Assembly: GCA_965228875.1 (NCBI GenBank)
Contig: OZ245843.1
Coordinates: 4,384,616-4,448,615, forward strand
Length of the DNA stretch: 64,000 bases
Direction of reading: 5' to 3'
DNA from: Thalassobaculaceae bacterium
GTDB lineage: Bacteria; Pseudomonadota; Alphaproteobacteria; Thalassobaculales; Thalassobaculaceae
Shown here: piece after piece, positions 1 through 64,000 of the stretch
How the letters are laid out: every line of letters begins with the position of its first letter
Numbering within the stretch: the first letter of the stretch is position 1
The notes under the pieces: generated by a model
Databases searched by the model: none
Told to the model about the DNA's origin: nothing
Seen by the model: only the letters and a program-made list of their open reading frames with translations
Translations under genes and position numbers: made by a program

Positions 1-1
1 C

Positions 2-829
2 GATGCCGCCCGACGAGCAGTCGACGACATCGACTCCGCGCGACGCCAGGGCGCGCGCCAATGCGATGGAATCGTCCAGGGACCAGCCGTGCTCCGGCCC
101 GTCGATCGCCGAGATCCGGCAGAACAGCGGCAGATCGTCCGGCCAGGCGGCCCGCACCGCTTCCGCGACTTCCAGGAGGAAGCGCATGCGCCCGCTGCGA
201 TCGCCGCCGTAGCCGTCGTTGCGCTGGTTCGTCAGAGGCGAGAGAAAGCTGTGCAGCAGGTATCCGTGGGCGGCATGGATCTCGGCCACCTTGAAACCGG
301 CGGCAAGCGACCGGCGAGCGGCGCCCGCGAAGGCCTCGACCAGGGTGGCGATCTCCGACGCCGACAGCGGATGCGGGGTCGGCCATCCGTCACCGACCGG
401 CAGGGCCGATGGACCGACCGTCTGCCAGGGTTCCTTGCCCAGGTCCGGATTGTCGCCGTCCAACGGCTTGCCGCCGGTCCAGGGTTCGCGGACGGACGCC
501 TTCCTGCCCGCATGGGCGAGTTGGACGGCCGGAACGGCTCCGGTCTCGGAGATGAGGTGCGCGATCGGTGCATAGGCATCGGCCTGCGCATCGGTCCACA
601 GGCCGCAGCAGCCGTGGGTGATGCGGCCTTCCGGCGCCACCGCCGTCGCTTCGGTGAAGACCAGTCCGGTCCCGCCGCGCGCAAAGGTGCTCAGATGCGA
701 GAGGTGCCAGTCGTTCGCCAGGCCATCCTTTGCCGAGTACATGCACAGCGGCGACAGGACCACCCGGTTGGGCAGGGTCAGGCCACGAAGCTGCAGTGGC
801 TGGAAGAGCAGGGGGGTGTCGGTTGTCAT
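2..829 (-). CDS. NADH:flavin oxidoreductase / Old Yellow Enzyme family (YqjM/XenA-like), 3' end runs off the window
   Basis: Read by hand from ATG at 829 (not in the ORF track): MTTDTPLLFQPLQLRGLTLPNRVVLSPLCMYSAKDGLANDWHLSHL...GLVFTEATAVAPEGRIT, the classic OYE N-terminus. Confidence 0.9.
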   Translation of the reverse strand, partial: MTTDTPLLFQPLQLRGLTLPNRVVLSPLCMYSAKDGLANDWHLSHLSTFARGGTGLVFTEATAVAPEGRITHGCCGLWTDAQADAYAPIAHLISETGAVPAVQLAHAGRKASVREPWTGGKPLDGDNPDLGKEPWQTVGPSALPVGDGWPTPHPLSASEIATLVEAFAGAARRSLAAGFKVAEIHAAHGYLLHSFLSPLTNQRNDGYGGDRSGRMRFLLEVAEAVRAAWPDDLPLFCRISAIDGPEHGWSLDDSIALARALASRGVDVVDCSSGGI

Positions 830-872
830 CGCGTTTCCTCGGTCTGGTGCGCCGCCGGTTTCGACTCGACGG

Positions 873-1946
873 CTACCCGCCCCAGGTGCGCTCCAGTACC
901 CGCGCCCAGTTGCCCCAGCACAGCTTTTCCATCAGCGCGTCGTCGATGCCGTGGTCGCGCATCGCCTGGCGCAGGGTTGGCAGGCCGGCGACGTCGCCGA
1001 TGTCGCCGGGGATGGTGGCGCCGTCGAAATCGGAGCCGAAGCCGACCCGGTCCTCGCCGGCATGCTCGATCAGGTGGTCGAGATGGCGCATCATCACGTC
1101 GAGCCCGGTCTGGGCGTTCATCTGACCGTCCGAGCGCAGGAAGCAGGTCGCGAAGTTGATGCCGACCATGCCGTCGCTCTCGCGGATCGCGGCGAGCTGT
1201 CTGTCCGTGAGGTTGCGGGTGCTGGCGCTGAGCGCGTGGGCGTTGGAGTGGGTGGCGACCAGCGGCGCGTCGCTGATCTCCGCGACGTCCCAGAACCCGG
1301 CCTCGTTCAGGTGCGACAGGTCGATCATCACGCCCATGTCGTTGCAGCGCCTGACCAGTTCCCTGCCGAGGTCGGTCAGGCCGGGCCCGGTGTCGGGCGA
1401 GCCCGGGAATTTGAAGGGCACGCCGTGCGCGAACGCGGTCGGGCGGCTCCAGACCGGGCCGATGGAGCGCAGGCCGGCCTGATACAGCAGCTCCAGCGAG
1501 CGGAACTCGGGGTCGATGACCTCGGCCCCCTCGATATGCAGGACGGCGGCGACCGACCCGCGTGCGATGGCGTCGCGGATGTCGGCGGCGGTTCGGCAGA
1601 CGGTGAACGCACCTTCGCTCTCCTTCTCGATGCGGAACAGCAGCCCCATCATCTCCAGCGCGATCGGCTGGGCGTAGCCGATGTCGAGTTCCTTCGGCAG
1701 CGGCAGGTCGTAGCTTTCGCCCTGCATGGCGTCGGACAGACCGCCGATGCTCTCGCCGGCCGGCGACGGCACAAAGACGGCGAAGAACCCGCCACCGAAC
1801 CCGCCCTTCAACATCCGGGGCAGGTCGAGATGCCCCTTGCCGTCGCCCTCGACGAACTGCGTCGCGGCGTCGGCCTTGTGCTTCTTGTACAGCCGCAGCA
1901 GGACGTCGTTATGACCGTCGAAGATGGGAGGAGTGAGGGAGGTCAT
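873..1946 (-). CDS. Membrane/renal dipeptidase family (peptidase M19)
   Basis: Motifs DGHND, LHIEG, IDLSH, ATHSN, GSDFDG. Confidence 0.93.
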   Translation of the reverse strand: MTSLTPPIFDGHNDVLLRLYKKHKADAATQFVEGDGKGHLDLPRMLKGGFGGGFFAVFVPSPAGESIGGLSDAMQGESYDLPLPKELDIGYAQPIALEMMGLLFRIEKESEGAFTVCRTAADIRDAIARGSVAAVLHIEGAEVIDPEFRSLELLYQAGLRSIGPVWSRPTAFAHGVPFKFPGSPDTGPGLTDLGRELVRRCNDMGVMIDLSHLNEAGFWDVAEISDAPLVATHSNAHALSASTRNLTDRQLAAIRESDGMVGINFATCFLRSDGQMNAQTGLDVMMRHLDHLIEHAGEDRVGFGSDFDGATIPGDIGDVAGLPTLRQAMRDHGIDDALMEKLCWGNWARVLERTWGG

Positions 1947-2016
1947 GACGCGCCGCCTGAGCCGGTGAAGGATGGTCGAGCCTAGCAGCAGGCGGGCGGC
2001 GCTGACGAGGCGGCTT

Positions 2017-2712
2017 CTATCCCGGATGCGGCCAGACGCCGGCGTAGTAGGGGTGCGCCCCGTACAGCGCGATCCAGACCAGCAGGCCGAGGCCGGGGCG
2101 CCACCAGCCGATTCCGGCGAGGTCGAGACGGGTGCGGCCCTGGACGACGGCCAGGAACGGCAGGATGGAGGTGGTCATCGCCACGGGTCCCCAGGCGCTG
2201 TCGACCCGGCGGCGCAGCTTGGCGTCGAGCGCCGGCATCCCGGCGAAGGACAGCACCGCCATGCCACCGAACAGCAGGATCGAGGCGAGGTCGCCGTTGG
2301 CCGCCAAATGGCCGAGCGCCCACAAACCCGTGCCCCACAGGAACGGGTGGCGGGTGACCGTCAGAATACCCTTGAAGGTGGTCGGTTCCGCCAGCATCGC
2401 CTCGCCGCCGACCGAGGTCGGACTACGGGTGGTGATGCCGGCCACCAGCAGCACGCAGGCGATCGGCATGAGCACGTTCGGGACCCATCCGGTCATCGGC
2501 CCCGGAAGCCACACCTCGATATAGGGGGCCGCCCGGAACGCCAGGATCAGCCAGACCAGGGCGACCAGCATGACCAGGGAATAGAGGCCCCGGAACTTCT
2601 CCTCGCCGATCGCCGCGACGACCCGGTCTCGGATCGGGGACGAGGCGAGAATGAAGTGTCCCCCGGTGAACGCCAGCGCGCCGATGATCACCGCGTCGAT
2701 CGTGCCCAGCAT
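2017..2712 (-). CDS. NnrU family membrane protein
   Basis: Start trimmed to MLGTIDAV; TRHPFLWG...LWALGHLAANGD...LLFG and TSILPF motifs; multiple TM helices. Confidence 0.85.
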   Translation of the reverse strand: MLGTIDAVIIGALAFTGGHFILASSPIRDRVVAAIGEEKFRGLYSLVMLVALVWLILAFRAAPYIEVWLPGPMTGWVPNVLMPIACVLLVAGITTRSPTSVGGEAMLAEPTTFKGILTVTRHPFLWGTGLWALGHLAANGDLASILLFGGMAVLSFAGMPALDAKLRRRVDSAWGPVAMTTSILPFLAVVQGRTRLDLAGIGWWRPGLGLLVWIALYGAHPYYAGVWPHPG

Positions 2713-2751
2713 TCCTCTGGTCCTTCCCGCCTGTCGGACTATGCTGGCTAT

Positions 2752-3054
2752 ATGGCAATGGACACAGATGACGCAACTGTCGCGCGCCTTCAGGCGGTAA
2801 TCGTGGAACGCTGCCGGGCTGCGGGGGCCGGCAAGTCGATCAGCCCGGACGAGGTGGCCCGGGCGGCCGGGGGCGACCCGAACGACACACCCGCCTGGCG
2901 CCCGCTGCTGCGCGCTGTGCGCGGGGCGGCGGCTGGCCTTCAGGATCGGGGGGAGATCCGGGTGCTGCGCAAGGGCAAGCCGGTGGATATCCGCAGGGTC
3001 AAGGGTGTCATTCGCTTCGCCCTGCCCGAGGAGTCCCCACCGGAACCGTCCTGA
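2752..3054 (+). CDS. DUF3253 family small winged-helix protein
   Basis: C-terminal part of ORF 1972..3054: SISPDEVAR...WRPLLRAVR...LRKGKPVD...KGVIRF. Confidence 0.8.
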   Translation: MAMDTDDATVARLQAVIVERCRAAGAGKSISPDEVARAAGGDPNDTPAWRPLLRAVRGAAAGLQDRGEIRVLRKGKPVDIRRVKGVIRFALPEESPPEPS

Positions 3055-3080
3055 CCGGTGCGGGCCAAGATCGGGTTTTC

Positions 3081-3094
3081 TTGATCTGGCGCAA
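3081..3094. promoter_or_regulatory. Candidate FNR/NnrR-type binding site
   Basis: TTGAT-CTGG-CGCAA centred about 40.5 nt upstream of ATG 3128, with TAGACT at 3116-3121. Confidence 0.4.
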
Positions 3095-3127
3095 AGCCCG
3101 CGCCCGCATCGCGCGTAGACTGCAGCG

Positions 3128-4354
3128 ATGACCGAGCGTACCGAACTCGCCCGTCGCCTGGGACCCGGACTGCTGACCCTGTACGGGGTCGGAACCACCA
3201 TCGGGGCCGGCATCTACGTGCTGATCGGTGAGGTGGCGGCGCTGGCGGACGTGTGGACGCCCTACGCGTTCCTGCTCGCCTCGCTGCTGGCCGGGGCGAC
3301 GGCGCTGTCCTTCACCGAACTGTCCGCCCGCCTGCCGAAGAGCGCGGGCGAGGCGCTCTATGTCCGTCAGGCCTTCGCCTCCGACCGTCTTTCGCTGCTG
3401 GTCGGGCTGATGGTCACCGCCGCCGGGATCATCTCCGCGGCCAGCGTCGTGGTCGGCGGGGTCGGCTATGTCCGTACCCTGATCGACGTGCCGGCGGCGC
3501 CGGCGGTGGTCGTGCTGTGCCTGTCGCTGGGCGGCCTTGCGATCTGGGGCATCGCCGAGTCGACGACGGCGGCGGCGGTTCTGACCCTGGTGGAGATCGC
3601 GGGCCTCGCCCTGGTGGTGGTCACCGGGATCGCCTCGGGCGGCGACGGCGGTCTGCCGGTGCGCGAGATCCTGCTGCCGCAGGCGCCGTTCCCGGTGGTC
3701 GGCGTGTTCGCCGGGGCGGTCCTCGCATTCTACGCCTTCATCGGTTTCGAGGACATCGTGAACGTCGCCGAGGAGGTCAAGAACCCGACCTTCACCATGC
3801 CCTTCGCCATTGTGGCCACGCTTCTCATCGCCGGCGGGCTGTACCTGGCGGTGTCGGTGACGGCCCTGGCGGTTCTGCCGATGGTCGAACTCGCCGGGTC
3901 GGAGGCGCCGCTGGCCCTGGTCTATGCCGCCGGCGGCGGCGACGCGCGTCTGCTCGGCGGCATCGCGGTGCTGGCGACCGTCAACGGCGTTCTGGTGCAG
4001 ATGGTGATGGGCTCTCGGGTGCTTTTCGGTCTGTCGCGCCAGGGCTCGCTTCCCGCGTTCCTCGGCCGGGTCAACCCGGCGACACGCACGCCGGTGGTGG
4101 CCACGGTCCTGGTCGTCCTCACCGTCCTGACCCTGGCCCTGACGTTTCCCATCGCCACCCTGGCCGGCACCACGTCGCTGGTCACCCTGGCGGTGTTCAC
4201 GATCTGCAATCTGGCGCTGTGGCGGCTGAAGCGGCGCGGGCCGGCGCCGGCCGGCGCGCCGAACCTGCCGCTCTGGCTGCCGGTGCTGGGAGCGGCCGTG
4301 AGCCTGGCGGTGCTCGTCGTCGAGATCCTGCGGCGGATCGCGACCGCGGTGTAA
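3128..4354 (+). CDS. APC family amino acid permease
   Basis: GTTIGAGIY and FYAFIGFEDIVNVAEEVKNP motifs; about 12 TM helices. Confidence 0.92.
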   Translation: MTERTELARRLGPGLLTLYGVGTTIGAGIYVLIGEVAALADVWTPYAFLLASLLAGATALSFTELSARLPKSAGEALYVRQAFASDRLSLLVGLMVTAAGIISAASVVVGGVGYVRTLIDVPAAPAVVVLCLSLGGLAIWGIAESTTAAAVLTLVEIAGLALVVVTGIASGGDGGLPVREILLPQAPFPVVGVFAGAVLAFYAFIGFEDIVNVAEEVKNPTFTMPFAIVATLLIAGGLYLAVSVTALAVLPMVELAGSEAPLALVYAAGGGDARLLGGIAVLATVNGVLVQMVMGSRVLFGLSRQGSLPAFLGRVNPATRTPVVATVLVVLTVLTLALTFPIATLAGTTSLVTLAVFTICNLALWRLKRRGPAPAGAPNLPLWLPVLGAAVSLAVLVVEILRRIATAV

Positions 4355-4370
4355 GCGCGCGGGGAGAGAA

Positions 4371-5519
4371 CTACGCCGGGCTGCGGGCCACCAGCTGCCT
4401 AGCGATGATGATCCGCTGCAACTCGTTGGTCCCCTCGCCGATCGCCAGCAGTGGCGCGTCGCGGTAGTAGCGCTCGATGTTGAACTCCTTGGAGTAGCCG
4501 TAGGCGCCGTGCAGGCGCATCGCCTCGAGGGAGTTGTGGACGGCGGCCTCGGTGGCGAACAGCTTGGCCATGCCGGCCTCCAGGTCGCAGCGCTCGCCCC
4601 GGTCGTAGGCCTTGGCGGCCTGCTCGACCAGCAGCCGGGCCGCCTCGGCCTGGGTCGCCATGTCGGCCAGCTTGAACTGGATCGCCTGGTGTTCGGCGAT
4701 CGGCTTGCCGAAGGTCCGGCGTTGCTGGGCGTAGCGCACGCTCTCCTCCAGACAGGCCCGCGCGATGCCGACGCCGCGCGCCGCCACGTTGATCCGGCCC
4801 AGTTCCAGCCCGCCGAGGATCTGCTGCAGCCCGCGTCCCTCCTCGGCCCCGACCAGGTTGTCGGCCGGCACGAAGCAGTCGTCATAGACCAGCTCGCCGG
4901 AATCGATGCCCTTGTAGCCGAGCTTCTCCAGCTTGGAGACCGACACGCCCTCGCCCTTCTCGATCAGCATCAGGGACATTCCCCTGTGGCGCGGTTCGGC
5001 CTGGGGGTCGGTCTTGACCAGGACGGCCAGCACGTGGCCCTGCACCGAGTTCGAGATCCAGGTCTTGGTGCCGTTCACCCGGTAGCCGTTGCCGTCCCGG
5101 CGCGCGCTGGTGCGGATGCCCTGCAGGTCGGTGCCGGCGTCCGGTTCGGTCAGGGCGATGCCGCCGCGCAGCTCTCCGCTGGCGAATTTCGGCAGCCATT
5201 TACGCTTCTGGTCCTCGGTGCCGGCGCGCTCCACCGCCTGGGCCATGATCAGGTGGCTGTTGAAGATGCCGGAGACTGACATCCACACCGCCGACACCCG
5301 CTCGACGATCTTGGAGTAGGTCGCCGCCGACAGGCCGAGCCCGCCGTACTCCTCGCCGATGGTGGCGCCGAACAGGCCGAGCTCCTTCATCTTCTCGACG
5401 ATCTCGGCGGGCCACTCGTCGCGCGCCTCCAGGTCGTGGGCGACCGGCCGCACGTCGCGCTCCAGGAACCGGTCCACCGCGTCGAGGATCAGGGTCTCCT
5501 GCTCATTCATGTCCGACAT
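4371..5519 (-). CDS. Acyl-CoA dehydrogenase
   Basis: ALTEPDAGTD, NGTKTWISN, YAQQRRTFGKPI, IGEGTNE. Confidence 0.95.
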   Translation of the reverse strand: MSDMNEQETLILDAVDRFLERDVRPVAHDLEARDEWPAEIVEKMKELGLFGATIGEEYGGLGLSAATYSKIVERVSAVWMSVSGIFNSHLIMAQAVERAGTEDQKRKWLPKFASGELRGGIALTEPDAGTDLQGIRTSARRDGNGYRVNGTKTWISNSVQGHVLAVLVKTDPQAEPRHRGMSLMLIEKGEGVSVSKLEKLGYKGIDSGELVYDDCFVPADNLVGAEEGRGLQQILGGLELGRINVAARGVGIARACLEESVRYAQQRRTFGKPIAEHQAIQFKLADMATQAEAARLLVEQAAKAYDRGERCDLEAGMAKLFATEAAVHNSLEAMRLHGAYGYSKEFNIERYYRDAPLLAIGEGTNELQRIIIARQLVARSPA

Positions 5520-5520
5520 G

Positions 5521-5991
5521 TCAGTCCTGTGGGCGTTTGGGCACCAGGATGGTGCGTTCGTAGGTCATCACCACCGTGCCGTCCTGCTTGCGGCCGGTGG
5601 TGGAGAAGCGGACGATCCCCTGGTGCGGCCGTGACTTCGAGGCCCGCGTCTCCAGGATCTCCGAGGAGGCGTAGAGCGTGTCGCCGACAAAGACCGGCGC
5701 CGGCATTTTGATGTCGGTCCAGCCGAGATTGGCGATTGCGCGCTGGGAGGTGTCGCGCACCGTCATGCCGGTGACGATCGACAGGGTCAGGCACGAGTTC
5801 ACAAGCGGCCGGCCGAATTCCGTGCCGGCGGCGTACTCGGTGTCGAAATGCACCGGGTGGGTGTTCATCGTCAGCAGGGTGAACCAGGTGTTGTCCGCCT
5901 CGTTGATCGTGCGGCCGGGCCAGTGCTCGAGGACGTCGCCGACGGCGAAGTCCTCGAAGTACCGGCCCTGATCCGGTGCCGCTCCGCTCAT
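5521..5991 (-). CDS. MaoC family (R-specific) dehydratase/hydratase
   Basis: GRYFEDF...GRTINEADN...NTHPVHFD...PVFVGDTL hotdog motifs. Confidence 0.92.
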   Translation of the reverse strand: MSGAAPDQGRYFEDFAVGDVLEHWPGRTINEADNTWFTLLTMNTHPVHFDTEYAAGTEFGRPLVNSCLTLSIVTGMTVRDTSQRAIANLGWTDIKMPAPVFVGDTLYASSEILETRASKSRPHQGIVRFSTTGRKQDGTVVMTYERTILVPKRPQD

Positions 5992-7412
5992 TCCTCGCCT
6001 GCCGCGCGGATGGGCTGCGGAACCGGTCGGGCGAGATCGAGCACGGCGGGGATCGAGTCCTGACGATCCAGAGACAACAGCGCGTCGGCTAAGGTCGCGG
6101 CACGCTGCGGCGCCAGGCAGGGGCCGGTCAGGGCGTCGAACTTGGCGCGGTGCTCGTCATCCGTCGGCCAGTTCTCCGGCTCGCCCTTCGGGATTTCGAC
6201 GAAGGCTTCGAACGTGCCCCGCGTGGTGTCGATGGTGGCCCGCCCGGCCATGTTCGCCGGGAAGGCGGCCTCGCATTCCTCGTCCAGGTGGCAGGTGACC
6301 TTGGCCGTCAGCGCCAGGGTCTCGGGGTCGTGCAGATGGGTCTTGTAGTCGTCCCAGCCGAACCCGCCCTGGCGCAGGGCGGCGGCGGCGAGAAACGGCA
6401 TCGAGAACTGCCCGTCGACCACCGAGGTGGGATTGTGTTTGGTCGAGATCGGTTCGCCGATGATGGCCATGCCGTTGACCGGCAGTCCGATGCGGATGGC
6501 TTTCACCTCCGCGGCCTCGATCCCGTGCTCGGCGGCGAGCGCCATGACCGCGTCCATCGGCGCGTGGCTGTAGCGGCAGGACGGATAGGGTTTCACCGCG
6601 ATGTTCAGCGTCTGCCAGACCTCACCGAGGCCGGCGACCGCCTTGGCCGGGTCGGCGTTCGGCGCGTAGGCGTTGAGGAAGCCGCGCCGGCCCTCGATGC
6701 CGCGGGCCGGGGCCTTGAACCCCTCGGCCGCGAGCCGGGCCGCGACGAGACCGTTCTGCGCCGCCCAGCCCACCTGGAACGGCTTGGTCCACGAGCCCTC
6801 GGCCAGGAATTCGAGGCTGCCGGCCGCCTGGCTGAGAGCGACGCCGAAGGCGGCGGCGACGCGTTCGCCCGACAGGCCGAGGCAGCGCCCGGCCGCGGCC
6901 GCCGCGCCGAATGCGCCGCAGGTGGCGGTCGGGTGATAGCCGCGGTCGTAGTGCTCGGTCGGATTGAGGGCGAGGGACAGGCGGATCTGCACCTCGTAGC
7001 CGGCGATGATGGCGGCCAGCACCGTCGCGCCGTCGCAGCCGGAGATCTCGGCGGCGGCCAGGGCGGCCGGGACGATGGGGGCGGAGGGGTGGATCGAGCC
7101 GCCGGCATGGGTGTCGTCGAAATCGAGACTGTGGGCCAGCGCGCCGTTCAGCCAGGCCGCTCCGGGCGGGGTCCATCCGTCGGGGTCGCCGATCACCCGG
7201 GCCGAGCCGTTGGCGTATCCGAGGGCGCGGGCGGCGGCGATGAGGCTCGGCGTCGAGTCGGCCTCGTGGCGGGCGCGCAGGGCGATGCCGACGGTGTCCA
7301 GCACCAGTGTGCGGGCCCGGGCCGCGACGGCGTCGGGGATGTCGGCGCGACTGAGTCCGGCGGCGAACTCGGCGAGCGTGCGGGTGACGTCCGGCGTGGC
7401 GGATGCGGTCAT
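5988..7412 (-). CDS. MmgE/PrpD family protein
   Basis: HSLDFDDTH...HPSAP, KPYPSCRYSH, QFSMPF, PKGEPEN. Confidence 0.93.
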   Translation of the reverse strand: MTASATPDVTRTLAEFAAGLSRADIPDAVAARARTLVLDTVGIALRARHEADSTPSLIAAARALGYANGSARVIGDPDGWTPPGAAWLNGALAHSLDFDDTHAGGSIHPSAPIVPAALAAAEISGCDGATVLAAIIAGYEVQIRLSLALNPTEHYDRGYHPTATCGAFGAAAAAGRCLGLSGERVAAAFGVALSQAAGSLEFLAEGSWTKPFQVGWAAQNGLVAARLAAEGFKAPARGIEGRRGFLNAYAPNADPAKAVAGLGEVWQTLNIAVKPYPSCRYSHAPMDAVMALAAEHGIEAAEVKAIRIGLPVNGMAIIGEPISTKHNPTSVVDGQFSMPFLAAAALRQGGFGWDDYKTHLHDPETLALTAKVTCHLDEECEAAFPANMAGRATIDTTRGTFEAFVEIPKGEPENWPTDDEHRAKFDALTGPCLAPQRAATLADALLSLDRQDSIPAVLDLARPVPQPIRAAGEE

Positions 7413-7481
7413 CGTCTCCTCCCGTGGAGCGCGTTTTTGTTGTCCGGAAGGGTAGGAGCCGGTCCGAAAGCCGTCAAACCG

Positions 7482-8525
7482 CTAACTGCGCAGGAACACC
7501 TGCCTGTAGACCTGCCCGGTGAAGGCGATCACCAGGAAGATCCGCACCACGTGGAACGCCACCACGATCGGCACGCCGAGGTGCAGGACCTTGGCGGTGA
7601 TGCTCATCTCCGCCATGCCGCCGGGGGAGATCGCCAGCGCCATGGTCGCCACCGGCAGGTCGAACATCAGGCCGATCGCGGCCCCGGTCGCCACGTTCAG
7701 ACCGACCAGGATCACCGTCGACAGGAAGGCCGGCGCCAGGAAGCGGCGCAGCGCCAGCACCCGGTCCCGCTGGTAGCGTAGGCCCAGCGTCGCGCCCATC
7801 ACCACCTGGGCGAGGTTGACCAGCTCGGTCGGCACACCGGACAGCACGTTGCCGGATACCGATACCGCGACCGCGACGATCATCGGCCCGAGGAACCAGG
7901 CGTTGGCGATCCGCCGGCGGGCGGCCACCCAGCCCAGCGCGGCGCAGCCGGTGACCAGGACCGCGAAGCCGAGCGGATCGAACGGCAGGACGACAAGCTC
8001 GAACGGGTCGACACCGGTCAGGCCGAGCAGCGTGACCACCGGCGGGATCGTCGTCACCACCAGCAGGATCCGCAGCGACTGGGCCAGCGATACCGAGGAG
8101 ACGTCGCCCTTGTAGCGCTCGGCCTGGACCGACATCTCGACCACGCCGCCGGGGACGCTGGAGAAGAAGGCGGTGGCCGGGTCGGTCTTCGCCGTGCGTC
8201 GCAGCGCAAGTCCGGCGACCACGCCGTAGCCGATGGACAGGATCGCCGCGCCGATCATGATCGGCAGAAATCCGGCGACGAAGGCGGCGACCTCGGGCGT
8301 GAAGGTCAGGCCGATGGCGCAGCCGAGGAAAACCTGGCCCGTCTGGCGGGCCCCGGGCGGTACGGCGAGGCGGCCGCCGGCGAGACCGACGGCGGCGACC
8401 GCGGCGAGGCTGCCGAGCAGCCAGGCCAGCGGCACGCCGAGCCGGGAGAACACGAGCCCCCCGGCGGCGCCGAGCGCCAGGGTGAGCAGCCACAGCCCGG
8501 CCTGCCTGGCGGAGGTCCCGCTCAC
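7482..8525 (-). CDS. AbrB family membrane protein (putative ammonia monooxygenase-like family)
   Basis: Duplicated PGGxxEM motifs (PGGVVEM, PGGMAEM); polytopic membrane protein. Confidence 0.87.
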   Translation of the reverse strand: MSGTSARQAGLWLLTLALGAAGGLVFSRLGVPLAWLLGSLAAVAAVGLAGGRLAVPPGARQTGQVFLGCAIGLTFTPEVAAFVAGFLPIMIGAAILSIGYGVVAGLALRRTAKTDPATAFFSSVPGGVVEMSVQAERYKGDVSSVSLAQSLRILLVVTTIPPVVTLLGLTGVDPFELVVLPFDPLGFAVLVTGCAALGWVAARRRIANAWFLGPMIVAVAVSVSGNVLSGVPTELVNLAQVVMGATLGLRYQRDRVLALRRFLAPAFLSTVILVGLNVATGAAIGLMFDLPVATMALAISPGGMAEMSITAKVLHLGVPIVVAFHVVRIFLVIAFTGQVYRQVFLRS

Positions 8526-8537
8526 GACCGGCCGGCC

Positions 8538-9314
8538 TTACAGGGCACGGGTGGCTCCGCCGTCCATGTCAATCACGCTGCCCTGGAGCAGGTCGCCGGC
8601 GTCGGAGACGGCGAAGACCGCGAGGTTGGCGATGTCCTCCGGCCGGCCGAGGCGCATCACCTTCCAGTTGGCCTCCATCTTCGCCAGGGCGGCGGCCTCG
8701 TCTATGCCCTCCTCGCGCATGAGGAACTCGACCCGCTGGCGGATCCGCGGGGTCAGCACCGGGCCCGGATGGATCGCGTTGACCCGCACGCCGTCGGTCA
8801 CGCCGCGATCCGCCATCGCCTTGGTGAAATTGGTCAGCGCCGAGTTGACCGAGCCGCCGATGGCGAAGTTCTTTTCCGACACCCGCGCGCCGACGCCGAT
8901 CACATTGACGATCCGCCCGCCGGACTCGACCAGATGCGGCCAGGCGGCGCGGGTCATGCGCACGGCACCATAGTACTTCAACGCGAAACCATCCTCGAAA
9001 TCGGCGTCGGTCAGGTCGAAGAAATCACCGTATTTCGTGGCGCCGGCGCTGTGGGCGACGATGTCCAGCTTGCCGAAGGCGGCAACGGCGGCAGCCACGA
9101 CGGCGGCGGCGGTGTCCGGCTGTTTCAGGTCGCCGGCAAACGTCTCGCATCGTCCCCCCGCGGCACGGATCCCGGCGGCTACGGCATCGAGCTTCTCCGG
9201 ACTGCGGGCGGTGACCAGCACCTCGGCTCCAGCGGCGGCGAAGCCTGTCGCGATGGCGGCGCCGATCCCCTGGCTGGCGCCGGTGACGATGGCGGACTTG
9301 CCGTCCAACCTCAT
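8538..9314 (-). CDS. Short-chain dehydrogenase/reductase
   Basis: TGASQGIG Rossmann motif, VRVNAIHPG, DGG; the YxxxK position reads atypically (GGSVNSAL). Confidence 0.92.
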   Translation of the reverse strand: MRLDGKSAIVTGASQGIGAAIATGFAAAGAEVLVTARSPEKLDAVAAGIRAAGGRCETFAGDLKQPDTAAAVVAAAVAAFGKLDIVAHSAGATKYGDFFDLTDADFEDGFALKYYGAVRMTRAAWPHLVESGGRIVNVIGVGARVSEKNFAIGGSVNSALTNFTKAMADRGVTDGVRVNAIHPGPVLTPRIRQRVEFLMREEGIDEAAALAKMEANWKVMRLGRPEDIANLAVFAVSDAGDLLQGSVIDMDGGATRAL

Positions 9315-9446
9315 GACAATCCTCCGCTGTGGTGATTTAATCGAAACAATAAGCGCTCAACGATCCGCATTACCACCCGGATCGGCCCGTACACCGCGCA
9401 AAAAACCAGGAGCGCCCCGCAAGGGAGCCCCCGAGGAGAGGAAGAC

Positions 9447-10496
9447 ATGGCTGCGACCGCCCCCCGCATTGCGATGCCCGACGGCCCGGTGGCCGACCCG
9501 TCCTGCTGGCTTGCCGCCGACCTGGAGAGCGACGGGCGCTGGATCCACCGGCTGAGCGATGACGAGATCGGGGAACTCGACCGGGCGGTTGAGGCGGTGC
9601 TCTCCCGCGGCCTCGCTGCGGAAGGTTTCGGGCGGGACGATTTCGCGCTGACGAGCCTCGCCGATACTATCGCCGGCTGGGCGCACGAGATCGACAACGG
9701 CCGCGGCTTCGTCCTGGTCCGGGGTGTCGATCCCACGCGCTACGACGAGGACGCGCTGCTGGCGCTCTACTGGGGAATCGGCGCGCATCTGGGCCTGCCG
9801 GTGCCGCAGAACGCCAAGGGCGACCTGCTCGGACACGTGCGCGACCGGGGCAACGACTATCAGGCCAACAACGTGCGCGGCTACACGACCAGCGCCCAGC
9901 TCAAGGCCCATTGCGACGCCGCCGACGTGGTCGGCCTGCTGTGCCGGCATCCGGCGAAGTCCGGCGGCGAGAGCCTGATCGCCTCCTCGGTGGCGGTGTT
10001 CAACCATATCCGCGACGAACACCCGGAGTACCTTCCGCACCTGATGGGGGGCTTCCATTTCGACCTTCGCGGCGAGGGGGTGACCGACGACCCCAACGAG
10101 ACGACCTTCCATCGGGTCCCGGTGTTCTCCTGGCACGAGGGCCGGCTGTCCTGTCGCTACAATGGCAAGACCATCATCGACGGCATGCGCAAGGCCGGCG
10201 CGCCGCTCGAGAGCACGGCGCTCGACGCGGTGCGGGCGGTCGGGGAGATCGCCATGAGCAAGCCGTTCCGCTACGACATGGTGTTCGAGCAGGGCGACAT
10301 TCAGCTGCTGTCGAACCATACCGTGCTGCACGCCCGCTCGGCCTTCGAGGACTGGCCGGACGAGGCGCGCAAGCGCGACCTCTGGCGGATCTGGCTGAAC
10401 CTGCGCGATGGCCGGCCGCTGGCGCCCGAGTTCGCGGACCGGCTCAATACCGGGCCGCGCGGTGGCGTTCGCGTCCGCCCGCAGGCGGCTGAGTAG
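9447..10496 (+). CDS. TauD/TfdA family Fe(II)/2-oxoglutarate dioxygenase
   Basis: HCD and distal H (NHTVLHAR), RDLWRIWL; RBS GAGGAGAGG. Confidence 0.9.
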   Translation: MAATAPRIAMPDGPVADPSCWLAADLESDGRWIHRLSDDEIGELDRAVEAVLSRGLAAEGFGRDDFALTSLADTIAGWAHEIDNGRGFVLVRGVDPTRYDEDALLALYWGIGAHLGLPVPQNAKGDLLGHVRDRGNDYQANNVRGYTTSAQLKAHCDAADVVGLLCRHPAKSGGESLIASSVAVFNHIRDEHPEYLPHLMGGFHFDLRGEGVTDDPNETTFHRVPVFSWHEGRLSCRYNGKTIIDGMRKAGAPLESTALDAVRAVGEIAMSKPFRYDMVFEQGDIQLLSNHTVLHARSAFEDWPDEARKRDLWRIWLNLRDGRPLAPEFADRLNTGPRGGVRVRPQAAE

Positions 10497-10515
10497 GGGG
10501 CGGAGTAGGCCGCCG

Positions 10516-11070
10516 GTGACAACGACAGACCAGTTCACCGCCGACGCGCTGGCCAATCCGGTCAATGCCGAGATCCTGGACCGCCTACCGCGACTCGGCC
10601 TCGACCAGCCGTGGCTGGTCGCCGGTTGTCTGTACCAGGCGGTGTGGAACCGGATTGCCGGCCGGCCGCCGGGCGAGAACGTCAAGGACTACGACGTGTT
10701 CTACTGGGACGAGGATACGTCCTGGGAGGCCGAGGATGCGGTCATCCGGCGCGGTACCGCGCTGCTCTGCGACCTCGGCGTCGAGGTCGAGTTCAAGAAC
10801 CAGAAGCGCGTGCCGCTGTGGTACCCGCAGCGGTTCGGCGCCGAGTATCCGCCGGTGTTCCGGACGAGCGACGGCATCGACAGGTTTCAGGTGATGTGCA
10901 CCTGCGTCGGCCTGACGCCGACGCGGGATCTGTACGCGCCCTATGGTCTGGAAGATCTGTATGCGGGACGGCTTGTCGCCAACCCGACGACGCCGACCCC
11001 CGGACTGGCACGGGACAAGATGGATAGCTACCGCGGTCGCTGGCCCTGGCTCACGGTGGCCGCTGCCTGA
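10516..11070 (+). CDS. Nucleotidyltransferase family protein (DUF925-like)
   Basis: WLVAGCLYQAVWN, KDYDVFYWD, KNQxRV, APYGLEDL, RWPWL; GTG start inferred. Confidence 0.85.
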   Translation: MTTTDQFTADALANPVNAEILDRLPRLGLDQPWLVAGCLYQAVWNRIAGRPPGENVKDYDVFYWDEDTSWEAEDAVIRRGTALLCDLGVEVEFKNQKRVPLWYPQRFGAEYPPVFRTSDGIDRFQVMCTCVGLTPTRDLYAPYGLEDLYAGRLVANPTTPTPGLARDKMDSYRGRWPWLTVAAA

Positions 11071-11267
11071 GTTCCCGCGGTGCAGCATTCCGGCCCGTTT
11101 CCGACGCCTCATGCGCTTGCACCCCCCAGACCCGTGTGCTAGAGAGCCTTCGCGCTGGCGGGGGACTCCTGCGCCGGCCAGGATTTGTGTTCGATCGATG
11201 CGCACAGAACTTCGATAAATCAACGAGTTCCGGCGGATCGTCAAACGGAACGAAGGGGCGCTTCCAG

Positions 11268-11819
11268 GTGGCATCGCAATCAAAAGGCCTCGCCGCTCGC
11301 TACGCCTTGGCGTTGTACGAGCTGGCTGACGACCAGAAGGTGCTGGACGAGGTCGCCGGCGACCTCACGGCCCTGCGGCAACTGCTCGCCGAGAGCGATG
11401 AGTTCGTCCGGCTGATCCGGTCTCCGGTTCTGTCGCGCGCCGACCAGACGAAGGGCGTCTCGGCCATCGCCGAAACCTTCGGCGCCAACGCGCTGACCAC
11501 GAAGTTCATGGGCGTGCTCGCGGCCAACCGCCGCCTCTTCGCGCTGCCCGGCATGATCACCGCCTTCCTCGAGGAGCTCGCCCGCCGCCGTGGGGAGGTC
11601 GCCGCCGACGTGACCTCCGCCGTCGAGTTGTCGAGCGCCGAGGTCGAGGCGGTTACCGACGCCCTGCGCAAGGTCGTCGGCCAGAAGGTCTCCGTCAATC
11701 TGACCGTCGATCCGGCGTTGATCGGCGGTCTGGTCGTGCGCGTGGGCTCGCGCATGATCGATAGTTCGCTTCGCACCAAGCTGCAGCGCCTGCAGTTCGC
11801 CATGAAAGGGGTTGGCTGA
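11268..11819 (+). CDS. atpH: ATP synthase F1 delta subunit
   Basis: [11 protein letters not shown]...[21 protein letters not shown]; first gene of the operon; GTG start inferred. Confidence 0.96.
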
Positions 11820-13354
11820 TGGAAATCCGCGCCGCCGAGATCTCCTCTATCCTGAAAGATCAGATCGCAAACTTCGGTGCCGAGGCCGAGGTCGCGGAAG
11901 TCGGTCAGGTTCTGTCCGTGGGTGACGGTATCGCCCGCGTGTACGGCCTCGACCAGGTCCAGGCCGGTGAGATGGTCGAGTTCCCGAACGGTATTCGGGG
12001 CATGGCGCTGAACCTCGAGTCCGACAACGTCGGTATCGTGATCTTCGGCGACGACCGCGACATCAAGGAAGGCGACACGGTCAAGCGGACCGGCGCCATC
12101 GTGGACGTGCCGGTCGGCCGTGGCCTGCTCGGCCGCGTGGTCGACGGTCTCGGCAACCCGATCGACGGCAAGGGCCCGCTCGAGGATGTCGAGCGCAAGC
12201 GCGTCGAGGTGAAGGCGCCGGGCATCATGCCGCGTAAGTCGGTGCACGAGCCGATGCAGACCGGCCTGAAGGCCATCGACAGCCTGATCCCGGTCGGTCG
12301 CGGCCAGCGCGAGCTGGTCATCGGCGACCGCCAGACCGGCAAGACCGCCATCGCCGTCGACACCTTCATCAACCAGAAGAGCGTCAACGACGCCGCCGGC
12401 GACGACGACAGCAAGAAGCTGTTCTGCGTCTATGTCGCGGTCGGCCAGAAGCGCTCGACGGTCGCCCAGATCGTGAAGACCCTGGAGGACTACGGCGCGA
12501 TGGAATACTCCATCGTCGTGGCCGCCACCGCCTCCGAGCCGGCGCCGCTGCAGTTCCTGGCGCCGTATGCCGGTTGCGCGATGGGCGAGTTCTTCCGCGA
12601 CAACGGCATGCACGCCGTGATCGTCTACGACGATCTTTCCAAGCAGGCCGTCGCCTATCGCCAGATGTCGCTGCTGCTGCGCCGCCCGCCGGGGCGCGAG
12701 GCGTATCCGGGCGACGTGTTCTACCTGCACTCGCGTCTGCTGGAGCGTGCGGCGAAGCTGAACGACGACAATGGTGCCGGCTCCCTGACCGCCCTGCCGG
12801 TCATCGAGACCCAGGCCGGTGACGTCTCGGCCTACATTCCGACCAACGTGATCTCGATCACCGACGGTCAGATCTTCCTCGAGACCGAACTGTTCTATAA
12901 GGGCATCCGCCCGGCCGTGAACGTCGGCCTGTCGGTGTCGCGCGTCGGCTCCGCCGCCCAGATCAAGGCGATGAAGCAGGTCGCCGGCTCGATCAAGCTG
13001 GAGCTGGCCCAGTATCGCGAGATGGCGGCGTTCGCGCAGTTCGCCTCCGATCTGGACGCCTCGACCCAGCGTCTGCTCGCCCGCGGTTCGCGCCTGACGG
13101 AGCTGCTTAAGCAGGCTCAGTTCAGCCCGATGCCGGTCGAGGAGCAGGTCGTGTCGATCTTTGCCGGCGTGAAGGGCTTCCTCGATAAGGTCGACATCTC
13201 CGAGATCGGCCGCTTCGAGCAGTCCCTGCTCTCCGAGATCAAGAGCAAGGAGCCCGGCATCTTGGAGACGATCCGGAACGAAAAGGCGCTGTCGGATGAC
13301 ACGTCGGCCAAGCTCTCCTCGTTCATGGAGAACTTCGCCAAGACCTTCGCGTAA
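11819..13354 (+). CDS. atpA: ATP synthase F1 alpha subunit
   Basis: [30 protein letters not shown]. Confidence 0.99.
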
Positions 13355-13400
13355 GCGCAGGTACGGCCGGCCAGTCGACCAACGGTAAGCGGACGGGACG

Positions 13401-15753
<2,353 letters not shown>

Positions 15754-15803
15754 CGCCCGGTTTGTCGAAGGCGGCCTGAAGGCCGGCAACAAAGAGGGAT
15801 CCC

Positions 15804-16205
15804 ATGGCGGAGACCACGCAGTTCGAACTCGTTTCGCCGGAGCGGCTGGTTCTCAGCCGCGCCGTCGAGATGGTCGTGGTACCGGGCACCGAGGGTTATT
15901 TCGGTGTTCTGCCGCGGCACGCGCCGATGATCTCGACCCTGGACGCGGGAGTGATCGATATCCACGAAAACGGTGCGGTGGTCGATCGCATCTTCGTCGC
16001 CGGCGGGTTCGCCGAGGTGACCGAAGAGCGTTGCACGGTTCTCGCCGAGGATGCGGTGCCGCTGGCTGATATAGATGCTGCCGCGACTCAGAAGGAGATC
16101 GCGGACATTCGCGACATCCTGAAGGACGCCACCGATACCGGCGAGCGCGAGCGGCTGGAGGCGAGGGTGGCGACCCTGGAGGCGATGCTTCGCGCCGCCG
16201 CCTGA
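15804..16205 (+). CDS. atpC: ATP synthase F1 epsilon subunit
   Basis: FELVSPER, PGTEGYFGVLPRHAP, GGFAEV. Confidence 0.98.
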   Translation: MAETTQFELVSPERLVLSRAVEMVVVPGTEGYFGVLPRHAPMISTLDAGVIDIHENGAVVDRIFVAGGFAEVTEERCTVLAEDAVPLADIDAAATQKEIADIRDILKDATDTGERERLEARVATLEAMLRAAA

Positions 16206-16235
16206 TCGTCGTTGCCAACCCGTTGAATTCCCGCG

Positions 16236-16263
16236 AAGGGCCGTCCGTTGGACGGCCCTTTGT
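16236..16263 (+). terminator. Probable intrinsic terminator of the atp operon
   Basis: Perfect 11-bp stem AAGGGCCGTCC-GTT-GGACGGCCCTT followed by a T-rich tract. Confidence 0.75.
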
Positions 16264-16310
16264 CGTATTGGCATACTGAGCGGGTGATTCGCGGGACGGC
16301 CCGGGGAGAA

Positions 16311-19300
16311 GTGAACGTGCGGTGGTTCGCCAGGATCCTGGTGGTGGTGATCCTGATCTTCGCAGTCGGCGTGCCGGTCGCGTGGCTGACCCGCAACGAA
16401 TGGGTTCCCGCCGCCACCAAATGGGGGGTTAACGCCTGGGCCGCTGGTAACGGCGCGGAACAGCCCGTCATCTCGGAGATCCGCTTCCGGATCGATTCTC
16501 TCTCGCCAGACCGGCTGACCCTGTCCGATATCGGTGTCAACGGGCCCGATGGGATCGAGGCCGACCGGCTGCTGGTGGGCTTCGACTGGCGCGATCTGCT
16601 CCAGGGCCATATCCGGGCGGTCGCCGTCGACCGCCCCCGGCTGACGGTTACCGTGACCGAGGATGGCGGGATCACGCTCGGCGGGCTGGAGCCGCTGCGC
16701 GCGCTGTCCGGCGGGGCGGACGGTAGCGACGCCGGTCGGGCGATGCCGGTCGTTCGGTTCTCCGATATCGAAATCGTGCTGGAGGGAGCGGCGCGCGGGC
16801 GGCTGGTCGCCAGCGGCACGCTCGGCGAGACCGACGGTGGTCTGGGGCTCGCGGCGGACGGATCGGGCGTGGTGGAGGCGGCGGACTGGCGGGCCGACGG
16901 TGCGGGTCGGCTTCAGGCGACGCACGGCGACGCGCGGACGCGGGTCAACGTCACGCTGACGGAGGCAAAGATCCGACGCGGCGATCTCTCGGCCGAAGGC
17001 CTTCGGGGTACCGCCTCGATTGATCTCCCGGCAGAGGCTGGACCCGAGGCGATCGTCGACCTCCGCGCCGACCGGGCGCAGGCGGCCGGCGTGGCGGTCG
17101 CCGTGCCCTCCGCCCACCTGCGCCTCGACCCGCTTGGGCTGTCCGCGGTGTTCCGCCTGGGGGATCGCGGCGATCCGGACCTGCGGCTCGCCGTCACCGC
17201 TGACGAGGCCGAGGGCGAGCGGCGCCCCGTCGCCGCGGCCCTGTCGGCGGATCTCGCGACCCTCGACCGGCTCGTCGCCGCCGCTCGGAGGACCCCGCCC
17301 CACGGCATCGACGGGCGGGTATACGGGACGTTGCGCGGGTCCATGCCGGCGGTTCTCGACGATGCGGAACGGATCTGGAACGGCACCGTCGCCGCCGGCG
17401 GACTGGATCTGAGCGCCGACTCGCCCGGCGGCAGCGCCCAGGCCCGCCTCGGTGCCGCGATCGCCGCCGGAACCCTGGCGCTGGAGACGCTCGAACCGGC
17501 CCGGATCGACCTCGCCGCGGAGGCCCTCCCCCCTGAGGTGGTTGCGATCCTCGGTGACGGCTCGGCGCGGGCGACTCTCGGGCGCGCCGACAAAGCCTTC
17601 CGGATGGCCCTGCGCGATCCGTTCGACGCGCCGGCGTTCTCCGTCGGCGGGCCGGCGCGGGTCGAGACGACGCGGGGTGCCGAGGCGACCTTCGACGGCG
17701 AGGCGGTGCTGTCCGCGGGGCCGTCGGGGCCGCGCGTGACCGCCGCGTCCGGCACGCTCGACGTGACCGGGTTGACGGTCGGTGATGCGCGCTTGGACTC
17801 GGCCCGCCTGGTGCTCGACCGGCTGTCCGGCGATCCGTCGAGCCTGTCCGGCGCCGGGCTCCTGACGGCCAGGCTGGATGCGGCCGGGGTGGAGGGGGCG
17901 ACAGTCTCGCTGCCGCTCCGCCTTGCCCACGACGACAACGGAACCGCGCTGTTTCTCGTGCGTGACGGCGCGGCGACGGTCCCGCGGGTCCCGGCGATCG
18001 GCGACGTCTCGGTGTCGGGACCATTGGCCGTTCGTCTGCTCGCCGCCCGCCGTCCGGTCCTGCGGCAGGGGTTCGGCGATGAGGCCGGTGCGGTGCGCCT
18101 TGAGCTACCGATCGCCATTCACGATACCGCCGCGACGCTGCGGGGCGGCATGCCGCTGGGTGTCTCCCTGGCGCCGGCCCGCGGCACGCTCAAGGCCCGG
18201 ATGCTCGACGGACGCGGCGGCGCCGTGGTCCGCATCACGACCGACCGGGTCGAGGTGAGCCCGGCCGAAGATGATCCCGCGGCGCCGGACGGTATCGCGC
18301 TCGCGGCCGTAGCCCTGGAGGCGGTGGCCACGACCCACGGCGACGGCGTCGCCTTCGACCGGGTCGCCTTGACGGCCGACAGGATGACCGACCGGGCAAG
18401 AAGCCCGAGGTTCGCGCCGCTCCGCGTCGAGGGAGAGGCCGTAAGGGTGGCGAGCGGCGCTCTGGAGTTCACCTCGACCTTTCGGGGGGCGGATGGCGCC
18501 TTCGTGTTGGATGCGGAGGGGTTCCACGACGTGTCGAAGGGGCAGGGCCGGGCCTATGTGACCCTGTTCCCGCTGGTCTTCGTGCCCGGCGGCCTGCAGC
18601 CGGTCGACCTGTCGCCGGCGGCGGCCGCGACCCTGCGCAACGCTTCGGGCCGGGTCTCGCTCAAGGGTGCGGTCGAGTGGCCGGGCACCGGCGTTCCGCC
18701 GGACGAGCCGCTCACGCTTACGGTCGAGGATCTTGCATTCACCGGATCGCTCGGGACGGTCAGCGGGCTGTCGGGCGCGGTCGGCCTGTCGTCGGTCGAT
18801 CCGCTGGCCACGCTGGCCCACCAGACCCTGAGCGCCACCGGGATCGATGTGGGCGTGCCGATCGCCGAACCGCAGGTGGCGTTCCGCGTCGACCCGGACC
18901 TGACCCTGGTGCTTGAAAGCGTTCGGGCGCGGTTCGCCGGCGGCGATGTGCACACCCGCGACGTGTCGGTGCCGCTGCGGTCCGGCGAGCCGATCTCCAT
19001 GATCCTCGCGGTTGATGGGGTGGACGCCGCCCGACTGGCTGAGGTGACCGACCTGGACGGCCTGACGGCGAGCGGCGCCCTGACCGGACGGCTCCCGTTG
19101 GTATGGGATTTCGACAAGGGGCTGTCGCTGCGACGGGCGCGACTCTCGGCGACGACGCCGGGCGGCACCGTGCGCTATCGACCGGATAACCCACCGCCCG
19201 CGTTGCAGGATTCCGGAGAGGAGGTTAGCCTCCTCATGCAGGCCGTCCGCAACCTGGTCTACGAACGCTTCGAGATCGAGGCGGATGGGCGGCCCGGCGA

Positions 19301-19481
19301 ACCGTTCGATATCAAGCTCAGGGTGCGCGGTGCCAATCCGGATCTCTTCGACGGCTATCCCGTCGCCCTCAACGTCAGCCTGTCGGGACGCCTCGACGAG
19401 ATGTTCCTCAACGCCCGCCGCACGCTCGGCCTCTCCGACGTTCTGCAGCGCAAGCTCCAGGCGCGCGGTGCCGGCGGTTAG
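16311..19481 (+). CDS. ydbH: YdbH family intermembrane (AsmA-like) bridge protein
   Basis: N-terminal TM, long beta-rich body, C-terminal G(A)NPDLFDGYPVALNVSLSG; sits upstream of ynbE/ydbL-like genes. Confidence 0.8.
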   Translation: MNVRWFARILVVVILIFAVGVPVAWLTRNEWVPAATKWGVNAWAAGNGAEQPVISEIRFRIDSLSPDRLTLSDIGVNGPDGIEADRLLVGFDWRDLLQGHIRAVAVDRPRLTVTVTEDGGITLGGLEPLRALSGGADGSDAGRAMPVVRFSDIEIVLEGAARGRLVASGTLGETDGGLGLAADGSGVVEAADWRADGAGRLQATHGDARTRVNVTLTEAKIRRGDLSAEGLRGTASIDLPAEAGPEAIVDLRADRAQAAGVAVAVPSAHLRLDPLGLSAVFRLGDRGDPDLRLAVTADEAEGERRPVAAALSADLATLDRLVAAARRTPPHGIDGRVYGTLRGSMPAVLDDAERIWNGTVAAGGLDLSADSPGGSAQARLGAAIAAGTLALETLEPARIDLAAEALPPEVVAILGDGSARATLGRADKAFRMALRDPFDAPAFSVGGPARVETTRGAEATFDGEAVLSAGPSGPRVTAASGTLDVTGLTVGDARLDSARLVLDRLSGDPSSLSGAGLLTARLDAAGVEGATVSLPLRLAHDDNGTALFLVRDGAATVPRVPAIGDVSVSGPLAVRLLAARRPVLRQGFGDEAGAVRLELPIAIHDTAATLRGGMPLGVSLAPARGTLKARMLDGRGGAVVRITTDRVEVSPAEDDPAAPDGIALAAVALEAVATTHGDGVAFDRVALTADRMTDRARSPRFAPLRVEGEAVRVASGALEFTSTFRGADGAFVLDAEGFHDVSKGQGRAYVTLFPLVFVPGGLQPVDLSPAAAATLRNASGRVSLKGAVEWPGTGVPPDEPLTLTVEDLAFTGSLGTVSGLSGAVGLSSVDPLATLAHQTLSATGIDVGVPIAEPQVAFRVDPDLTLVLESVRARFAGGDVHTRDVSVPLRSGEPISMILAVDGVDAARLAEVTDLDGLTASGALTGRLPLVWDFDKGLSLRRARLSATTPGGTVRYRPDNPPPALQDSGEEVSLLMQAVRNLVYERFEIEADGRPGEPFDIKLRVRGANPDLFDGYPVALNVSLSGRLDEMFLNARRTLGLSDVLQRKLQARGAGG

Positions 19482-19671
19482 ACTCCTGGCGGCGGCGGCG
19501 GTCGTGCTCGGCGCGGTCGCCTGTACGCCGACGGTCAAGGTCGAGCCGCCGAAGGAACCCATCACCATCAACCTGAACATCAAGATCGAGCAGGAGGTCC
19601 GGATCCGGGTGGAGAAGGATCTCGAGGACCTGTTCAAATCCGAGAGCGATCTGTTCGGAGGAAAATCATGA
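19468..19671 (+). CDS. ynbE: YnbE family lipoprotein
   Basis: Lipobox AVAC then TPTVKVEPPKEPITINLNIKIEQEVRIRVEKD. Confidence 0.9.
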   Translation: MPAVRLLAAAAVVLGAVACTPTVKVEPPKEPITINLNIKIEQEVRIRVEKDLEDLFKSESDLFGGKS

Positions 19672-20027
19672 CCGCACGACGCGGTACCGTCGGCCGGCGT
19701 CTGGTCCTCGGCTCGCTTCTCGCCGCCGCGACCCTGACGGTGGGTCCGCGCGCCGCCAGAGCCCTCGACCTCTCCCAGGCCAAGTCGAACGGATGGGTCG
19801 GAGAACGGCGAGACGGGTACCTCGGGGTGATCGATGGTGCTCCGGCGGAGGCTCGGGCGTTGATCGACGGCATCAACCAGGAGCGCCGGGCGGCCTACAA
19901 CAGCGTCGCGTCGTCCAACGGCGTGCCGCTCAACCAGGTCGAGGCGCTCGCCGGTCAGAAGCTGATCGAGCGCGCCGCCCCCGGTGACTTCATCATGGAC
20001 GCCGCCGGCCGCTGGATCCGCAAGTAG
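19668..20027 (+). CDS. ydbL: YdbL family (DUF1318) periplasmic protein
   Basis: Signal peptide; AKSNGWVGERRDGYL...INQERRAAY...GRW. Confidence 0.88.
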   Translation: MTARRGTVGRRLVLGSLLAAATLTVGPRAARALDLSQAKSNGWVGERRDGYLGVIDGAPAEARALIDGINQERRAAYNSVASSNGVPLNQVEALAGQKLIERAAPGDFIMDAAGRWIRK

Positions 20028-20039
20028 CCGGCAGACGGA

Positions 20040-21290
20040 TCAGCCGCTCTTGTCGTTGCCGGCCGGGGACTCGGGCTGGTTCGGGCCGCCCTGTTCCCGA
20101 CGCCTGTTTGCCTTCTCGACCCGTGCCTTCAACTCGTAATCCGGCCGGTCGTTCTCCCAGTTGTGCATCTGCTGCACCATCTTGAGGCCGGCGGTCTCGA
20201 ACTTGGTGGACTTGGTGAGGATGCTGTGTTCGGGATCGAGCTCGCGCACGGGGATGCGCGGCGCGTAGCCGGAGATCCGGTTGATGGCGCGTTCCATCGC
20301 CCGGTCGCCGCCGATGGCCTCGCGGTTCCGGTAGGCGTCGCGCCAGAGCTGAATCATGTCCGCCCATCCGTCCAGCCCGTAGCCGACATCTCGCCGGATC
20401 GTCTCCAGTCGGTCGATCGCCTGGACGTTCTTGTCGAACATGTCGGCCAGTTTGCCCAGCATTCCGTTTAGGATGCCCAGCCGATCATTGACGAATCCGA
20501 TGCACTCGTCGGCGGCGGTGAGGATCATGGCGATCTGCGGCAGCAGTTCCTCCCGCACTTCCGGCTGGTAGGCATCGATCTCCTGACGGAAGCGGATCAG
20601 ATCGGTGTGCTGCAGGTAGAGGAAGCCGTTTGTCTTGTCCTCGCCGGGAGCGGTGACGTTGCCGAACGGCGTCAGCATGCCGACCAATGGGTCGAGATAC
20701 GCCTTCACGTCGGTGACCGTCGACTTGGTCCGTTCGGCGGCGAAGATCATCACCCGCTCGATCAGCAGGTCGAGGTCGATCTTGCTGCGCCCGGACTCGC
20801 CTCCCATCAGGTCCATGAGGGTTTTGGTGTTGGCGCGCATCATGAGCGGGTCGCCGCGCTCGATTCCGCACTCGCGGGTCAACTCGGCGATGAAGGACAG
20901 TCGGACCATGGCCTTGTCCTGCTCGTCCTGCGCGACGATCCGCTGCGCCTCCGCCTGAATCTCCGGCTCGACGCCGTACATGGCATCGCATTTCAGGCAC
21001 ATCTCGCGCATCCGGATCGGATCCAGATCGCGGATGTCGCGGGTCCCCGCAACCGCCTCGATGATCGCCTCGTCGCGCGGGTTGAGGGCGCCGAGTGTCT
21101 CGATCTGATCCCACGGCATGACCACGAGTTCGCCACGGCGGGTCCCCGAATAGTTCGGGATCACCGCTTCGAGCCTGCGCTCCTCGCCGTGGAAATACTC
21201 CCGAACGCGGGTATGGGCGAGATCACGGGTGTGGAATGTGACCGTCGTTCCCCGACGTTCGAAAGTCTGAGGTTGGTTTTCGGCTCTCAT
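20040..21290 (-). CDS. Hypothetical protein (helical, cytoplasmic)
   Basis: Long ORF with typical codon bias and RBS GGAGAGGGG; no family recognised. Confidence 0.75.
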   Translation of the reverse strand: MRAENQPQTFERRGTTVTFHTRDLAHTRVREYFHGEERRLEAVIPNYSGTRRGELVVMPWDQIETLGALNPRDEAIIEAVAGTRDIRDLDPIRMREMCLKCDAMYGVEPEIQAEAQRIVAQDEQDKAMVRLSFIAELTRECGIERGDPLMMRANTKTLMDLMGGESGRSKIDLDLLIERVMIFAAERTKSTVTDVKAYLDPLVGMLTPFGNVTAPGEDKTNGFLYLQHTDLIRFRQEIDAYQPEVREELLPQIAMILTAADECIGFVNDRLGILNGMLGKLADMFDKNVQAIDRLETIRRDVGYGLDGWADMIQLWRDAYRNREAIGGDRAMERAINRISGYAPRIPVRELDPEHSILTKSTKFETAGLKMVQQMHNWENDRPDYELKARVEKANRRREQGGPNQPESPAGNDKSG

Positions 21291-21420
21291 CCCCTCTCCT
21301 CCGGCACAGCAAGCGCCGGATGCCCCGTGCCGCTTCAACGCAGCATGCGCACAAGGCCTTAACGAAGATTTTACGCGCTCCCAAAAGATTCACAAACAAT
21401 CGATCTTCTTGCCGATCCTT

Positions 21421-21912
21421 TCACTCTCCGACGGCTCGAAGACTTGCCCGCATCACCGGGCCGAGCTCGGCGGCCACCGCCTCGTAGGTCGCGCGCTTGA
21501 ACGGCACGATGAGGTTGACCGCCGTATCGATCTCGACCCACTTCCAGGCGTCGAATTCCGGGTGTTCGGTGTCCAGGTCGATGTCCGAGTCCCGTCCGAT
21601 GAACCGGCAGGCGAGCCACTTCTGCTTCTGGCCGCGCCAGGACTTGCGGATCCTGCCCGGCAGGTCAGGCGGAAACTCGTAGGTCACCCAGCCGGCCGTC
21701 TCGCCGACGACCTCGACCGCGCGGGTTCCGATCTCCTCCTCGAGCTCGCGAAGTCCGGCCGCGCGCGGTGTCTCGCCCTCGTCGATCCCGCCCTGGGGCA
21801 TCTGCCAGGCGTCCGGCATTCCGATCCGTCTGGCGACGAACACCCGTCCGGCGTCGTTGAACATCAGCAGTCCGACGCAGGGGCGGAACGGCAGGTCGGT
21901 ACGGTCGGTCAT
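21421..21912 (-). CDS. rppH: RNA pyrophosphohydrolase (Nudix)
   Basis: FRPCVG, WQMPQGGIDEGE...RELEEEIG Nudix box, GQKQKW, PEFDAWKW. Confidence 0.95.
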   Translation of the reverse strand: MTDRTDLPFRPCVGLLMFNDAGRVFVARRIGMPDAWQMPQGGIDEGETPRAAGLRELEEEIGTRAVEVVGETAGWVTYEFPPDLPGRIRKSWRGQKQKWLACRFIGRDSDIDLDTEHPEFDAWKWVEIDTAVNLIVPFKRATYEAVAAELGPVMRASLRAVGE

Positions 21913-21920
21913 CGGTCCCC

Positions 21921-23246
21921 CTATCGCAGGCGTTGACGGTCGGCGATGGCGGAGACCGGCGCGAGCACGATGCCCCGCGCCTCCAGGGTGCCGGCCCAGC
22001 GCTGGATGCGGTCGATCGTGACCGGGAGCGGCCGGGCGACTCCGATGGCGACACGCTGGTCCTGAGCGACGGTCTGGAGATCCGCCAGGGCCCGATCGAT
22101 CGCCGCGATGGCAGGCATGGCGTCCAGGAACCGGTTGTTGAACGCCCGCGGAAGCTGGATCGACGAGGCGAGTTCGGTGGCGATGCTGCGCGACGAGCCC
22201 CGGCTGTCGACGATCATCAGGCCCCGTTCCTTCAACCCCTCGAGGACCGGCATCATCGCGTCCTCGACCGTGGTGAACTGCGATCCCATCCAGGTGGCCA
22301 CGCCCACGAACCCCGGCGCCCGCCCGAGAACCCACTCCAGCCGGTTCAGGTTGTCGGCGGTCGACAGGGAGGTGAGCAGCGTCGACGGTCCCGGATCGTC
22401 GCGCGGGAAGTCCAGGGGCTCCAACGGCAGATCCATGAACACCTCATGCCCGTTGCTGCGGGCGATTTCCACCCACCGTTCCAGGCCGTCGGCATAGGGC
22501 GAGAAGCTGAGGGTGACGGCGCCCGGCAGCAGCTGGATCGCCGCGTCGGTCTCGCGCTGGTTCAGGCCGAGGTTCATCACCAGGATCGCGACCCGGGGGC
22601 GGTTGTCGTCGACGTCGAAGGGACGGGCGTAGGTCGACCAGGGTTGACGCCCGTCGATGCCGATGATCGGCAGCTGTGCCTCGTCGCGGACCTCGAGCAG
22701 TTCAGGATCGACCGGGGCCAGGGTGATGCCGTCGGAAGGTGCGGCCGCCGTCTCCGGCGCGGTTGCTTCGCCGCCGTCCGACTGTCCGCCGCCGTCTTTT
22801 CCGGCTTCGGCGCTCTCCGCGTTCCCGTCGCCTTTGTCGGCGCCGTCGTCGGTCATCGGCTTCCGCGCCGCCGCCGTGGTGTTGGGTTCCGGTTCCTCGC
22901 CCTCCTGCAGGATCGCGACGGTGAGCTGCGGGCGCTTGATCGTGCGCAACGCCTCCGTGTGCTCGGCATTGACCAGGAGCCAGCCGACCAGCCCTCCGGT
23001 GCCGCCGAGAACGGCGACCGCCAGGAGTCCGGTCAGCACGCCCGCGGCGATCCGTTTCCAACGGCCCTTCGGGCGTGGTGCGGGATCGTCGTCGAATCCG
23101 TCCGCGAAGCCGTCGCCCAGGTCATCCGGTGGCGGGGCGCCCGCTTCCGCCTCGTCAAGCGGATCGTCTGGATCGCCGCGCCCCCGCCGTTTGAGGAACG
23201 GCAGGGGCAGGCTCGGCAGACGGATATTCGGCTTGGGAAGCCTCAA
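21921..23246 (-). CDS. Divergent polysaccharide deacetylase family (YibQ-like)
   Basis: TM, acidic linker, then VTLSFSPY, GHEVFMDLPLEP, MGSQFT, VDSR; downstream of ctpA. Confidence 0.88.
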   Translation of the reverse strand: MRLPKPNIRLPSLPLPFLKRRGRGDPDDPLDEAEAGAPPPDDLGDGFADGFDDDPAPRPKGRWKRIAAGVLTGLLAVAVLGGTGGLVGWLLVNAEHTEALRTIKRPQLTVAILQEGEEPEPNTTAAARKPMTDDGADKGDGNAESAEAGKDGGGQSDGGEATAPETAAAPSDGITLAPVDPELLEVRDEAQLPIIGIDGRQPWSTYARPFDVDDNRPRVAILVMNLGLNQRETDAAIQLLPGAVTLSFSPYADGLERWVEIARSNGHEVFMDLPLEPLDFPRDDPGPSTLLTSLSTADNLNRLEWVLGRAPGFVGVATWMGSQFTTVEDAMMPVLEGLKERGLMIVDSRGSSRSIATELASSIQLPRAFNNRFLDAMPAIAAIDRALADLQTVAQDQRVAIGVARPLPVTIDRIQRWAGTLEARGIVLAPVSAIADRQRLR

Positions 23247-24649
23247 TTCACCACGCGTTTCTGGAACAGATGGAACCCGCGCAGCAGGTCGACCGCGCGG
23301 GCGAGCTGATAGTCCTCGAGGGCGGTCGGCTCGCCGTTACCCTCGGTCGCTTCCGCCTCGGCATCGGGCGCCGGCGCCTCGGAGGCGGCCGGAGGGGCGC
23401 CGTCCGGGTTGTCCAGCGCACCGCGCAGATCGGCTTCGCGCCGGCGGCGGCCTTCCTCGATCCGCTCGATCTTGGCCAGTTGGACCTCGATGTCCGGCTC
23501 GATACCCTTGGCCTGGATCGACCGTCCAGACGGCGTGTAGTAGCGCGCCGTGGTCAGCCGCATGGCGGCGTTGCCCTGAAGCGGCAGGATGGTCTGAACC
23601 GATCCCTTGCCGAAGGACTGGGTGCCGAGGACGATGGCCCGGCGGTGATCCTGGAGCGCGCCGGCCACGATCTCGGACGCCGAGGCCGACCCGCCGTTGA
23701 TCAGCACGACGATCGGCGCGCCGTCGGTGATGTCGCCGGCGGTGGCGTTCACCCGGCTGGCATTGGACTCGTCGCGGCCCCGGGTCGAGACGATCTCGCC
23801 GCGGTCGAGAAAGGCGTCGCTGACGGAGATCGCCTGATCCAGCAGACCGCCGGGATTGTTGCGCAGATCGATCACGAAGCCGTGCAGCTCGTCGCCCAGC
23901 TCCTTCGTGATCTCGGCCACGGATTCCTCGAGACCGACGGTGGTCTGCTCGTTGAACGTGGTGATCCGGACATATCCGATGTCGCCGATGACTCGGCTGC
24001 GGACCGAGCGGATGGTGATGATCGCCCGGGTGATGTCGACCTCGAACGGTTCCTCCTCGGCGCGGCGGATGGTGAGCGTGATCGGCGTGCCGACCTTGCC
24101 GCGCATCTTCTCGACCGCCTCCGACAGGGTAAGGCCAAGCACCGCCTCGCCGTCGAGATGGGTGATGTAGTCGCCCGGCTGCAGCCCGGCTTCGGAGGCC
24201 GGCGTGTCGTCGATCGGCGAGACGACCTTCACGAAGCCGTTCTCCATCGTCACCTCGATGCCGAGGCCACCGAACTCGCCCTTGGTCTGCACCCGCATGT
24301 CCTGGAAGCTCTTCGGGCTCAGGTAGCTCGAATGCGGATCCAGCGAGGTGAGCATGCCGTTGATCGCGGCCTCGACCAGCTGTTCGTCGCTGACCTCCTC
24401 GACGTATTGCGCCCGGACCTTCTCGAACACGTCGCCGAGCAGGCTGAGCTGGCGGTAGGTGTCGGTCGAGTTGGTCTGGCTCTGGCCGCCGGCGGTCGAG
24501 CCCAGCAGCGCAGCACCGCCGACGGCGACCGCCAGGACGGCGGTGGCGGCGATGCGGCGGACCGTGCGGCGCCGGCGGTTCGCGGACCGGATCGGCGCGC
24601 CGTGCGGCGCTTCGGGGGCATCAAGACGGGGTTCGTTCATCCGACTCAT
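23243..24649 (-). CDS. ctpA: C-terminal processing protease (S41A, PDZ)
   Basis: LDPHSSY, GEFGGLGIEV, DLRNNPGGLL, SASASEIVAGALQD, SFGKGSVQ. Confidence 0.95.
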   Translation of the reverse strand: MSRMNEPRLDAPEAPHGAPIRSANRRRRTVRRIAATAVLAVAVGGAALLGSTAGGQSQTNSTDTYRQLSLLGDVFEKVRAQYVEEVSDEQLVEAAINGMLTSLDPHSSYLSPKSFQDMRVQTKGEFGGLGIEVTMENGFVKVVSPIDDTPASEAGLQPGDYITHLDGEAVLGLTLSEAVEKMRGKVGTPITLTIRRAEEEPFEVDITRAIITIRSVRSRVIGDIGYVRITTFNEQTTVGLEESVAEITKELGDELHGFVIDLRNNPGGLLDQAISVSDAFLDRGEIVSTRGRDESNASRVNATAGDITDGAPIVVLINGGSASASEIVAGALQDHRRAIVLGTQSFGKGSVQTILPLQGNAAMRLTTARYYTPSGRSIQAKGIEPDIEVQLAKIERIEEGRRRREADLRGALDNPDGAPPAASEAPAPDAEAEATEGNGEPTALEDYQLARAVDLLRGFHLFQKRVVN

Positions 24650-25968
24650 CCTTTGGCCTTTTCGGTCAGTCCCGCGAACCACGGTAGCGGGTCGATCGGG
24701 TCACCATTGTGGCGAAGCTCCAGATACAGCTCCGGCGCAGTCTTCTCCGTTCCCACCCGTCCTGCCGGCGGACCCTCTGCCATGACGCCCACCGGTTCGC
24801 CGGCGAGGATCCGCGACCCGACGCCTAGGTCCACACGCGCAAGCCCCGCCAGAAGGGTATGATATCCGTCGCCGTGTTCAATGATCAAAATCCGGCCGAA
24901 TCCCTCGAACGGCCCAGCATACAACACGACTCCGTCATGCGGGGCGATCACGAGGGCGCCAGGCCGGGTGCGCAGCAGCAGACCCTGCGTCGTCAGGTCC
25001 GTGGGCGCGCCCTTGCCGAACCGGCGCACGACGGTGCCGGCGACCGGAGCGAACAGCCGGCCCCGGGCCTCGGAGAGCGGCGGTGGCTCGGGAAGAGAGC
25101 CGTGAAGAGAGCTGGGGAGCGAGGCAGGGGGGGGCGCGTCGGCGGGCGGCGGGCCGCCGCGGTCGACGCCGCTTCTCGGTCGCGGTTCGGGGGTAACCAG
25201 GGCGGACAGCTTGCGCTGCTCCTCCGCCTCCGCCGCCTCGCGCGCCTGCAGGCTATCGATCAGTTCGCGCAGGGAGCGGGCGGACTCGCTCAGTGCGCGG
25301 ATCTCGTCGGCAGCGTCGCTCGCGCGACTGCGGGTGCCGGCGAGCAGGTCGGCTTTCTCGGCCGCGATGGCGGCGAGCTGCGCCCGCTCGCCGTCGAGCA
25401 CCTCCGCCGCCAGGTCGAGCCGGTCGCGCTGGGCCCGGATGTCGGCTTCCAGGGTGGCCAGGGAGTCGAGTTCCCGCCTCAGCGCCTCGGCGTCGGCGTT
25501 CAGCCGGGGGATCGCCGATTCCAGCAGGATGCCGGTGTGCACCGTGTCGAGCGGCGCGCGGCCGACCAGCAGAAGCGTTTCCGGCGGGTGCCGGGCGAGG
25601 CGCTGCAGGGCGCCGGTGAGCCGCGCCAGTTCCTGGCGGCGGGCGCGCAGCCGGGCCCGCGTCTCCTTCGCCTCGTGGCGCAGGGTGTCGAGGGTCTGCT
25701 CGGCATCGAGCATGTCCGCCTCGGTGCGTTGCGCCCGGTTGGCGGTCGCGGCCATGCGCGCGCGCAGCCGGTCGATCTCCGCGGCCAGCGCACCGGCCAG
25801 CCGGTCGAGGCGTGATCCCGTCGCCCGCTCGTCCTCAAGCGCTTTCTCGATGCGGCGCAGTTCCGCCGATGGATCGTCGGTATCGGCCGACCGGGCGACG
25901 CCGGCGTGAAGGGCGGCGAGGAAGGGCAGCAGCGCCGCAAGGGCCGCGACAGGGGCGAGGTGCCGCAC
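24646..25968 (-). CDS. envC: Murein hydrolase activator EnvC family (coiled coil + degenerate M23)
   Basis: Signal peptide, long coiled coil, ILIIEHGDGYHTL, LYLELR...DPLPW. Confidence 0.88.
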   Translation of the reverse strand: MRHLAPVAALAALLPFLAALHAGVARSADTDDPSAELRRIEKALEDERATGSRLDRLAGALAAEIDRLRARMAATANRAQRTEADMLDAEQTLDTLRHEAKETRARLRARRQELARLTGALQRLARHPPETLLLVGRAPLDTVHTGILLESAIPRLNADAEALRRELDSLATLEADIRAQRDRLDLAAEVLDGERAQLAAIAAEKADLLAGTRSRASDAADEIRALSESARSLRELIDSLQAREAAEAEEQRKLSALVTPEPRPRSGVDRGGPPPADAPPPASLPSSLHGSLPEPPPLSEARGRLFAPVAGTVVRRFGKGAPTDLTTQGLLLRTRPGALVIAPHDGVVLYAGPFEGFGRILIIEHGDGYHTLLAGLARVDLGVGSRILAGEPVGVMAEGPPAGRVGTEKTAPELYLELRHNGDPIDPLPWFAGLTEKAKG

Positions 25969-25976
25969 CGTGGCGG

Positions 25977-27536
25977 TTACTCTGCCGCCTGGCGGTCGCG
26001 CACCAGCATCGATTCCCCGGTCATCTCCGCCGGCGGCTCGATCCCCATGAGCGACAGCAGGGTGGGGGCGACGTCGGCGAGCTTGCCTGTGCGGAGCGAG
26101 ACCACGTCGGCCGGTGCGCCGATCAGCGTGGTCGGCACCAGGTTGGTGGTGTGGGCGGTGTGCGGGCCTCCGGTCTCGGGGTCCTGCATGACCTCGCAGT
26201 TGCCGTGATCGGCGGTCAGGAACATCGCCCCGCCAGCCGCCAGTACCGCCTCGGCGACGCGGCCGACGCAGGTATCCACCGTCTCCACGGCCCTGATCGC
26301 CGCATCCAGGCTTCCGGTGTGGCCGACCATGTCCGGGTTGGCGAAGTTGGCGACGATCAGGTCGTAAGCGCCGCTCTCGATGGCGGCGACCAGCCTGTCG
26401 CAGACCTCGAAGGCGGACATCTCCGGCTGTAGGTCGTAGGTCTTGACCTTGGGCGAGGGGACCATGATCCGATCCTCGCCGTCGAACACCTCCTCGCGGC
26501 CGCCGTTCAGGAAAAAGGTGACGTGCGGGTACTTCTCGGTCTCGGCGATCCGAAGCTGCGTACGGCCGGCCTTGGCCGTCACCTCGCCCAGGGTGTCGTG
26601 CAGATCGAGCGGCGGGAAGATCGAGACCATCCTCTCGGCAAGGTCCGCGGAGTACTCGACCATGCCGCCGGCGACCGACAGCCGGGCGACACGCGGGCGC
26701 TCGAACCCGTCGAAATCGCCGTCGAGAAAGGCCGCCAGGATCTCGCGGGCCCGGTCGGCCCGGAAATTGGCCATGACAATGCCGTCACCGTCGCGCAGCG
26801 GCGCGCCGCCGGCGATCACTGTCGGGGTGACGAACTCGTCCGTCTCGTCGCGGGCGTAGGCCGCCTCGACAGCGGCGGCGGCGTCCTCGGCCGCGTGCTC
26901 CGCCTCGGCCAGGGCGATGGTCTTCCAGGCCTGCTCGACCCGCTCCCACCGCCGGTCGCGGTCCATGGCGAAGAACCTGCCGCTCACCGAGGCGATGCGG
27001 GCGGCGTCTGCGAGATCATCCGTGAAGGCCCGCAACTGATCCGCCGCCGATTTCGGCGGGCAGTCGCGGCCGTCGGTGAAGACGTGGACCACGACCTCGA
27101 TCCCGCCGGCGGCCAGCGCCTTCGCGAGGGCCGCCACATGCCGCTGGTGACTGTGCACGCCGCCGGTCGAGACCAGGCCCATCAGGTGACAGGTGCCGCC
27201 ACTCTTCCTCAGCGCGTCGACGATCCGGCCGACGGCCGGCTGCGTGGCCAGGCTGCCGTCGGCGATGGCGGCGTTGATGCGTGGCAAGTCCTGCATCACC
27301 ACGCGGCCGGCGCCGAGGTTCATGTGCCCGACCTCGGAATTGCCCATCTGCCCGTCCGGCAGGCCGACGAACTCCCCCGACGCGTTCATCAGTCCGCCCG
27401 GCCAGCGGGCGGCGAGGGCGTGGACGTTCGAGGTGTCGGCGAGGGCGACGGCGTTGTTGTCGCGGTCGCTGCGGTGGCCCCAACCGTCCATGATGCACAG
27501 GACGACCGGGCGGGGGATCTGGCGCGTCTGGGTCAT
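25977..27536 (-). CDS. gpmI: 2,3-bisphosphoglycerate-independent phosphoglycerate mutase
   Basis: DGWG, GNSEVGH, AETEKYPHVTFF, NPDMVGHTG, TADHGN. Confidence 0.98.
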   Translation of the reverse strand: MTQTRQIPRPVVLCIMDGWGHRSDRDNNAVALADTSNVHALAARWPGGLMNASGEFVGLPDGQMGNSEVGHMNLGAGRVVMQDLPRINAAIADGSLATQPAVGRIVDALRKSGGTCHLMGLVSTGGVHSHQRHVAALAKALAAGGIEVVVHVFTDGRDCPPKSAADQLRAFTDDLADAARIASVSGRFFAMDRDRRWERVEQAWKTIALAEAEHAAEDAAAAVEAAYARDETDEFVTPTVIAGGAPLRDGDGIVMANFRADRAREILAAFLDGDFDGFERPRVARLSVAGGMVEYSADLAERMVSIFPPLDLHDTLGEVTAKAGRTQLRIAETEKYPHVTFFLNGGREEVFDGEDRIMVPSPKVKTYDLQPEMSAFEVCDRLVAAIESGAYDLIVANFANPDMVGHTGSLDAAIRAVETVDTCVGRVAEAVLAAGGAMFLTADHGNCEVMQDPETGGPHTAHTTNLVPTTLIGAPADVVSLRTGKLADVAPTLLSLMGIEPPAEMTGESMLVRDRQAAE

Positions 27537-27620
27537 GCGCCGGTTATATAGCGATCCAAGGGGGCAGGTCACGGACTGCGCGCGTCCCCTTGCCATTCGA
27601 CAGTCTGGCGACGCACGGGA

Positions 27621-28217
27621 TCAACGGATCGCCGCGACGACCGAGACCACCAGCAGAAGGGCGAAGACGATGTTGACCGCCCGCCCCAGGACCGGATCGC
27701 GCAACCAGCGGGAGAACAGCGCTCCGAACGCGAGCCAGGTGCCGTTGACCGCGACGATGACCAGGCCGAGGGCGGCAATCTTGGTGACGGCGTCGGCGAG
27801 CGGGTCGCCAGCGACGACGGTGACGCTGGAATAGACCGCGCCTATGGCCGCGAAGGCCTTGGGGTTGGCGACGGCGAGCAGGTAGCCGCCGGCCAACCCG
27901 GCCGGTCGGGCGTCGGCCTCGCGGGCAGGTGCACCGACCGGCGCGGAGGCGATCCGCCAGGCGAGGTACAGGATGTAGGCAGCGGCCGCGACGGTGACGA
28001 CCGGCACCGCGCCCGGCACTACGAGCAGCAGACCCGAGACCCCGGTGGCAACCGCCAGCAGCACGGTGGCGGTGCCGAGGCAGATCCCGGCGAGGTAGGG
28101 CAGACCGGCCCGCAATCCGAAGGCGCTGCCTATTGCGGCGGTGCTGAGCGTCGCCGGGCCGGGGCTGCCCATCAGGGGCAGGGCGGCGAGCCAGAGTGGG
28201 AGGAGAGCGTCGACCAT
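27621..28217 (-). CDS. LysE/RhtB family exporter
   Basis: SPGPAT, YILYLAWRI, NPKA motifs. Confidence 0.9.
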   Translation of the reverse strand: MVDALLPLWLAALPLMGSPGPATLSTAAIGSAFGLRAGLPYLAGICLGTATVLLAVATGVSGLLLVVPGAVPVVTVAAAAYILYLAWRIASAPVGAPAREADARPAGLAGGYLLAVANPKAFAAIGAVYSSVTVVAGDPLADAVTKIAALGLVIVAVNGTWLAFGALFSRWLRDPVLGRAVNIVFALLLVVSVVAAIR

Positions 28218-28300
28218 GCCGTCGATTGAACGCGGAGTGATCGAGGCCGTCTTGGATGTTTGTGCGGAACAGGTGGCGAGGCGAGCTTTGTGTGGCCGGA

Positions 28301-28759
28301 TCACACCCGGTGATACGGATGCCCCGCCAGGATGCGTTCGGCCCGGTAGACCTGCTCGACCAGCATCACGCGCGCCAGCATGTGCGGCCAGGTCTGGGGG
28401 CCGAAGGCGAGGGTCAGGTCAGCGCGGTCGCGGACCGACGGATCCAGGCCGTCGGCGCCGCCGATGACGAAGCAGACGTCGCCGCGCCCCTGGTCGCGCC
28501 AGGAGCCCAGTCGTCGGGCCAGGTCTTCGCTGGAGAGTCCCTTGCCCCGCTCGTCCAGGGCGATCAGCACCGCGCCGTCGGGAATGCGGGCGGCGATCAG
28601 CGATGCCTCTTCCGCCTTGAGCGCGTCGCCCTCCAGGCGCTTGCGGCTCTCCACCTCGTGGATCGCGAGCGTCCATGGGAGGCGCTCGCCATACTGGCGG
28701 CACAGGGTCTCCATGGGGCCGCGTTTCAGGCGGCCCACCGCCACGATCGTGATCCTCAC
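28301..28759 (-). CDS. rlmH: 23S rRNA m3Psi1915 methyltransferase
   Basis: LDERGK, FVIGGADG, TWPHMLARVMLVEQVYRA...GHPYHR. Confidence 0.97.
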   Translation of the reverse strand: MRITIVAVGRLKRGPMETLCRQYGERLPWTLAIHEVESRKRLEGDALKAEEASLIAARIPDGAVLIALDERGKGLSSEDLARRLGSWRDQGRGDVCFVIGGADGLDPSVRDRADLTLAFGPQTWPHMLARVMLVEQVYRAERILAGHPYHRV

Positions 28760-28786
28760 GGTGCTCCGGTCCGACGTCGGGTCGGA

Positions 28787-29155
28787 TCAGGCGTGCGCGA
28801 AGGTCGGCTCGGCGTCCGCGCCGGACTCGCCGCCGATGCGGACGGTGCGGCTCGGCGGCGGCGTGGCGCCCCACATCTTCTCCAGCCCGTAGAACTCCCG
28901 GACCTCGGGGCGGAACAGGTGGACGATGATGTCGCCAGCGTCGATCAGCACCCAGTCGCCGCGGGACTGTCCCTCCACGGTGACGCCGTCGACGCCCTGA
29001 TCCTTGAGTTTTCTGAGAAGGTGGTCGGCCATGGCCGAAACCTGCCGCGACGAGCGGCCCGTGGCGATGATCATGTAATCGCCGATGGCGGACTTCCCGG
29101 CCAGATCGATGGCCACAATGTCCTCGGCCTTGTCGTCGTCCAGCGACTTGGTCAC
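28787..29155 (-). CDS. rsfS: Ribosome silencing factor (Iojap); true start may be upstream at 29203
   Basis: LDDDKAEDIVAID, DWVLIDAGDIIVHLF, REFYGLEKMW. Confidence 0.95.
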   Translation of the reverse strand: MTKSLDDDKAEDIVAIDLAGKSAIGDYMIIATGRSSRQVSAMADHLLRKLKDQGVDGVTVEGQSRGDWVLIDAGDIIVHLFRPEVREFYGLEKMWGATPPPSRTVRIGGESGADAEPTFAHA

Positions 29156-29295
29156 CAGATGCTTCAGGCCGTCTCCCGGATGGGGAGCGTGTGTGTCGAG
29201 TATGGTCGAACTCCTTTCCTCGCCAGTTCCGAGTTCCGGCGTGCCCCGGAACCCGTAGTTGCGTCGATGATACCGATGACCGGACCGCGTGCTGC

Positions 29296-30027
29296 CTATG
29301 TCGCCCGTCCCTTACGCCGCTCGGCCCTGATTTGGGTCGCAGACGCGGCATGGTGACGGGTGTGGAGGAACACCCAAGCCGGGGGCCGCCTGTCCGCCAG
29401 TTCCCGGGACGCCCTCTCGGGCACCCGGGCCCTCGCGAAACGCTTGGCGGCACGACTCGCCAACGCCCTTAGAGAATAGGAAGGCCGGTCGAAAACCGCA
29501 ATGACGGTGGTGTGACAGATCAGAGACCAGCGTTCCCAGCGGTGGAACGTCGCCAGGTTGTCCGCTCCCATGATCCACACGAAGGACATGCGCGGGCAGC
29601 GGCGGCGCAGGGCCACCAGGGTGTCGGCAGTGAAATGGGTGGCGGTGTGCAGCTCGATATCCTTCACCCTGATCCGCGGATGGCGGGCCATCGCCCGGGC
29701 CGAGGCCAGGCGCTCGGCGAAGGGCGCCATGTCGTCGCGCGGTTTCAGAGGGTTCTGCGGGCTGACCAGCCACCACACCTCGTCCAGCCCCAGGCGCTTC
29801 ATCGCGGTCTCCGCGACGTGACGATGCCCCTCGTGGGCCGGGTTGAACGAGCCGCCCATCAGGCCGACCTTGAGCCGGCGTCGGTCGGCTCCCGCGCGGG
29901 GCAGGGCCGGCGCCTCGCTGGCGGGCATGCGCAGGGCGTTCGGGCGGACCCTCGCGAACAGCACCGCGCCGGCATCGGGGGGCAGGCCGTCCCGATGGGG
30001 GGAGCGAATCGGAGTGAACAGGGTCAT
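29296..30027 (-). CDS. nadD: Nicotinate-nucleotide adenylyltransferase
   Basis: GGSFNPAHEGH, WIMGADN, SATQIR; exact start uncertain. Confidence 0.95.
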   Translation of the reverse strand: MTLFTPIRSPHRDGLPPDAGAVLFARVRPNALRMPASEAPALPRAGADRRRLKVGLMGGSFNPAHEGHRHVAETAMKRLGLDEVWWLVSPQNPLKPRDDMAPFAERLASARAMARHPRIRVKDIELHTATHFTADTLVALRRRCPRMSFVWIMGADNLATFHRWERWSLICHTTVIAVFDRPSYSLRALASRAAKRFARARVPERASRELADRRPPAWVFLHTRHHAASATQIRAERRKGRAT

Positions 30028-30072
30028 CGCCGCGAACGGGTGGGGGCCACGGGGGTCAGGGTCGGCCGGCGG

Positions 30073-31386
30073 TCACGGTCGGGTCTGACCGGTGCCGCGC
30101 ACGAGGTACTTGAAGCTGGTCAGCTGCTCGGCTCCGACCGGTCCGCGGGCGTGCATGCGTCCGGTGGAGATGCCGATCTCCGCGCCGAAGCCGAACTCGC
30201 CGCCGTCGGCGAACTGGGTCGAGGCGTTGTGCAGCACGATGGCGCTGTCGACCTCGCTCAGAAACCGTTCGGCCACGGCGCCGTCCTCGGTGACGATGGT
30301 GTCGGTGTGGTGCGAGCCGTGACGGTTGATGTGCTCGATCGCGCCGGCCACGCCGTCGACCACGGCGACGGAGAGGATGGCGTCCAGATACTCGGTGTCC
30401 CAGTCCTGTGCTTCGGCGGCGTCCATCTCGGCGACGATCGACCGCGCCTCGGCGTCGCCGCGCAGCGCGCAGCCGGCGGTCCGCAGGGCGTCGGCCACGG
30501 CCGGCAGCAGGTCGGCGGCGACCGCCCGGTCGACCAGCAAGGTCTCGGCCGCGCCGCAGACCGAGGTGCGGCGCATCTTGGCGTTGACGGCGATCGCCAC
30601 CGCCTTGTCCCTGTCGGCGGCCGCGTCGAGGTAGACGTGGCAGAGCCCGTCCAGGTGGGCGAAGACCGGCACCCGGCTCTCGTTCTGGACCCGTTCGATC
30701 AGCGAACGGCCACCGCGCGGCACGATCACGTCGACGAACTGAGGCATGGTCAGCAGCTTGCCGACGGCGGCCCGGTCGGTGGTGGGCACTGACTGGATCG
30801 CGTCTTCCGGCAGGCCGGCAGCGCGCAGGCCCTCGTGCATGGCGGCGACGATGGCGGACGACGAGTGATAGCTCTCGGACCCGCCGCGCAGGATGGAGGC
30901 GTTGCCGGCCTTCAGGCACAGCCCGCCGGCGTCGGCGGTCACGTTCGGACGGGACTCGTAGATGATGCCGATCACGCCGAGCGGCACGCGCCGCCGCTCG
31001 AACCGCAGGCCGTTCGGGCGTTCCCATTCGGCCATGGTCATGCCGACCGGATCCGGCAGTTCGGCGATCGCCTCCAGGCCGTCGGCCACGCCCTCGAGGC
31101 GGTCGCCGTCCAGCATCAGCCGGTCGATCAGCGCGTCGCGCAGCCCCTTGGCCCGCGCCGCGTCGACGTCCCGCGCATTGGCCGCCAGAATCCCGGGCGC
31201 GCCGCTGCGGATGGCGGCGGCCGCCGCGCGCAGGGCGTCGTTCTTTCGGTCGCCGGAGGCCTGGGCGAGTACGGCGGAAGCGGCGCGGGCCCGCCGGCCG
31301 ATCTCCAGCATCATTGTGTCGAGGTCGTTGGCGACCGTCGGCGACGCGTGGCGGGCGTCGTCGGGAAGCTGTTCTGCCAGGGTCAT
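30073..31386 (-). CDS. proA: Gamma-glutamyl phosphate reductase
   Basis: [37 protein letters not shown]. Confidence 0.98.
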
Positions 31387-32576
31387 CGCTGCGCGTCCTC
31401 CTCCACGGTGCGGCCGTCGGTCAGCACCAGATCGTCTCTGTGGACGATTTCATCGCGGCCACGGTAGCCGAGGGCGGTCTCGATTTCACGGGATTTGAGC
31501 CCGGCGATCCGCCGCGCATCCTCCGATGTGTAGGCGACGAGACCGCGTCCGCGGATCACCCGGTCCGGGCCGTGCAGGGTGACGAGGTCGCCCCGTTCGA
31601 AGGTGCCGACGACCTCCGATACGCCGGCGGGGAGCAGGCTCTTGCCGGCGTTCAGGGCCCGCACTGCCCCCGCGTCGACAATGAGCTGGCCGCGCGGCGC
31701 CAGCGATCCGGCGATCCAGCGCTTGCGGGCGGTCAGCGGCGAGGCGCCCGCGTGGAACCAGGTGCAGCGCGCGCCATCCTGGTCGGGGCCGGCGTCGATG
31801 CGGCGGATCGGATGCAGATCGCGGCCGTTGGCGATCACCATTCGGCAACCGGCGGCACCGGCGATCTTGGCGGCGGCGAGCTTGGTCACCATGCCGCCCG
31901 AGGCATAGCCGCTGCCGGCGGCCCCGGCCATGGCCTCGATCTCGGCGGTGACCCCCTCGACGTCGGGGATGTGCCGGGCGTCGGGATCGCGCCTGGGGTC
32001 GGCGGTGTACAGCCCGTCGATGTCGGAAAGCAGGATCAGGGTGTCGGCGCTGGCCATCTGCGCGACCCGGGCGCCGAGGCGGTCGTTGTCGCCGAAGCGG
32101 ATCTCGGCGGTGGCGACGGTGTCGTTCTCGTTGATGACGGGGACCGCGCCGAGGGCCAGCAGGGTGTTGATGGTGGCCCGGGCGTTGAGGTGCCGGCGGC
32201 GCTGTTCGGTGTCGTCGGGGGAGACCAGGATCTGGGCGACGGTCAGGTGATGGCGGGCCAGCGCCTCCTGATAGGCGTGGGCCAGGATGATCTGTCCGGT
32301 GGCGGCGGCGGCCTGCTTCTCCTCCAACTTGGGGCGGACCTGGTCGATGCCCAGGTGCCGGCGGCCGAGCGCGATCGCGCCGGAGGACACCACCAGGACC
32401 TCGACCCCGGCACGCCGGAGACCGGCGATATCGTCGGCCAGCGCGTCGAGCCAGGCCCGGCGCACCGACCCGCTGTCCTCGTCCACCAGCAGCGCCGAGC
32501 CGATCTTGATGACCAACCGGCGGGAATCGACGATGCGGTGCGGGGCGGCGCGCGATCTGGCGGCTACGGCGTCCAT
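31383..32576 (-). CDS. proB: Glutamate 5-kinase
   Basis: KIGSALL, INENDTV, FGDND, GGMVTK, PUA domain; start trimmed to MDAVAARS. Confidence 0.97.
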
Positions 32577-33619
32577 GCCGGCTCCCCTTCCTCGCGTTCG
32601 GCGGCCTCCTCCTCGTCCAGGCGCGCCTTGCGGCCACCGCGGACATGCTCCATCAGCAGGCCGAGCGCCTCGCGCACGCCGGTTCCGGCGGCACTGGACA
32701 GAGCCATCGGTCGCTGGCCGGTCTCCTCCTCGAACAGATCCCGCAGCGCCTCGACATCCTCGGCCAGCAGGGCGTCGGCCTTGCTGAATGCCAGGATCTC
32801 GGGCTTGTCCTCCAGGTCGCCGCCATAGGCCGCCAGTTCCGCGCGCACGGTCCGCCAGGCGGCGGCGGGATCCTCGCCGGTGGCGTCGATCAGGTGCAGC
32901 AGCACGCCGCAGCGCTCGATATGGCCGAGGAACCGGTCGCCGAGGCCGGCGCCCTCGTGCGCGCCCTCGATCAGTCCGGGAATGTCGGCCAGCACGAGTT
33001 CCTCGTCGCCGAGCCGGACGACGCCGAGCCCGGGGTGCAGGGTCGTGAAGGGGTAGTCGGCCACCTTCGGCTTGGCGGCGGTGACGGCGGACAGGAAGGT
33101 CGACTTGCCGGCGTTGGGCAGGCCGACCAGTCCGGCGTCGGCGATCAGCTTGAGGCGCAGCCAGACCCACATTTCCTGTCCGGGCCAGCCGGGGGTGGTC
33201 TTGCGCGGCGCCCGGTTGGTCGACGACTTGAACCGGGCGTTGCCGAAACCGCCGTCGCCGCCGGTGGCGAGGGTGACGCGCTGGCCGACCTCGGTCATGT
33301 CGGCGAGCAGCGTCTCGTAGTCCTCGTCCCAGATCTGGGTGCCCACGGGCACGCGCAGCACGGTGTCCTTGCCCGACGCGCCGGTCATGTCCCGTCCCAT
33401 GCCGGGCCGGCCGTTCTCGGCCTTGAAGTGCTGCTGATAGCGGAAGTCGATGAGCGTGTTCAGGGCGGCGACGCACTCGACGACCACATCGCCGCCGCGC
33501 CCGCCATCGCCGCCGTTCGGCCCGCCGAACTCAATGAAGGCCTCGCGCCGGAAGCTGAGACAGCCCGGACCGCCATGCCCGCTGCGCATATAGACCTTGG
33601 CCTGATCGAGGAACTTCAC
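32564..33619 (-). CDS. obgE: GTPase Obg/CgtA
   Basis: GTG start, [27 protein letters not shown]. Confidence 0.98.
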
Positions 33620-33671
33620 GTCATGTCCTCCGCGACCGCGCGGGGAAGACAGCATCCTGCGCGCGGATACG

Positions 33672-33699
33672 AAAAAAGGGAACGGCGAACCGTTCCCTT
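33672..33699 (-). terminator. Intrinsic terminator after rpmA
   Basis: Minus strand AAGGGAACGG-TTCG-CCGTTCCCTT followed by a T run. Confidence 0.8.
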
Positions 33700-33728
33700 C
33701 CAGGCCGCTCCGGACATCCGGGGCGGCG

Positions 33729-34013
33729 TTACTCGGCCGGCGCCTCCGCGGCGTCGACGGTGGCCACCGGCGCGACCCCGATGAAGGTCTTGCCACGGGT
33801 GTGGCGGAACTCGACGGTGCCCTCGACCTTGGCGAAGATCGTGTGATCCTTGCCCATGCCGACATTGGCGCCGGGGTGGAACTTGGTGCCGCGCTGGCGG
33901 ACCAGGATGTTCCCCGGGATGACGGCCTCGCCGCCGAACTTCTTCACGCCCAGGCGGCGACCCTCTGAGTCGCGGCCGTTACGGGAGCTACCGCCTGCCT
34001 TTTTATGGGCCAT
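33729..34013 (-). CDS. rpmA: 50S ribosomal protein L27
   Basis: [16 protein letters not shown]. Confidence 0.99.
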
Positions 34014-34035
34014 GGGTCTACTCTCCTCTGACTAC

Positions 34036-34353
34036 TCAGGCGCCGGCACGGATGTCGGTCACGCGCAGCACGGTGACCGGCTGGCGATGACCGCGGGTGC
34101 GGCGATGGTTCTTGCGGCGGCGCTTCTTGAAGATCGTGATCTTCGGACCCTTGCGCTGGTCCACGACTTCGGCGGCGACGGAAGCACCGGTGACCAGGGG
34201 CGCGCCGACGGTCACCTTGGCGTCGTCGCCGACCATCAGAACCTGGTCGAGCTCGACCGTGGCGCCGGCCTCGGCGTCGAGCTTCTCGACCTTGATTACG
34301 TCCCCGGAGGCGACCTTGTACTGCTTGCCGCCGGTTTTAACGACTGCGAACAT
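34036..34353 (-). CDS. rplU: 50S ribosomal protein L21
   Basis: [14 protein letters not shown]...GHRQ. Confidence 0.99.
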
Positions 34354-34588
34354 CGGCTCGATCCTGGCAAAACAACTGGGCGCGCCGAACTGCCGGCACG
34401 CAACGGAGCGCGCACTATACGGATCGCGCCCGCCCTGTCAACACGCCCTGTGTGTCGCCGGACGCGGAATCTCCACGGAAAGAAATCGGGGAAAGAAATC
34501 GGACCGTCGAATGCACTGCAGCGTGCATCCAGGCTTGCATCGCGCAACGGCTTTGACTAGGTTCGCCGCCTGCCGCGACAGAGCCAGT

Positions 34589-34678
<90 letters not shown>

Positions 34679-34699
34679 GTTTCCGCCAGAGGCGGAAAC
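34679..34699 (+). terminator. Hairpin directly after tRNA-Ser
   Basis: GTTTCCGCC-AGA-GGCGGAAAC perfect 9-bp stem; no strong U tail. Confidence 0.5.
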
Positions 34700-34890
34700 T
34701 CCATAAATCATGTCGATATCCTAGGTCCGGATCAGTCCCGCCGCCTGCGCGGGTTCTTCGCGCGGAGCGGCTTCGGCCCGGCACGCCGAATGGCGTCCGG
34801 ACAGCGGCCGCTCGTTCTCTGCCCCCGCGCAGTCTCTGATCCTGCTCGTGGCCGTCGGCCGCCGTCCCCGGTCTCTACCCTGCGATGTCT

Positions 34891-35490
34891 CTACTGCCAG
34901 CCCGGGACCCCGGACATGTCTGGCAGATCGTGGGCGATGCCCTTGTGGCAGTCGATGCAGGTCCTGTCGCCCGCGACCAGGAGCGATCGGTGCGCGTTTG
35001 CCGCGCGCGGACTCTGGCGCGTGAAGTCCATGGACTCCTCGCTGTGGCAGTTCCGGCACTCCAGCGAGTCGTTGGTCTTCAGGCGATGCCATTCGTGCTG
35101 CGCCAGGCGCAGGCGCTCCTCAAGGAACTCGTCGCGGGTGTCGATCGTGCCGAAGATCGCGCCCCAGACCTCCTTGGAGGCCTGCATCTTGCGCGCGATC
35201 TTGTCGGTCCAGTTGTGCGGGACGTGGCAGTCCGGGCACGTCGCCCGGACGCCGGAGGGGTTGGAGAAGTGCACCGTGGTCTGCAGCTCGACATAGACGT
35301 TGTCGCGCATCTCGTGGCAGCCGATGCAGAAGGTCTCCGTGTTCGTGGCTTCCAAGGCGGTGTTGAAACCGCCCCAGAACAGGATTCCGGCCAGGAAGCC
35401 ACCCACCGTCAGGGTACCGAGGCTGAGATGCACCGCCGGGCGACTGAGAGTCCGCCAATAGGTCAGCGCCAGAGTCCATAGCTTGCGCAT
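34891..35490 (-). CDS. napC: NapC/NirT tetraheme cytochrome c
   Basis: N-terminal TM; four CxxCH (CIGCH, CPDCH, CRNCH, CIDCH). Confidence 0.97.
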
Positions 35491-35500
35491 GACGGCCGGC

Positions 35501-35968
35501 CTACTGGCGCCCGGCGGCGCTGATGAGCGTGTCGATGTCGACGAAGTCGTTCTCGACGATCGGACGGGCATCAAGCTGCGGCACGTGGCACTGGTTGCAG
35601 AAATAGCGCCGGGGGGAGACGGCCGCCAGGAACTGGCCCTCGCGGTCCATGAAATGGGTGATGCTCACCATCGGCGCGCCACTCTCCGCGGTGCGGGCGC
35701 GGGCATGGCAGGACAGGCACTGGTTGGCGTTGCGGTCCACCTGGTAGCCATCGATGTGATGCGGGATGGTGGGCGGTTGCTCGGGGTAGTTCCGCATCCG
35801 CCGGACGGCGCCGTCCTCCACGCGGGTCATGCGGGGGGAGAGGGCGTTTTCGGCCAGGGGCGCCTCCCCCCGCATGCCGGAGACCTCAGGCCGCCGGGTT
35901 TCCTGTGTGAAGGCGACCGAGGCCAGACTGACCAGCACTACGACTGTCGCCGCCGGAATTCGCAGCAT
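35501..35968 (-). CDS. napB: Periplasmic nitrate reductase diheme cytochrome c subunit
   Basis: [27 protein letters not shown]. Confidence 0.97.
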
Positions 35969-35993
35969 GGTTCCCTCCTGGCGATCCTGATGT

Positions 35994-38498
35994 TCAGACC
36001 TTCTCGATCCGGACGGCGCATTTCTTGAAGTCCGTCTGCTTCGAGATCGGGTCGGTGGCGTCGAGCGTGACTTTGTTGATGAGCTGGCTGGCGTCGAACC
36101 ACGGCACGAACACCAGGCCCCTGGGGGGGCGGTTGCGTCCGCGCGTCTCGACGCGGGTCCGCATGCGGCCGCGGCGGGAGATCACGGCGATCTCGTCCCC
36201 CCGACGCAGATCCAGCGAGCGGGCGTCCTCCGGATGCATGTAGCAGACCGCGTCCGGCACCGCCTTGTAGAGCTCCGGGACGCGCTGGGTCATCGATCCG
36301 GAGTGCCAGTGTTCCAGCACCCGGCCGGTCGACAGCCAAAACGGATAGTCGTCGTCCGGGCTCTCCGCCGGCGGCTCGTAGGGCAGGGCGAAGATCCGCG
36401 CCCGGCCGTCCTTGTGGCCGTAGAACTCCACACCGGCCCCCGCGGTGACGTAGGGATCGTACCCCTCGCGGTAGCGCCACCGGGTCTCCTTGCCGTCGAC
36501 CACCGGCCAGCGCAGGCCGCGCGCCTGGTGGTAGGTGTCGAAGGGGGCGAGGTCGTGGCCGTGATGGCGGCCGAATTCGGCGTACTCCTCGAACAGGCCC
36601 TTCTGGATGTAGAAGCCGAACGCCTCCGCTTCCCGGTTCTCGTAGTCGCCGGAGGTCTCCTCCAGCGGATACCGGTCGACCTGGCCGTTGGCGAAAAGCA
36701 CGTCGTACAGGGTCCTGTCGCGATACGCCGGCATCTGCGCCAGCAGGTCCTCCGGCCAGACTTCGTCCACCCGAAAGCGCTTGGAGAACTCCACGAGTTG
36801 CCAGAGATCGGAGCGGGCCTCGCCCGGCGCGTCCACGAGCTGGTGCCAGAACTGGGTGCGCCGCTCGGCGTTGCCGTAGGCGCCTTCCTTCTCCACCCAC
36901 ATGGCGGTGGGAAGGATCAGGTCGGCCGCCTCGCAGGTGACCGTCGGATAGGCGTCGGACACGACGATGAAGTTCTCCGGGTTCCGGTAGCCCGGAAGCG
37001 TCTCCTCCATCATGTTGGGCGCGGCCTGCATGTTGTTGTTGACCTGCACCCAGTAGGCGTTGAGTTCGCCGTCCCTGAGCTTCCGGTTCTGCAGGACCGC
37101 GTGATAGCCCGGCTTTTCCGGGATCGTGCCCGCCGGCAGCTTCCAGATCCTCTCGGCCGTCGCCCGGTGGTCAGGGTTGGTGACGACCAGATCGGCCGGC
37201 AGGCGGTGGGCGAACGTCCCGACCTCGCGCGCGGTGCCGCAGGCCGAGGGCTGGCCGGTCAGCGAGAACGGGCTGTTGCCCGGCTCGGCGATCTTTCCGG
37301 TCAGAAGATGGATGTTGTAGATCAGGTTGTTGGCCCAGACGCCTCGGGTGTGCTGGTTGAAGCCCATGGTCCAGAACGACGTCACCTTGACGTCCGGATC
37401 GGCGTAGAGCTCGGCCATCTCAAGCAGGCGCTCCTTCGGCACGCCCGACATCTCGTGCGCCTTGTCCAGCGTGTACTCGGAGACGAACTCGGCGAACTCG
37501 TCGAAGGTCATGTCCGTGGAGCCGCCGACGGCCCCGGCGTTCTTCGCCTTCCTCTCCAGCGGATGCTCCGGGCGCAGGCCGTAGCCGATATCGGTGTTGC
37601 CGCGCCGGAACACCGTATGCTTGTCGACGAAGGCGTGGTTGACCCGGCCGGTCTGGATGATGTGGTTGGCGATGAAGTTCAGCAGCACCAGGTCGGTCTG
37701 CGGCTTGAACACCATCGCGATGTCCGCGAGATCGAAGCACCGGTGCTCGAAGGTCGACAGCACGCCGACCTTCACATGCGGCGCGCTGAGACGTCTGTCG
37801 GTCACCCGCGTCCACAGGATCGGGTGCATCTCCGCCATGTTGGAGCCCCACAGGAAGAACGCGTCCGCCGCCTCGATGTCGTCGTAGCAGCCCATCGGCT
37901 CGTCCATGCCGAAGGTGCGCATGAAGCCGCCGACGGCCGAGGCCATGCAGTGGCGGGCGTTGGGGTCGATGTTGTTCGATCGGAACCCTGCCTTGAACAG
38001 CTTGGAGGCGGCGTACCCCTCCCAGACGGTCCATTGGCCGGAGCCGAACATGCCGACGGCGGAGGGACCCTTCTCCGCGAGGGCCTTCTTGAACTTCTCC
38101 GCCATGATGTCGAAGGCCTGGTCCCAGCTCACCGGGGTGAAGGCGCCATCCTTGGCGTACGCGCCGTCCCGCATGCGCAGCAGCGGCGTCGTCAGGCGAT
38201 CGCGGCCGTACATGATCTTCGACAGGAAGTAGCCCTTGACGCAGTTCAGGCCCCGGTTGACCTCGGCCTTGGCGTCGCCATGGGTGGCCACGACCCGGTT
38301 GTCCTTGGTGGCGACCATCACCGAGCAGCCGGTGCCGCAGAACCGGCAGGGTGCCTTCGACCACTTCAGGTCCGTCTGCGACCGGTCGGTGACCAGGTTC
38401 TGGGCCGCGGCGGGCGCCGCCAGACCCGCGGCCGCGGTCGCGGCCAGCAAAGCCTGCGCCTTGAGAACGTCCCGCCTGCTCGTTCTAACCTTGTTCAT
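35994..38498 (-). CDS. napA: Periplasmic nitrate reductase catalytic subunit
   Basis: Tat signal [15 protein letters not shown]...NCVKG 4Fe-4S motif, [24 protein letters not shown]. Confidence 0.99.
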
Positions 38499-38799
38499 CA
38501 CCGACTCCTTCAGCATTCCCGTTCACCGCGTCCGCCGCCGGAGCGGGCGGGGACGCATCGATGTCGATCCCGTGAAAGACCAGGTTGCAGCTCAGGACGC
38601 CGGCGAGGCCCGTGAACCGGTGCGCCAGGTCGGCGATCGTTCCCTGATCGGGGCTCTCGAGCACGGCGATCAGCGTCCCGGTCGGATGTGTCACGGGCAC
38701 CTCCACGCCGGGCTCGGCCGCGACCATGGCGGCAAGCGATTGCAGCGCCGTCGGTCGGCACTGGATCAGCAGACTGGCGATGTGGCATTCGGTGCTCAT
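38485..38799 (-). CDS. napD: NapA signal-peptide chaperone
   Basis: HIASLLI...GTLIAVLE...[10 protein letters not shown]; directly upstream of napA. Confidence 0.9.
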
Positions 38800-39326
38800 G
38801 CCGCCTCCGCGCACATAGTGATGGCGCCGACGGGGCAGGAGCCGGCACAGGCGCCGCAGCCGGTGCACTTGTCCGGATCGACCTCCGGGCGGGGCGGTCC
38901 GCCGAGACGCGGTCGGAACCGCATGGCGGCCTCGCCGCAGACGTCCCGACAGGCCTCGCAATGGACGCCGGCAGCGGCGAGGCAGCACCGATCGGAGATA
39001 GCGGGGCGTACGGTCCAGGCCGGGCCGCCGCTGGGCTCGAAGACCTCCGCGGTGCAGCTCCGGGCACACGCCCCGCAGAAGGTGCACTCGCCCGAACCGC
39101 TTCCGAAGTCGATCTCGGGGAAGCCGCCTTCGCCGGCGATGAGGATGTGTTCCGGACAGGCGTCGATGCAGTCACCGCAGCGTGTACAGGCATCGAGGAC
39201 GCGCCGGGTATCGGTCCATGGCGGACGGAGCGCCTCGGACGCCCGCGCCGCCGCCGGCCGAAGGGCGCCTGTCAGAAAGGCCCGGCGGGCGCGGTCGGGC
39301 CGGTCCGATGGCTGCGCTCGGGTCAT
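38796..39326 (-). CDS. napF: Ferredoxin-type protein NapF
   Basis: RRAFLTG...RPPW; repeated CxxCxxCxxxC(P) clusters. Confidence 0.94.
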   Translation of the reverse strand: MTRAQPSDRPDRARRAFLTGALRPAAARASEALRPPWTDTRRVLDACTRCGDCIDACPEHILIAGEGGFPEIDFGSGSGECTFCGACARSCTAEVFEPSGGPAWTVRPAISDRCCLAAAGVHCEACRDVCGEAAMRFRPRLGGPPRPEVDPDKCTGCGACAGSCPVGAITMCAEAA

Positions 39327-39487
39327 CCGGCCGGCGGTCCCGGCGGCCCGAGGAGGATCTGCGATATCCAGACGACGAACCCGTAGGCCCCGACGAACCC
39401 GACGGCGAGCCCGGGGAACACCACGAAGGTGGTCACCAGGAAGGCCATGACTTCCTGGCGTCGGGTTGCCGGCGGTTCGTCGCGCAT
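39323..39487 (-). CDS. napE: NapE small membrane protein
   Basis: FPGLAVGFVGAYGFVVWISQILLGPPGPP. Confidence 0.93.
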   Translation of the reverse strand: MRDEPPATRRQEVMAFLVTTFVVFPGLAVGFVGAYGFVVWISQILLGPPGPPAG

Positions 39488-39605
39488 ATTGCCTCGCGCA
39501 AGCCCGGACATCACGCTGAGCCCTCCCTAGTCGTTCGGCATTCTTTTTCGACGATCGAGCGTCGTTTGTTGTCGTCGACGCTACGCCGGCACCGGCTCGA
39601 CCGCC

Positions 39606-39619
39606 TTGACTTCGGTCAA
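39606..39619. promoter_or_regulatory. FNR/FixK/DNR-type box in the divergent napE / regulator promoter
   Basis: Perfect palindrome TTGAC-TTCG-GTCAA (consensus TTGAT-N4-ATCAA). Confidence 0.8.
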
Positions 39620-39678
39620 GCGCAACGATCTTCTGAGCCGAGCGTCTCAATTATTTCCCGCCGTCCGTCGGTACCGTC

Positions 39679-40377
39679 ATGCTCGCCGCTGAAGATCTCA
39701 GGGCCGCCACCCTCTTCTCACGTCTCTCGGATCCCGAGGTCGACGCCCTGATCCCGATCCTCCGGGTCCAAGACCTGCCCAAGGGGACGTCGCTGTTCCG
39801 CGAGGGGGAGCCGATGGACCGGCTCTATCTCGTCATCAGCGGCTGGGTCACGCTGTTCCGCGATACCAGCGCCGGCCAGCGCGTGGTCATCCGGGTCTTC
39901 GGTCCCGGCGAAACCCTGGCTGAGGCGGCGTTGTTCCTCGACAGTATGTTTCCGGTCAGCGGTGAGGTGGCGGAGAATGCCCGCCTGGCCTCCCTGGATC
40001 GTCGAGCGTTCGAGCGGCTGCTCACGACCTCACCGCGGGTTGCCACCGGCATGATCGCTTCGCTGGCCATGCACCTGCGTGCCCTGACGATCGAGATCGA
40101 ACAACTCAAGACCCGCACCGCCACGGAGCGCGTCGCAGCCTTTCTGCTTACATGCTGCCCCGACCGGGGGCAGGCGGACTGCAGTTTCGAGTTGCCCTAC
40201 GACAAGAGCCTGATCGCCCAGCGCCTGGGCATGCAACCGGAGAGCCTTTCCCGGAATCTGGCCAGACTTCGTTCACACGGGATCTCCGTGGACCGCAATC
40301 GGGTGATTGTCGGCTCTCCGGGGGCTTTGGAACAAGCTCTGCGATCCGGCGACCTCGGGCGGTCGTTGGCGGGCTAG
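39679..40377 (+). CDS. Crp/Fnr family regulator (DNR/NnrR-like, no N-terminal FNR Cys cluster)
   Basis: cNMP-binding-like domain; HTH with PESLSR recognition helix. Confidence 0.93.
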   Translation: MLAAEDLRAATLFSRLSDPEVDALIPILRVQDLPKGTSLFREGEPMDRLYLVISGWVTLFRDTSAGQRVVIRVFGPGETLAEAALFLDSMFPVSGEVAENARLASLDRRAFERLLTTSPRVATGMIASLAMHLRALTIEIEQLKTRTATERVAAFLLTCCPDRGQADCSFELPYDKSLIAQRLGMQPESLSRNLARLRSHGISVDRNRVIVGSPGALEQALRSGDLGRSLAG

Positions 40378-40587
40378 GACGCGCGGCCTGTTCTCGACGG
40401 AACTGTCGCCACCTGTGGTGGAAGACTTGTGCCGGAAGCCGGCCGGGTGGGTTGACGGAAGACCGCCGGGGGCCGCAGACTTCGTCCCGGGTTTCACCAA
40501 GGCATCAACCTGCGAAGGCGTCGGGGCCGGCACCGTTGCGTGCGATCCCTGAGCGTCGGATGAGGCAGGCGTCGAAAGGGGGCGGAC

Positions 40588-41043
40588 GTGGCGGTACGGT
40601 CTGTTTGGAGGACGATCGCTTGGTGGAGGACGGCGGCCGTTGCGGTCGCGCTGGCGACTGTTGCCGCCTTCTGGCCCTTCGACGCGCGGGCGGAGCAGAG
40701 GCTGGTCGTCGAACTGAACAAGCTCGAGAGTTTCGACGGCGGGTGCCGGACCTTCTTCCTCCTGCGCAACGCCGGGGGCGAGGCTTTCCAGTCGCTCGAC
40801 ATGTCGCTCGCGGTGCTGGACGGCGACGGCCGCATCGATCGCCTGCTGACCGTCGATGCGGCGCCCGTACCGGCGGACAGGACGAGCCTGAAGCTGTTCG
40901 AGATTCCTGACGTCGCCTGCGACGGCGTCGGCGAACTGCTCCTGTACGAGATCGGCGCGTGCGCGACCGGATCCGACGACGGCGGCGACTGTTTCGACAG
41001 GGTCGAGTTGCGGTCGCGGGCGTCGATCCCGTTCGTGAAATAG
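40588..41043 (+). CDS. Exported Cys-containing hypothetical protein upstream of exbB
   Basis: Signal peptide ending ARA; VELNKLE...GCR; four Cys residues. Confidence 0.75.
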   Translation: MAVRSVWRTIAWWRTAAVAVALATVAAFWPFDARAEQRLVVELNKLESFDGGCRTFFLLRNAGGEAFQSLDMSLAVLDGDGRIDRLLTVDAAPVPADRTSLKLFEIPDVACDGVGELLLYEIGACATGSDDGGDCFDRVELRSRASIPFVK

Positions 41044-41060
41044 CGCGCGACGGTCCTCCG

Positions 41061-41672
41061 ATGAGCATGTCTGCGATGATGGCTGCCGGAGGACCGATCG
41101 TTCTCCTTCTTCTGGTGCTCTCGGCGGTTTCGCTGGCGTTGATCGTCGCCAAGGCGGTGCAGATCGTCGGCGTCGCGCGTGGCCGGTCGACCCGGCTGGC
41201 GGCGGCTCGGGCCTGGGCCGAGAGCGGCGGCTCGGCGGCTGAGTTCGATGCCGGAGCCTTCGCCGGTCCGGTCGGACGCGTGTTCGAGGCCGCGGTTTCC
41301 GATCCGGCGGCGCCCGCGTCCACCCGCCACGCCCGTGCCGAGCGGGTCGCGCGCGGTGAACTGGCCGGGCTGCGCTCGACCCTCCGCCTGCTGGAGGTGA
41401 TCGCTGTGGTCAGCCCGCTGCTTGGCCTCCTCGGCACGGTCACCGGGCTGATCGAGGCGTTTCAGGCGTTGGAGCAGGTCGGCGGCGGAGCCAACGCCTC
41501 GGTCCTCTCCGGCGGTATCTGGCAGGCGCTGCTGACGACGGCGATGGGGCTGATCGTCGCCATCCCCGCGGCGGCGGCGGGCAATCTTCTGGACGCAAGG
41601 GTCGAGGCCGCCGCCGTCGAGATGGAAAACCTGGCGAGCGTGGTGTTCGGCGAAACGCTGGAAGCGCCTTAG
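41061..41672 (+). CDS. exbB: MotA/TolQ/ExbB proton channel protein
   Basis: SPLLGLLGTVTGLIEAF...GGIWQALLTTAMGLIVAIPA. Confidence 0.9.
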   Translation: MSMSAMMAAGGPIVLLLLVLSAVSLALIVAKAVQIVGVARGRSTRLAAARAWAESGGSAAEFDAGAFAGPVGRVFEAAVSDPAAPASTRHARAERVARGELAGLRSTLRLLEVIAVVSPLLGLLGTVTGLIEAFQALEQVGGGANASVLSGGIWQALLTTAMGLIVAIPAAAAGNLLDARVEAAAVEMENLASVVFGETLEAP

Positions 41673-41686
41673 GGGCGGGCGGACAG

Positions 41687-42121
41687 ATGCGGCTGACGCG
41701 ACGGCAGAGACCGAAAGCCCTGATCTCGCTGACGCCCCTGGTCGACGTCGTGCTGATCCTGCTGGTCTTCTTCATGGTGACCTCAAGCTACCTTGATCTC
41801 GACGCCTTTCCGCTGGTCGACCGGACCGACCGGCCAACCGCCGACGGCGCGGTGACGGGAGATGCCGGCGAAACCGAGGCAGGCGCACGGTCCTCCATGA
41901 TGATCCTGCGCCTGGGGGCGGACGAGATGGCGCGGGGGCCGGGATTCGCGGTACCGCTGGCGCGGATGGAAGAGGTTCGCCCGATCCTGGCGGAGTATCC
42001 CCGGATCGCGATCCTGCCCTCGGGTGGCGCCTCGCTTCAGGGGCTCGTGACCGCCCTGGACGCGCTGACGGCCATGGGGATGGCCGATGTCCAGATCGTC
42101 CGGATCGGGGGCCAGCCGTGA
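41687..42121 (+). CDS. exbD: ExbD/TolR family protein
   Basis: LTPLVDVVLILLVFFMV with conserved TM Asp. Confidence 0.88.
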   Translation: MRLTRRQRPKALISLTPLVDVVLILLVFFMVTSSYLDLDAFPLVDRTDRPTADGAVTGDAGETEAGARSSMMILRLGADEMARGPGFAVPLARMEEVRPILAEYPRIAILPSGGASLQGLVTALDALTAMGMADVQIVRIGGQP

Positions 42122-42522
42122 ACCTGCGTCAGGACCGCGCCCGAACCCCGTATGACAGCATCGCACCGCTGATAAATCTGTCGTTCCTGCTGCTGGTCTA
42201 CTTTCTCCTGATCGGCACATTCGATGCGAGTGCGCCGTTCGACGTCTACCCGCCGGTGGCGCGGACCGGCCAGGATCTGCCGGCCGGCGGGTCGGTCCTG
42301 AGTCTCTCGGCCGACGGCGATGTGGCGTTCGACGGCGAGACCGTCGAACGGGAGACTCTTGAAGCGGTGGCGCGCGCGGCGATCTCGGCGTCGCCGGAAA
42401 AGCGCTTCCTGCGGGTCAACGCCGATGGCCGGCTGCGCGTCCAAGAGATCCTGCCGCTGATCGACCTGATGGAGACGGCCGGAGCGACGACGGTGGTCCT
42501 GGTCGTCACTCCGCCCGGCTGA
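42118..42522 (+). CDS. exbD: Second ExbD/TolR family protein
   Basis: IAPLINLSFLLLVYFLL, RVNAD; Asn at the TM Asp position. Confidence 0.85.
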   Translation: MNLRQDRARTPYDSIAPLINLSFLLLVYFLLIGTFDASAPFDVYPPVARTGQDLPAGGSVLSLSADGDVAFDGETVERETLEAVARAAISASPEKRFLRVNADGRLRVQEILPLIDLMETAGATTVVLVVTPPG

Positions 42523-42540
42523 CCGGATGGGGGGCGGGTC

Positions 42541-44370
42541 GTGAGCGCGGTCGGCCTGGAGCGGCGTCCCGTGGCCTGGCCCGCGACCGTGGCGGCGGTG
42601 TTCGTCTCGCTCGCGGTCCATGGTCTGGCGGTCTACTGGCTCGACCGGCGGGATAGGGACGGTGAACCGCTGCGCCCCGGGCCGCTGACCAGCAGCATCG
42701 ACCTGTCCGGCGTCGACGTCCCCCAGTCCCGGGCGGAATCGACGCAACCGGAAACCACGCCGTCGCCCGAGGCAGAGGCAACGTCCGCCGCCTATGGCGC
42801 CGTCGGGATCCGCAGCAGCCGCGCCGAACCGGCCGTGCCGGAGCGGAAGGCGATCGCCGGCGCGCACGCCCCGTCTGAGCGGTTGTCCGGAGCACCGGGC
42901 GACGGCCGCACCGTGGAGGCCGGCGCGCCGCAGAGCCCTCGGCTGGCGACGCGCCCACCGGCGGCGGATCGGACCGCCGGTACGCCGCCTGAAGGAGAGA
43001 GACTGGCGGGCCGTGAAGCGCCGCTCCCCGCCAGTGCGGTCCCCGCCGCGACGCCTGCTGGCGAACCGGTGACCACGGCGGTTCCGGGAGACCTGTCGGA
43101 GCGGCGATCGGCGGCGTCGCCGGCGGCCGCTGTCACGGTGCCTGACATGCCAAGGCCCAAGCGGCTGGCCGAGGCGACGGCAGGTGCCGTCCGGGTCACC
43201 GGGGCGCAGCCGCCTTCCGCTGTCGCCGTCCAGAGCGCCGCTGCGGCGGATCGCGGCGAGGTGGTTCGTGCAGTCCGCGGCGAGGAGGTCGCGGCGACGT
43301 CGGCGGGCGTTGCGGACCGGGCCGTCGAGGTACCCCCGGCACCGCCGCCGACGGACCGTCGCGGTGATATCCGACCGGATGTGACCGAGGCAGCGAGCCG
43401 TGCGCCCGAAGTTGCTGAACAGGCGATGGCGACCGTCGCGGGTGAGGCGCCGAGGGTCGGGAACGCCCCCGCCCGTCTCGACCCGACGGTGGCGTCCGCC
43501 GGTCGCGCGACCGCCCTCGACCAAGTCCGGGCGGCGGCGGCACCGGTGCGGATGAGTTTCGCCGACTTGGCCGAAGCGCTCGCTGTGCTCGGCGACGAGG
43601 AATTCGCCCTGCTCACCGACGACGCTCGGGAGATCAGCCTCAGGCGGGCCGACGCGTTCAAGGGCGAGGTGGGCGACGTCATCGGACAGACGTTGGCATC
43701 CTTCCCTTGCAGTCGGTTGCAGGCCCGGTTCGACCCGGATAGCAACGTGATCGACGTGCGTGGCCATGTCGCCACGCAGGGTCTCGCCGAGCAGGTGTCG
43801 CCGCTGATGGCGCGGGTGACCGGGGGGTCGCTTGCGGTGACCTCCAGCGTCCAGATCCTGCCGTCCCCCCAATGCCGGGTGATGACGGCTTACGGCGCCA
43901 TGGGCATCCCCCAGTCGAGCGACCAGCTCGACGATCCACTGACCGTCGGTCAGGAAGCTCAGGCCGCAATTCTCGATTTCCGGGTCGGTGCGGTGATGGC
44001 CCTGGAGATAGAGACGCCCGACTTCCCGTCGTATATCCGCGTCGACCTGTACAGCAGCGACGGAAAGGTGCTGCATGTCGTGCCATGGCGCGGGTTCGGG
44101 CTGGAGCCCTTCGCCCCGGCGATGGCGCTGCGGGTCGGCGACGGCACCGGCGGCGGTCCGGTGCTGGAGGCGGCACCGCCGGTCGGCGTCGACGTCGCCG
44201 TCATGCTGGCGACCAGCGCGCCCCTGCCCGACGGCGAGCGACCGGTGTCCGAACCGGCGGACACCTACCAGAAATGGTTGGCGCGGAGCCTCGATGCGGC
44301 CGGCCGAAACGACCCGGAGTTCAGGGCCGAGTGGGTCTATGCACTGGTCGAGACGGTGGCTGCGAACTAA
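42541..44370 (+). CDS. TonB/TolA-like anchored protein with Pro/Ala-rich linker and C-terminal DUF4384-like domain
   Basis: TM with SLAVH (SxxxH), long low-complexity linker, C-terminal ETPDFPSYIRVDLYSSDGKVLHVVP...APPVGVDVAVMLATSAPL. Confidence 0.7.
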   Translation: MSAVGLERRPVAWPATVAAVFVSLAVHGLAVYWLDRRDRDGEPLRPGPLTSSIDLSGVDVPQSRAESTQPETTPSPEAEATSAAYGAVGIRSSRAEPAVPERKAIAGAHAPSERLSGAPGDGRTVEAGAPQSPRLATRPPAADRTAGTPPEGERLAGREAPLPASAVPAATPAGEPVTTAVPGDLSERRSAASPAAAVTVPDMPRPKRLAEATAGAVRVTGAQPPSAVAVQSAAAADRGEVVRAVRGEEVAATSAGVADRAVEVPPAPPPTDRRGDIRPDVTEAASRAPEVAEQAMATVAGEAPRVGNAPARLDPTVASAGRATALDQVRAAAAPVRMSFADLAEALAVLGDEEFALLTDDAREISLRRADAFKGEVGDVIGQTLASFPCSRLQARFDPDSNVIDVRGHVATQGLAEQVSPLMARVTGGSLAVTSSVQILPSPQCRVMTAYGAMGIPQSSDQLDDPLTVGQEAQAAILDFRVGAVMALEIETPDFPSYIRVDLYSSDGKVLHVVPWRGFGLEPFAPAMALRVGDGTGGGPVLEAAPPVGVDVAVMLATSAPLPDGERPVSEPADTYQKWLARSLDAAGRNDPEFRAEWVYALVETVAAN

Positions 44371-44554
44371 GAGCGAAGCCCGGCCGAGTCGAATTGACTC
44401 CCGGCCCCGGAAACACCACCATCCGACCTATACGGGAGGAGGCGCTCCCGGTGATTCCGAATGACATCGCAGCAACGGGCGGCCGCTCGAAGCCGGTCGC
44501 GCATGTTTCGGGGCCGGGCGTCTCATGCCGGCCGATCGACGTGAGGAGGTGGGG

Positions 44555-45211
44555 ATGATCTGCAATCGCCGAGGATTTCGGGCAGGTGTTGTCGCGGCCG
44601 GAATCCTGTTCATGATCGGCGGCACCTTGCAGGCGGCCGACAAGAGCGTTCGGCAGTTCGGAGAGAGCGCGACCAAGTCTCAGATGCTCGACTATCTGCT
44701 GAACTCGCCGGCCCCAACAGCGGCCCCGGCGGCGGTCGATAGCGACCTGCTCAAAGGCCTGCCGGCCAGGGTCGATCCGAACAGCGTGGCGACGCGCGGC
44801 GGCATTCTCAAGCCGGAGCGCGCGACGCCGAGCGTGACGGCCCAGTCACCCTGTCCTGTGACGGACAAGGCGTTCGGTACAACCGTCAACTTCGCCGTCG
44901 GCTCCTACTATCTGGAGCCGTCGACCTTCTCGGTTCTGGGCGAGGTGGCCGACCTGATGACCGATGAGAAGCTGAAGGACTGCGCCTTCGTGGTCGAGGG
45001 ACACACCGATTCCACGGGCAATCCGGATAAGAACAAGGTCCTGTCAAAGCAGCGGGCGGAGACGGTCGTGAAGTATCTCGAGAGCCATGGCGTGGCGGAC
45101 TCGCGGATGGAACTCGAGGGCAAGGGGAGCACCGAGCCGGCGGACCCGGTCAATCCGGCGGCCGATATCAACCGGCGGGTCCAGTTCCGTTTCGTCGACC
45201 GTCAGGGCTGA
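44555..45211 (+). CDS. Exported OmpA-family peptidoglycan-binding protein
   Basis: Signal peptide; VEGHTDSTG...NKVLSKQRAETV...NRRVQF; RBS GAGGAGG. Confidence 0.92.
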   Translation: MICNRRGFRAGVVAAGILFMIGGTLQAADKSVRQFGESATKSQMLDYLLNSPAPTAAPAAVDSDLLKGLPARVDPNSVATRGGILKPERATPSVTAQSPCPVTDKAFGTTVNFAVGSYYLEPSTFSVLGEVADLMTDEKLKDCAFVVEGHTDSTGNPDKNKVLSKQRAETVVKYLESHGVADSRMELEGKGSTEPADPVNPAADINRRVQFRFVDRQG

Positions 45212-45255
45212 CGGTCTGGTCGGGCGATGGCACCACCGAGGCCGACGCGCAACGC

Positions 45256-45846
45256 TCAGCCCGTCGGCCTGCGGTGTCGGGTGGTCAGCGCGCCGTCCGT
45301 GAGCGTGTAAACCGCGACCTGCTCCCCGGCATCCTCCTCGGCGACGAAGCCGGCCAGGGGGCCGAAGAACGGTGTCAGGGAATCCGGTGTACCGGTCTTC
45401 AGGAAAAGGTGCAGCGCCCTCGGATCGTAGTAGCGGAAGGCGAGGCTGCGCCCGTCCTCGGTCATCACGATGTTGAATTTCCGCAGGTGACGCCGCAGCG
45501 CCGTCAGCTCGAGCGGCGACAGGATGTAGATCCCCCAGGCCTGCCCCCAGCCGTCGCGCAGGAGCCAGTCGGCCAGCAGCGACCCCTCCTCGATTTCCAT
45601 CAGGTAGGGCGCGACTTCCGCAAGATCCTCGGCCAGTTCGCCCTGGTAGAGCGAACGGACCCCCGCGCCCGTTCCCTTCAGTTTGCGGTGGATCGCGGTG
45701 TCGCGGGCCGCATCCAATGCCGCGAACAGGCGCACGCCGCCGTTCCCCGATCGGGCGTCGCGCAGGATGTCGGCGAGCAACTGGCGTCGCGCCTCGATGA
45801 TGTTGCGGGAAGGGACGCCGGCATCCGGCGTGCCGATCATGCTCAT
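45256..45846 (-). CDS. DUF4123 T6SS effector chaperone/adaptor (Tap-1/TEC)
   Basis: LDAAR, SLY, APYL, WG, LRRHLR, FRYYDPR; overlaps the vgrG stop. Confidence 0.9.
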   Translation of the reverse strand: MSMIGTPDAGVPSRNIIEARRQLLADILRDARSGNGGVRLFAALDAARDTAIHRKLKGTGAGVRSLYQGELAEDLAEVAPYLMEIEEGSLLADWLLRDGWGQAWGIYILSPLELTALRRHLRKFNIVMTEDGRSLAFRYYDPRALHLFLKTGTPDSLTPFFGPLAGFVAEEDAGEQVAVYTLTDGALTTRHRRPTG

Positions 45847-47897
45847 GCGCCGGCCTCCCCGCAGATCTCGCAGAACGGAGTGCCCTTGACGGCGGCCTCG
45901 CGCAGGGCCGCGATCTGGCTGACGCGCTTGCGGGTGCCGGTACCCTTCGGCACGGTCTTCGGGCTGGTCAGGTCGGTCGTCGCACCCGGCTGGCCGTCAT
46001 CGGCTGCCGCGGGCGCGTCCGGCGCCTGCGGGTTTGCGCTCAGGCTGCCCGATGAGCCGCCGCTGTTGATGAGAACCATCGGGCCCTGGATGGTCACGCC
46101 GCTGGGCCCCAGCGTGATGAAGCCCGCGCCGGCCTTGATGGTCAGCATCATCCCGGCCTCGATCATCACCTCCATGCCGGCCTTCACCGCGTAGTTCGTA
46201 CCGGCCTTGGCGTGGAATTCCTGGGCGATGTCGAGGGAGTCGATACCGCCGATCCGGGTTGACCGGTCGCCACCGACATCTTCGTGCTGGTCGCCGCCGA
46301 CCTTCTCGAACCGATCGTTGACGACGGTCTCGTGATGCTGGTCGCCCACATGGCTCCGCAGCGTCTCCTTGATCCGGAGGTCCATGTCCTTCTGGCCGTG
46401 CACGAAGATCTGCTCGCTACCGGCCTTGTCCTCGAACCGCAATTCGTTGAACCCGCCGCCGCCGGGAGAGGAGTTCGTCTTGATCGTCGAGCGGGTCTTG
46501 TGACCGGGCGGATCGTAGACCGGTTCGTTGACGGCGTTGTGGACGACCCCGGTGATTAGCGGCCGGTCGGGATCTCCCTCCAGGAACGAGACGGCGACCT
46601 CCATGCCGATCCGCGGGATGAAGGTCTGGCCGAAGCGGATACCCGCCCATCCCTGGGCGACCCTGATCCAGCAGGAGCTCTTCTCGTCGTAGGCGCCGCG
46701 CCGATCCCAGTGAAACTGCACCTTCACCCGGCCGTGCCTGTCGACGTGGATCTCCTCGCCGCCCGGACCGGTGACGATGGCGGTCTGCAGGCCGTCGATC
46801 GTCGGTTTCGACGTGACCCGCGGAGCGCGGAACTGGGTGTCGGCGGGAATGCACTCGAAGGTCCCGCGGTATCGGGCGCCTCGCGGTTCGCCGAACTCCC
46901 AGTTGTTCTCCGCTTCGTGGGCGACGCGGGTGACAAGGTGGGAGACGTTGTAGCCTTCCACCTCGTGCTCGACGAGGTCGAAGGTGAAGCCTGGACAGAT
47001 GGTGAACTCGTTGGTGGTTCCGGTCCGCATCCGACTGCGCGCCTCGAGGGCCTCCATCCGGACCGAGGCGAAGGTGTCGCCGTCGCTCATCTCGCGGTAA
47101 CGGCCGGGATAGTCGAAGACCTCCAGATCCTGGGCCGCCGGCAGGCCGGCGTTCGATCCGATCCCGGCGATCAGCGAGGCCCGCGGCTTGAGCGGGTCGA
47201 AGTCGTTGAGCGTGACCCGGCCCGAGGTCACGCTTGCCACCTCCCGCCATTCCGACACGCCGGACTCGTCGTCCCCCATCTCCTGGCGGGCCGCCCGAAG
47301 GGTGGCGCCACCGGCGATCGGCTGGTGCGCCATGGCCGTGTCGGCGAGCACCAGCGTGTGCCGGTCGTCCTCATGCTCGAAGTAGTAGTAGATCCCCTCT
47401 TCCTCGAAGAGCCTGGACAGGAAGGCGAACGAGGTCTCGCGGTACTGGACGCAATAGGTCCGGTTGGCGAAGGCGCCGGACGTCTCGACGCGGAAATCGG
47501 TGAAGTTCATCTCGCCGAAGATCTCCTCGGCGATGGCGATCACGGATTTCTCCTGGAAGATCCTCGAGTCGGCCCGCAGCGACAGGAACCAGAACCAGGG
47601 ACGCAGCGTGAGGGAGTAATGGTGGACCTGGTCGCTCTGCCGATAGCCGTCATACTCGAAGGCGGCGACATACCCGTGAAAGTGCCGGTCGCGGCCCTCG
47701 ACCGTCGTCAGCGTCACCACCGCCGGCAGCCCGAGAATCTCCGACGGGTCCGCGATCGGATCGAGGGCGAAGGCCCGCACCCGGAACGCGAACAGTTCCG
47801 AGAGCGCTTCCTCGCCGGCCACCGATACGGCGAAGAGCCGGTCCGGTCCGAGCGGGGTGGCCATCCGCAGCAAATGGCTCGACTGGGCTCGATCCAT
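45843..47897 (-). CDS. vgrG: T6SS spike protein VgrG (TssI)
   Basis: GEEALSELF, CVQYRETSFAFLSRLFEEEGIYYYF, GRVKVQFHWDR, IPRIGMEV, NELRFED; C-terminal PFCEIC. Confidence 0.96.
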   Translation of the reverse strand: MDRAQSSHLLRMATPLGPDRLFAVSVAGEEALSELFAFRVRAFALDPIADPSEILGLPAVVTLTTVEGRDRHFHGYVAAFEYDGYRQSDQVHHYSLTLRPWFWFLSLRADSRIFQEKSVIAIAEEIFGEMNFTDFRVETSGAFANRTYCVQYRETSFAFLSRLFEEEGIYYYFEHEDDRHTLVLADTAMAHQPIAGGATLRAARQEMGDDESGVSEWREVASVTSGRVTLNDFDPLKPRASLIAGIGSNAGLPAAQDLEVFDYPGRYREMSDGDTFASVRMEALEARSRMRTGTTNEFTICPGFTFDLVEHEVEGYNVSHLVTRVAHEAENNWEFGEPRGARYRGTFECIPADTQFRAPRVTSKPTIDGLQTAIVTGPGGEEIHVDRHGRVKVQFHWDRRGAYDEKSSCWIRVAQGWAGIRFGQTFIPRIGMEVAVSFLEGDPDRPLITGVVHNAVNEPVYDPPGHKTRSTIKTNSSPGGGGFNELRFEDKAGSEQIFVHGQKDMDLRIKETLRSHVGDQHHETVVNDRFEKVGGDQHEDVGGDRSTRIGGIDSLDIAQEFHAKAGTNYAVKAGMEVMIEAGMMLTIKAGAGFITLGPSGVTIQGPMVLINSGGSSGSLSANPQAPDAPAAADDGQPGATTDLTSPKTVPKGTGTRKRVSQIAALREAAVKGTPFCEICGEAGA

Positions 47898-48060
47898 GTG
47901 AGGTCCGCTTCTCCCTGAGCCGGGTCTCGGTCGCATCATATCCAGGGCCGGGGGCCTCGGCCATAGATCGAATGTCTCGGGGTGGTGTAGCGCAAGTTGC
48001 GCGTTTCCTCTACAAGTTCCCCGGATCGTTGGGGTGGCAGTTCTTATTCTGGAGAGCACG

Positions 48061-50571
48061 ATGACCCGGAACGGTAGATCCTCAACCGCCACCGGCCGGA
48101 CCGGCCCGTTGGGGCGTGGCCTGCTCGTCGGGGCCGCCTTCCTTGTCGCCCTGGGGGTCGGTGTCCGAGTGTCTCCAGAAGGCGCCGCGACCGTCGCGGT
48201 CAGCACGGCCGAGGCCCAGGGGGCGAGGACGATGCTGCGCAACAGCAGCCGGGTGGTCCGCGACGCCATCCGCAACCAGATCCGCCAGGCGCTCACCGTG
48301 CGCCTGCGGGTCCAGGCGCCGCCGCGGGCGGAGGTCCAGCGGGTCGAATGGTCGTCGGACGGCACGATGGCCGCGGCCTTGCTCGCCGACGGATCGGGCG
48401 ACGTCTGGTTTCTCGATCAGGGCGCCACCCTGCGGCTGCCGGTTCTCGGGGCTCCGCCTTTCCGCGACGTCGTGCTCTCGCCGGGCGGCGGCGGGTTGGT
48501 GGCCGTGATCGACCGCGACGACCGGGTCGCGATCGCCACGCTCGGCGCCCCGGCGCGGCGCGGTCCGACCGATTTTCCGGGCGGTCGTCCGGTGGCGCTG
48601 ACGCCGCGCGGCGACCGCGCGGGCGTGCTGGTGTCCACCGTCGGCGGTACGGTGGTCGAGATCGGCGTCGACGGCTCCGCCAGGCGGCTCTGGTCCGCCG
48701 ATGGCGGTACCATCGACGGGATCGACGCCGATTCCGATGGAGACCGCGTCGTCGTGCATGCCGATGGCCGGGTCGTCGAGCTGGCGATCGGACCGTCAGG
48801 ACCGGCGACGGTCGAGGAAACCTGGCGGCTGACCGGCGTGCGGGATGTTGTCTATGCGGCCAGTGGCCCGGTGGCGCTCCTGGACGATGGGACGGTCCAT
48901 CGGCTGTCATCGGACGGCACCCGGTCCGCCGCCGAAAGTCCTGTGTCGGGAGACCGGCTTCTGGCGTCCGACGACGGCGCCTTCGCCGTGCTGACCGATG
49001 ACGGCGACGGGGCGGTCTGGCCCGGAACGGGGAATGCCCGACCGGCCCGCTTCGCCATCGGTGCCGAGAATGTTGCCGAGGCGACGCTGACTCCGGGCGC
49101 CGCGCTGGTGATGGTGCGGCGGGAGAATGGCTGGGTCGACGGACATGACGTTGCCACGGCGGCCGGCGGCCGGGTGCTGCGCATGGTCGCCACCCGCTCC
49201 GGCTGGGCCGCCGTGGATAGCCGCGGGCGCTATGACGGATCCTTGGACGCCCTCACGGAGGTCGGTTGGGGCGACGACGGCACCTTCATCGAGTTGGAGC
49301 GGTTCGCGGAACTGTATTTCGAGCCAGGCCTGGTTCGCCGCTACCTGGCGCGTCGGCGCGATTTTCTGACCGCGCCGCCGGAACCGATTGTCGACGACAC
49401 CGAGATCGCGGCGCCGCCGGAGGTGTCGGTGTCCGTGGACCGGGCGCCGGCCACGGCCGGACAGGCCCTCGTCGCCTCCGGATCCGTCACGTCCCCCGAA
49501 CCGGTGGTCGAGGTGCGGGTGTTCCACAACGGCCGCGCCCTGCCGCCCGAGGCGGTCGTCACCGGTACCAGTGACGACGGCGGTGTTCAGACGGTCACCG
49601 TGACGACCGACACGCAGGCGAGCGAGGGGGAGAACACCCTCCAGGTCGTTGCCCAGACCGAGTCCGGCCTGGTCACGGCATCCGATGTGCAGACGGTCAC
49701 GGTGGCGCCGCCGCCGGCCCCGCCTCCGGCACCCCGCCTGGTGGTCAAGAGTTTCGGGATCAACGACTACGCCAGCCCTGAGCTGAAACTGAATTTCGCC
49801 GCCGCCGACGCGGAGGCCATCGCCGACCGGTTCTCCCGGTCCGAGGTGTTCGAACCCTCCTACCGGACCAAGGACGTCTATCTGGATTCCAATGCCGGAC
49901 GGTCCACGATCCTCGGTCAGATGCAGAGCCTGCAGTCGCTTGGCGCCGACGATATGGCCGTCATCTTTCTGTCCGGTCACGGGGTGGCGACCCCTGACCT
50001 GGGCGACTGGTACTTCCTGCCCTACGAGGCCCGCAGCCTGAGCGATCTGGACCACATCGCCGGGGTCGGGATCAGCGACGGCTTTCTCGTCTCGGCGATC
50101 ACCGATCTCAAGGTCGACCGGGTGCTGCTGATGATAGATAGCTGCCAGTCCGGCGTGGTCGCCGACGAGTTCTCGCGCTACCGACAGCGCCGCTCCCTCA
50201 AGCGGATCGCCGACCGCACCGGAATACAGATCCTCACGGCGACCCGGCCCGACCAGCTAGCACTGGAGGTGCGCGAACTCGGCCATGGCCTCTTCGCCTA
50301 TGTCGTGCTTGCCGCGCTCGATCGCGACTCGCGCGGACGCTACCGCGCCGATCTGGGGCCGATCGACGGACGTGTCTCGGTCGCCGAACTGAGGTCCTAC
50401 GTCGAGACGAACGTACCGGTGGTGGCCCAGACACTGATGGAGGCGATGGGTCGCAGCGGACAGGGAACGCAGGTCGCCTCGGCTGCATCCACCCGGACCC
50501 GCGGCGGCGCCGGGACGAGCGTGGTGATGCCGGTCTCGGCGGCCTATGGCCGGAACTTCACTGTCTACTGA
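48061..50571 (+). CDS. Exported beta-propeller + Ig-like + caspase-family (C14) protease
   Basis: Hydrophobic N-terminus, WD40-like repeats, GINDY...LNFAAADA, FLSGHG (His 49978) and IDSCQSG (Cys 50143), LGHGLFAY. Confidence 0.88.
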   Translation: MTRNGRSSTATGRTGPLGRGLLVGAAFLVALGVGVRVSPEGAATVAVSTAEAQGARTMLRNSSRVVRDAIRNQIRQALTVRLRVQAPPRAEVQRVEWSSDGTMAAALLADGSGDVWFLDQGATLRLPVLGAPPFRDVVLSPGGGGLVAVIDRDDRVAIATLGAPARRGPTDFPGGRPVALTPRGDRAGVLVSTVGGTVVEIGVDGSARRLWSADGGTIDGIDADSDGDRVVVHADGRVVELAIGPSGPATVEETWRLTGVRDVVYAASGPVALLDDGTVHRLSSDGTRSAAESPVSGDRLLASDDGAFAVLTDDGDGAVWPGTGNARPARFAIGAENVAEATLTPGAALVMVRRENGWVDGHDVATAAGGRVLRMVATRSGWAAVDSRGRYDGSLDALTEVGWGDDGTFIELERFAELYFEPGLVRRYLARRRDFLTAPPEPIVDDTEIAAPPEVSVSVDRAPATAGQALVASGSVTSPEPVVEVRVFHNGRALPPEAVVTGTSDDGGVQTVTVTTDTQASEGENTLQVVAQTESGLVTASDVQTVTVAPPPAPPPAPRLVVKSFGINDYASPELKLNFAAADAEAIADRFSRSEVFEPSYRTKDVYLDSNAGRSTILGQMQSLQSLGADDMAVIFLSGHGVATPDLGDWYFLPYEARSLSDLDHIAGVGISDGFLVSAITDLKVDRVLLMIDSCQSGVVADEFSRYRQRRSLKRIADRTGIQILTATRPDQLALEVRELGHGLFAYVVLAALDRDSRGRYRADLGPIDGRVSVAELRSYVETNVPVVAQTLMEAMGRSGQGTQVASAASTRTRGGAGTSVVMPVSAAYGRNFTVY

Positions 50572-51493
50572 AGCCTGCCCCGCCGAGGCCCGCCGGCTTG
50601 CGCCGTCGGCACCGGGCCCGAGCACGCGAGGCCACCGGCCGGCAGGTTGGTGGGGCCTGCTGGGGGTGGCGATCGCCATCACAATGGCAGTGTCGGCCTG
50701 TACGGGGGGCGGCGATCGGGCCGTGAGCCGCGGAGGCCTGCATGCGCGCGCGACCGAAGCCGGGTTTCGGGATCTCGGCGCCGCGCGGGTCGGGTTGCCG
50801 CTGGTGGCCTATCTACGGGATAGAGCCGGTGGTTCGGCGCCCCCGCATCGCCTGACGGTGTATATCGAAGGCGACGGCGCCGCCTGGCGCACCCGGACGC
50901 GGGTGTCCGACAATCCGACCCCGCGCGATCCCGTCGCTCTGGCGCTTGCGATCCGACAGCCTTCCGGTTCGTCGGCCTATGTCGGCCGACCCTGCCAGTA
51001 CGTGAACCTCGCCGGGGTCTTCTGCCCGGCCTCATTCTGGACCGACGGCCGTTACGGCCGGGAGGCCGTTGCCCTCGTCGGGCGCGCGGTCGATCTTGCG
51101 ATGGCGGCCGCCGGCGCCGACGAGGCCGTTCTGGTCGGGTTTTCCGGCGGCGGAACGCTTGCCACCCTGCTTGCCGCCACGCGCGACGACGTCGTTCACC
51201 TCATCACCGTCGCGGCGCCGCTGGACATTTACGGGTGGACGGGGTTCCACGGCGTGTCGCCGCTCGCCGCCTCGCTCGATCCGCTCGACTACATGGCCGC
51301 GCTGTCGGCCGTCGCCCAGGATCACTTCGAGGGAGGCTCGGACGCGGTCGTCCCGCCCCGGGTCAATGACCGCTTCTTCGAGCGGTCGCGTACGGCGACG
51401 GTGATGCGGCACCGCATGGCTGAGTTCGATCACACGTGCTGCTGGGCCGAAGCCTGGCCGTCCCTATACGGTCGCGTCGTCCGGAGGCGATAG
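50546..51493 (+). CDS. Alpha/beta-hydrolase lipoprotein
   Basis: Lipobox VSAC, VYIEGDG, GFSGGG nucleophile elbow, DAVVP, FDHTCCW; start uncertain. Confidence 0.85.
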   Translation: MAGTSLSTEACPAEARRLAPSAPGPSTRGHRPAGWWGLLGVAIAITMAVSACTGGGDRAVSRGGLHARATEAGFRDLGAARVGLPLVAYLRDRAGGSAPPHRLTVYIEGDGAAWRTRTRVSDNPTPRDPVALALAIRQPSGSSAYVGRPCQYVNLAGVFCPASFWTDGRYGREAVALVGRAVDLAMAAAGADEAVLVGFSGGGTLATLLAATRDDVVHLITVAAPLDIYGWTGFHGVSPLAASLDPLDYMAALSAVAQDHFEGGSDAVVPPRVNDRFFERSRTATVMRHRMAEFDHTCCWAEAWPSLYGRVVRRR

Positions 51494-51576
51494 CGATGGC
51501 ACGGCGCCGCCATTCCATTTGAACGGCCTGAGCAAAGCCGTGTAAGGTTGAGTTGCCACCATCTGTTGCGTACTGC

Positions 51577-51606
51577 CGGTCGTCCTCGGGGCGGTCGTCC
51601 TCGGGG
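51577..51606. repeat. Perfect tandem 15-bp direct repeat
   Basis: CGGTCGTCCTCGGGG x2 immediately upstream of the GTG start at 51615. Confidence 0.85.
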
Positions 51607-51614
51607 GGACACAC

Positions 51615-53546
51615 GTGCGGTCCAGAGCCAGGCCTTATGACGTTCCGGACCTCAAGGTTCATCTGACCTATCAGTCCGAGGTCGATGGTCGAGAGGTCGA
51701 ACTGCCGTTCGTCGTCGGCGTGGTCGGCGCGTTCCGCGGGGAACGGGACGATGCCCGTGAACCGGTGTATGAGCGCGAGTTCGAGGACGTCTCCGAGCGC
51801 GGTGTGGATGTTCTGCTGGCGCGGTGGAAGCCGCAGGTCAGTGTCGCGGTGCCCGACCGGGCGGGCGGTGGCGCGCAGGCGGTAGCGCTGCGCTTCGCCG
51901 GCTTGAAGGACTTTCAACCCGAGGCTTTGATCCGCCAGGTGCCGGCGCTCGCCGATGACCATCGGACCCGCGACATTCTCGTCGATCTGAGGGATCGCCT
52001 GATGACCGCGGCCGGGCCGCGCCGTATGGCCTATGGCGCCGGAACGCTGGCGGACGATACCGTCTCGGAGGACGACGCCGCGCTTGTGGAGATCCTGGCG
52101 ACGGCGGTGGATGCAGCCCGCGCCGCGTCGCCGCGCACCCCGGAATACCGGGAGACCATCGACCGGGCGGTGGACGGAATCCTGGCCGGGATCGGCGACC
52201 TGTCGGTACGAACGGTCATGGAGGCGATCGACCTCGACGTCGCGGAGATCGACGCGGCGTTGTCGCGGCGGTGCGATGCGATCCTGCACGATCCCGGGTT
52301 CCAGCGGTTGGAGGCGCTCTGGAGAGGTGTGGACCTGCTGGTCCGCCGCGGCGATTCCGACCCGCTCGTCATCGTGAAGGTGCTCGACCTCACCCGCGAG
52401 GAACTGGAACAGGATCTGTCGACCCACATCGCGCCGGACGACTTCCAGCGCGCCGCCGTTCTCGATTCCACGCTCTTCCGGATCATCTATTCAGAGGAGT
52501 TCGGCCAGTTCGGCGGCCACCCGTTCGGCCTGATCCTGCTGGACGAGTACATCACGCCCGCCGCGACGGATGTCCGCTTGGCCGAGCGTCTGGCCACGAT
52601 CGGCGAGGCGGCCCATTGCCCGGTCATCGCCGCTGCCGCGCCGGAGATGTTCGGAATCCCGGCGTACTCCGACCGCGATTGGGGGCACGGCGATCTGCGG
52701 TCGCTCTTCGGCGAGGCCCGCTACGCCGAATGGCGGGCCCTGCGTCAGAACCCCGTGTCGCGATATCTGGGTCTGGTCCTCCCGCGGTTTCTGCTGCGCG
52801 ACCCCTATCGGTCGGCCGGACGCCAGACCATGCCCTTCGACTTCGAGGAAAAGGTGGCCGACGGGGACGGTCTGCTCTGGGGCAATGGCGCCTTCGCCTT
52901 CGCCCTGACGGTGGTTTCGGCTTTTGCGCGCTACCGGTGGTGCACGGCGATCACCGGTCTGGAGGGTGGCGGGGCGGTGAGCGGGCTCGTCGCGCCGGAC
53001 TACGGCACCGACGAGGGCGCCCACGTCTTCCGTCGCGCCACCGAGAGGGTGATCTCGACCCGTCACGAGCGCGATCTCGCGGTGGCCGGGTTCATACCGC
53101 TGGTGCAGCGGCCGGGTCAGGCCGAGCCGGTGTTCTGTTCGGCCTTCTCGGTCAACCTGCCGTCGGGGCGCCTGGGCATGGATCCGATGTCGGAGCGGCT
53201 TTCGGCGCGCCTGCCCTACATGTTCGCCGCATCGCGTATCGCTCACTACGTCAAGGCCAACATGCGGGAGCGGATCGGCGGTCAGGCGAGCATGAGCCGG
53301 CTTCAGTCCAACGTCAGCCGCTGGATCTCCCAGTATGTGGCCTATCAGGACGACGTGGACGACGAGGTCAAGGCGGAGCGTCCGCTACGCGATGCCCGCG
53401 TCACCGTCCTTCCCTCGGAAGACGAGCCGGGACGGTTTACTTTCCGTATGGAGGTCCAGCCGCATTTTCAACTCGAGGAAATGGGGATAAATTTGGTCGT
53501 CGGCCGGCTGGCGGAGAGCGTCGAGGACAACCAGGGCGGGCATTAG
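51615..53546 (+). CDS. tssB-tssC: Fused T6SS contractile sheath protein TssB-TssC (VipA-VipB)
   Basis: aa ~12-130 TssB motifs (VHLTY, ELPFVVGVVGAF, F.GLKDFQPE.LIRQVPAL); then TssC motifs (EIDAALS...ILHDPGFQRLEALWRG, YSEEFGQFGG.PFG, LPRFLLRDPY, LWGN, RLPYMF..SRIAHYVK, RPLRDA, PHFQLE) with no stop between. Confidence 0.9.
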   Translation: MRSRARPYDVPDLKVHLTYQSEVDGREVELPFVVGVVGAFRGERDDAREPVYEREFEDVSERGVDVLLARWKPQVSVAVPDRAGGGAQAVALRFAGLKDFQPEALIRQVPALADDHRTRDILVDLRDRLMTAAGPRRMAYGAGTLADDTVSEDDAALVEILATAVDAARAASPRTPEYRETIDRAVDGILAGIGDLSVRTVMEAIDLDVAEIDAALSRRCDAILHDPGFQRLEALWRGVDLLVRRGDSDPLVIVKVLDLTREELEQDLSTHIAPDDFQRAAVLDSTLFRIIYSEEFGQFGGHPFGLILLDEYITPAATDVRLAERLATIGEAAHCPVIAAAAPEMFGIPAYSDRDWGHGDLRSLFGEARYAEWRALRQNPVSRYLGLVLPRFLLRDPYRSAGRQTMPFDFEEKVADGDGLLWGNGAFAFALTVVSAFARYRWCTAITGLEGGGAVSGLVAPDYGTDEGAHVFRRATERVISTRHERDLAVAGFIPLVQRPGQAEPVFCSAFSVNLPSGRLGMDPMSERLSARLPYMFAASRIAHYVKANMRERIGGQASMSRLQSNVSRWISQYVAYQDDVDDEVKAERPLRDARVTVLPSEDEPGRFTFRMEVQPHFQLEEMGINLVVGRLAESVEDNQGGH

Positions 53547-53674
53547 GGACGGGCGATACCGGACAGGCCGGGATCGGTCGGGCCCGGCCCGCCCGGATCC
53601 GATACCGAAGACGGGGCGGCGCAGCGCACGTGTCGCGTCGAACCGACCATCTTGCTGGGACGAGACCATAGGCC

Positions 53675-54181
53675 ATGGCGTATTCCGCTTTCGTGCAGTT
53701 CGAGGGGATCGAGGCGACCACGTACGACCCACGGTATCCGGGTGCGGCCCGGCTCATCGCCTTCGACCAGATCATGCAGCAGCCGACCGCGGGCTCGGCG
53801 GTCGCCGGCGGGGAGGCGACGGCCGGGCGGGTCGATCATGGCGACTTCAACCTCGTGAAGGCGATCGACGCGGCCAGCCCGATCCTGTCGCTGTACTGCA
53901 GTTCGGGTGCGATCGTCTCGAAGGTGACGATCTCGGTCGCCGAGGAGTCGGAGGATCTGCTGCCGTTCTACGAATTCGTTCTCGACCGTGTGCTGGTACG
54001 CTCGATCCAGCCGGCGCTGAAACTTGAGTTCGGGCACGCCAACGAAGCGATTGCCCCGTACGAGACGATCAGCCTACGGTACCAGAAAGTCACATGGCGC
54101 TATACGTTCCTCGACAATGACGAGAGTGGCCGGGGAAGCATCCAGCACTACTGGGACCTCTACAAGAACCGAGGATCCTAG
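53675..54181 (+). CDS. hcp: T6SS tube protein Hcp (TssD)
   Basis: GRVDHGDFNLVKAIDAASPIL, ETISLRYQKVTWRY, WDLYKN. Confidence 0.92.
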   Translation: MAYSAFVQFEGIEATTYDPRYPGAARLIAFDQIMQQPTAGSAVAGGEATAGRVDHGDFNLVKAIDAASPILSLYCSSGAIVSKVTISVAEESEDLLPFYEFVLDRVLVRSIQPALKLEFGHANEAIAPYETISLRYQKVTWRYTFLDNDESGRGSIQHYWDLYKNRGS

Positions 54182-54304
54182 AGCACGAGCGGTTCGATCT
54201 TGTCCGTGAACCGTCCTCTAACGCATTGAAGACAGGGTAGAGTCACACGATCGGACGTCTTCATGTGATCGTGGTCTGCGCTGGCGGGTTTCGAGGGATA
54301 TGCG

Positions 54305-54793
54305 ATGGACTACTATCTTAATCTGCCGTCCCTGGTCGACTCGCTGATCGACGACGCGCCGGATCAGCCGTGGGACGGTTTCGAGCCTCCGTCCCTCGCC
54401 CGTCTGGAGCAGTGCCTGCGGCGTGACCTCGAGGAACTGCTGAACAGCCAGGCCCTCTTTCCGCGGTTCCAGGGGCGCCATGCGGATCTTGCCAGGACGA
54501 CCGTCGCCTTCGGGCTGAGCGACCTCTATCGGGTCAACCCGTCGAGCCGGCAGCACCGTGAACGGCTGCGCCGCGAGATCGAGGAGAAGATCGCGACCTT
54601 CGAGCCACGGCTCCATGACGTTCGCGCCCTTGAGGTGCAGATGGCGCCGGGCAACGAACTGCGGCTCGAGTTCCGCGTCGAGGGGACGTTGCGGTTCATG
54701 CGGGAGGAGGTGCCGATCTCCCTCTCGGCTCGACTGAACGCGGCGGATAACCGGGTGGTTATTCATCGTTTCGCCGCAGGGGATGGACGGTGA
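54305..54793 (+). CDS. tssE: T6SS baseplate TssE (gp25-like)
   Basis: PSLVDSLID, RRDLEELLN, FGLSDL, FEPRL. Confidence 0.92.
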   Translation: MDYYLNLPSLVDSLIDDAPDQPWDGFEPPSLARLEQCLRRDLEELLNSQALFPRFQGRHADLARTTVAFGLSDLYRVNPSSRQHRERLRREIEEKIATFEPRLHDVRALEVQMAPGNELRLEFRVEGTLRFMREEVPISLSARLNAADNRVVIHRFAAGDGR

Positions 54794-56673
54794 GCGGAAA
54801 ACTCTTCGACTATTATCAGACGGAACTGGACAAGCTGCGCGACTACGGCGAGCGGTTCGCCGAGGAGTATCCCAAGGTTGCCGGCCGGCTGCAGCTTTCT
54901 CGGACGGCCGCCGCCGATCCGCATGTCGAGCGCCTGATCGAGTCCGTGGCGCTGATATCGGCCCGCCTGCAGCTCAAGATCGACGATGACTTCTCCCGGG
55001 TCTCCGAGGCGCTGCTGGAGCACATCCATCCGCACCTCGCGCGCCCGGTTCCGTCCTGCACGATCGTCCGCTTCGAACCCGATGCGGCGTCGATGTCCGG
55101 CGAGATGGAGGTTCCCAAAGGGGCGATGCTGTCGTCGGTCGCCCTGCGGTCCTCCGTGGAGATGGCCGGGCTCTCCTGTCAGTTCCTCACCGTGTATCCG
55201 ACTCAACTGCTGCCGGTCGCGATCGACGCGGTGTCGTTCGCACCGGTGCGCGGCGCCTCGCTGGTATCGGGAGACGAGGTGGTCGACGGCGTCCTGTCGA
55301 TCTCGTTGAGCCGGCCCGGCGCGGCGGCGCTCGGCGACCTGGACGTTTCGCGTCTGCGGCTGTTCGTCGACGGCGAGGCCGACACGGCCAACATGCTCTA
55401 CGAGATGCTGATGTCGGCATCCGTCGGCGTCTTCGTCAGGACCGAGGGCCCGGATGGGCCGCAGACGCGGCGGCTCAGGGATGCGGGTTTCGAGCCGGTC
55501 GGCTTCGCCGCCGAGGATGCGCTGCTGCAGTACGACGCGCGCTCCCATGCGGGCTACCGGATGCTCCAGGAGTTCCTCGTGTTTCCGGAGAAATTCCGGT
55601 TCGTGGACCTGGTCGTGCCGGGCGGGCTGTTTCTCGACGAGCGAGCGACGGCCGAGATCCTTATCACCACCGCTCCGTTCCCGAGACAGGAGTGGGCGTC
55701 CCGGCTCTATGGCCGGATCGGTACGCGCAATCTGCAACTCGGTTGCACGCCGGCGGTCAACCTCTTTCCGGTGTCCGCCCAGCCGATCCGGATCGAACCC
55801 GGCAGGGAGAGGTACCCGGTGCTTCCGGACACGCGGCGGGCGCGCGGCATGGAGATCCAGGCGATCCGGGAGGTCATGGTCGTGCGCCGCGGCGGTACCG
55901 TGCGCCGGCAGCGGCTCGTGCCGCTGTTCGGGGTTCCCGATCCGCATGCGGTCGCGGACCATGGTGGGGCGCCGGCGGACGCGCTGCCGCGCTGGACCTA
56001 CGAGCGGGAGCCGGCGGTCGCGGGCGAGGGAGACCAGCACTTTCTGTGGCTGATCGATCCGGACCTGGCGGTGCTGTCCCATGGCGATGCCGTTGCGTCC
56101 GTCGAGGCGTACTGTTCGAACGGTGACCTGCCGGCGATGCTGCCGTTCGGGAATCCGGCCGGCGATTTCAGCTACGGAGAGAACGTTCCGGTCCTGGCGA
56201 TCACTTGCGTGACCAGGCCGACCCAGACGGTTCGACGGGCGCGCAACGACGGTGAGTTCTGGCGCCTGGTGTCGAACCTGACGCTGAACTACACATCGCT
56301 GGTCGATGCCGGTGGGCTGGGCCTGCGGCAGATCCTCCAGGCCCACAACCTGTTCGATCCCGGCGTGATGCCGGGAGAAAACGCCGAGGCGTCGCGGATG
56401 ATCGACGGCATTACCGGCGTATCGGTGGAGCGGGCGGTCGAGCGCATGGGCTCCGCGGCGCGCCGCGCCTTCGTTCAGGGCGCGCGGATCCGGCTGACGC
56501 TGGACGAGGCGGCGTTCCCCGGGAGCGCGTACCTGTTCGCCGCGGTGATGGAGCGGTTCCTGTCGGTGCTCGCCGGCGGCAACAGCTTCACCCAATTGGT
56601 GGCGAAATCCACCCAACGCGAGAAGGAGATCGGCGCATGGCCATGCCGCGCGGGCGACTTCCCGATCGTATAG
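54790..56673 (+). CDS. tssF: T6SS baseplate TssF
   Basis: YYQTEL...FAEEYPKVAGRL, DPHVERLIE, GYRMLQEF..FPEKF, LGCTPAVNLF, WRLVSNLTLNY, NSFTQL. Confidence 0.96.
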   Translation: MSGKLFDYYQTELDKLRDYGERFAEEYPKVAGRLQLSRTAAADPHVERLIESVALISARLQLKIDDDFSRVSEALLEHIHPHLARPVPSCTIVRFEPDAASMSGEMEVPKGAMLSSVALRSSVEMAGLSCQFLTVYPTQLLPVAIDAVSFAPVRGASLVSGDEVVDGVLSISLSRPGAAALGDLDVSRLRLFVDGEADTANMLYEMLMSASVGVFVRTEGPDGPQTRRLRDAGFEPVGFAAEDALLQYDARSHAGYRMLQEFLVFPEKFRFVDLVVPGGLFLDERATAEILITTAPFPRQEWASRLYGRIGTRNLQLGCTPAVNLFPVSAQPIRIEPGRERYPVLPDTRRARGMEIQAIREVMVVRRGGTVRRQRLVPLFGVPDPHAVADHGGAPADALPRWTYEREPAVAGEGDQHFLWLIDPDLAVLSHGDAVASVEAYCSNGDLPAMLPFGNPAGDFSYGENVPVLAITCVTRPTQTVRRARNDGEFWRLVSNLTLNYTSLVDAGGLGLRQILQAHNLFDPGVMPGENAEASRMIDGITGVSVERAVERMGSAARRAFVQGARIRLTLDEAAFPGSAYLFAAVMERFLSVLAGGNSFTQLVAKSTQREKEIGAWPCRAGDFPIV

Positions 56674-57785
56674 CCGAGCGCCTGCGGGAGGCGCCGGAGA
56701 CGTTCGGCATCCTGCAACTGGCGCGGCTGGTGTCTCTCGTGCGGGCCGGCGGCCCTGAACGGAGGTTTCCGGGTGGGGTTCGATACCGCTCGAACCCGGC
56801 GCTCGATTACCCCGTCGCGGCGGTGGAGGCGGTCGAAGAGGAGCCCGACGGTGGCTGGACCGCCGACGTCAACCTGATCGGCACGCTCGGGCCGAACGGA
56901 ACGCTCCCGTGGCACTACAACGAGCAGATCGTTCGCCACGAGCAGACCGTTGTGGACGGCCGGCGTCCCTCGATCCGCGCCTTCTACGACATATTCGACC
57001 ACCATTTCGCCGAACTGCTCTGCGCGGTGCTCGCGCGCCGCCACCTCGCTCTGGCGGTCGAGCGCGGCGAGGAGCGCGGTCTGGAGCGGGTGCTGAACAG
57101 CGTTGCCGGGATCGGTCTGCCGGCGGTGCGCGATGTGTTTCGCGATACGCAGACCTTCCGGGTTCGACAGCTTCAGCGCTTCGCCGGCCTGCTCGGCCGT
57201 ACGCCAAGCTCGCCCCAGGCGGTGTCGCAGATGCTCACGGCGATTCTCGGCGTGCGGGTGGAGGTCCGGCCGTTCGAAGGGCACTGGACCTATCTTCCGC
57301 CGGCGTCGCGGGCGCGGCTCGGGCGCAGGAGCGGTAGCCGGACACGCGGTGGGTCGGGCGCGCGCGCGCCCCGACTGGGCGACTGGCCGACACTCGGCGG
57401 GCGGGTCTGGGGCCTTCAGGGGGCCATGGGCGTCCGGGTCGGACCGCTGAGCGGCGCGGAGTTCGCCCGGTTCCTTCCGAACGGCCGGGGCCGGTCCCTG
57501 ATCTCCGCCGCGCTGGTCCAGGAACTCATTCTGTTCCTTCGCCTGACGCTGGGGGCGAACTACGACTACAAGATCAATCTGACGGTCGCGCGCGAGGCGA
57601 TCCGGGGCACTCGGCTGAGGCAAAGGCCCGCGCGGGGAGCGCAGGCCGACGGTGTGCCCGGCGAACTTCCGCCCCTTCTCGGTCTCACGACCTGGGTCAG
57701 CGGCAGGCAATCGCGGGATCGGGACGACCCGGTGCTGTGGGTCGGTGGATGGCAGAAACTGGAGGTAGGGGCGTCTCATGGATAG
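56637..57785 (+). CDS. tssG: T6SS baseplate TssG
   Basis: GTLGPNGTLPWHY, FYDIFDH, VGPLS..EF..FLP, LGLTTW; overlaps the tssF end. Confidence 0.9.
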   Translation: MAMPRGRLPDRIAERLREAPETFGILQLARLVSLVRAGGPERRFPGGVRYRSNPALDYPVAAVEAVEEEPDGGWTADVNLIGTLGPNGTLPWHYNEQIVRHEQTVVDGRRPSIRAFYDIFDHHFAELLCAVLARRHLALAVERGEERGLERVLNSVAGIGLPAVRDVFRDTQTFRVRQLQRFAGLLGRTPSSPQAVSQMLTAILGVRVEVRPFEGHWTYLPPASRARLGRRSGSRTRGGSGARAPRLGDWPTLGGRVWGLQGAMGVRVGPLSGAEFARFLPNGRGRSLISAALVQELILFLRLTLGANYDYKINLTVAREAIRGTRLRQRPARGAQADGVPGELPPLLGLTTWVSGRQSRDRDDPVLWVGGWQKLEVGASHG

Positions 57786-59250
57786 TCTTCGGCGCGTGTT
57801 TTGGAGTGACGGCCTGTTCCTGACGCCGCAGGTGTTTCAACAGCAGGACGCCTTCCACATCGGCATGTGGCGGGTGCTATGGCGTGCGCTCGGCCCGAAC
57901 TTCTGGGGGATCCGCCACATCGAACTCCACGAAGAGGGGCTTCGGGCCGGCGATTTTAGTGTCGCCAAGCTCGACCTCGTCACCCGTCAGGGCGACGTGG
58001 TGCGCTACGGCATCGCAGGTCGCGAGGACAACTGTGTCGTCCGGGCCCGTCACTTCGGCAGCGCCCTGACGCCGGGGCAGACGGAGGTGAACGTCTACCT
58101 GGCGATCGCCGTGCGCGACGGTCACCGCAGCAACATCATGGACCGCTCGCAGGAGGCCGAGGCGGACGGTGCCGTGGCACGGTTCGTTGCCGGCGAACGC
58201 GAGGCCAGCGACGATTTCCACCCGTCTTCGTCCGAGCCGTCGATGCTCGATCTCGCCGATTTCGTCGTGCAGTTCCTGATCGATACGGATCCCGGTTTCT
58301 CCACCGCGAGCAGCCGCTACGACTGCTTCCACCTGGCGCGACTGCGGCCGGTCGGCGGCGGAGCGGAACCGGTTCAGAGCTTCGTCCCGCCGGTGATGAT
58401 GCTCGGCGCCTCACCGGCGCTGAGCCGCCTGGTTCGCAACATGTGCGCGGAGGTGACGCGACGGACCCTGGAATACGAGGAGATCAAGAACGAGCGCAGC
58501 GACGTGAAGGGGCAGGAGTCCTCGGCCCGCGACGCTCTGGTGAAGTCCATGCTGCTGGTCCTCAATCGGGCCAACGCGGAGTTCCGGATCCTGCAGTCCA
58601 GCCTGGACCGCGACCACAACAGCATGAGCGCGCATCCGGAGGACGTGTACAACCGCGTGCGGGTTCTGATCTCGGAGCTGTCGACCTTTTCGACGGCCGT
58701 GGGCTCCGATGGAACGATCACCGTCGGCGACAAGCCGGTTCCGCTGCCGGACTACGATCACGAGGACCCCTATCCCGTCTTCGAGAAGCTCTCCAGGGCG
58801 CTGGAGCGTGCTCTCAACGCACTGGTCATCAACCTCGAAGGCCAGGTGGAGCTGAAGTTCGACGGCCAGCACTACGCCGCCGACCTTCCGGAGACGTTCT
58901 TCGGCGGACCGAAGGCGATCTACTATCTCGCCGTGGATGCCGAGAACCGCTCCCGCGACCGGGTCTTCAGTGACGTGCGGGACCGGATCTACAAATTGTC
59001 CAGCGGACAGATGGCGGAGCGGATCATCGAAGTGAACGCTCCGGGCATCGACATGGAGCCGCTGCAGGACATGCCGGTGGAGTTGTCGTTGCTGACCCGA
59101 CGCTATGCGTGTTTCCGGATCGACAAGGGACATCCGGACTGGCGCAACGTGGAGAACGACAAATCGATCAAGTTCCTGGCCAAGGAAATCGACCCGTCCG
59201 AGGCCAAGATTCTGATCATCCAGTCCGAGCCGGACCGGCGGCTCGATTAG
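57778..59250 (+). CDS. tssK: T6SS baseplate connector TssK
   Basis: VFWSDGLFLTPQVFQQQD, FWG, FVPP, HPEDVY, LPDYDHED..PVF. Confidence 0.9.
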   Translation: MDSLRRVFWSDGLFLTPQVFQQQDAFHIGMWRVLWRALGPNFWGIRHIELHEEGLRAGDFSVAKLDLVTRQGDVVRYGIAGREDNCVVRARHFGSALTPGQTEVNVYLAIAVRDGHRSNIMDRSQEAEADGAVARFVAGEREASDDFHPSSSEPSMLDLADFVVQFLIDTDPGFSTASSRYDCFHLARLRPVGGGAEPVQSFVPPVMMLGASPALSRLVRNMCAEVTRRTLEYEEIKNERSDVKGQESSARDALVKSMLLVLNRANAEFRILQSSLDRDHNSMSAHPEDVYNRVRVLISELSTFSTAVGSDGTITVGDKPVPLPDYDHEDPYPVFEKLSRALERALNALVINLEGQVELKFDGQHYAADLPETFFGGPKAIYYLAVDAENRSRDRVFSDVRDRIYKLSSGQMAERIIEVNAPGIDMEPLQDMPVELSLLTRRYACFRIDKGHPDWRNVENDKSIKFLAKEIDPSEAKILIIQSEPDRRLD

Positions 59251-59386
59251 GATCAAGGCGGTGTGCGCTAAGTAGCATTGACGATAGTTCGCTGGCGGAG
59301 TTCCCTAAGTGCGGGAAAATCTATCCGGCGGAGTTTGAGGCAGGGACTATTCGTGGCGCGTCGAACCGGGCGTGGGATGGGGGAGC

Positions 59387-60409
59387 ATGGCCGACAGTCA
59401 GACGGGCGCCGAGGCGCCGAAGGAAACGGACGGCGAGGCGGTACCCGCCGAGGGGCAGGAAGCCGCCGCGGCGTCACCACCTGCAGCGGCGTTCTCGGAG
59501 AATATCGCGGCGATCGACAGGACCACGGCGGCGGCGGTTGCGACGCTGCGTCGGGCGGAGCCGAAGCACAAGGGATCGGACCCTCTCTACAACATTCCCT
59601 GGTATCTGTTCCTCGGCCCCTCGTCGGAGTCCGTGGAACAGCTGCTGCGCGCGGTGCCGAACGGCGACATCCTTGCGCCGGGGCAGGCGGAGCCGGCGGG
59701 CGAGACGCTTCGCTGGTGGAACCTGCGACGGGCGATCGGTATCTCCTGGCCTTCAACGCTGCTCTGCTCCCATGACGACCGGGAACGCTGGCAGGTCGTG
59801 GAGCATGCGATGGAATCGCTGCTCAAGGCGCGCAAGCATCTGCCGGTGAACGGGATCGTGGTCGTGGTTCCGGTCGCCGACCTCGTCGACGGGTCGGGGC
59901 GGCTCGACAGACTGGCGCGGGTGATCCGCGATATCGTCAACGAGATGCGGACCACGCTTAAGTTCAGCTTTCCGACGACGGTGGTCGTCACCGGCCTGGA
60001 TCGGCTCACGGGACATGACGCGTTCTTCGGTGGCCTCGACCGGACCACGGAGCAGGCGCTCGGGATCCGGCTGGACGATGCCATGCGGCAGGCGGATGTC
60101 AGGGCGACGATGGCGACCACCTTCGCGCAGTGGCGCGACCGGCTGCACGAGATCCGCATGTCGCTGCTGCGGCAGCCGGCCGAGAAGGTCGACATGCGGG
60201 GGGTGTTCCGGTTCATCCCCGAGTTCGAGCGGCTGGAGGCGCCGCTGGCGGCACTGGTCGAGACCCTGTTCTCCGAGAGTCCGGGAGACAACCGGCGACC
60301 GCAGTGGCGGGCGCTGTATCTGACGGCGCCGGGCAGCAGGGAACCGCATCTCAAGGACCTGTTCGATCACTTTCTTCCTGTCGACGCCTCGCTCGCGACG
60401 CGGGCGTGA
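59387..60409 (+). CDS. Stand-alone TssM/IcmF N-terminal cytoplasmic domain (no TM or periplasmic part)
   Basis: LYNIPWYLFLG, LRWW, W...L.KAR...PVNGIVVVV, FPTTVVVTGLDRLTG..AFF, QALG, F..EF, WRALYLT, HLKDLF; stop where the TM would begin. Confidence 0.8.
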   Translation: MADSQTGAEAPKETDGEAVPAEGQEAAAASPPAAAFSENIAAIDRTTAAAVATLRRAEPKHKGSDPLYNIPWYLFLGPSSESVEQLLRAVPNGDILAPGQAEPAGETLRWWNLRRAIGISWPSTLLCSHDDRERWQVVEHAMESLLKARKHLPVNGIVVVVPVADLVDGSGRLDRLARVIRDIVNEMRTTLKFSFPTTVVVTGLDRLTGHDAFFGGLDRTTEQALGIRLDDAMRQADVRATMATTFAQWRDRLHEIRMSLLRQPAEKVDMRGVFRFIPEFERLEAPLAALVETLFSESPGDNRRPQWRALYLTAPGSREPHLKDLFDHFLPVDASLATRA

Positions 60410-60475
60410 GCGAGGTGTGGTGATGATCGGCGCGGCGGAGCGACGACGTTTCAAACCCTGGTCGGGGGCGACCGA

Positions 60476-61885
60476 ATGACCGAACGACGTAGCCTTCTGG
60501 ACGTGTTCACCCCGGTGATGCTGGACGTCCTCGATGTCGAGGATGGCCTCGCCCGGGGCGATGGCAGCGTGCCCTCGGCGGAGCAGAAGACGGAGGAATG
60601 GCTGGCGACGATCGACGAGGCGGTCGCCACGGCCGAACGCCTCGGCCACAGCAGCCAGAACGCAGAGATCGCCAAGCGTGCCGTGATCGCCTGGATCGAC
60701 GACATCATGGGGCTCCGGCGGGACTGGTACGGCCGGGTCACCAACCTTCAGTCCCGCGTGTACAACGGCGCCTCGGTGCTCGGCCGAAAGTTCTACGAGG
60801 ACCTGGAGGCCCTCAGCAAGGACAGTCAGAGAGACGTCTTCGACGTGTTCTTCGTCTGCCTCGCCCTCGGCTTCAAGGGAGAGAAGCTCCTGTACGCCGG
60901 ATCCGACGTGGACCGCGAGGCGGCCCGCCTCAAGCAGGATGTCAGTTTCCACCTGTCGACGGACCGCATCGATCTCGACAGGCTGCCCGGCCAGAAGATC
61001 TTCGCCCAGCCCTATCAGCAGGACGACCCGCCGCCGCCGCCGCCGGGCCCGCCTCTGCCGCGATCCTATGGCAAGATCCTTGCTGCGCTGGCGGCGGTTC
61101 TGTTGCTGGCGGCGATCGGCGCCGGGTACTGGCTGACCCGGAGCGAGACCGACTGGCGGGCGCATATCCAGGCGGCGGCCGAGGAGGCGGTTGGGCGCTA
61201 CGAATGCGCCAGCGTCTCGGTCCGGACGGCGCCGGACCTGTCGCTGTCCTACAAGGGTTTCGTCGGGTCGGAGGACGATCGCGGCGCGCTCGAGGCGGAC
61301 CTGCTGGGCATCGAGCGGGTGGAGCGGGTCACCGGCACGCTTGAGGTCATGCCTTGGCCGCTTTGCGCCGTGCTTGTGATCCTGGAGGATACGGTGCTCA
61401 ACGACGGTTCCCGGTCGGAGACTCCGACGGTTGCGGTCAACCATCGTGACGGGAGGTATCGTCACCGCGACCTCCTGGTCACTGACGTGACGGTGCCGGC
61501 GGCGGAGCCCGGTCACCTTCTGGTCAGCTATGTCGGGCAGGCGGACACCGTCACCCATCTGTTCCCGAACGAAGACGTCGTTTCCAGCCGGGCCGATCCG
61601 AAGATGCGATTGCGCCTCGGATACGCGGAAGGCGCGGCCTCCGATGCCGGCGGGTACGATGTGCAGACCAACCTCATGTATCCGCTGTCGGCGGACCCCG
61701 AAGGGCCCAGTCTGGTGTTCGCTGTCTGGAGCGCGGAACCGATCCTCGACGGCTTCGCGCCGGTGTCGCAGCAGCGGACCGACGAGTTCCTTGCGGCGCT
61801 CCGCGCGGCTGTGGATGCGTCCAATGCGTCGGACGACGCCGCCAGGCTCTATGCCCGCACGGTGACGATCACCGTGGCCCGGTAG
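60476..61885 (+). CDS. tssL: TssL/DotU fused to a periplasmic Cys-pair + DUF4384-like module
   Basis: AVIAWIDD, LQ..YN....G.KFYE.L, VFFVCLALGFKG; poly-Pro, TM, then a non-OmpA periplasmic region. Confidence 0.85.
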   Translation: MTERRSLLDVFTPVMLDVLDVEDGLARGDGSVPSAEQKTEEWLATIDEAVATAERLGHSSQNAEIAKRAVIAWIDDIMGLRRDWYGRVTNLQSRVYNGASVLGRKFYEDLEALSKDSQRDVFDVFFVCLALGFKGEKLLYAGSDVDREAARLKQDVSFHLSTDRIDLDRLPGQKIFAQPYQQDDPPPPPPGPPLPRSYGKILAALAAVLLLAAIGAGYWLTRSETDWRAHIQAAAEEAVGRYECASVSVRTAPDLSLSYKGFVGSEDDRGALEADLLGIERVERVTGTLEVMPWPLCAVLVILEDTVLNDGSRSETPTVAVNHRDGRYRHRDLLVTDVTVPAAEPGHLLVSYVGQADTVTHLFPNEDVVSSRADPKMRLRLGYAEGAASDAGGYDVQTNLMYPLSADPEGPSLVFAVWSAEPILDGFAPVSQQRTDEFLAALRAAVDASNASDDAARLYARTVTITVAR

Positions 61886-61928
61886 ACGGCGCGGGTACGG
61901 GGCTAGGCAGGGGGAGGAGAAGCACGGG

Positions 61929-63128
61929 ATGGATGCTGGCGTGTTTTCGGCCGACGCGGTGCTTCATGCCGCGCTGTATGGCACGTTCATCGTCATGATC
62001 GTTGCGATCGCCGCCAACGACTGCGCCGGCGCGGTCGCGCTGGTCTGCGTCGACGGCACGGTCGACATGCGCGCAGCGCAGGTCCTGATCGCGGTGTTCC
62101 TGGTTGTGGGCGCCGTGTTCGTCGCGCCACCCGTCCTCGATCGCCTGATTCTGCCGCTGATCGCCCTGGAGGACTTCCGCGCCGCACCCTTTGCCGGACC
62201 GACGGTCCTGTTCAGCGCCGTCGTGCCGCTGGCGCTGGCGACGGTGTTCGGCGTCCCGGTCTCCGCATCGGCTCTGGTGGTCCTGGCCGTCCTCGGGGTC
62301 ATCGTCGAGCGCGGAGGAGGCGTCGATGCCGCCGCGGCTGGCCGGCTGGCGTTCGCACTGCTGCTGCTGCCCGCCATAGCCTGCGGGGTCGGTCGAGGGT
62401 TGGCGTGGGCGTTTCGGGACCGAGCCGTTTCGGGCTCCCGGCCGCGCGATGCGCTGACCTGGGCTCTCCCGGGACTGGCGGCGTTGCTCGCCGCAGCGAC
62501 CGTCGTCGTCGTCGCGCTGCTGACGGATCTGCACGGGCCCGTCGCGCAGGTCTCGGCGATCGTCGCGGGCATCGCTGTCATCGCGGCCTTCGCGGTCGGC
62601 GGCGTGTATCTGCTGCGCATTCGCCGGTCGCCGTTCTGGGTGTCCAACGACCGTCAAGGGTTCGAGGCGGCGCATGGATCGCTGTCGCTGGCGTGCGGCG
62701 CCCTCGGCGGCCTGTTGCTCAGCGGTGTCAATGTCGGCATGGCGATTGCGCTTTTGTCGGTCCTGCTGAACGGGGGAGGCGCCGGCGTGAGCTTCGCCAG
62801 CCCGCCGCTCTGGCTCGGCCTCGGGCTGGCGTTCCTGACCGTTCTGCTGGCCGGCCATCATCTGGCGGGACGACTGGAGCGTGCCGGACTGACGCCGGAG
62901 CCGTCGCAGGCCGCGATCGGGACCATAGGCGCGTTCGTCGGCGCCGCGCTGGCGGCCGTCGTGCACGCCCCACTGCCCCCCAGCCTGACACTGGCATCCG
63001 GACAGTGCGGAGCGGCGGGTGACCTCCGCACAACGGCGCGGTGGCTCGGCATCGGACTCCTGGTCGGCCTGCTGTCCTTCGCCCTTTCCTTTGCCGTGGA
63101 TCTGGCGCTCCGCCTTCTGGCGGAGTGA
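61929..63128 (+). CDS. Polytopic membrane protein, degenerate PiT/PHO4 phosphate-transporter-like
   Basis: AANDCAGAVA resembles GANDxANA; GVPVSASALVV resembles G(L)PVSTTH; about 10-12 TM helices. Confidence 0.55.
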   Translation: MDAGVFSADAVLHAALYGTFIVMIVAIAANDCAGAVALVCVDGTVDMRAAQVLIAVFLVVGAVFVAPPVLDRLILPLIALEDFRAAPFAGPTVLFSAVVPLALATVFGVPVSASALVVLAVLGVIVERGGGVDAAAAGRLAFALLLLPAIACGVGRGLAWAFRDRAVSGSRPRDALTWALPGLAALLAAATVVVVALLTDLHGPVAQVSAIVAGIAVIAAFAVGGVYLLRIRRSPFWVSNDRQGFEAAHGSLSLACGALGGLLLSGVNVGMAIALLSVLLNGGGAGVSFASPPLWLGLGLAFLTVLLAGHHLAGRLERAGLTPEPSQAAIGTIGAFVGAALAAVVHAPLPPSLTLASGQCGAAGDLRTTARWLGIGLLVGLLSFALSFAVDLALRLLAE

Positions 63129-63149
63129 CGCCGAAGGGAGCTCGTTGCC

Positions 63150-63854
63150 ATGCTGTCCGCCGCGCTCAGTCAAGTCCATCCGACCGTCGGTTTCGCCGTC
63201 CTGTTGTGTCTGGCCGCCGTGGCCGTGTGCGTGACCGCCATGCCGGTGCTCCGTGGGGCGGCGGCGGGCGTCGATCCCATGACGCTACGACGCGCGGCGC
63301 GCGCCGCGCGGGCGCCGCACCGGCCGCTGCTGTCTCTGTTCAACACGGGCCGGCGCCGGATCGTCGCCCTGGCCGGCATCGGGACGCTTGTTGCCGTGTT
63401 CGGGTTCGGCAGCCTCGGTCTGGTGGCGTTCGACAGCAGGATACGGGGTCAGAATTCGGCGATCGCCGAGCGTCACCGCCTGGAGGGCGAGATCGAGGCG
63501 GCGCGGGCGCAGACGAAGGAGGCGGAACGTCGTGCCAGCGAGGCGCTGGCGGCAAGGGACGAGGCGCATCGCGAGGAGATGCTGGACCAGGAGGCGCGCT
63601 ACCAGAAGCGGATCGAGGAGCTCAAGGCGGAACACCAGGCGGAGGTGAACAGCCTGACCCTGAAGTTCCAGGAGGACCTGGCGCGCCAGGGGGAGACCGA
63701 CGAGTTGAAGAACTCGGTCAGCAGCATGCAGATGCAGCTTCTGGAGCAGACCAACAGGACGCTGACCATCGAACTCGACCGGGCGAAGGAGATCATCCTG
63801 GATCAGGCGGCCCGGATCCGGGCGCTCGAGGAGAAGCTGGCGGAAGGCAACTGA
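63150..63854 (+). CDS. Hypothetical membrane-anchored coiled-coil protein
   Basis: Two hydrophobic segments followed by an E/K/Q-rich heptad region. Confidence 0.7.
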   Translation: MLSAALSQVHPTVGFAVLLCLAAVAVCVTAMPVLRGAAAGVDPMTLRRAARAARAPHRPLLSLFNTGRRRIVALAGIGTLVAVFGFGSLGLVAFDSRIRGQNSAIAERHRLEGEIEAARAQTKEAERRASEALAARDEAHREEMLDQEARYQKRIEELKAEHQAEVNSLTLKFQEDLARQGETDELKNSVSSMQMQLLEQTNRTLTIELDRAKEIILDQAARIRALEEKLAEGN

Positions 63855-63894
63855 CGGACCCGTTCATGGCAGGAACACGGCGGATGGAACGCCC

Positions 63895-64000
63895 ATGATC
63901 ATCGCCAACAGTCAGGTGACGGCCATGCGGTCGGTCGGGTGGACGGCGTGGCGGCAGCGGCATGCCGACGCCCTCGAGTCCCTGCTGCCCGAAATCGCGG
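63895..64000 (+). CDS. Hypothetical protein, partial (runs off the window)
   Basis: ATG at 63895, MIIANSQVTAMRSVGWTAWRQRHADALESLLPEIA, open to the end. Confidence 0.45.
   Translation, partial: MIIANSQVTAMRSVGWTAWRQRHADALESLLPEIA

Follow-up and report, generated by a model that had tools for sequence, protein, structure and literature searches.

Gene content and setting of the locus

The window (the whole stretch of DNA analysed, 64,000 nt, whose coordinates are used throughout) encodes an intact T6SS at 51.6–61.9 kb, with an Exb-type motor cassette and further envelope genes upstream; families were called with Pfam and NCBIfam and transmembrane (TM) segments with a Kyte-Doolittle scan, and genes in the window lie on the plus strand except where noted. 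The sole sheath gene (51615..53546) encodes a 643-aa chain in which TssB and TssC are joined (VipA at residues 10–132, VipB at 208–513, VipB_2 at 526–627; TIGR03355, 405 bits). It is followed by genes for the Hcp tube protein (53675..54181; PF05638, E 6.4e-23), TssE (54305..54793; PF04965; TIGR03357, 77 bits), TssF (54790..56673; PF05947, E 1.6e-164), TssG (56637..57785; PF06996, E 7.5e-56) and TssK (57778..59250; PF05936, E 7.2e-60). The VgrG spike (minus strand, approximately 45843..47900; ~685 aa counted from an internal Met) carries Phage_GPD, Phage_base_V and Gp5_trimer_C domains and matches TIGR03361 at 592 bits over residues 12–522. Together with a DUF4123 adaptor/chaperone of the Tla1/Tap-like kind (minus strand, 45256..45846; PF13503, E 1.1e-29; weak match to NF053803), it forms a convergent unit between the exb operon and the main tss operon. 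The predicted contractile and baseplate set is complete—i.e., one-chain TssBC, Hcp, VgrG with its DUF4123 adaptor, and TssE/F/G/K.

Upstream, the exb operon is headed by p151 (40588..41043), a small exported protein with an N-terminal hydrophobic segment whose family is in neither Pfam nor NCBIfam. Next come an ExbB/TolQ-like proton channel subunit (40959/41061..41672; PF01618, E 1.3e-27; three TM segments), whose top NCBIfam match, TolQ, scores 71.7 bits and falls under that model's cut-off, and two ExbD/TolR-like subunits. The first (41687..42121; PF02472) bears Asp20 within its TM segment, whereas the second (42118..42522; PF02472, E 1.4e-16) has Asn20 where the TM Asp is expected. The operon continues with p609 (42541..44370), a 609-aa TonB/TolA-like anchor with an S-x3-H motif in its N-terminal TM segment, a long linker rich in Ala and Pro, and a C-terminal module (~residues 375–606), and directly 3' of it lies the gene for an exported OmpA-family protein of the peptidoglycan-binding type (44525..45211; PF00691, E 6.9e-20; signal-like N-terminus).

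Two other products are probably further envelope accessories: an exported or anchored 845-aa repeat protein (48034..50571), putatively periplasmic, whose caspase-like C14 domain (PF00656, residues 574–777) retains the His (SGHG) and Cys (DSCQSG) motifs, and a lipoprotein-type alpha/beta hydrolase (50546..51493) with a lipobox-like VSAC and a GFSGG nucleophile elbow (Abhydrolase_1 weak, E 2.2e-4, under the cut-off). Downstream, the operon containing tssL includes p399 (61929..63128), a ~12-TM membrane protein distantly resembling PiT (PHO4) proteins (PF01384, 40.6 bits vs. a cut-off of 33.7; PDB 6l85, E 0.014), and p234 (63150..63854), which has two TM segments and a long coiled coil and draws weak coiled-coil-type matches only. 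It then extends past the window end through p116 (63895..64245, crossing the end at 64000), p467 (64200..65603) and p236 (65605..66315), all three without family.

The region is variable within the genus. A tRNA-Ser(CGA) gene (34589..34678; ARAGORN) marks the left border of the variable region, genus relatives keep window positions 30001–34685, and conservation picks up again near 68950. Stretches 40305–50000 and 63386–68950 lack a counterpart in all 10 genus genomes compared, and no orthologue of the fused TssBC was found in these ten. From these comparisons, the T6SS genes and the Exb cassette are placed on one strain-specific gene island.

A short TssM and a long TssL

The only TssM/TssL-family genes at the locus encode a cytoplasmic TssM domain and TssL. 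The 345-aa TssM (59372..60409) matches PF14331 (IcmF-related_N) alone, aligns with positions 68–363 of the 1168-position model TIGR03348 (NCBIfam), has a degenerate Walker A site and shows no TM segment in the Kyte-Doolittle scan; its stop-to-stop frame is just 357 codons, so a hidden TM part is impossible. TssL (60476..61885; 469 aa), conversely, is long: its DotU cytoplasmic domain and sole TM segment (201–219) are followed by ~250 periplasmic residues. Our analysis thus bears out the preliminary description of recognisable VgrG, Hcp and TssE/F/G/K, a single-chain sheath, a soluble truncated TssM, a TssL with an unusual periplasmic module, and upstream exbB-exbD-exbD, OmpA, C14 protease and lipoprotein hydrolase genes, the hydrolase match being weak.

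That periplasmic part recurs at the C-terminus of p609, encoded ~16 kb away, where it occupies the place of the TonB C-terminal domain (no TonB_C match was found in p609 with Pfam). The resemblance, already noted in the preliminary description, strengthens as profiles are used: BLASTP gives E 0.053 over 227 residues, profile against sequence 89.8% (E 1.8e-6), and profile against profile (hhalign) 99.7% (E 4.5e-27, 226 columns). The DUF4384 label given earlier is backed by relatives of the module proteins, which match the Pfam DUF4384 (PF14326), BON and YscD periplasmic-domain models; the window proteins themselves stay below Pfam significance for it (E 0.12). In predicted models (p609 C-terminus, pLDDT 77, pTM 0.75; TssL, pLDDT 73), the first subdomain of both resembles CdsD/YscD, DolP, OsmY and BonA (Z 9.7–7.5 for p609, 10.0–8.3 for TssL), and the second is an Ig/MG-like sandwich. 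The TssL model as such matches TssL 6y4r (Z 16.6), CdsD (Z 10.0) and DolP (Z 9.9), where fold matches of Z 8–10 over ~65 residues lie just modestly above the method background. On profiles and models together, the periplasmic part of TssL is predicted to be a BON/ring-building-like (RBM-like) domain followed by a DUF4384-type beta-sandwich, and the p609 C-terminus a module of the same build.

Elsewhere, the module is fused to DotU in 7 of 89 scanned module proteins and to FHA/T6SS_FHA_C in 2 of 89. Among 16 module loci from class genomes, six carry PpkA-like kinases adjoining T6SS genes and eight an OmpA gene within the ~5 kb fetched. DUF4384 modules are also carried by papain-like proteases, a cyclase and many kinases for which no T6SS context is shown.

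Missing parts and the canonical system of the same genome

As first described, the window lacks tssJ, tssA, clpV/tssH and PAAR genes, and none was found in the next five genes beyond it. The genome does hold a complete canonical system (T6SS-1, at 1.93–1.95 Mb), where the search for a separate tssJ/tssM set returned tssJ, tssL, tssM, tssA and clpV, a set that could serve this locus in trans. The locus might accordingly be an incomplete T6SS that borrows TssJ, full-length TssM, TssA and ClpV from T6SS-1, with its odd TssM and TssL serving as adaptors to a foreign membrane complex. This would fit the inventory, in which the only TssJ, full TssM (PF06761) and ClpV above cut-off genome-wide all belong to T6SS-1, the two ImpA_N proteins lie one each in T6SS-1 and T6SS-2, and a single PAAR gene lies at 4.03 Mb. 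Yet between the two systems core proteins share only ~25–39% identity, and the short TssM and the TssL-DUF4384 are conserved in both size and sequence in a distant relative (see below), as a self-standing design predicts. Nor need each missing part be supplied from T6SS-1: another genome has a T6SS without any TssJ match genome-wide, and in Francisella a general ClpB-type unfoldase stands in for ClpV. We therefore hold borrowing to be distinctly unlikely.

Rarity, relatives and linkage of the cassette

The system is very rare, with 2 orthologue clusters in 5.8 billion proteins and no occurrence found among GTDB representatives, and its fused TssBC forms a separate, long-branched clade in the tree. 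One metagenome relative, at 50–58% identity, keeps the fused sheath, a 346-aa TssM (P0127, 57% identical), a 469-aa TssL-DUF4384 and a TonB-like-DUF4384 protein. The longest contig is identical (28,083 bp) for P0002 (TssBC), P0127, P0132 (TssL-DUF4384) and P0131 (TonB-like-DUF4384), as it is (19,669 bp) for P0128 and P0122; the relative's four genes apparently share one 28-kb JGI contig, a placement deduced from the equal 28,083-bp values with the DNA itself unseen.

These relatives bear on whether the locus is a decaying remnant that no longer fires, its short TssM having arisen by truncation and its fused sheath by loss of a stop codon. The parts absent in cis, and a DUF4123 adaptor with no effector gene behind it on the same strand, would suit such a history. 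However, the 22 listed genes contain no frameshift or internal stop, core T6SS proteins cover their Pfam profiles end to end, third-position GC (0.80–0.88) is similar to that of core genes, and the unusual lengths recur in other organisms (TssBC orthologues of 625–644 aa, besides the TssM and TssL above). Because the orthologues are conserved, decay is largely refuted and, in our judgement, highly improbable. The sequence evidence instead supports a distinct T6SS variant, intact and very rare, whose TssM is reduced and whose TssL carries a BON-like and DUF4384 periplasmic module.

The cassette also occurs in a second genome (G076, contig C71), where genes for OmpA, C14, TonB-like-DUF4384, ExbD, ExbD, ExbB and a p151-like protein (55% identical to p151, heading the matching exb operon) lie one gene from tssA-tssB-tssC-hcp...tssK-tssL-tssM-tagF. 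The C14 protein of G076 is not an orthologue of the one in the window. This partner T6SS is canonical—separate TssB and TssC, ClpV, TssA, TssL-OmpA and a full-length 1190-aa TssM, with no TssJ match anywhere in the genome—and therefore the cassette is not tied to a reduced membrane complex, and the motor appears T6SS-linked rather than simply a TssM substitute. Linkage of exb to tss genes is thus supported, the cassette adjoining T6SS genes at 3/3 loci found (window, JGI contig as deduced, and G076), a count that rests on just three loci.

Could the exb/TonB-like/OmpA cassette instead act independently, as a Tol/Ton-like system of the envelope or of signalling that just shares islands with T6SS genes, the T6SS working without it? 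Operons of p151-ExbB(-ExbD) without a nearby T6SS are common: weaker p151 homologues occur in 41/400 other class genomes, and at 21 p151 loci examined (20 from class genomes plus an own-genome paralogue) ExbB matched at 10 and T6SS, p609 or C14 at none. In the window, moreover, the cassette is its own transcription unit, convergent with vgrG, and the module's wider distribution points the same way. Against this, the TonB-like form with a DUF4384 head turned up only beside T6SS genes, the 16 other module loci have no ExbB/ExbD matches, the p609 head shares homology with the periplasmic part of the nearby TssL, and it would be surprising if the cassette adjoined a T6SS by chance alone in two unrelated genomes. 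We consider independence unlikely.

A model for the linked motor

Taken as a whole, the data are probably best explained by a T6SS variant with a linked Exb motor, in which a PMF-dependent accessory step contributes to anchoring or triggering. The preliminary proposal thus stands as to a distinct, motor-linked subtype and lacks support as to the Exb module replacing periplasmic TssM/TssJ: an accessory role is likelier than plain replacement because G076 has a full-length TssM and because DUF4384 occurs on T6SS-linked PpkA-like kinases. The pairing of an odd T6SS with an Exb motor may reveal a new way to fix or trigger the weapon in the cell envelope.

In this model, the TssL module would form or anchor the periplasmic part of the system, either or both by oligomerising, as the ring-building domains do in T3SS YscD/PrgH, and by bringing the free OmpA protein to peptidoglycan; in the latter case, module and OmpA protein together would correspond to the known TssL-OmpA long form split in two. 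The ExbB-ExbD1/ExbD2 motor would move the p609 anchor by proton-motive force, and the p609 head would dock on the same partner (TssL module or OmpA protein), so that one step in the positioning, anchoring or triggering of the apparatus would depend on PMF—an action that, we propose, may resemble that of TolQRA on Pal.

The T6SS core of the locus

The T6SS of this locus is real, intact and of undescribed architecture, and every element of the preliminary observation was found in the window at the place assigned to it. The source genome is complete in a single contig (4.96 Mb, ~69% G+C); because six-frame ORF lists are uninformative at this G+C content, genes were picked by third-position GC, and the chosen genes were annotated with Pfam and NCBIfam. 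At 51.6–61.9 kb the tss operon reads tssBC-hcp-tssE-F-G-K-tssM(short)-tssL. Its sheath protein, the product of the sole sheath gene of the locus, carries VipA, VipB and VipB_2 in one 643-aa chain (TIGR03355, 405 bits vs. an NCBIfam cut-off of 271.5), with VipB_2 placed by Pfam at residues 526–627. Hcp, VgrG, TssE, TssF, TssG and TssK all exceed their Pfam gathering scores, and all of these except Hcp (51.9 bits vs. 58.9) also pass their NCBIfam cut-offs.

The TssM homologue is 345 aa long, covers positions 68–363 of the 1168-position TssM model and is recognized by PF14331 alone (NCBIfam TIGR03348, 121.9 bits vs. a cut-off of 388). The three TM segments and the periplasmic domains PF06761, PF21070 and PF06744 were sought in it and none was found; the protein is not extendable, as its stop-to-stop frame amounts to 357 codons. 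Its Walker A site is degenerate, as is that of its orthologue. TssL comprises a DotU domain (PF09850, 65.6 bits; TIGR03349, 53.9 bits, under the cut-off of 89.95), one TM segment (residues 201–219) and then a 250-residue periplasmic part, and its predicted fold matches the TssL structure 6y4r at Z 16.6. The short tssM and tssL share one reading frame (window 59339–61885), with one TGA (60407–60409) and 66 nt without an in-frame stop between them; such an arrangement has a one-in-three chance, and the two proteins of the relative are recorded separately.

Five genes of no known family (p399, p234, p116, p467 and p236) follow tssL without gaps. The first, p399 (window 61929–63128), lies 44 nt after tssL in the same operon, has ~12 TM segments and is weakly PiT-like, passing the threshold of Pfam PHO4 (PiT phosphate transporter) with 40.6 bits vs. 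33.7, which places an ion-coupled-transporter-like protein inside a T6SS operon. The second, p234, has two TM segments and a coiled coil, while p116, p467 and p236 (window 63895–66315) end the operon with no family assignment, and PDB sequence searches with p467 gave no match.

Upstream, the cassette p151-exbB-exbD-exbD-p609, which ends in a 609-aa TonB/TolA-like anchor (p609; window 42541–44370), has gaps or overlaps of ≤18 nt. It is followed by an exported OmpA-family gene and then by a convergent vgrG-DUF4123 pair; divergent from vgrG are the genes of an exported C14 protein, in which the His and Cys motifs are intact, and of a lipoprotein-type hydrolase. The DUF4123 adaptor gene (45256–45846, minus strand) faces the convergent OmpA gene (44525–45211, plus strand), with no effector gene behind it. 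Candidates for the cargo of VgrG are p116, p467 and p236, which lack any family. A promoter and terminator scan of 39.5–54.5 kb gave no more sites than were found in shuffles.

Parts absent in cis and the other T6SSs of the genome

The preliminary description had reported no tssJ, tssA, clpV or PAAR in the window, and six-frame family searches bear this out: these genes and a PF06761-type TssM are absent both from the window and from its immediate surroundings. Genome-wide, the same searches found one copy of TssJ (PF12790; 1.94 Mb), one TssM with the periplasmic PF06761, ClpV (TIGR03345) above the cut-off at 1.93 Mb only, two TssA/ImpA_N genes (PF06812; 1.94 and 4.537 Mb) and one PAAR (4.03 Mb). 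Of these, TssJ, TssM, ClpV and one TssA are parts of a T6SS at 1.93–1.95 Mb that is canonical and complete (T6SS-1). A full tssJ/tssM set is thus present elsewhere in the genome, which the preliminary description had named as refuting its interpretation should that set serve this locus; it may or may not do so.

T6SS-1 also holds a 593-aa accessory gene, a fused VipA-VipB that lacks VipB_2 (G000:C1:1940208-1941989; L010:18208-19989, plus strand), divergent from tssA. The sheath of the window could by analogy be regarded as a truncated accessory paralogue of this kind, lacking VipB_2; this was ruled out, since its locus contains no other sheath gene and its VipB_2 is present.

A second non-canonical T6SS (T6SS-2; G000:C1:4524850-4547000, loci L012 and L009) lies ~86 kb beyond the window. 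Its sheath is likewise a single chain (820 aa), in which a long insert separates the TssB part from the TssC part. The locus also encodes a 403-aa ImpA_N protein, a 301-aa DotU protein and a 1348-aa TssM-like protein in which PF14331 alone is recognized. One neighbour has a SPOR domain, VgrG is accompanied by DUF2169/pentapeptide genes, and ClpV, TssJ and TssG were not seen.

A strain-specific segment

Comparison with 10 genomes of the genus placed the locus between shared flanks. The region from ~30001 to 34685 of the window, which includes a tRNA-Ser(CGA) gene (34589–34678), is matched at ~85% in 7 of the 10 genomes and at 62–68% in two others, and DNA from ~68950 on (a radical-SAM gene, 90–93% identity) is again matched in 7 of the 10. 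The block at 34890–40304 (NapC/NirT cytochrome, molybdopterin oxidoreductase and Crp-type regulator) occurs at another chromosomal place in three of them. A DNA search whose queries within the segment were 40305–50000 and 63386–68950 found both absent from all 10 genomes. No TssBC orthologue was found in the genus, and a sheath match of any kind, a canonical TssC at 39%, occurs in only one of the 10 genomes. It follows from these absences that the exb cassette shares a single strain-specific segment of ~28 kb with the tss genes. The source strain has three T6SS loci, while this sheath query gave a match of any kind in only one of the 10 other genomes. An autotransporter (beta-barrel, PF03797) at G000:C1:4451600-4453228 (window-equivalent 66985–68613) ends the segment, and a search of the far side for a direct repeat of the tRNA-Ser 3′ end found none.

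Rarity of the locus and its fused sheath

Among 5.8 billion clustered proteins, in a search that scored the 8000 candidates sharing most words, the sheath is represented by one 99% cluster and two orthologue clusters, P0002 (58%) and P0003 (57%); the next match is at 34%. The short TssM has one orthologue, P0127 (346 aa, 57% identity), and for the periplasmic part of TssL a search of 1.84 billion representatives gave a single close relative, P0132 (469 aa, 50%), which combines DotU with DUF4384. Equal lengths at 50–58% identity argue against decay of the locus. Two scans of GTDB representatives gave 54 and 36 pattern matches, none of which was confirmed as an orthologous locus, and the metagenome contig collection yielded no orthologue either.

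A quick maximum-likelihood tree joins the window sheath to P0002 and P0003 (support 100, stem 1.93) in a clade that stands outside the main TssC cloud and apart from other fused clades. The T6SS-2 sheath groups elsewhere, with G039, L038, P0004 and P0005. Fusion as such is not unique to this locus, as fused frames occur in several clades, T6SS-2 included; nor does a fused sheath imply a short TssM, since in the fused loci L095 and L101 the TssM frame is long (1171 and 1196 aa). Four one-frame metagenome loci (L030, L072, L075 and L076) are nearly identical in the tree to two-gene loci (L032, L058 and L026), from which it follows that some fusions may be recent stop-codon losses or assembly errors. 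A literature search outside subscription journals turned up no account of a T6SS sheath that is naturally a single chain, of a TssM without TM segments, of a TssL-DUF4384 protein or of a T6SS-linked ExbBD.

The exb cassette and its linkage to T6SS genes

ExbB (PF01618) and both ExbD proteins (PF02472) exceed Pfam gathering scores, with all NCBIfam equivalogs far under cut-off. The second ExbD (window 42118–42522) has Asn where the first keeps the conserved TM Asp, and the ExbB channel may accordingly hold a mixed ExbD1/ExbD2 pair. An S-x3-H motif defines TonB/TolA anchors, and p609, its relatives P0131, P0123 and P0124 and the corresponding anchor of a second genome (G076) all read as an N-terminal TM segment with S-x3-H followed by a Pro-rich spacer. 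TonB_C was sought in p609, which gave no Pfam or NCBIfam match at all; its C-terminus is a BON-like plus DUF4384 module. Pal is the OmpA-family partner in the Tol system; the OmpA protein of this locus has a signal-peptide-like N-terminus and no lipobox Cys, and the Pfam scan of the locus contained no TolB-like gene.

Linkage of the exb and tss genes, sought by neighbourhood, was found in G076, and linkage of the TonB-like anchor to tss genes is indicated indirectly for two metagenomic contigs. G076, of the same class and another family, is the top match with p151 and with the p609 head (39% identity, E 1e-51), and is the sole match of the TssL head, in one of 400 phylum genomes. Its 66.9-kb contig C71 reads YceI-OmpA, C14 protease, a 333-aa gene, a 527-aa TonB-like-DUF4384 anchor, ExbD, ExbD, ExbB, the p151 homologue and a 281-aa gene, with identities of 48% (ExbD to ExbD2), 40% (ExbD to ExbD1), 44% (ExbB) and 55% (p151). 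Divergent after the 281-aa gene runs tssA-tssB-tssC-hcp-impE-tssE-F-G-clpV...vgrG-DUF6931-PAAR-fha-tssK-tssL(OmpA)-tssM-tagF, in which tssM encodes 1190 aa with all four TssM domains. TssJ had no match anywhere in the G076 genome, and C71 is its only T6SS locus, since both sheath matches lie on it (the second, VipB-like, at C71:53927-54778). The 333-aa gene after C14 has no similarity to the window hydrolase, and C14, the hydrolase, p399, p234, p116, p467 and p236 have neither a homologue on C71 nor a paralogue in the source genome. The small contig C72 of G076 carries a kinase with a related C-terminal module, adjoining an OmpA gene.

Database proteins point the same way. P0002 (sheath), P0127 (short TssM), P0132 (TssL-DUF4384) and P0131 (a 676-aa TonB-like-DUF4384 protein) have the same longest contig, of 28,083 bp, as do P0128 (sheath) and P0122 (TonB-like, cut), of 19,669 bp; linkage is read here indirectly from equal sizes, and two such coincidences by chance are unlikely. 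As a control, p151 homologues (27–43% identity) occur in 41 of 400 class genomes; across 20 of these and the source genome's own paralogue (21 stretches), ExbB was found in 10, and T6SS genes, p609 and C14 in none. A metagenome scan kept 80 loci, all ≤42% identical, with no match to the exb, p609, C14, hydrolase, OmpA, p399 or p467 genes.

A periplasmic module shared by TssL and the anchor

The anchor p609 and TssL align across their whole C-terminal 200–230 residues (the "head"). Direct comparison of p609 with the TssL head gives a BLASTP E of 0.053, the p609-family profile against TssL 89.8% (E 1.8e-6), and the TssL-family profile (nine sequences) against the p609-family profile (five sequences) 99.7% (E 4.5e-27, 226 columns). 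In relatives of both heads Pfam recognizes DUF4384, in many cases after a BON or YscD-periplasmic match. PF14326 (gathering score 27 bits) reaches 12.9 bits (E 0.12) on the C-terminus of the window TssL and does not match p609; it scores 27.4 bits on the TssL orthologue P0132 and 27.9 bits on the G076 anchor, and is precomputed for the p609 relatives P0123–P0125.

AlphaFold models of the p609 head (pLDDT 77, pTM 0.75) and of full TssL (pLDDT 73) both predict a helix-strand-strand-helix-strand domain followed by a beta-sandwich. By VIA-align, the first subdomain matches CdsD, YscD, DolP, OsmY and BonA (Z 9.7–6.6 for p609, 10.0–8.3 for TssL) over ~63–70 residues at rmsd 1.6–3.1 Å, and the sandwich of both models matches Ig/MG-like domains (Z 6–9), these Z values being only moderately above the method's stated background. 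Foldseek found no match of the p609 head in the PDB at E ≤ 0.001, and sequence searches of the PDB with the p609 family gave low-complexity matches and YscD at E 0.32, nothing else. The Z values and Pfam hits support a predicted BON/RBM-like head, as an assignment of fold and not as proof of ring formation.

The module recurs well beyond this locus. The TssL head, used as query, matched 296 representative proteins at E ≤ 0.001, and the best 89 of these were scanned with Pfam: 86 have DUF4384 (E ≤ 1e-4), 32 are Ser/Thr kinases, seven are DotU/TssL fusions (all metagenomic), two are FHA proteins (one with T6SS_FHA_C), three are papain-like proteases and one is a cyclase, the remainder being small proteins. 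Among the matches listed, a TonB-like S-x3-H anchor occurs in one of 150 module proteins; the p609 family (S-x3-H anchor and Ala/Pro linker) is a separate, rarer branch of five proteins.

The p609 head as query matched 15 of 400 other class genomes, and we examined 16 loci from 14 of them, leaving G076 aside. ExbB/ExbD was found at none of the 16 loci. T6SS genes lie in the stretch at six, where the module is always on a PpkA-like kinase (Pkinase in 6/6 and DUF4384 in 5/6 by Pfam, BON in the sixth), and an OmpA-family match lies within ~5 kb of the module gene at eight. At the six T6SS-adjacent loci (L190, L192, L193, L194, L195 and L196, in G684, G708, G754, G671, G587 and G647), the BON/DUF4384 kinases directly adjoin T6SS genes, usually with an OmpA-family gene alongside. 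Overall, T6SS association of the module recurs, as does its pairing with OmpA genes, while the surveys of G076, equal contigs and control loci make the Ton-like form rare and so far always T6SS-adjacent. PpkA/Fha is the threonine-phosphorylation pathway of T6SS activation, and the kinase arrangement suggests an undescribed periplasmic input module of this pathway in this class. DUF4384 has been noted as an accessory domain in one family of proteobacterial kinases (10.1101/2025.01.12.632604) and is mentioned for cyanobacterial orthocaspases (PMC7475262); no title linking DUF4384 to T6SS was found in the literature apart from subscription journals.

A proposed role for the cassette

Two complexes by which T6SSs cross and grip the envelope are understood: TssJLM and, since recently, an unrelated one in Bacteroidota. 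This locus represents a third design, in which TssL and a cytoplasmic piece of TssM are kept and a periplasmic module is added that is also found on T6SS-linked kinases and on the arm of a Ton/Tol-like motor. Most simply, and by analogy, the exb cassette would be a T6SS accessory built like Tol-Pal or Ton: an ExbB proton channel, two ExbD/TolR paralogues and an extended anchor, with the OmpA-type protein completing the unit. The head of the anchor is paralogous to the head that a T6SS inner-membrane component, here TssL itself, bears in the periplasm.

The preliminary description had proposed that an ExbBD/DUF4384 module acts instead of periplasmic TssM and TssJ. Our readings of the cassette's role draw on anatomy, homology and synteny, and from these we favour PMF-dependent anchoring, positioning or triggering via a BON-DUF4384/OmpA unit. 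Strict replacement of periplasmic TssM/TssJ appears less likely, because G076 keeps a full-length TssM. An outer-envelope role of the cassette would fit, though not be proved by, the lack of TssJ in cis in both partner systems.

In the boldest version of the PMF-dependent reading, the BON/ring-building and DUF4384 head of TssL would build a periplasmic ring or anchor, TssM would be reduced to a cytoplasmic adaptor, and the ExbB-ExbD1/D2 motor would pull the ring, or the OmpA partner, via a TonB/TolA-like arm with the same head, such that seating, opening or firing of the apparatus would depend on PMF. BON-DUF4384 and OmpA would then form a general, undescribed periplasmic T6SS input, wired to TssL, PpkA-like kinases, Fha or a Ton-like motor. 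In its full form (i.e., the first T6SS with an envelope part coupled to an ion-driven motor and needing PMF, and BON-DUF4384 with OmpA as a general T6SS input module), we regard this proposal as tentative and rather doubtful. If the motor link is true, T6SS assembly or firing would be tied to the proton-motive force, and DUF4384, a widespread domain of unknown function, would gain a first testable role. These questions are directly testable, since the system is both compact and intact and the genome of its host has been sequenced completely.

Comparison with known systems

With ExbB-ExbD-TonB and TolQ-TolR-TolA-Pal, the cassette shares an ExbB/TolQ gene, two ExbD/TolR genes and an S-x3-H anchor with a long Pro/Ala-rich linker, and, as Pal with Tol, an OmpA-family protein is encoded next to it. 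It differs from TonB and TolA in the C-terminal domain of p609, which is neither TonB_C nor TolA III but BON-like plus DUF4384, as on TssL, and from Tol-Pal in an OmpA protein without a lipobox and in the Asn that ExbD2 has for the TM Asp.

With canonical T6SS-i (as in T6SS-1), homology extends to Hcp, VgrG, TssE/F/G/K, VipA/VipB/VipB_2, the DotU domain of TssL and the cytoplasmic domain of TssM. Unlike canonical T6SS-i, however, this locus has TssB-TssC as one chain, a TssM without the three TM segments and the whole periplasmic part, no TssJ, TssA, ClpV or PAAR in cis, and a long-branched sheath clade that falls outside the main cloud of TssC sequences (quick tree). In the periplasm, where the canonical TssL has either nothing or an OmpA domain, the TssL described here has BON-like and DUF4384 domains. 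The long form of TssL (TIGR03350) has a C-terminal OmpA-like peptidoglycan-binding domain, and TagL, TagN and TagP are accessories; shared with these are a periplasmic TssL extension and an OmpA-type domain associated with the system. Yet the extension here consists of BON-like and DUF4384 domains, and the OmpA domain resides on an exported protein of its own, while G076 has the classical fused TssL-OmpA.

T6SS-iii of Bacteroidota, with its non-homologous TssNQOPR membrane complex, offers a precedent for a kept tail and baseplate with a rebuilt envelope complex, as described in PMC10781749, which mentions none of TonB, ExbB, OmpA or proton; unlike T6SS-iii, the locus described here has retained TssL together with part of TssM. 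Type IX secretion has a MotAB/ExbBD-like ion-driven motor in GldLM/PorLM (PMC8986121), though this is a different secretion system with different proteins. Among publications other than those in subscription journals, our search found no ion-driven motor for a T6SS and no T6SS membrane complex tied to ExbBD.

As for the T3SS inner ring (YscD/CdsD/PrgH), the modelled first subdomain of TssL and p609 superposes on the ring-building domains of CdsD and YscD (Z 10.0, 9.7 and 8.3; rmsd 1.8–2.3 Å over 63–66 residues). The YscD/CdsD/PrgH layout is FHA, TM and periplasmic ring-building motifs, and likewise relatives of the module match Pfam Yop-YscD_ppl models and FHA-TM-DUF4384 proteins exist. However, the TssL and p609 heads have no sequence-level membership in the YscD family, and the BON proteins DolP, OsmY and BonA match equally well. 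Finally, the PpkA/Fha pathway shares the BON/DUF4384 module itself, as the C-terminal, presumably periplasmic, part of T6SS-adjacent PpkA-like kinases and on T6SS Fha-type proteins; this locus is without kinase, phosphatase or Fha, and instead carries the module on TssL and on a TonB-like anchor.

Follow-up and report, generated by a model that had tools for sequence, protein, structure and literature searches.

A natural TssB-TssC fusion in a T6SS gene cluster of a Thalassobaculaceae bacterium, and the correlation of fused sheaths with the absence of ClpV

One gene, here called tssBC, encodes both T6SS sheath proteins, the small and the large subunit, in the genome of a Thalassobaculaceae bacterium. 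The gene lies in a stretch of 64,000 nucleotides, which was analysed as a whole and is called the window below. As proposed in an earlier note on this DNA, TssB and TssC are joined in frame in one ORF of 643 aa. The Pfam and NCBIfam scans, the AF2 model and the fold matches to solved TssC chains all agree on this, and the T6SS gene context, diverged fused homologs and independent assemblies are a further basis for considering the fusion natural. It is probable that the product is a single-chain TssBC protomer serving a second T6SS of this bacterium, one without its own ClpV.

51615..53546, + strand: tssBC, fused T6SS sheath gene, 643 aa, GTG start (ORF, domain scans, AF2, contigs)
51642..52010, + strand: TssB (VipA) part, aa 10-132 (T6SS_VipA, PF05591, profile positions 4-130 of 155, 84.3 bits against a cut-off of 24, E = 1e-23)
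52011..52235, + strand: inter-domain segment of the outer domain, aa 133-207 (end of the TssB helix, short connector, TssC-type N-terminal helices)
52032..52067, + strand: connector loop, aa 140-151, non-helical in the AF2 model
52236..53153, + strand: TssC core (VipB domain), aa 208-513 (PF05943, 294.4 bits, E = 1e-87)
53190..53495, + strand: TssC C-terminal gpW/gp25-like domain (VipB_2), aa 526-627 (PF18945, 115.7 bits)

The two separate sheath polypeptides of a canonical system are replaced by a single ORF. It occupies one high-GC3 frame, which is open from stop to stop at 51552-53546 (GC3 0.83). The predicted presence of both VipA and VipB on one ORF was confirmed by the Pfam scan, with VipB_2 in the same frame. 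The NCBIfam TssC equivalog TIGR03355 matches aa 178-628 with 405.5 bits, above its cut-off of 271.5. The TssB equivalog TIGR03358 matches aa 10-130 with 74.7 bits, below its cut-off of 97.25. The PHFQLE motif at the C-terminus is kept across the alignment of fused proteins. A GGGGGGA stretch is located 5 nt 5' of the GTG start. The scan of 51300-54400 for promoters and terminators returned no site of either kind.

The AF2 model of tssBC has a pLDDT of 89.5 and a pTM of 0.91. Its top nine Foldseek matches are T6SS TssC/VipB/IglB chains (E = 3e-31 to 4e-23), and the TM scores normalised to the target are 0.80-0.87 for solved T6SS sheath chains. Nine solved TssB-type chains match aa 10-129 and eight TssC-type chains match aa ~201-632; none of these 17 matching chains carries both parts. 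The chain is thus predicted with high confidence to take the fold of solved sheath subunits; the earlier note had called the fusion structurally plausible.

The earlier note described a helical segment of ~75 aa between the two parts. Its helical nature agrees with the AF2 model, in which helices at aa 152-169, 176-192 and 198-224 have block pLDDT values of 84-96 and the whole of aa 152-246 is helical and confident. The idea of a new linker does not hold, because the N-terminus of the genome's own split TssC aligns within this segment, which is ~30 aa shorter than its counterpart in split pairs. Measured with our own HMMs, the TssB-to-TssC segment is 77 aa in tssBC; its median length in 117 split pairs, in which the start of TssC was estimated crudely, is 107 aa. 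The segment is a shortened TssB tail followed by the N-terminal helices of TssC itself, with no added linker. The mean pLDDT in 10-residue blocks is 73 at aa 131-140 and 56 at aa 141-150, and the low-confidence connector is predicted to be limited to about aa 140-151. Across fused chains, the length of this docking segment is far from constant: it ranges from 1 to 335 aa in 134 fused chains (median 80), against 85 to 188 aa in the 117 split pairs, 110 of which fall within 85-127 aa.

An open frame across two adjacent genes can arise by chance in high-GC DNA, and the source genome has a GC content of 69%. Among 80 related loci in genome contigs, 62 are split, 15 show only the TssC part, three have a chance open frame across the tssB-tssC region without VipA, and none is truly fused; the patterns of this search were aimed at the PHFQLE subtype, most of whose members are split. 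In contrast to the three chance-frame loci, VipA in tssBC is read in the frame of VipB itself. Contigs from four runs of four studies cover 51400-53700 without a single inserted or deleted letter, and in two of them, X4 and X11, a single contig spans the whole of tssBC without a gap, the substitutions numbering 27 and 31, respectively. None of the 40 listed substitutions in tssBC creates a stop (19 further differences are outside the list), and the listed substitutions that change a residue number 6 of 17, 7 of 23 and 9 of 25. These contigs support the junction independently.

Fused homologs of tssBC were found at 99, 58, 57, 34 and 33% identity. P0001 has the same length of 643 aa and comes from another assembly, and P0002 (58%) and P0003 (57%) show the same architecture. 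Together with the indel-free contigs of four studies, these three fused proteins leave hardly any room for an artefact of assembly or sequencing, or for a strain-specific loss of the tssB stop, behind which there would really be two genes. tssBC was not found in 10 other genomes of its genus. Annotation pipelines name the fused homologs TssC/ImpC only, so such systems may be misjudged in surveys that look for tssB and tssC as two genes or that ask for a ClpV.

The genes around tssBC are those of a T6SS.

45256..45846, - strand: DUF4123 protein adjoining vgrG (PF13503, 103 bits), putative effector adaptor, as such proteins are usually read
45843..48365, - strand: vgrG (tssI), with Phage_GPD, Gp5_trimer_C and Phage_base_V (TIGR03361, 591 bits)
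48034..50571, + strand: protein of 845 aa located between vgrG and tssBC, with a Peptidase_C14 (caspase) domain (PF00656, 41.3 bits)
50546..51493, + strand: alpha/beta-hydrolase-like protein directly upstream of tssBC (weak Abhydrolase_1, 21.4 bits, below cut-off)
53675..54181, + strand: hcp (tssD), tube protein (PF05638, 81.9 bits)
54305..54793, + strand: tssE (PF04965; TIGR03357, 77.3 bits, above cut-off)
54790..56673, + strand: tssF (PF05947, 549 bits; TIGR03359, 523 bits)
56637..57785, + strand: tssG (PF06996, 190 bits)
57778..59250, + strand: tssK (PF05936, 203 bits)
59372..60409, + strand: short TssM-like protein of 345 aa, N-terminal part only (IcmF-related_N, 113.9 bits)
60476..61885, + strand: tssL (DotU family), 469 aa (PF09850, 65.6 bits; TIGR03349, 53.9 bits)

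The genes hcp, tssE, tssF, tssG and tssK are directly downstream of tssBC and vgrG is upstream, so that the baseplate and spike set of TssE, F, G, K and VgrG is present, together with TssL. TssM is not full-length: the cluster has only its N-terminal third, and TIGR03348 matches at positions 68-363 of 1168 with 121.9 bits, below the cut-off of 388. TssA (ImpA_N) and TssJ (SciN) had no match among the window ORFs scanned, which did not include every small ORF. With TssM partial and these two missing among the scanned ORFs, the cluster may not be complete, or it may rely on cluster 1 of the same genome, a canonical T6SS with split tssB and tssC and the only ClpV of the genome.

It is conceivable that tssBC is a decaying or re-purposed paralog, whose product no longer forms a sheath that fires, the cluster being in the course of losing its parts. 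The lack of any ClpV, TssA or TssJ seen, the truncated TssM, the TssB part scoring below the curated NCBIfam cut-off, the long branch of tssBC and the failure to find it in 10 other genomes of the genus would fit such decay, and the genome has a third fused sheath, a paralog that is clearly degenerate and lacks VipB_2. However, the three sheath domains of tssBC are complete and have a high-confidence predicted fold, the listed strain differences are mostly synonymous, and nine core genes are intact and co-oriented. Cluster 3 of this genome carries a second fused sheath, from a lineage other than that of the window tssBC, and it also combines this sheath with a short TssM. The recurrence of this combination suggests a working variant design instead of decay, which we consider unlikely.

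The single ClpV of the genome (C1:1930290-1932956, in cluster 1) scores 1183.8 bits with TIGR03345 and is the only match above the cut-off. No ClpV was found among the ORFs scanned in the window, in the 18 kb downstream or in cluster 3. The same pattern is seen in wider samples. In the sample of the class, ClpV is present in none of 13 genomes with a fused sheath against 35 of 65 split-only genomes. In the sample of the phylum, the corresponding counts are 0 of 2 fused-only and 66 of 71 split-only genomes. All 15 fused-only genomes are without ClpV, indicating that fused sheaths do not generally need it. In both genomes with fused and split sheaths, ClpV is beside the split pair; in one of them, G702, it is ~7 kb from the split tssB and ~64 kb from the fused gene. 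Among metagenome loci of at least 18 kb, a ClpV-like ORF is found in 0 of 10 fused and 28 of 28 split loci, the former being near-copies of one lineage and the latter sharing one synteny.

The Fisher test for fused sheaths against ClpV gives p = 3e-4, but this raw result is not relied on because the genomes are related to each other. The association of fusion with the absence of ClpV is a correlation among related genomes and is confounded by relatedness. The earlier suggestion that fusion could change or abolish recycling by ClpV fits these data at the level of correlation, as ClpV is missing from every fused locus and every fused-only genome examined.

According to the accessible passages of PMC5048182, TssC's N-terminal helix is the docking site of ClpV, and the pairs of ClpV and TssC are specific. 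If the fused sheath works, it might be recycled in trans by the cluster-1 ClpV, docking on an internal TssC helix at aa ~152-169. The genome has one ClpV to offer, and the helix is kept where the N-terminus of canonical TssC aligns. Against this, in one E. coli strain ClpV1 cannot stand in for ClpV2 or the reverse, each binding only its own TssC helix (PMC5048182, same passages), the 15 fused-only genomes do without any ClpV, and the docking segment among fused forms varies down to a single residue. Recycling in trans is thus improbable. The complex prediction for the N-domain (aa 1-190) of the cluster-1 ClpV with aa 135-215 of tssBC scored 0.00, a result that speaks neither for nor against such docking.

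The earlier note supposed that such fusions are rare, and this is contradicted by every wider sample: cluster representatives, the class and phylum samples, and metagenome loci. Of the best 150 cluster representatives, at least 89 are covered by the fused profile over its whole length, and 42 more are long with two or more matched stretches. Fused sheaths are present in 13 of 78 VipA-positive genomes sampled from the class (all 12 candidates were verified with Pfam, plus G039). Three of five fused candidates were verified in the phylum sample. In the metagenome scan, 26 of 80 loci have a fused sheath; none is a close relative of the window-type tssBC, the identity being only 30-42%. The word-indexed search with the TssB part (aa 1-140) recovered P0001 and P0002 only, and is too insensitive for counting fusions.

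On the tree of 107 rows, the fused label needs to change 12 times, and at least five of these changes, either fusion or fission, are forced by well-supported branches. The window tssBC has a long branch within a deep all-fused clade, apart from a large fused clade. In the latter, fused sheaths are intermingled with split ones that lack ClpV and come from small genomes belonging to the same class; we guess these genomes to be Holosporales. One clade of 41 rows contains all 13 fused forms of the class sample and the cluster-3 sheath (14 fused rows) together with 27 split rows; within it, rows from ClpV genomes number 6 of 27 split and 0 of 14 fused. Natural one-chain T6SS sheaths are common and polyphyletic. 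Nested among split forms, the fused TssBC is a secondary re-joining inside the T6SS family. The window tssBC is one example among many fused sheath genes.

We propose that the small and large subunits of the contractile sheath are joined head to tail in one protomer, the join lying in the helical segment formed by the TssB tail and the TssC N-terminus. The fused chain would polymerise around the Hcp tube on a TssE/F/G/K-VgrG baseplate and would contract as a two-protein sheath does, because the elements that interlock subunits, the TssB strand at the N-terminus and the TssC domain at the C-terminus, are retained. The spent sheath would be cleared otherwise, by general chaperones or proteases, by growth dilution, or possibly by the ClpV of the other cluster.

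In a wider reading, tssB and tssC would stay split in systems whose sheath is recycled by ClpV. Lineages without ClpV would be free of this constraint, leading to repeated fusion and to a drifting length of the docking segment. A further step, possible but rather doubtful at present, is that recycling by ClpV, which needs a free and conserved TssC helix at the N-terminus, is what maintains the two-gene sheath, and that wherever ClpV is lost the docking domain shrinks, expands or gains inserts. Fused TssBC would then constitute a widespread ClpV-independent class. If this is true, it marks an unstudied class of T6SS that is single-shot or relies on general chaperones for recycling, and the two fused systems of this genome were derived independently beside the canonical one. 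A cell that has one split system linked to ClpV and two fused systems without it offers a convenient natural comparison. As one-chain sheaths are unaccompanied by ClpV in every case examined, they offer a concrete explanation, open to testing, for the split of the T6SS sheath that phage and eCIS sheaths do not show. They also imply many T6SSs whose disassembly must work differently.

Reviews and structural papers present the T6SS sheath as a two-protein heterodimer, PMC9230969 being an example. No description of a natural TssB-TssC fusion was found in the literature searched, with subscription journals and supplements outside the search. The "fused VipA" in the accessible passages of PMC5797969 is a GFP tag and not a natural fusion. 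Other matching phrases seem to refer to tags, to the complex of the two proteins or to sequences that were concatenated.

Compared with canonical TssB/TssC (VipA/VipB; PDB 3J9G, 5MXN, 5URW, 5N8N and 9N4V), tssBC shares all three Pfam domains and their order, and has a similar fold with the target-normalised TM scores given above, and the same neighbours, hcp and tssE, F, G and K. It differs in being one polypeptide, in its shorter junction segment, and in the lack of ClpV in the cluster. The T6SS of Holosporales endosymbionts, Alphaproteobacteria with reduced genomes (PMC8163844), is similar to the tssBC cluster in that its core genes are listed without ClpV. In that system, however, tssB and tssC are separate in a [tssB-tssC-hcp] unit, and no word beginning with "fus" occurs in the paper. 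IglA/IglB of the Francisella T6SS-ii (PDB 3J9O) have the same sheath fold as tssBC, at Foldseek rank 9. They are two proteins, and their sequence similarity to tssBC is much lower (157.8 bits against ~289 for VipB). The Francisella T6SS-ii is not known to have a ClpV, and the general chaperone ClpB is used for disassembly. The sheaths of phage T4 (gp18), R-pyocins, Afp/PVC and other eCIS resemble tssBC in having one polypeptide per protomer and no recycling by ClpV. They are outside the VipA/VipB family, with 7-12% identity to tssBC, and are only distant fold matches to its model (TM 0.25-0.33, normalised to the query).

The gene in which TssB and TssC are joined is the following:

51615-53546, + strand: tssBC ORF, GTG start, 643 aa

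A purine-rich stretch lies 5 nt upstream of the GTG codon. The region 51552-53546 is a single frame with GC3 of 0.83 and a codon bias like that of real genes, in DNA of 69% GC. Three Pfam domains are found on the one chain: T6SS_VipA at aa 10-132 (84.3 bits), VipB at 208-513 (294.4 bits), and VipB_2 at 526-627 (115.7 bits). The NCBIfam equivalog for TssC scores 405.5 bits, above its cut-off (271.5). The equivalog for TssB scores 74.7 bits, below its cut-off (97.25); thus, the TssB part is divergent. The earlier note described one 643-aa ORF with TssB and TssC parts in frame, and this is borne out by Pfam, NCBIfam, and the single frame; in the HMM scan it had asked for, the VipA and VipB models both match the same ORF.

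The tssBC gene was found in public sequencing runs of 13 studies. Contigs from four runs (X1, X2, X4, and X11, each from a different study) were compared over 51400-53700 as an independent check of the junction, which had also been suggested. No insertion or deletion is present in the contigs of any of the four. X1 is identical over this stretch and is possibly the source of the sequence. One contig each from X4 and X11 spans the gene, with 27 and 31 substitutions, respectively, and no gaps, while X2 contigs cover it piecewise. No stop is created by any of the 40 differences listed (19 more differences exist). The fusion is not an artefact.

The window protein was searched against a collection of 5.8 billion proteins. 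Among the 120 matches listed, the top ones are fused like the window protein: P0001 (99% identical, 643 aa), P0002 (58%, 625 aa), and P0003 (57%, 644 aa), followed by P0004 (34%, 937 aa) and P0005 (33%, 629 aa). P0046 (34%, 554 aa) is fused as well. The remaining 114 have only the two TssC domains, nearly all at 488-498 aa. The JGI name of the fused proteins is simply ImpC.

The profile A2, made from seven fused proteins, yielded 11,289 matches among 1.84 billion cluster representatives. Of the best 150, which were classified, 89 (603-2151 aa long) match in a single stretch that begins at or before profile position 30 and extends to at least 600, 42 are at least 539 aa long with two or more stretches, 16 resemble TssC alone, and 3 are unclear. 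An N-terminal extension of more than 100 aa before the TssB part, ranging from 100 to ~1000 aa, is seen in 23 of the 89 end-to-end representatives. Extended examples are P0004 (937 aa), P0124 (1106 aa), and P0129 (2151 aa).

In 400 evenly taken genomes of the same class, VipA was found in 78, of which 13 have the match inside a 635-690-aa frame. All 12 candidates fetched carry the three domains in one ORF (29-50% GC); in the thirteenth, G039, aa 14-627 of the window protein match within one 641-aa ORF. In 400 genomes of the phylum, VipA was found in 74; three of the five long-frame candidates (genomes G702, G422, and G472) are truly fused, and two are chance frames. The 80 pattern-selected metagenome loci comprise 26 fused (22 near-copies of one form), 46 split, and 8 with TssC only. 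The near-copies are 734-737-aa TssBC proteins with GC of ~0.62 (22 loci within L172-L211, several labelled gut metagenome), and no ClpV-like ORF was found within 10 kb of them. None of the 80 pattern-selected genome loci has a fused sheath. In genome G117 (64% GC), a 1719-aa ORF (L122:3953-9112, + strand, contig C71) has two VipA stretches and a VipB match, with a canonical tssB and ClpV a few kb away. This ORF may be either a giant fusion or a frame open by chance.

On the minus strand of the window there are an OmpA-family gene, a DUF4123 gene, and vgrG. The caspase-domain protein and the weak alpha/beta-hydrolase are followed by tssBC, hcp, tssE, tssF, tssG, and tssK, and the cluster further carries TssM-like and DotU/TssL proteins.

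48034-50571: caspase (Peptidase_C14) domain protein, 845 aa, between vgrG and tssBC
50546-51493: weak alpha/beta-hydrolase, between vgrG and tssBC
59372-60409: TssM-like protein, N-terminal piece only, 345 aa, model positions 68-363 of 1168

The caspase-domain protein and the hydrolase are possible T6SS cargo or accessory proteins. ClpV, TssA, and TssJ were not found among the ORFs scanned in the window and 18 kb downstream. Ten other genomes of the genus were searched, and none yielded the window-type sheath.

The whole genome, one contig of 4,964,776 bp, has three sheath loci, of which the other two, with a further paralog, are:

~1.93-1.95 Mb: cluster 1, canonical, split tssB (165 aa) and tssC (495 aa)
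~4.52-4.55 Mb: cluster 3, with TssA, fused TssBC, hcp, tssE, tssF, vgrG, tssK, DotU, and partial TssM
L016:13827-16289 (G000:C1, ~4.534-4.536 Mb), - strand: cluster 3 fused TssBC, 820 aa
L017:3-1724, - strand: cluster 3 partial TssM, 574 aa, model positions 148-498 of 1168
L018:18209-19990 (G000:C1, ~1940208-1941989), + strand: third, degenerate fused paralog, 593 aa, adjacent to cluster 1 and divergent from the canonical tssB

Cluster 3 TssBC has VipA at 46-178, VipB at 390-694, and VipB_2 at 705-814, with a 222-aa, Ala/Glu/Lys-rich insert between the cores. No ClpV was found in cluster 3. Adjoining its partial TssM is a 761-aa ORF without a family match (L016:17678-19963). Cluster 1 also contains tssE, F, G, ClpV, hcp, tssJ, K, L, and tssM. 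Both fused-sheath clusters have only an N-terminal TssM piece (345 and 574 aa) and no TssJ was seen in them; in cluster 1, TssJ is present and TssM is 1217 aa long. The fused-sheath systems may have a different membrane complex.

Such a reduced gene set could reflect a decaying window cluster. Two points weaken this explanation: cluster 3 repeats the reduced design, and the strain differences are mostly synonymous (residue-changing among the listed ORF differences: 6/17 in X2, 7/23 in X4, and 9/25 in X11).

The degenerate paralog shows weak matches to VipA (aa 24-111, 46.7 bits) and VipB (aa 295-493, 99.8 bits) and none to VipB_2. Similar weak VipA matches near canonical T6SS genes are seen in G093 and G099 (frames of ~611-617 aa), and a 687-aa frame is near the canonical one in G004. 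This type may represent a conserved accessory protein derived from the sheath.

ClpV was called in the class and phylum samples by TIGR03345 above its curated cut-off. It is present in 0/13 fused genomes of the class sample versus 35/65 split-only ones; in five of the 13, not even a full-length ClpB-like match is present. In the phylum sample, the numbers are 0/2 for fused-only and 66/71 for split-only genomes. In G702, which carries sheaths of both kinds, ClpV lies nearer the split tssB (~7 kb) than the fused gene (~64 kb). In the metagenome loci, a ClpV-like ORF (at least 400 bits to the ClpV of the window's genome) is present at 0/26 fused versus 30/46 split loci, and at 0/10 versus 28/28 among loci of at least 18 kb. 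These long loci stem from very few lineages, and the samples as a whole are related rather than independent. The safest statement is that no fused sheath examined has its own ClpV alongside, and that in genomes with both sheath kinds (2/2) it is the split pair that has ClpV beside it.

ClpV is recruited to contracted sheaths via TssC's N-terminal helix, and ClpV-TssC pairs are specific (PMC5048182). In the fused chain, this helix is internal (aa ~152-169). The fused protomer would assemble and contract like a normal sheath, because the elements at its N- and C-termini that interlock subunits are conserved, and its turnover would not need a dedicated ClpV. The only ClpV above the cut-off in the genome (1183.8 bits) belongs to cluster 1, and recycling of the fused sheath in trans by this ClpV is possible but less likely than turnover independent of a dedicated one.

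A tree of the TssC part was built from 107 chosen rows. Among its 65 fused rows are 45 of the 89 representatives matched in a single stretch, and the 42 multi-stretch representatives are absent; the 42 split rows are the genome's own TssC, 14/16 TssC-like representatives, 12/114 TssC-only matches, and 15/80 pattern-selected genome loci. The fused label needs 12 changes on this tree, and starred branches force at least five of these. The window protein belongs to a small clade, all of it fused, with P0002 and P0003, then P0217, P0260, and P0264 (support 98-100). The cluster 3 sheath is in a different, 43-row clade holding all small-genome forms. Thus, the two fused sheaths of this genome are of separate origin.

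A second tree of 66 rows included 24/30 split ClpV-less and 16/35 split ClpV-positive class genomes, chosen, minus two short sequences, together with fused forms and references. One 41-row clade contains, interleaved, the 13 class-sample fused forms with the cluster 3 sheath (14 rows), 21 split ClpV-less rows, and 6 split ClpV-positive rows. Because the fused forms are interleaved mostly with split ClpV-less ones, the absence of ClpV is a lineage trait and not one of fused members only.

The ~75-aa segment between the cores had been taken as a joining linker, which does not hold. When fused forms were aligned with the split TssB and TssC of this genome, the N-terminus of the split TssC fell within aa ~133-207 of the window protein. 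The AF2 model (80-row alignment; pLDDT 89.5, pTM 0.91) has a long TssB helix at 110-139, an uncertain loop at 140-151 (block pLDDT 73 and 56), and confident helices at 152-169, 176-192, 198-224, and 227-246. The distance between the cores, measured with HMMs of the two cores, is 77 aa. The TssB tail plus the TssC N-terminus in split loci (117/120 examined) is 85-188 aa, with a median of 107 and 110/117 at 85-127 aa, the TssC start in split pairs being a crude estimate. The segment is therefore native: it is a shortened outer-domain region and not an added linker. Its length varies far more among fused sheaths than among split ones: 1-335 aa with a median of 80 in the 134/169 proteins examined that have both cores (222 aa in cluster 3). 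In the 781-aa fused TssBC of G472 (L245:9727-12069, + strand), a ~130-aa interruption splits the TssB core itself (positions 1-80 of the HMM match aa 17-99, and 82-126 match aa 231-275).

Full-text searches covering the main text of articles outside subscription journals found no account of a naturally fused TssB-TssC. The architecture is visible to any browser of domain databases. What makes the finding of moderate interest is the pattern uncovered from this gene more than the gene itself.

The best nine Foldseek matches of the model are TssC/VipB/IglB chains of solved sheaths (target-normalised TM 0.80-0.87). By sequence, eight TssC-type solved chains match aa ~201-632 and nine TssB-type chains match aa 10-129, and none of these chains has both parts. 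In the available part of a paper on a Holosporales endosymbiont (PMC8163844), no ClpV is named, no word starts with "fus", and tssB and tssC are separate genes.

Follow-up and report, generated by a model that had tools for sequence, protein, structure and literature searches.

A periplasmic module common to a TssL protein and a TonB-like protein of one alphaproteobacterial type VI secretion locus

Described systems and the locus

The closest described counterparts of the proteins analyzed here are the energy transducers TonB (of ExbB-ExbD-TonB) and TolA (of TolQ-TolR-TolA), whose transmembrane (TM) anchors carry the signature Ser-x3-His, and the long-form TssL proteins (NCBIfam TIGR03350) of type VI secretion systems (T6SS), together with accessory anchors such as TagL. 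Proton-driven motors of other envelope machines are GldLM/PorLM of the T9SS and AglRQS with the TonB-like proteins GltG/GltJ in gliding; to our knowledge, none has been described for a T6SS. Judged by titles and abstract openings, none of the papers found on type VI secretion deals with an Exb/TonB-like cassette as part of a T6SS.

The window, a stretch of 64,000 nucleotides from a Thalassobaculaceae bacterium, encodes a TssL of 469 aa (60476..61885, + strand) and, about 17 kb away, a TonB-like energy-transducer candidate of 609 aa (42541..44370, +), which have in common a periplasmic module of about 230 residues at the C-terminal end. Like TonB and TolA, the 609-aa protein is encoded directly after ExbB and two ExbD genes and has a single N-terminal TM helix and a long Ala/Pro-rich linker; unlike TonB, it ends in a predicted BON-like plus DUF4384 module, and it is longer than the TonB frames of the paralogous cassettes (385-417 aa). 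TssL resembles the long-form TssL in its DotU domain, one TM helix, a periplasmic extension of about 230 residues and a place in the T6SS operon after TssK, but its extension is of the BON-like plus DUF4384 type and not OmpA, an OmpA-family protein being encoded separately by the TonB-like gene. As for GldLM/PorLM and AglRQS, a MotA/ExbB-type stator is encoded beside a secretion machine, possibly serving the T6SS here.

A module common to TssL and the TonB-like protein

The assignment of TssL to the DotU family rests on Pfam DotU (PF09850; 65.6 bits with a cut-off of 27, E 6.5e-18, residues 7-217) and NCBIfam TIGR03349 (E 1.9e-14). The cytoplasmic DotU part (residues 7-217) is followed by a TM helix at about residues 201-219 and by the periplasmic module (residues 232-469; 61169..61885, +). 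No OmpA domain matched the whole protein at E<=1 or its C-terminus at E<=10. The earlier note on this DNA, made from the letters of the stretch, had stated that extended TssL proteins usually carry an OmpA domain, and indeed all four other long TssLs checked have the DotU+OmpA architecture; the module of the window TssL replaces this peptidoglycan-binding extension. The two other DotU genes of the genome are short frames of 306 and 310 aa. Besides the one in the window, the genome has two more T6SS loci, at 1.93-1.95 Mb and 4.53-4.54 Mb. In its operon tssL comes after the genes for TssE, TssF, TssG, TssK and a soluble N-terminal (NTPase-region) piece of TssM (345 aa; 59372..60409, +; Pfam IcmF-related_N E 1e-32). 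The latter aligns with positions 68-363 of the 1168 positions of TIGR03348, below the cut-off, and contains no TM-like segment. It is the only TssM-like gene of the locus, full-length TssM being encoded at 1.946 Mb, and TssJ was not found in the locus.

The 609-aa protein matched no Pfam or NCBIfam family as a whole, and its naming as TonB-like is based on the gene slot, the TM motif and the linker. It consists of an N-terminal TM helix (about residues 11-34), a linker (about 41-374) composed of 23% Ala, 12% Pro, 10% Arg and 8% Glu, and the module (375-609; 43663..44370, +). The TM helix contains S23-x3-H27, and in the family S-x3-H is present in nine of eleven members and S-x3-N in the other two. 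Neither TonB_C (PF03544) nor the TolA C-terminal domain matched, while in all four paralogous cassettes checked a TonB_C protein fills the same slot (E 3e-17 to 5e-14). Hence the module stands in place of TonB_C, in the TonB slot of the operon. No TonB-dependent receptor gene was seen adjoining the 609-aa gene.

The earlier note had proposed that the two C-terminal regions are paralogous modules with a Cys pair. Both ORFs and all motif strings quoted in it are present in the translations, and the Cys pairs are spaced exactly as claimed, by 53 codons in TssL (Cys244, nt 61205-61207, and Cys297, nt 61364-61366) and by 55 codons in the 609-aa protein (Cys390 at nt 43708 and Cys445 at nt 43873). 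BLASTP gave one collinear alignment of TssL 237-453 with residues 383-591 of the 609-aa protein (225 columns, 20% identity, E 0.009), and a word-indexed homolog search with the TssL C-terminus returned nothing beyond TssL itself. The TssL C-terminus as a single sequence matched a seven-sequence profile of the 609-aa family with 95.5% probability (E 1.3e-8). With hhalign, the check suggested in the note, a 48-sequence TssL-side profile and the seven-sequence profile aligned over 229 columns (TssL 232-469 with 375-607 of the 609-aa protein; 99.9% probability, E 1.7e-34), the profile pair being built largely from proteins positive for Pfam DUF4384 (PF14326). These comparisons indicate that the similarity, revealed by profile methods only, is beyond chance, and that the two C-terminal regions are homologous along their entire length.

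In a search of the 4.96-Mb genome with the TssL-side profile, TssL was found at 6.1e-70 and the 609-aa protein at 1.4e-27 (profile positions 34-271 of 273); a third match, at 837 kb, was partial and DUF4384-only (3.8e-6). There are only two full module copies in the genome, both inside one 21-kb locus. An exhaustive search of representative proteins with the TssL module yielded 289 matches at E<=1e-3, and a metagenome scan with TssL and its 53%-identical ortholog P0009 found no relative.

A tree of 117 modules places the TonB-like copies in a separate, long-stemmed clade (23 of 23 rows, SH-like support 99) and the TssL copy among modules of kinases and stand-alone modules. DotU-linked modules are scattered over this tree (seven changes for nine rows), a number equally low in 36 of 500 shuffles. 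Duplication of the module within the locus is ruled out by the tree. The proposed paralogy thus stands as homology over the whole length but not as a close relationship, given 20% identity and positions in separate parts of the tree; judged by alignments and tree, the two copies are ancient paralogs.

Cys390 and Cys445 are the only Cys residues of the 609-aa protein; TssL has Cys128, Cys244 and Cys297, and its periplasmic part holds the last two only. Neither of the module Cys varies in the two alignments, of 48 and 35 sequences, which marks the pair as a hallmark of the module family, and the pair probably forms a periplasmic disulfide. His361 and Pro364 of the TssL module are near-invariant as well and have their counterparts in His512 and Pro515 of the 609-aa protein.

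AlphaFold2 confidently modeled the TssL module with pLDDT 89.7 and pTM 0.87 and that of the 609-aa protein with pLDDT 90.1 and pTM 0.85. Both models have the identical order of secondary-structure elements and the same best PDB match, and their equivalence was judged by the element order and the common best PDB matches. According to these models, the predicted module starts with an alpha-beta-beta-alpha-beta subdomain of the BON or secretion-system ring-building type, continues with an Ig-like beta-sandwich (DUF4384) and closes with a helix and a strand. Foldseek found nothing in the PDB at E<=1e-3; the domain-level matches come from a VIA-align wide search. In this search residues 1-61 of the TssL module matched the periplasmic domain of CdsD (4qo6_A) at Z 10.4 (rmsd 1.2 A, 59 residues), and the module of the 609-aa protein matched the same structure at Z 9.6 (rmsd 1.8 A, 63 residues). 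The BON proteins DolP and OsmY matched the models at Z 6.5-8.9 and the inner-ring proteins YscD, EscJ, PrgK and PrgH of type III secretion systems (T3SS) at Z 6-7.7. Residues 82-238 of the TssL module matched Ig-like folds at Z 8-9, the range across both modules being Z 6-9. Thus the first 60 or so residues resemble in predicted fold the T3SS ring-building domains (CdsD/YscD/PrgH, EscJ/PrgK) and BON proteins (DolP, OsmY, BonA), but the sequence identity is 13-25%, and the module has a single copy of this subdomain followed by an Ig-like domain. A predicted complex of the two modules scored 0.00 with controls absent and counts neither way.

The wording "DUF4384-like" of the earlier note holds by transitive evidence, through PF14326-positive relatives, and not by direct Pfam scan, in which both window copies stay below the cut-off. 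PF14326 did not match whole TssL or the whole 609-aa protein at E<=1; the isolated TssL C-terminus scored 13.0 bits (E 0.11), under the gathering score of 27 bits, and the isolated C-terminus of the 609-aa protein gave no match at E<=10. In contrast, PF14326 is carried by 81 of 82 scanned relatives of the TssL module (E<=1e-3) and by five of six non-self homologs of the 609-aa C-terminus (precomputed annotation; three rescanned). P0009 reaches 27.4 bits, the homologs P0004, P0006 and P0007 of the 609-aa protein 32-40 bits, and homologs from related loci 26.6-57 bits. Pfam BON matched neither window protein; among module relatives P0010 (E 3.7e-12) and P0006 (E 1.8e-4) have a BON or BON_like match, and homologs of the 609-aa module show weak BON_like matches. 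Relatives of the two modules pass the cut-off of DUF4384, and many of them match BON (PF04972) or BON_like (PF21923) as well. However, the PF14326 model covers only about 81 residues of the sandwich, while the conserved unit comprises about 230 residues with the Cys pair and the closing helix and strand. We know of no ligand of DUF4384. NCBI names both protein families only "DUF4384 domain-containing" or "hypothetical"; none of the DUF4384 papers found touches on T6SS or TonB in its title and abstract opening, and no paper was found that joins TssL, a periplasmic domain and a BON domain.

The Exb cassette and its link to the T6SS

The first gene of the cassette encodes p151 (40588..41043, +), a small exported protein with a signal-like N-terminus and four Cys residues. 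It matched no Pfam or NCBIfam family and, in the protein atlas, only unnamed clusters; it is 50-65% identical across cassette loci, and of 401 genomes sampled from the class, 40 have a member of its family. A second p151 paralog, at 1.023 Mb of the genome, has no ExbB or ExbD beside it. The ExbB/TolQ-type stator gene (40959..41672, +; Pfam MotA_ExbB E 1.3e-27, NCBIfam tolQ/exbB below cut-offs) overlaps p151 as called, and its true start is probably the ATG near 41061. Then come two ExbD/TolR-type genes (41687-42121 and 42118-42522, +; Pfam ExbD E 1.8e-10 and 1.4e-16), a pair of which the genome has only one other, and the TonB-like gene. A search for related loci with a four-row alignment as the query showed that the order p151-ExbB-ExbD-ExbD-609-aa-type gene is kept in all 11 loci with an upstream flank.

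Directly after the TonB-like gene lies a gene for an OmpA-family peptidoglycan-binding protein (44525..45211, +; Pfam OmpA E 6.9e-20), which stays below the cut-offs of the NCBIfam YiaD, Pal and TssL-long-form OmpA models; OmpA-like genes are recurrent neighbours of the cassette. Between vgrG and tssBC, an exported caspase-like protein is encoded (48034..50571, +; Pfam Peptidase_C14 E 1.9e-10) with an N-terminal signal- or TM-like stretch. Caspase genes adjoin the cassette in seven further loci (L019, L023, L014, L013, L057, L058, L059), and the caspase-like protein is a candidate trans partner of the DUF4384 modules. As a carrier of the module it was ruled out, being absent from the genome-wide module matches. 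A Crp-type regulator is encoded upstream of the cassette in the window (39679-40377).

The earlier note had seen in the module the strongest internal tie of the Exb block to the T6SS, a claim that our analysis partly supports. Eight of the 16 well-flanked loci have T6SS genes no farther than 10 kb from the cassette (the window, L014, L018, L019, L023, L056, L057 and L059; the gene order of L056 is rearranged). The other eight (L008, L009, L010, L011, L012, L013, L016 and L022) have no T6SS gene within this distance; neighbours in T6SS-free loci are module-bearing kinases or two-partner secretion genes and, in L011 and L016, genes of no evident link. In the module tree, all T6SS-adjacent cassettes outside the window group in a single clade of the Rhodobacterales type, and the linkage may therefore have arisen independently no more than twice. 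What speaks for the tie is that the adjacency recurs in a second lineage, together with the G008 locus described below. Against it stand the T6SS-free cassettes. Nor does the shared module make the connection elsewhere, since the TssL of the four cassette-bearing genomes checked (G006, G007, G009, G103) is DotU+OmpA without the module; in three of these genomes a T6SS lies beside the cassette.

Among 82 representatives, carriers of the module include 27 proteins with Pkinase, seven with DotU, two with FHA (one of them with T6SS_FHA_C), three with Peptidase_C1 and one with a cyclase domain; the module is a widespread, mobile domain of the periplasm that Ser/Thr kinases, TssL, T6SS-type FHA proteins, peptidases and a cyclase have in common. 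For one proteobacterial kinase family, DUF4384 is listed in a preprint as a C-terminal partner. Samples of 400 genomes from the class and 400 from the phylum yielded no further DotU+module gene. The T6SS locus of G008 encodes four module-bearing proteins, TssL+module and three others, as well as a TssM-N piece, which is fused to a cyclase domain and adjoins a Crp gene; the cassette of this genome lies on another contig than the TssL+module locus. Inquilinaceae-type loci (L008, L010, L012, L022) have two module kinases each near the cassette.

Explanations and meaning

As a whole, the explanation that we find somewhat more probable than its negation is a shared envelope-docking or oligomerisation module, with the Exb motor as an accessory of the T6SS. 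TssL and the 609-aa protein are predicted to be single-pass inner-membrane proteins with the same periplasmic end, and the module may direct its carriers to one shared target in the periplasm, for which the cell wall or outer-membrane layer, the exported caspase-like protein and another copy of the module are candidates. Since TssM is a soluble N-terminal piece and TssJ was not found, the TssL module would provide the membrane complex with its periplasmic part. The Exb stator, driven by protons, would reach the same target through the TonB-like protein with its long Ala/Pro linker and pull on it or remodel it, and the cassette would be an accessory to T6SS assembly or firing. A more specific form, which we consider quite improbable, is a trans-envelope part unlike TssJ-TssL-TssM, in which the ExbB-ExbD motor engages, through the TonB-like arm, the TssL module or a common partner (caspase-like or OmpA-like) to open, anchor or reset the T6SS.

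The same observations could arise from the coincidence of a promiscuous domain: the two proteins would have acquired it independently, and an Exb cassette self-contained with its p151, OmpA-like and caspase-like partners would adjoin the T6SS without mechanistic meaning. The low identity of the modules, their separate positions in the tree, the scatter of DotU-linked modules, the half of the well-flanked loci with no T6SS nearby and the OmpA-form TssL of the four genomes checked all fit this reading. It nevertheless seems rather unlikely to us, as the sole two full modules of 4.96 Mb lie inside one 21-kb locus, divergent loci of the Rhodobacterales type, among them the one whose gene order differs, retain the cassette next to the T6SS, the Inquilinaceae-type loci likewise have another module-bearing membrane protein near the cassette, and the G008 T6SS locus has four module proteins. 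That the module instead responds to a signal in the envelope (damage, a fragment of the wall or proteolysis by the co-encoded caspase-like proteins), gating the place or time of T6SS assembly on TssL and relaying an energised signal on the TonB-like protein, is suggested by the nature of its carriers, of which 27 of 82 are membrane Ser/Thr kinases, two FHA proteins and one a nucleotide cyclase, and by the kinase family of the preprint. The caspase-like genes beside the cassette in the window and elsewhere, the Crp-type regulator before it and the cyclase fusion beside the Crp gene in G008 point in the same direction. Yet TssL and TonB have no known signalling output, and this unlikely alternative overlaps with the docking explanation instead of excluding it.

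The earlier note had suggested hetero-oligomerisation or a shared ligand. Direct coupling of this kind, in which the TonB-like module binds the TssL module in a mixed oligomer or ring and the Exb motor exerts mechanical force on the membrane complex of the T6SS, would agree with the ring-building fold predicted for the N-terminal subdomain, with the presence of the only full module copies of the genome in one locus and with the recurrence of module-bearing partners (kinases, TssL) near the cassette. However, where the cassette adjoins a canonical T6SS, TssL lacks the module, and therefore direct coupling is not the general mode of action. As the two copies are also deeply diverged and a ring-building fold is no proof of oligomerisation, we regard this possibility as highly doubtful.

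The textbook definitions of TonB and the long-form TssL rest on their C-termini, and here one uncharacterised domain replaces both of these ends. DUF4384, with its BON-like partner and the Cys pair, gains a setting: periplasmic, on single-pass inner-membrane proteins and in repeated T6SS and kinase contexts. In addition, the analysis defines a cassette of the TonB type whose head is not that of TonB and which a second lineage retains beside T6SS genes. If the motor does not serve the T6SS, a clean domain-swap annotation for two protein families still results. If it does, this would account for the way in which a locus that has neither a periplasmic TssM nor a TssJ spans the envelope, and type VI secretion would gain proton-motive force as a further source of energy, the cassette being the first accessory of a T6SS powered in this way.

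Homology and predicted fold of the C-terminal modules

Both ORFs of the earlier note exist as it described them. TssL (60476..61885, plus strand) consists of a DotU domain (E 6.5e-18), one transmembrane (TM) helix at approximately residues 201–219 and 250 more residues, and the TonB-like protein of 609 aa (42541..44370), which neither Pfam nor NCBIfam assigns to a family, is built of a single N-terminal TM helix, an Ala/Pro-rich linker of about 330 residues and a globular C-terminal part. BLASTP aligned the two proteins in a single collinear alignment of 225 columns with 20% identity (E 0.009), which by itself is only suggestive. The similarity is settled by three independent profile tests: the isolated TssL C-terminus set against a profile built from seven 609-aa homologs (95.5%, E 1.3e-8); a comparison of the 48-row alignment of TssL-side relatives with the 7-row alignment of the 609-aa family, whose rows were gathered by separate searches (99.9%, E 1.7e-34 over 229 columns, TssL 232–469 vs 375–607); and a search of the whole 4.96-Mb genome with the 48-row profile. 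This search found TssL (6.1e-70), the 609-aa protein over nearly the whole profile (1.4e-27) and, at 837 kb, a trypsin-caspase-DUF4384 protein matching only in part, through its DUF4384 core (3.8e-6); there was nothing beyond these three. Judging by these comparisons the two C-termini are homologous, and the shared module proposed in the earlier note is not a chance similarity.

The Cys pairs pointed out in that note do not vary in alignments of 48 and 35 sequences; they are the sole Cys residues of each periplasmic part and are predicted to form a disulfide, the periplasmic topology of both proteins being itself a prediction. A His-x2-Pro motif in the sandwich (H361/P364 in TssL, H512/P515 in the 609-aa protein) is present in at least 90% of the rows of the same alignments and is invariant within the 609-aa family. 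The AlphaFold2 models (pLDDT 89.7 and pTM 0.87 for the TssL module; pLDDT 90.1 and pTM 0.85 for the 609-aa module) agree in the predicted succession of elements: after an initial helix, two strands, a helix, a strand and another helix comes a sandwich of 6–7 strands, and a long helix and one more strand close the module. Foldseek found no solved structure at E≤1e-3. In the wide VIA-align search the best match for both models was the periplasmic BON-like domain of the T3SS ring protein CdsD (4qo6_A; Z 10.4, rmsd 1.2 Å over 59 residues for TssL; Z 9.6, rmsd 1.8 Å over 63 residues for the 609-aa protein), followed by DolP, OsmY, YscD, EscJ, PrgK and PrgH. The remainder of the modules matches Ig-like domains (RbmA, macroglobulin/complement MG domains, PKD) with Z 6–9; since Z values of 6–8 are common in such searches, only the match of the first subdomain stands out.

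An exhaustive search with TssL 232–469 identified 289 representative proteins at E≤1e-3 (49 at E≤1e-10), of 180–930 aa, in which the match is nearly always C-terminal. A Pfam scan of the best 82 of the 150 listed found DUF4384 in 81 and BON in many: 27 are Ser/Thr kinases, seven DotU/TssL proteins, three papain-type peptidases, two FHA proteins (one with the T6SS FHA C-terminal domain) and one a nucleotide cyclase, and the remainder are short module-only proteins. Homologs of the 609-aa C-terminus have DUF4384 and a weak BON_like match over the Cys-to-Cys part. The DUF4384 label suggested earlier therefore applies to relatives of both copies, but both window copies fall below the Pfam cut-off. 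The third DUF4384 protein of the genome (835.5–838.9 kb, loci L001/L006) has the sandwich without the BON-like part, in a fusion with trypsin and caspase domains, and has another caspase protein as its neighbor. DUF4384 is often fused to caspase domains.

Domain swaps in a TonB-type arm and in TssL

Close relatives of the 609-aa C-terminus (33–44% identity) are encoded in 15 alphaproteobacterial loci. The cassette operon is conserved: p151, ExbB, ExbD and ExbD precede the 609-aa-type gene in the same order and on the same strand in all 11 loci with enough upstream sequence, the remaining four being contig ends. The best-conserved cassette gene, p151 (50–65% identity), encodes a small exported 4-Cys protein without a Pfam or NCBIfam family. 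The wider p151 family was present in 40 of the 401 genomes sampled from the class, and ExbB directly follows p151 in nine of 18 loci fetched from other genomes. In all four checked of these nine, the fifth position is taken by a regular TonB that has TonB_C (E 3e-17 to 5e-14); only L023 among the 18 has the module-bearing form. A p151 paralog (35% identical; genome 1,022,980–1,023,375) has no adjoining Exb genes.

The TM helix carries S-x3-H, the TonB/TolA anchor signature, in the window protein and in eight of ten homologs printed, and S-x3-N in the other two (L009 and L013); in E. coli TonB, Asn is reportedly the only substitution of the anchor His that works. In both S-x3-N loci a TpsB/TpsA two-partner secretion pair lies right after the TonB-like gene. 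By its position in the TonB slot, the Exb gene order and the helix motif the 609-aa protein is an arm of the TonB type whose head has been swapped; it lacks the C-terminal domain that defines TonB, and the module stands where TonB has TonB_C.

TssL shows a swap as well, with the module in the place of OmpA. The expectation that long-form TssL usually carries an OmpA extension agrees with four of four other long TssLs checked (genomes G006, G007, G009 and G103), which are DotU+OmpA and gave no match to the module HMM. The two other DotU genes of the window genome are short frames (306 and 310 aa). The DotU+module form was found in seven of the 82 scanned clusters and in genome G008, and no other was found in 400 sampled genomes of the class, 400 of the phylum or a metagenome scan.

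A FastTree tree was built for 117 modules (the window's two copies, representatives P0003–P0090 and locus ORFs; P0091–P0158, the self-identical P0001 and P0002 and one duplicate locus were omitted). In this quick, midpoint-rooted tree, with two long branches flagged, all 23 TonB-like modules fall into a single clade (SH-like support 99) whose stem measures 1.02 changes per site, and the window TssL module is sister to that of the P0009 TssL (support 100), amid kinase and stand-alone modules. The two copies are paralogs, as the earlier note held, but old ones, the 609-aa copy belonging to the separate TonB-like clade on its long stem; the tree rules out local duplication as their origin. DotU-linked modules are dispersed over the tree, with 7 changes for 9 rows (36 of 500 shuffles as low), which argues that the TssL-module fusion arose, or was exchanged, several times.

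Gene neighborhoods of the cassette and the T6SS

The Pfam-annotated T6SS locus fills the last third of the window. A Crp-type, cyclic-nucleotide-binding regulator (39679..40377, plus strand) precedes the cassette, in which p151 (40588..41043, plus strand) is followed by ExbB, two ExbD genes and the 609-aa gene. Then come an OmpA-family gene, a DUF4123 adaptor (45256..45846, minus strand) encoded after vgrG, also on the minus strand, and, between vgrG and tssBC, an exported caspase-like (Peptidase_C14) protein with an N-terminus resembling an export signal or anchor (48034..50571, plus strand). The vgrG ORF has an over-long 5' end overlapped by the listed start of the caspase-like ORF; no ORF lies on the DUF4123 gene's own strand before the convergent OmpA-like gene, and no obvious cognate effector adjoins. 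A single 643-aa ORF (51615..53546, plus strand; VipA residues 10–132, VipB 208–627) encodes a TssB-TssC fusion, unlike the separate genes in related loci of G008 and Leisingera. Hcp, TssE, TssF, TssG and TssK follow in this order, then a 345-aa N-terminal piece of TssM (59372..60409, plus strand) and TssL. The TssM piece, the only TssM-like gene of the locus, covers TIGR03348 positions 68–363, has no TM segment and is, on this evidence, soluble. Directly after TssL are a polytopic membrane protein that weakly matches PHO4 (E 2e-10; 61929..63128, plus strand), a coiled-coil protein (63150..63854, plus strand) and three ORFs of no family (116, 467 and 236 aa; L007:1511–3931), with an autotransporter next; these ORFs between TssL and the autotransporter may be unrecognised parts of this T6SS. 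TssJ, TssA and ClpV families were absent from the ORFs scanned between 39.7 kb and about 18 kb past the window's end. Elsewhere in the genome, a canonical T6SS that includes full TssM and ClpV lies at 1.93–1.95 Mb and a third sheath/TssM-like/DotU set at 4.53–4.54 Mb.

In eight of 16 well-flanked loci (the window, L014, L018, L019, L023, L056, L057 and L059) the cassette has T6SS genes within 10 kb, on its other side in L056; in L019 and L014 the cassette is divergent from tssA of the main operon. Apart from the window, all such loci fall in a single Rhodobacterales-type clade and four (L018, L019, L023 and L057) are near-identical, so there may be only two independent linkages. The T6SS of this clade is canonical and its TssL has OmpA and no module. 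The G008 T6SS locus, which is on a different contig from the cassette, encodes TssL with the module and three more module-bearing proteins, one of them a lipoprotein whose module clusters with the TssL module in the tree. Also encoded there are ClpV, caspases, OmpA proteins and a Crp gene that adjoins a TssM N-terminal piece fused to an adenylate/guanylate cyclase domain (L049:4956–7319). Together with the Crp-type regulator by the window cassette, the Crp and cyclase-fused TssM genes of G008 hint at cyclic-nucleotide control of the window-type T6SS.

Four Inquilinaceae-type loci (L008, L010, L012 and L022) have the cassette without T6SS, each with two Ser/Thr kinases that bear the full module (module HMM 228–243 bits) 1–6 kb upstream on the opposite strand; the two-partner secretion pair adjoins it in L009 and L013, and nothing telling lies beside it in L011 and L016. 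The cassette with its own module is the constant element, and the partner varies. Caspase-like genes recur beside it (the window, L013, L014, L019, L023, L057, L058 and L059), as do OmpA-family proteins; some caspase genes there and in the G008 T6SS locus have Sel1 repeats or an FGE-sulfatase domain.

A candidate periplasmic docking unit

We lean, with moderate confidence, towards the module being a periplasmic docking or oligomerisation unit carried both by TssL and by an Exb-driven arm. On TssL it would supply the periplasmic part of the membrane complex, in a locus where TssM is reduced to a soluble N-terminal fragment; the copy on the TonB-like arm would let the ExbB/ExbD stator act on a target common with the TssL module. 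Both the binding target and any effect on secretion are conjectural. The earlier proposal that the module ties the Exb block to the T6SS is partly supported, by co-location, the genome's only two full modules lying 17 kb apart in one locus, and by recurrent adjacency, but not where the cassette neighbors a canonical T6SS, whose TssL lacks the module.

That case, like the cassettes without T6SS, would be expected if two copies of a promiscuous domain had come together in one locus by coincidence, an unlikely reading beside the recurrent adjacency. A sensing role like that on the kinases, compatible with the other readings, is likewise unlikely; kinases make up 27 of the 82 scanned proteins. Direct module-to-module coupling, for which the two copies in one locus might speak, is very unlikely, the canonical TssLs by the cassette having no module to couple with.

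To judge by titles and abstract openings, no paper found deals with DUF4384 in connection with T6SS or TonB, and one preprint gives DUF4384 as a partner of a proteobacterial kinase family; the source annotation calls these proteins 'hypothetical' or 'DUF4384 domain-containing'. What is new here is a variation on known proteins, in which a TonB-type arm and a long-form TssL have exchanged their usual heads for one and the same module; it would be of more interest should the motor turn out to serve the T6SS.
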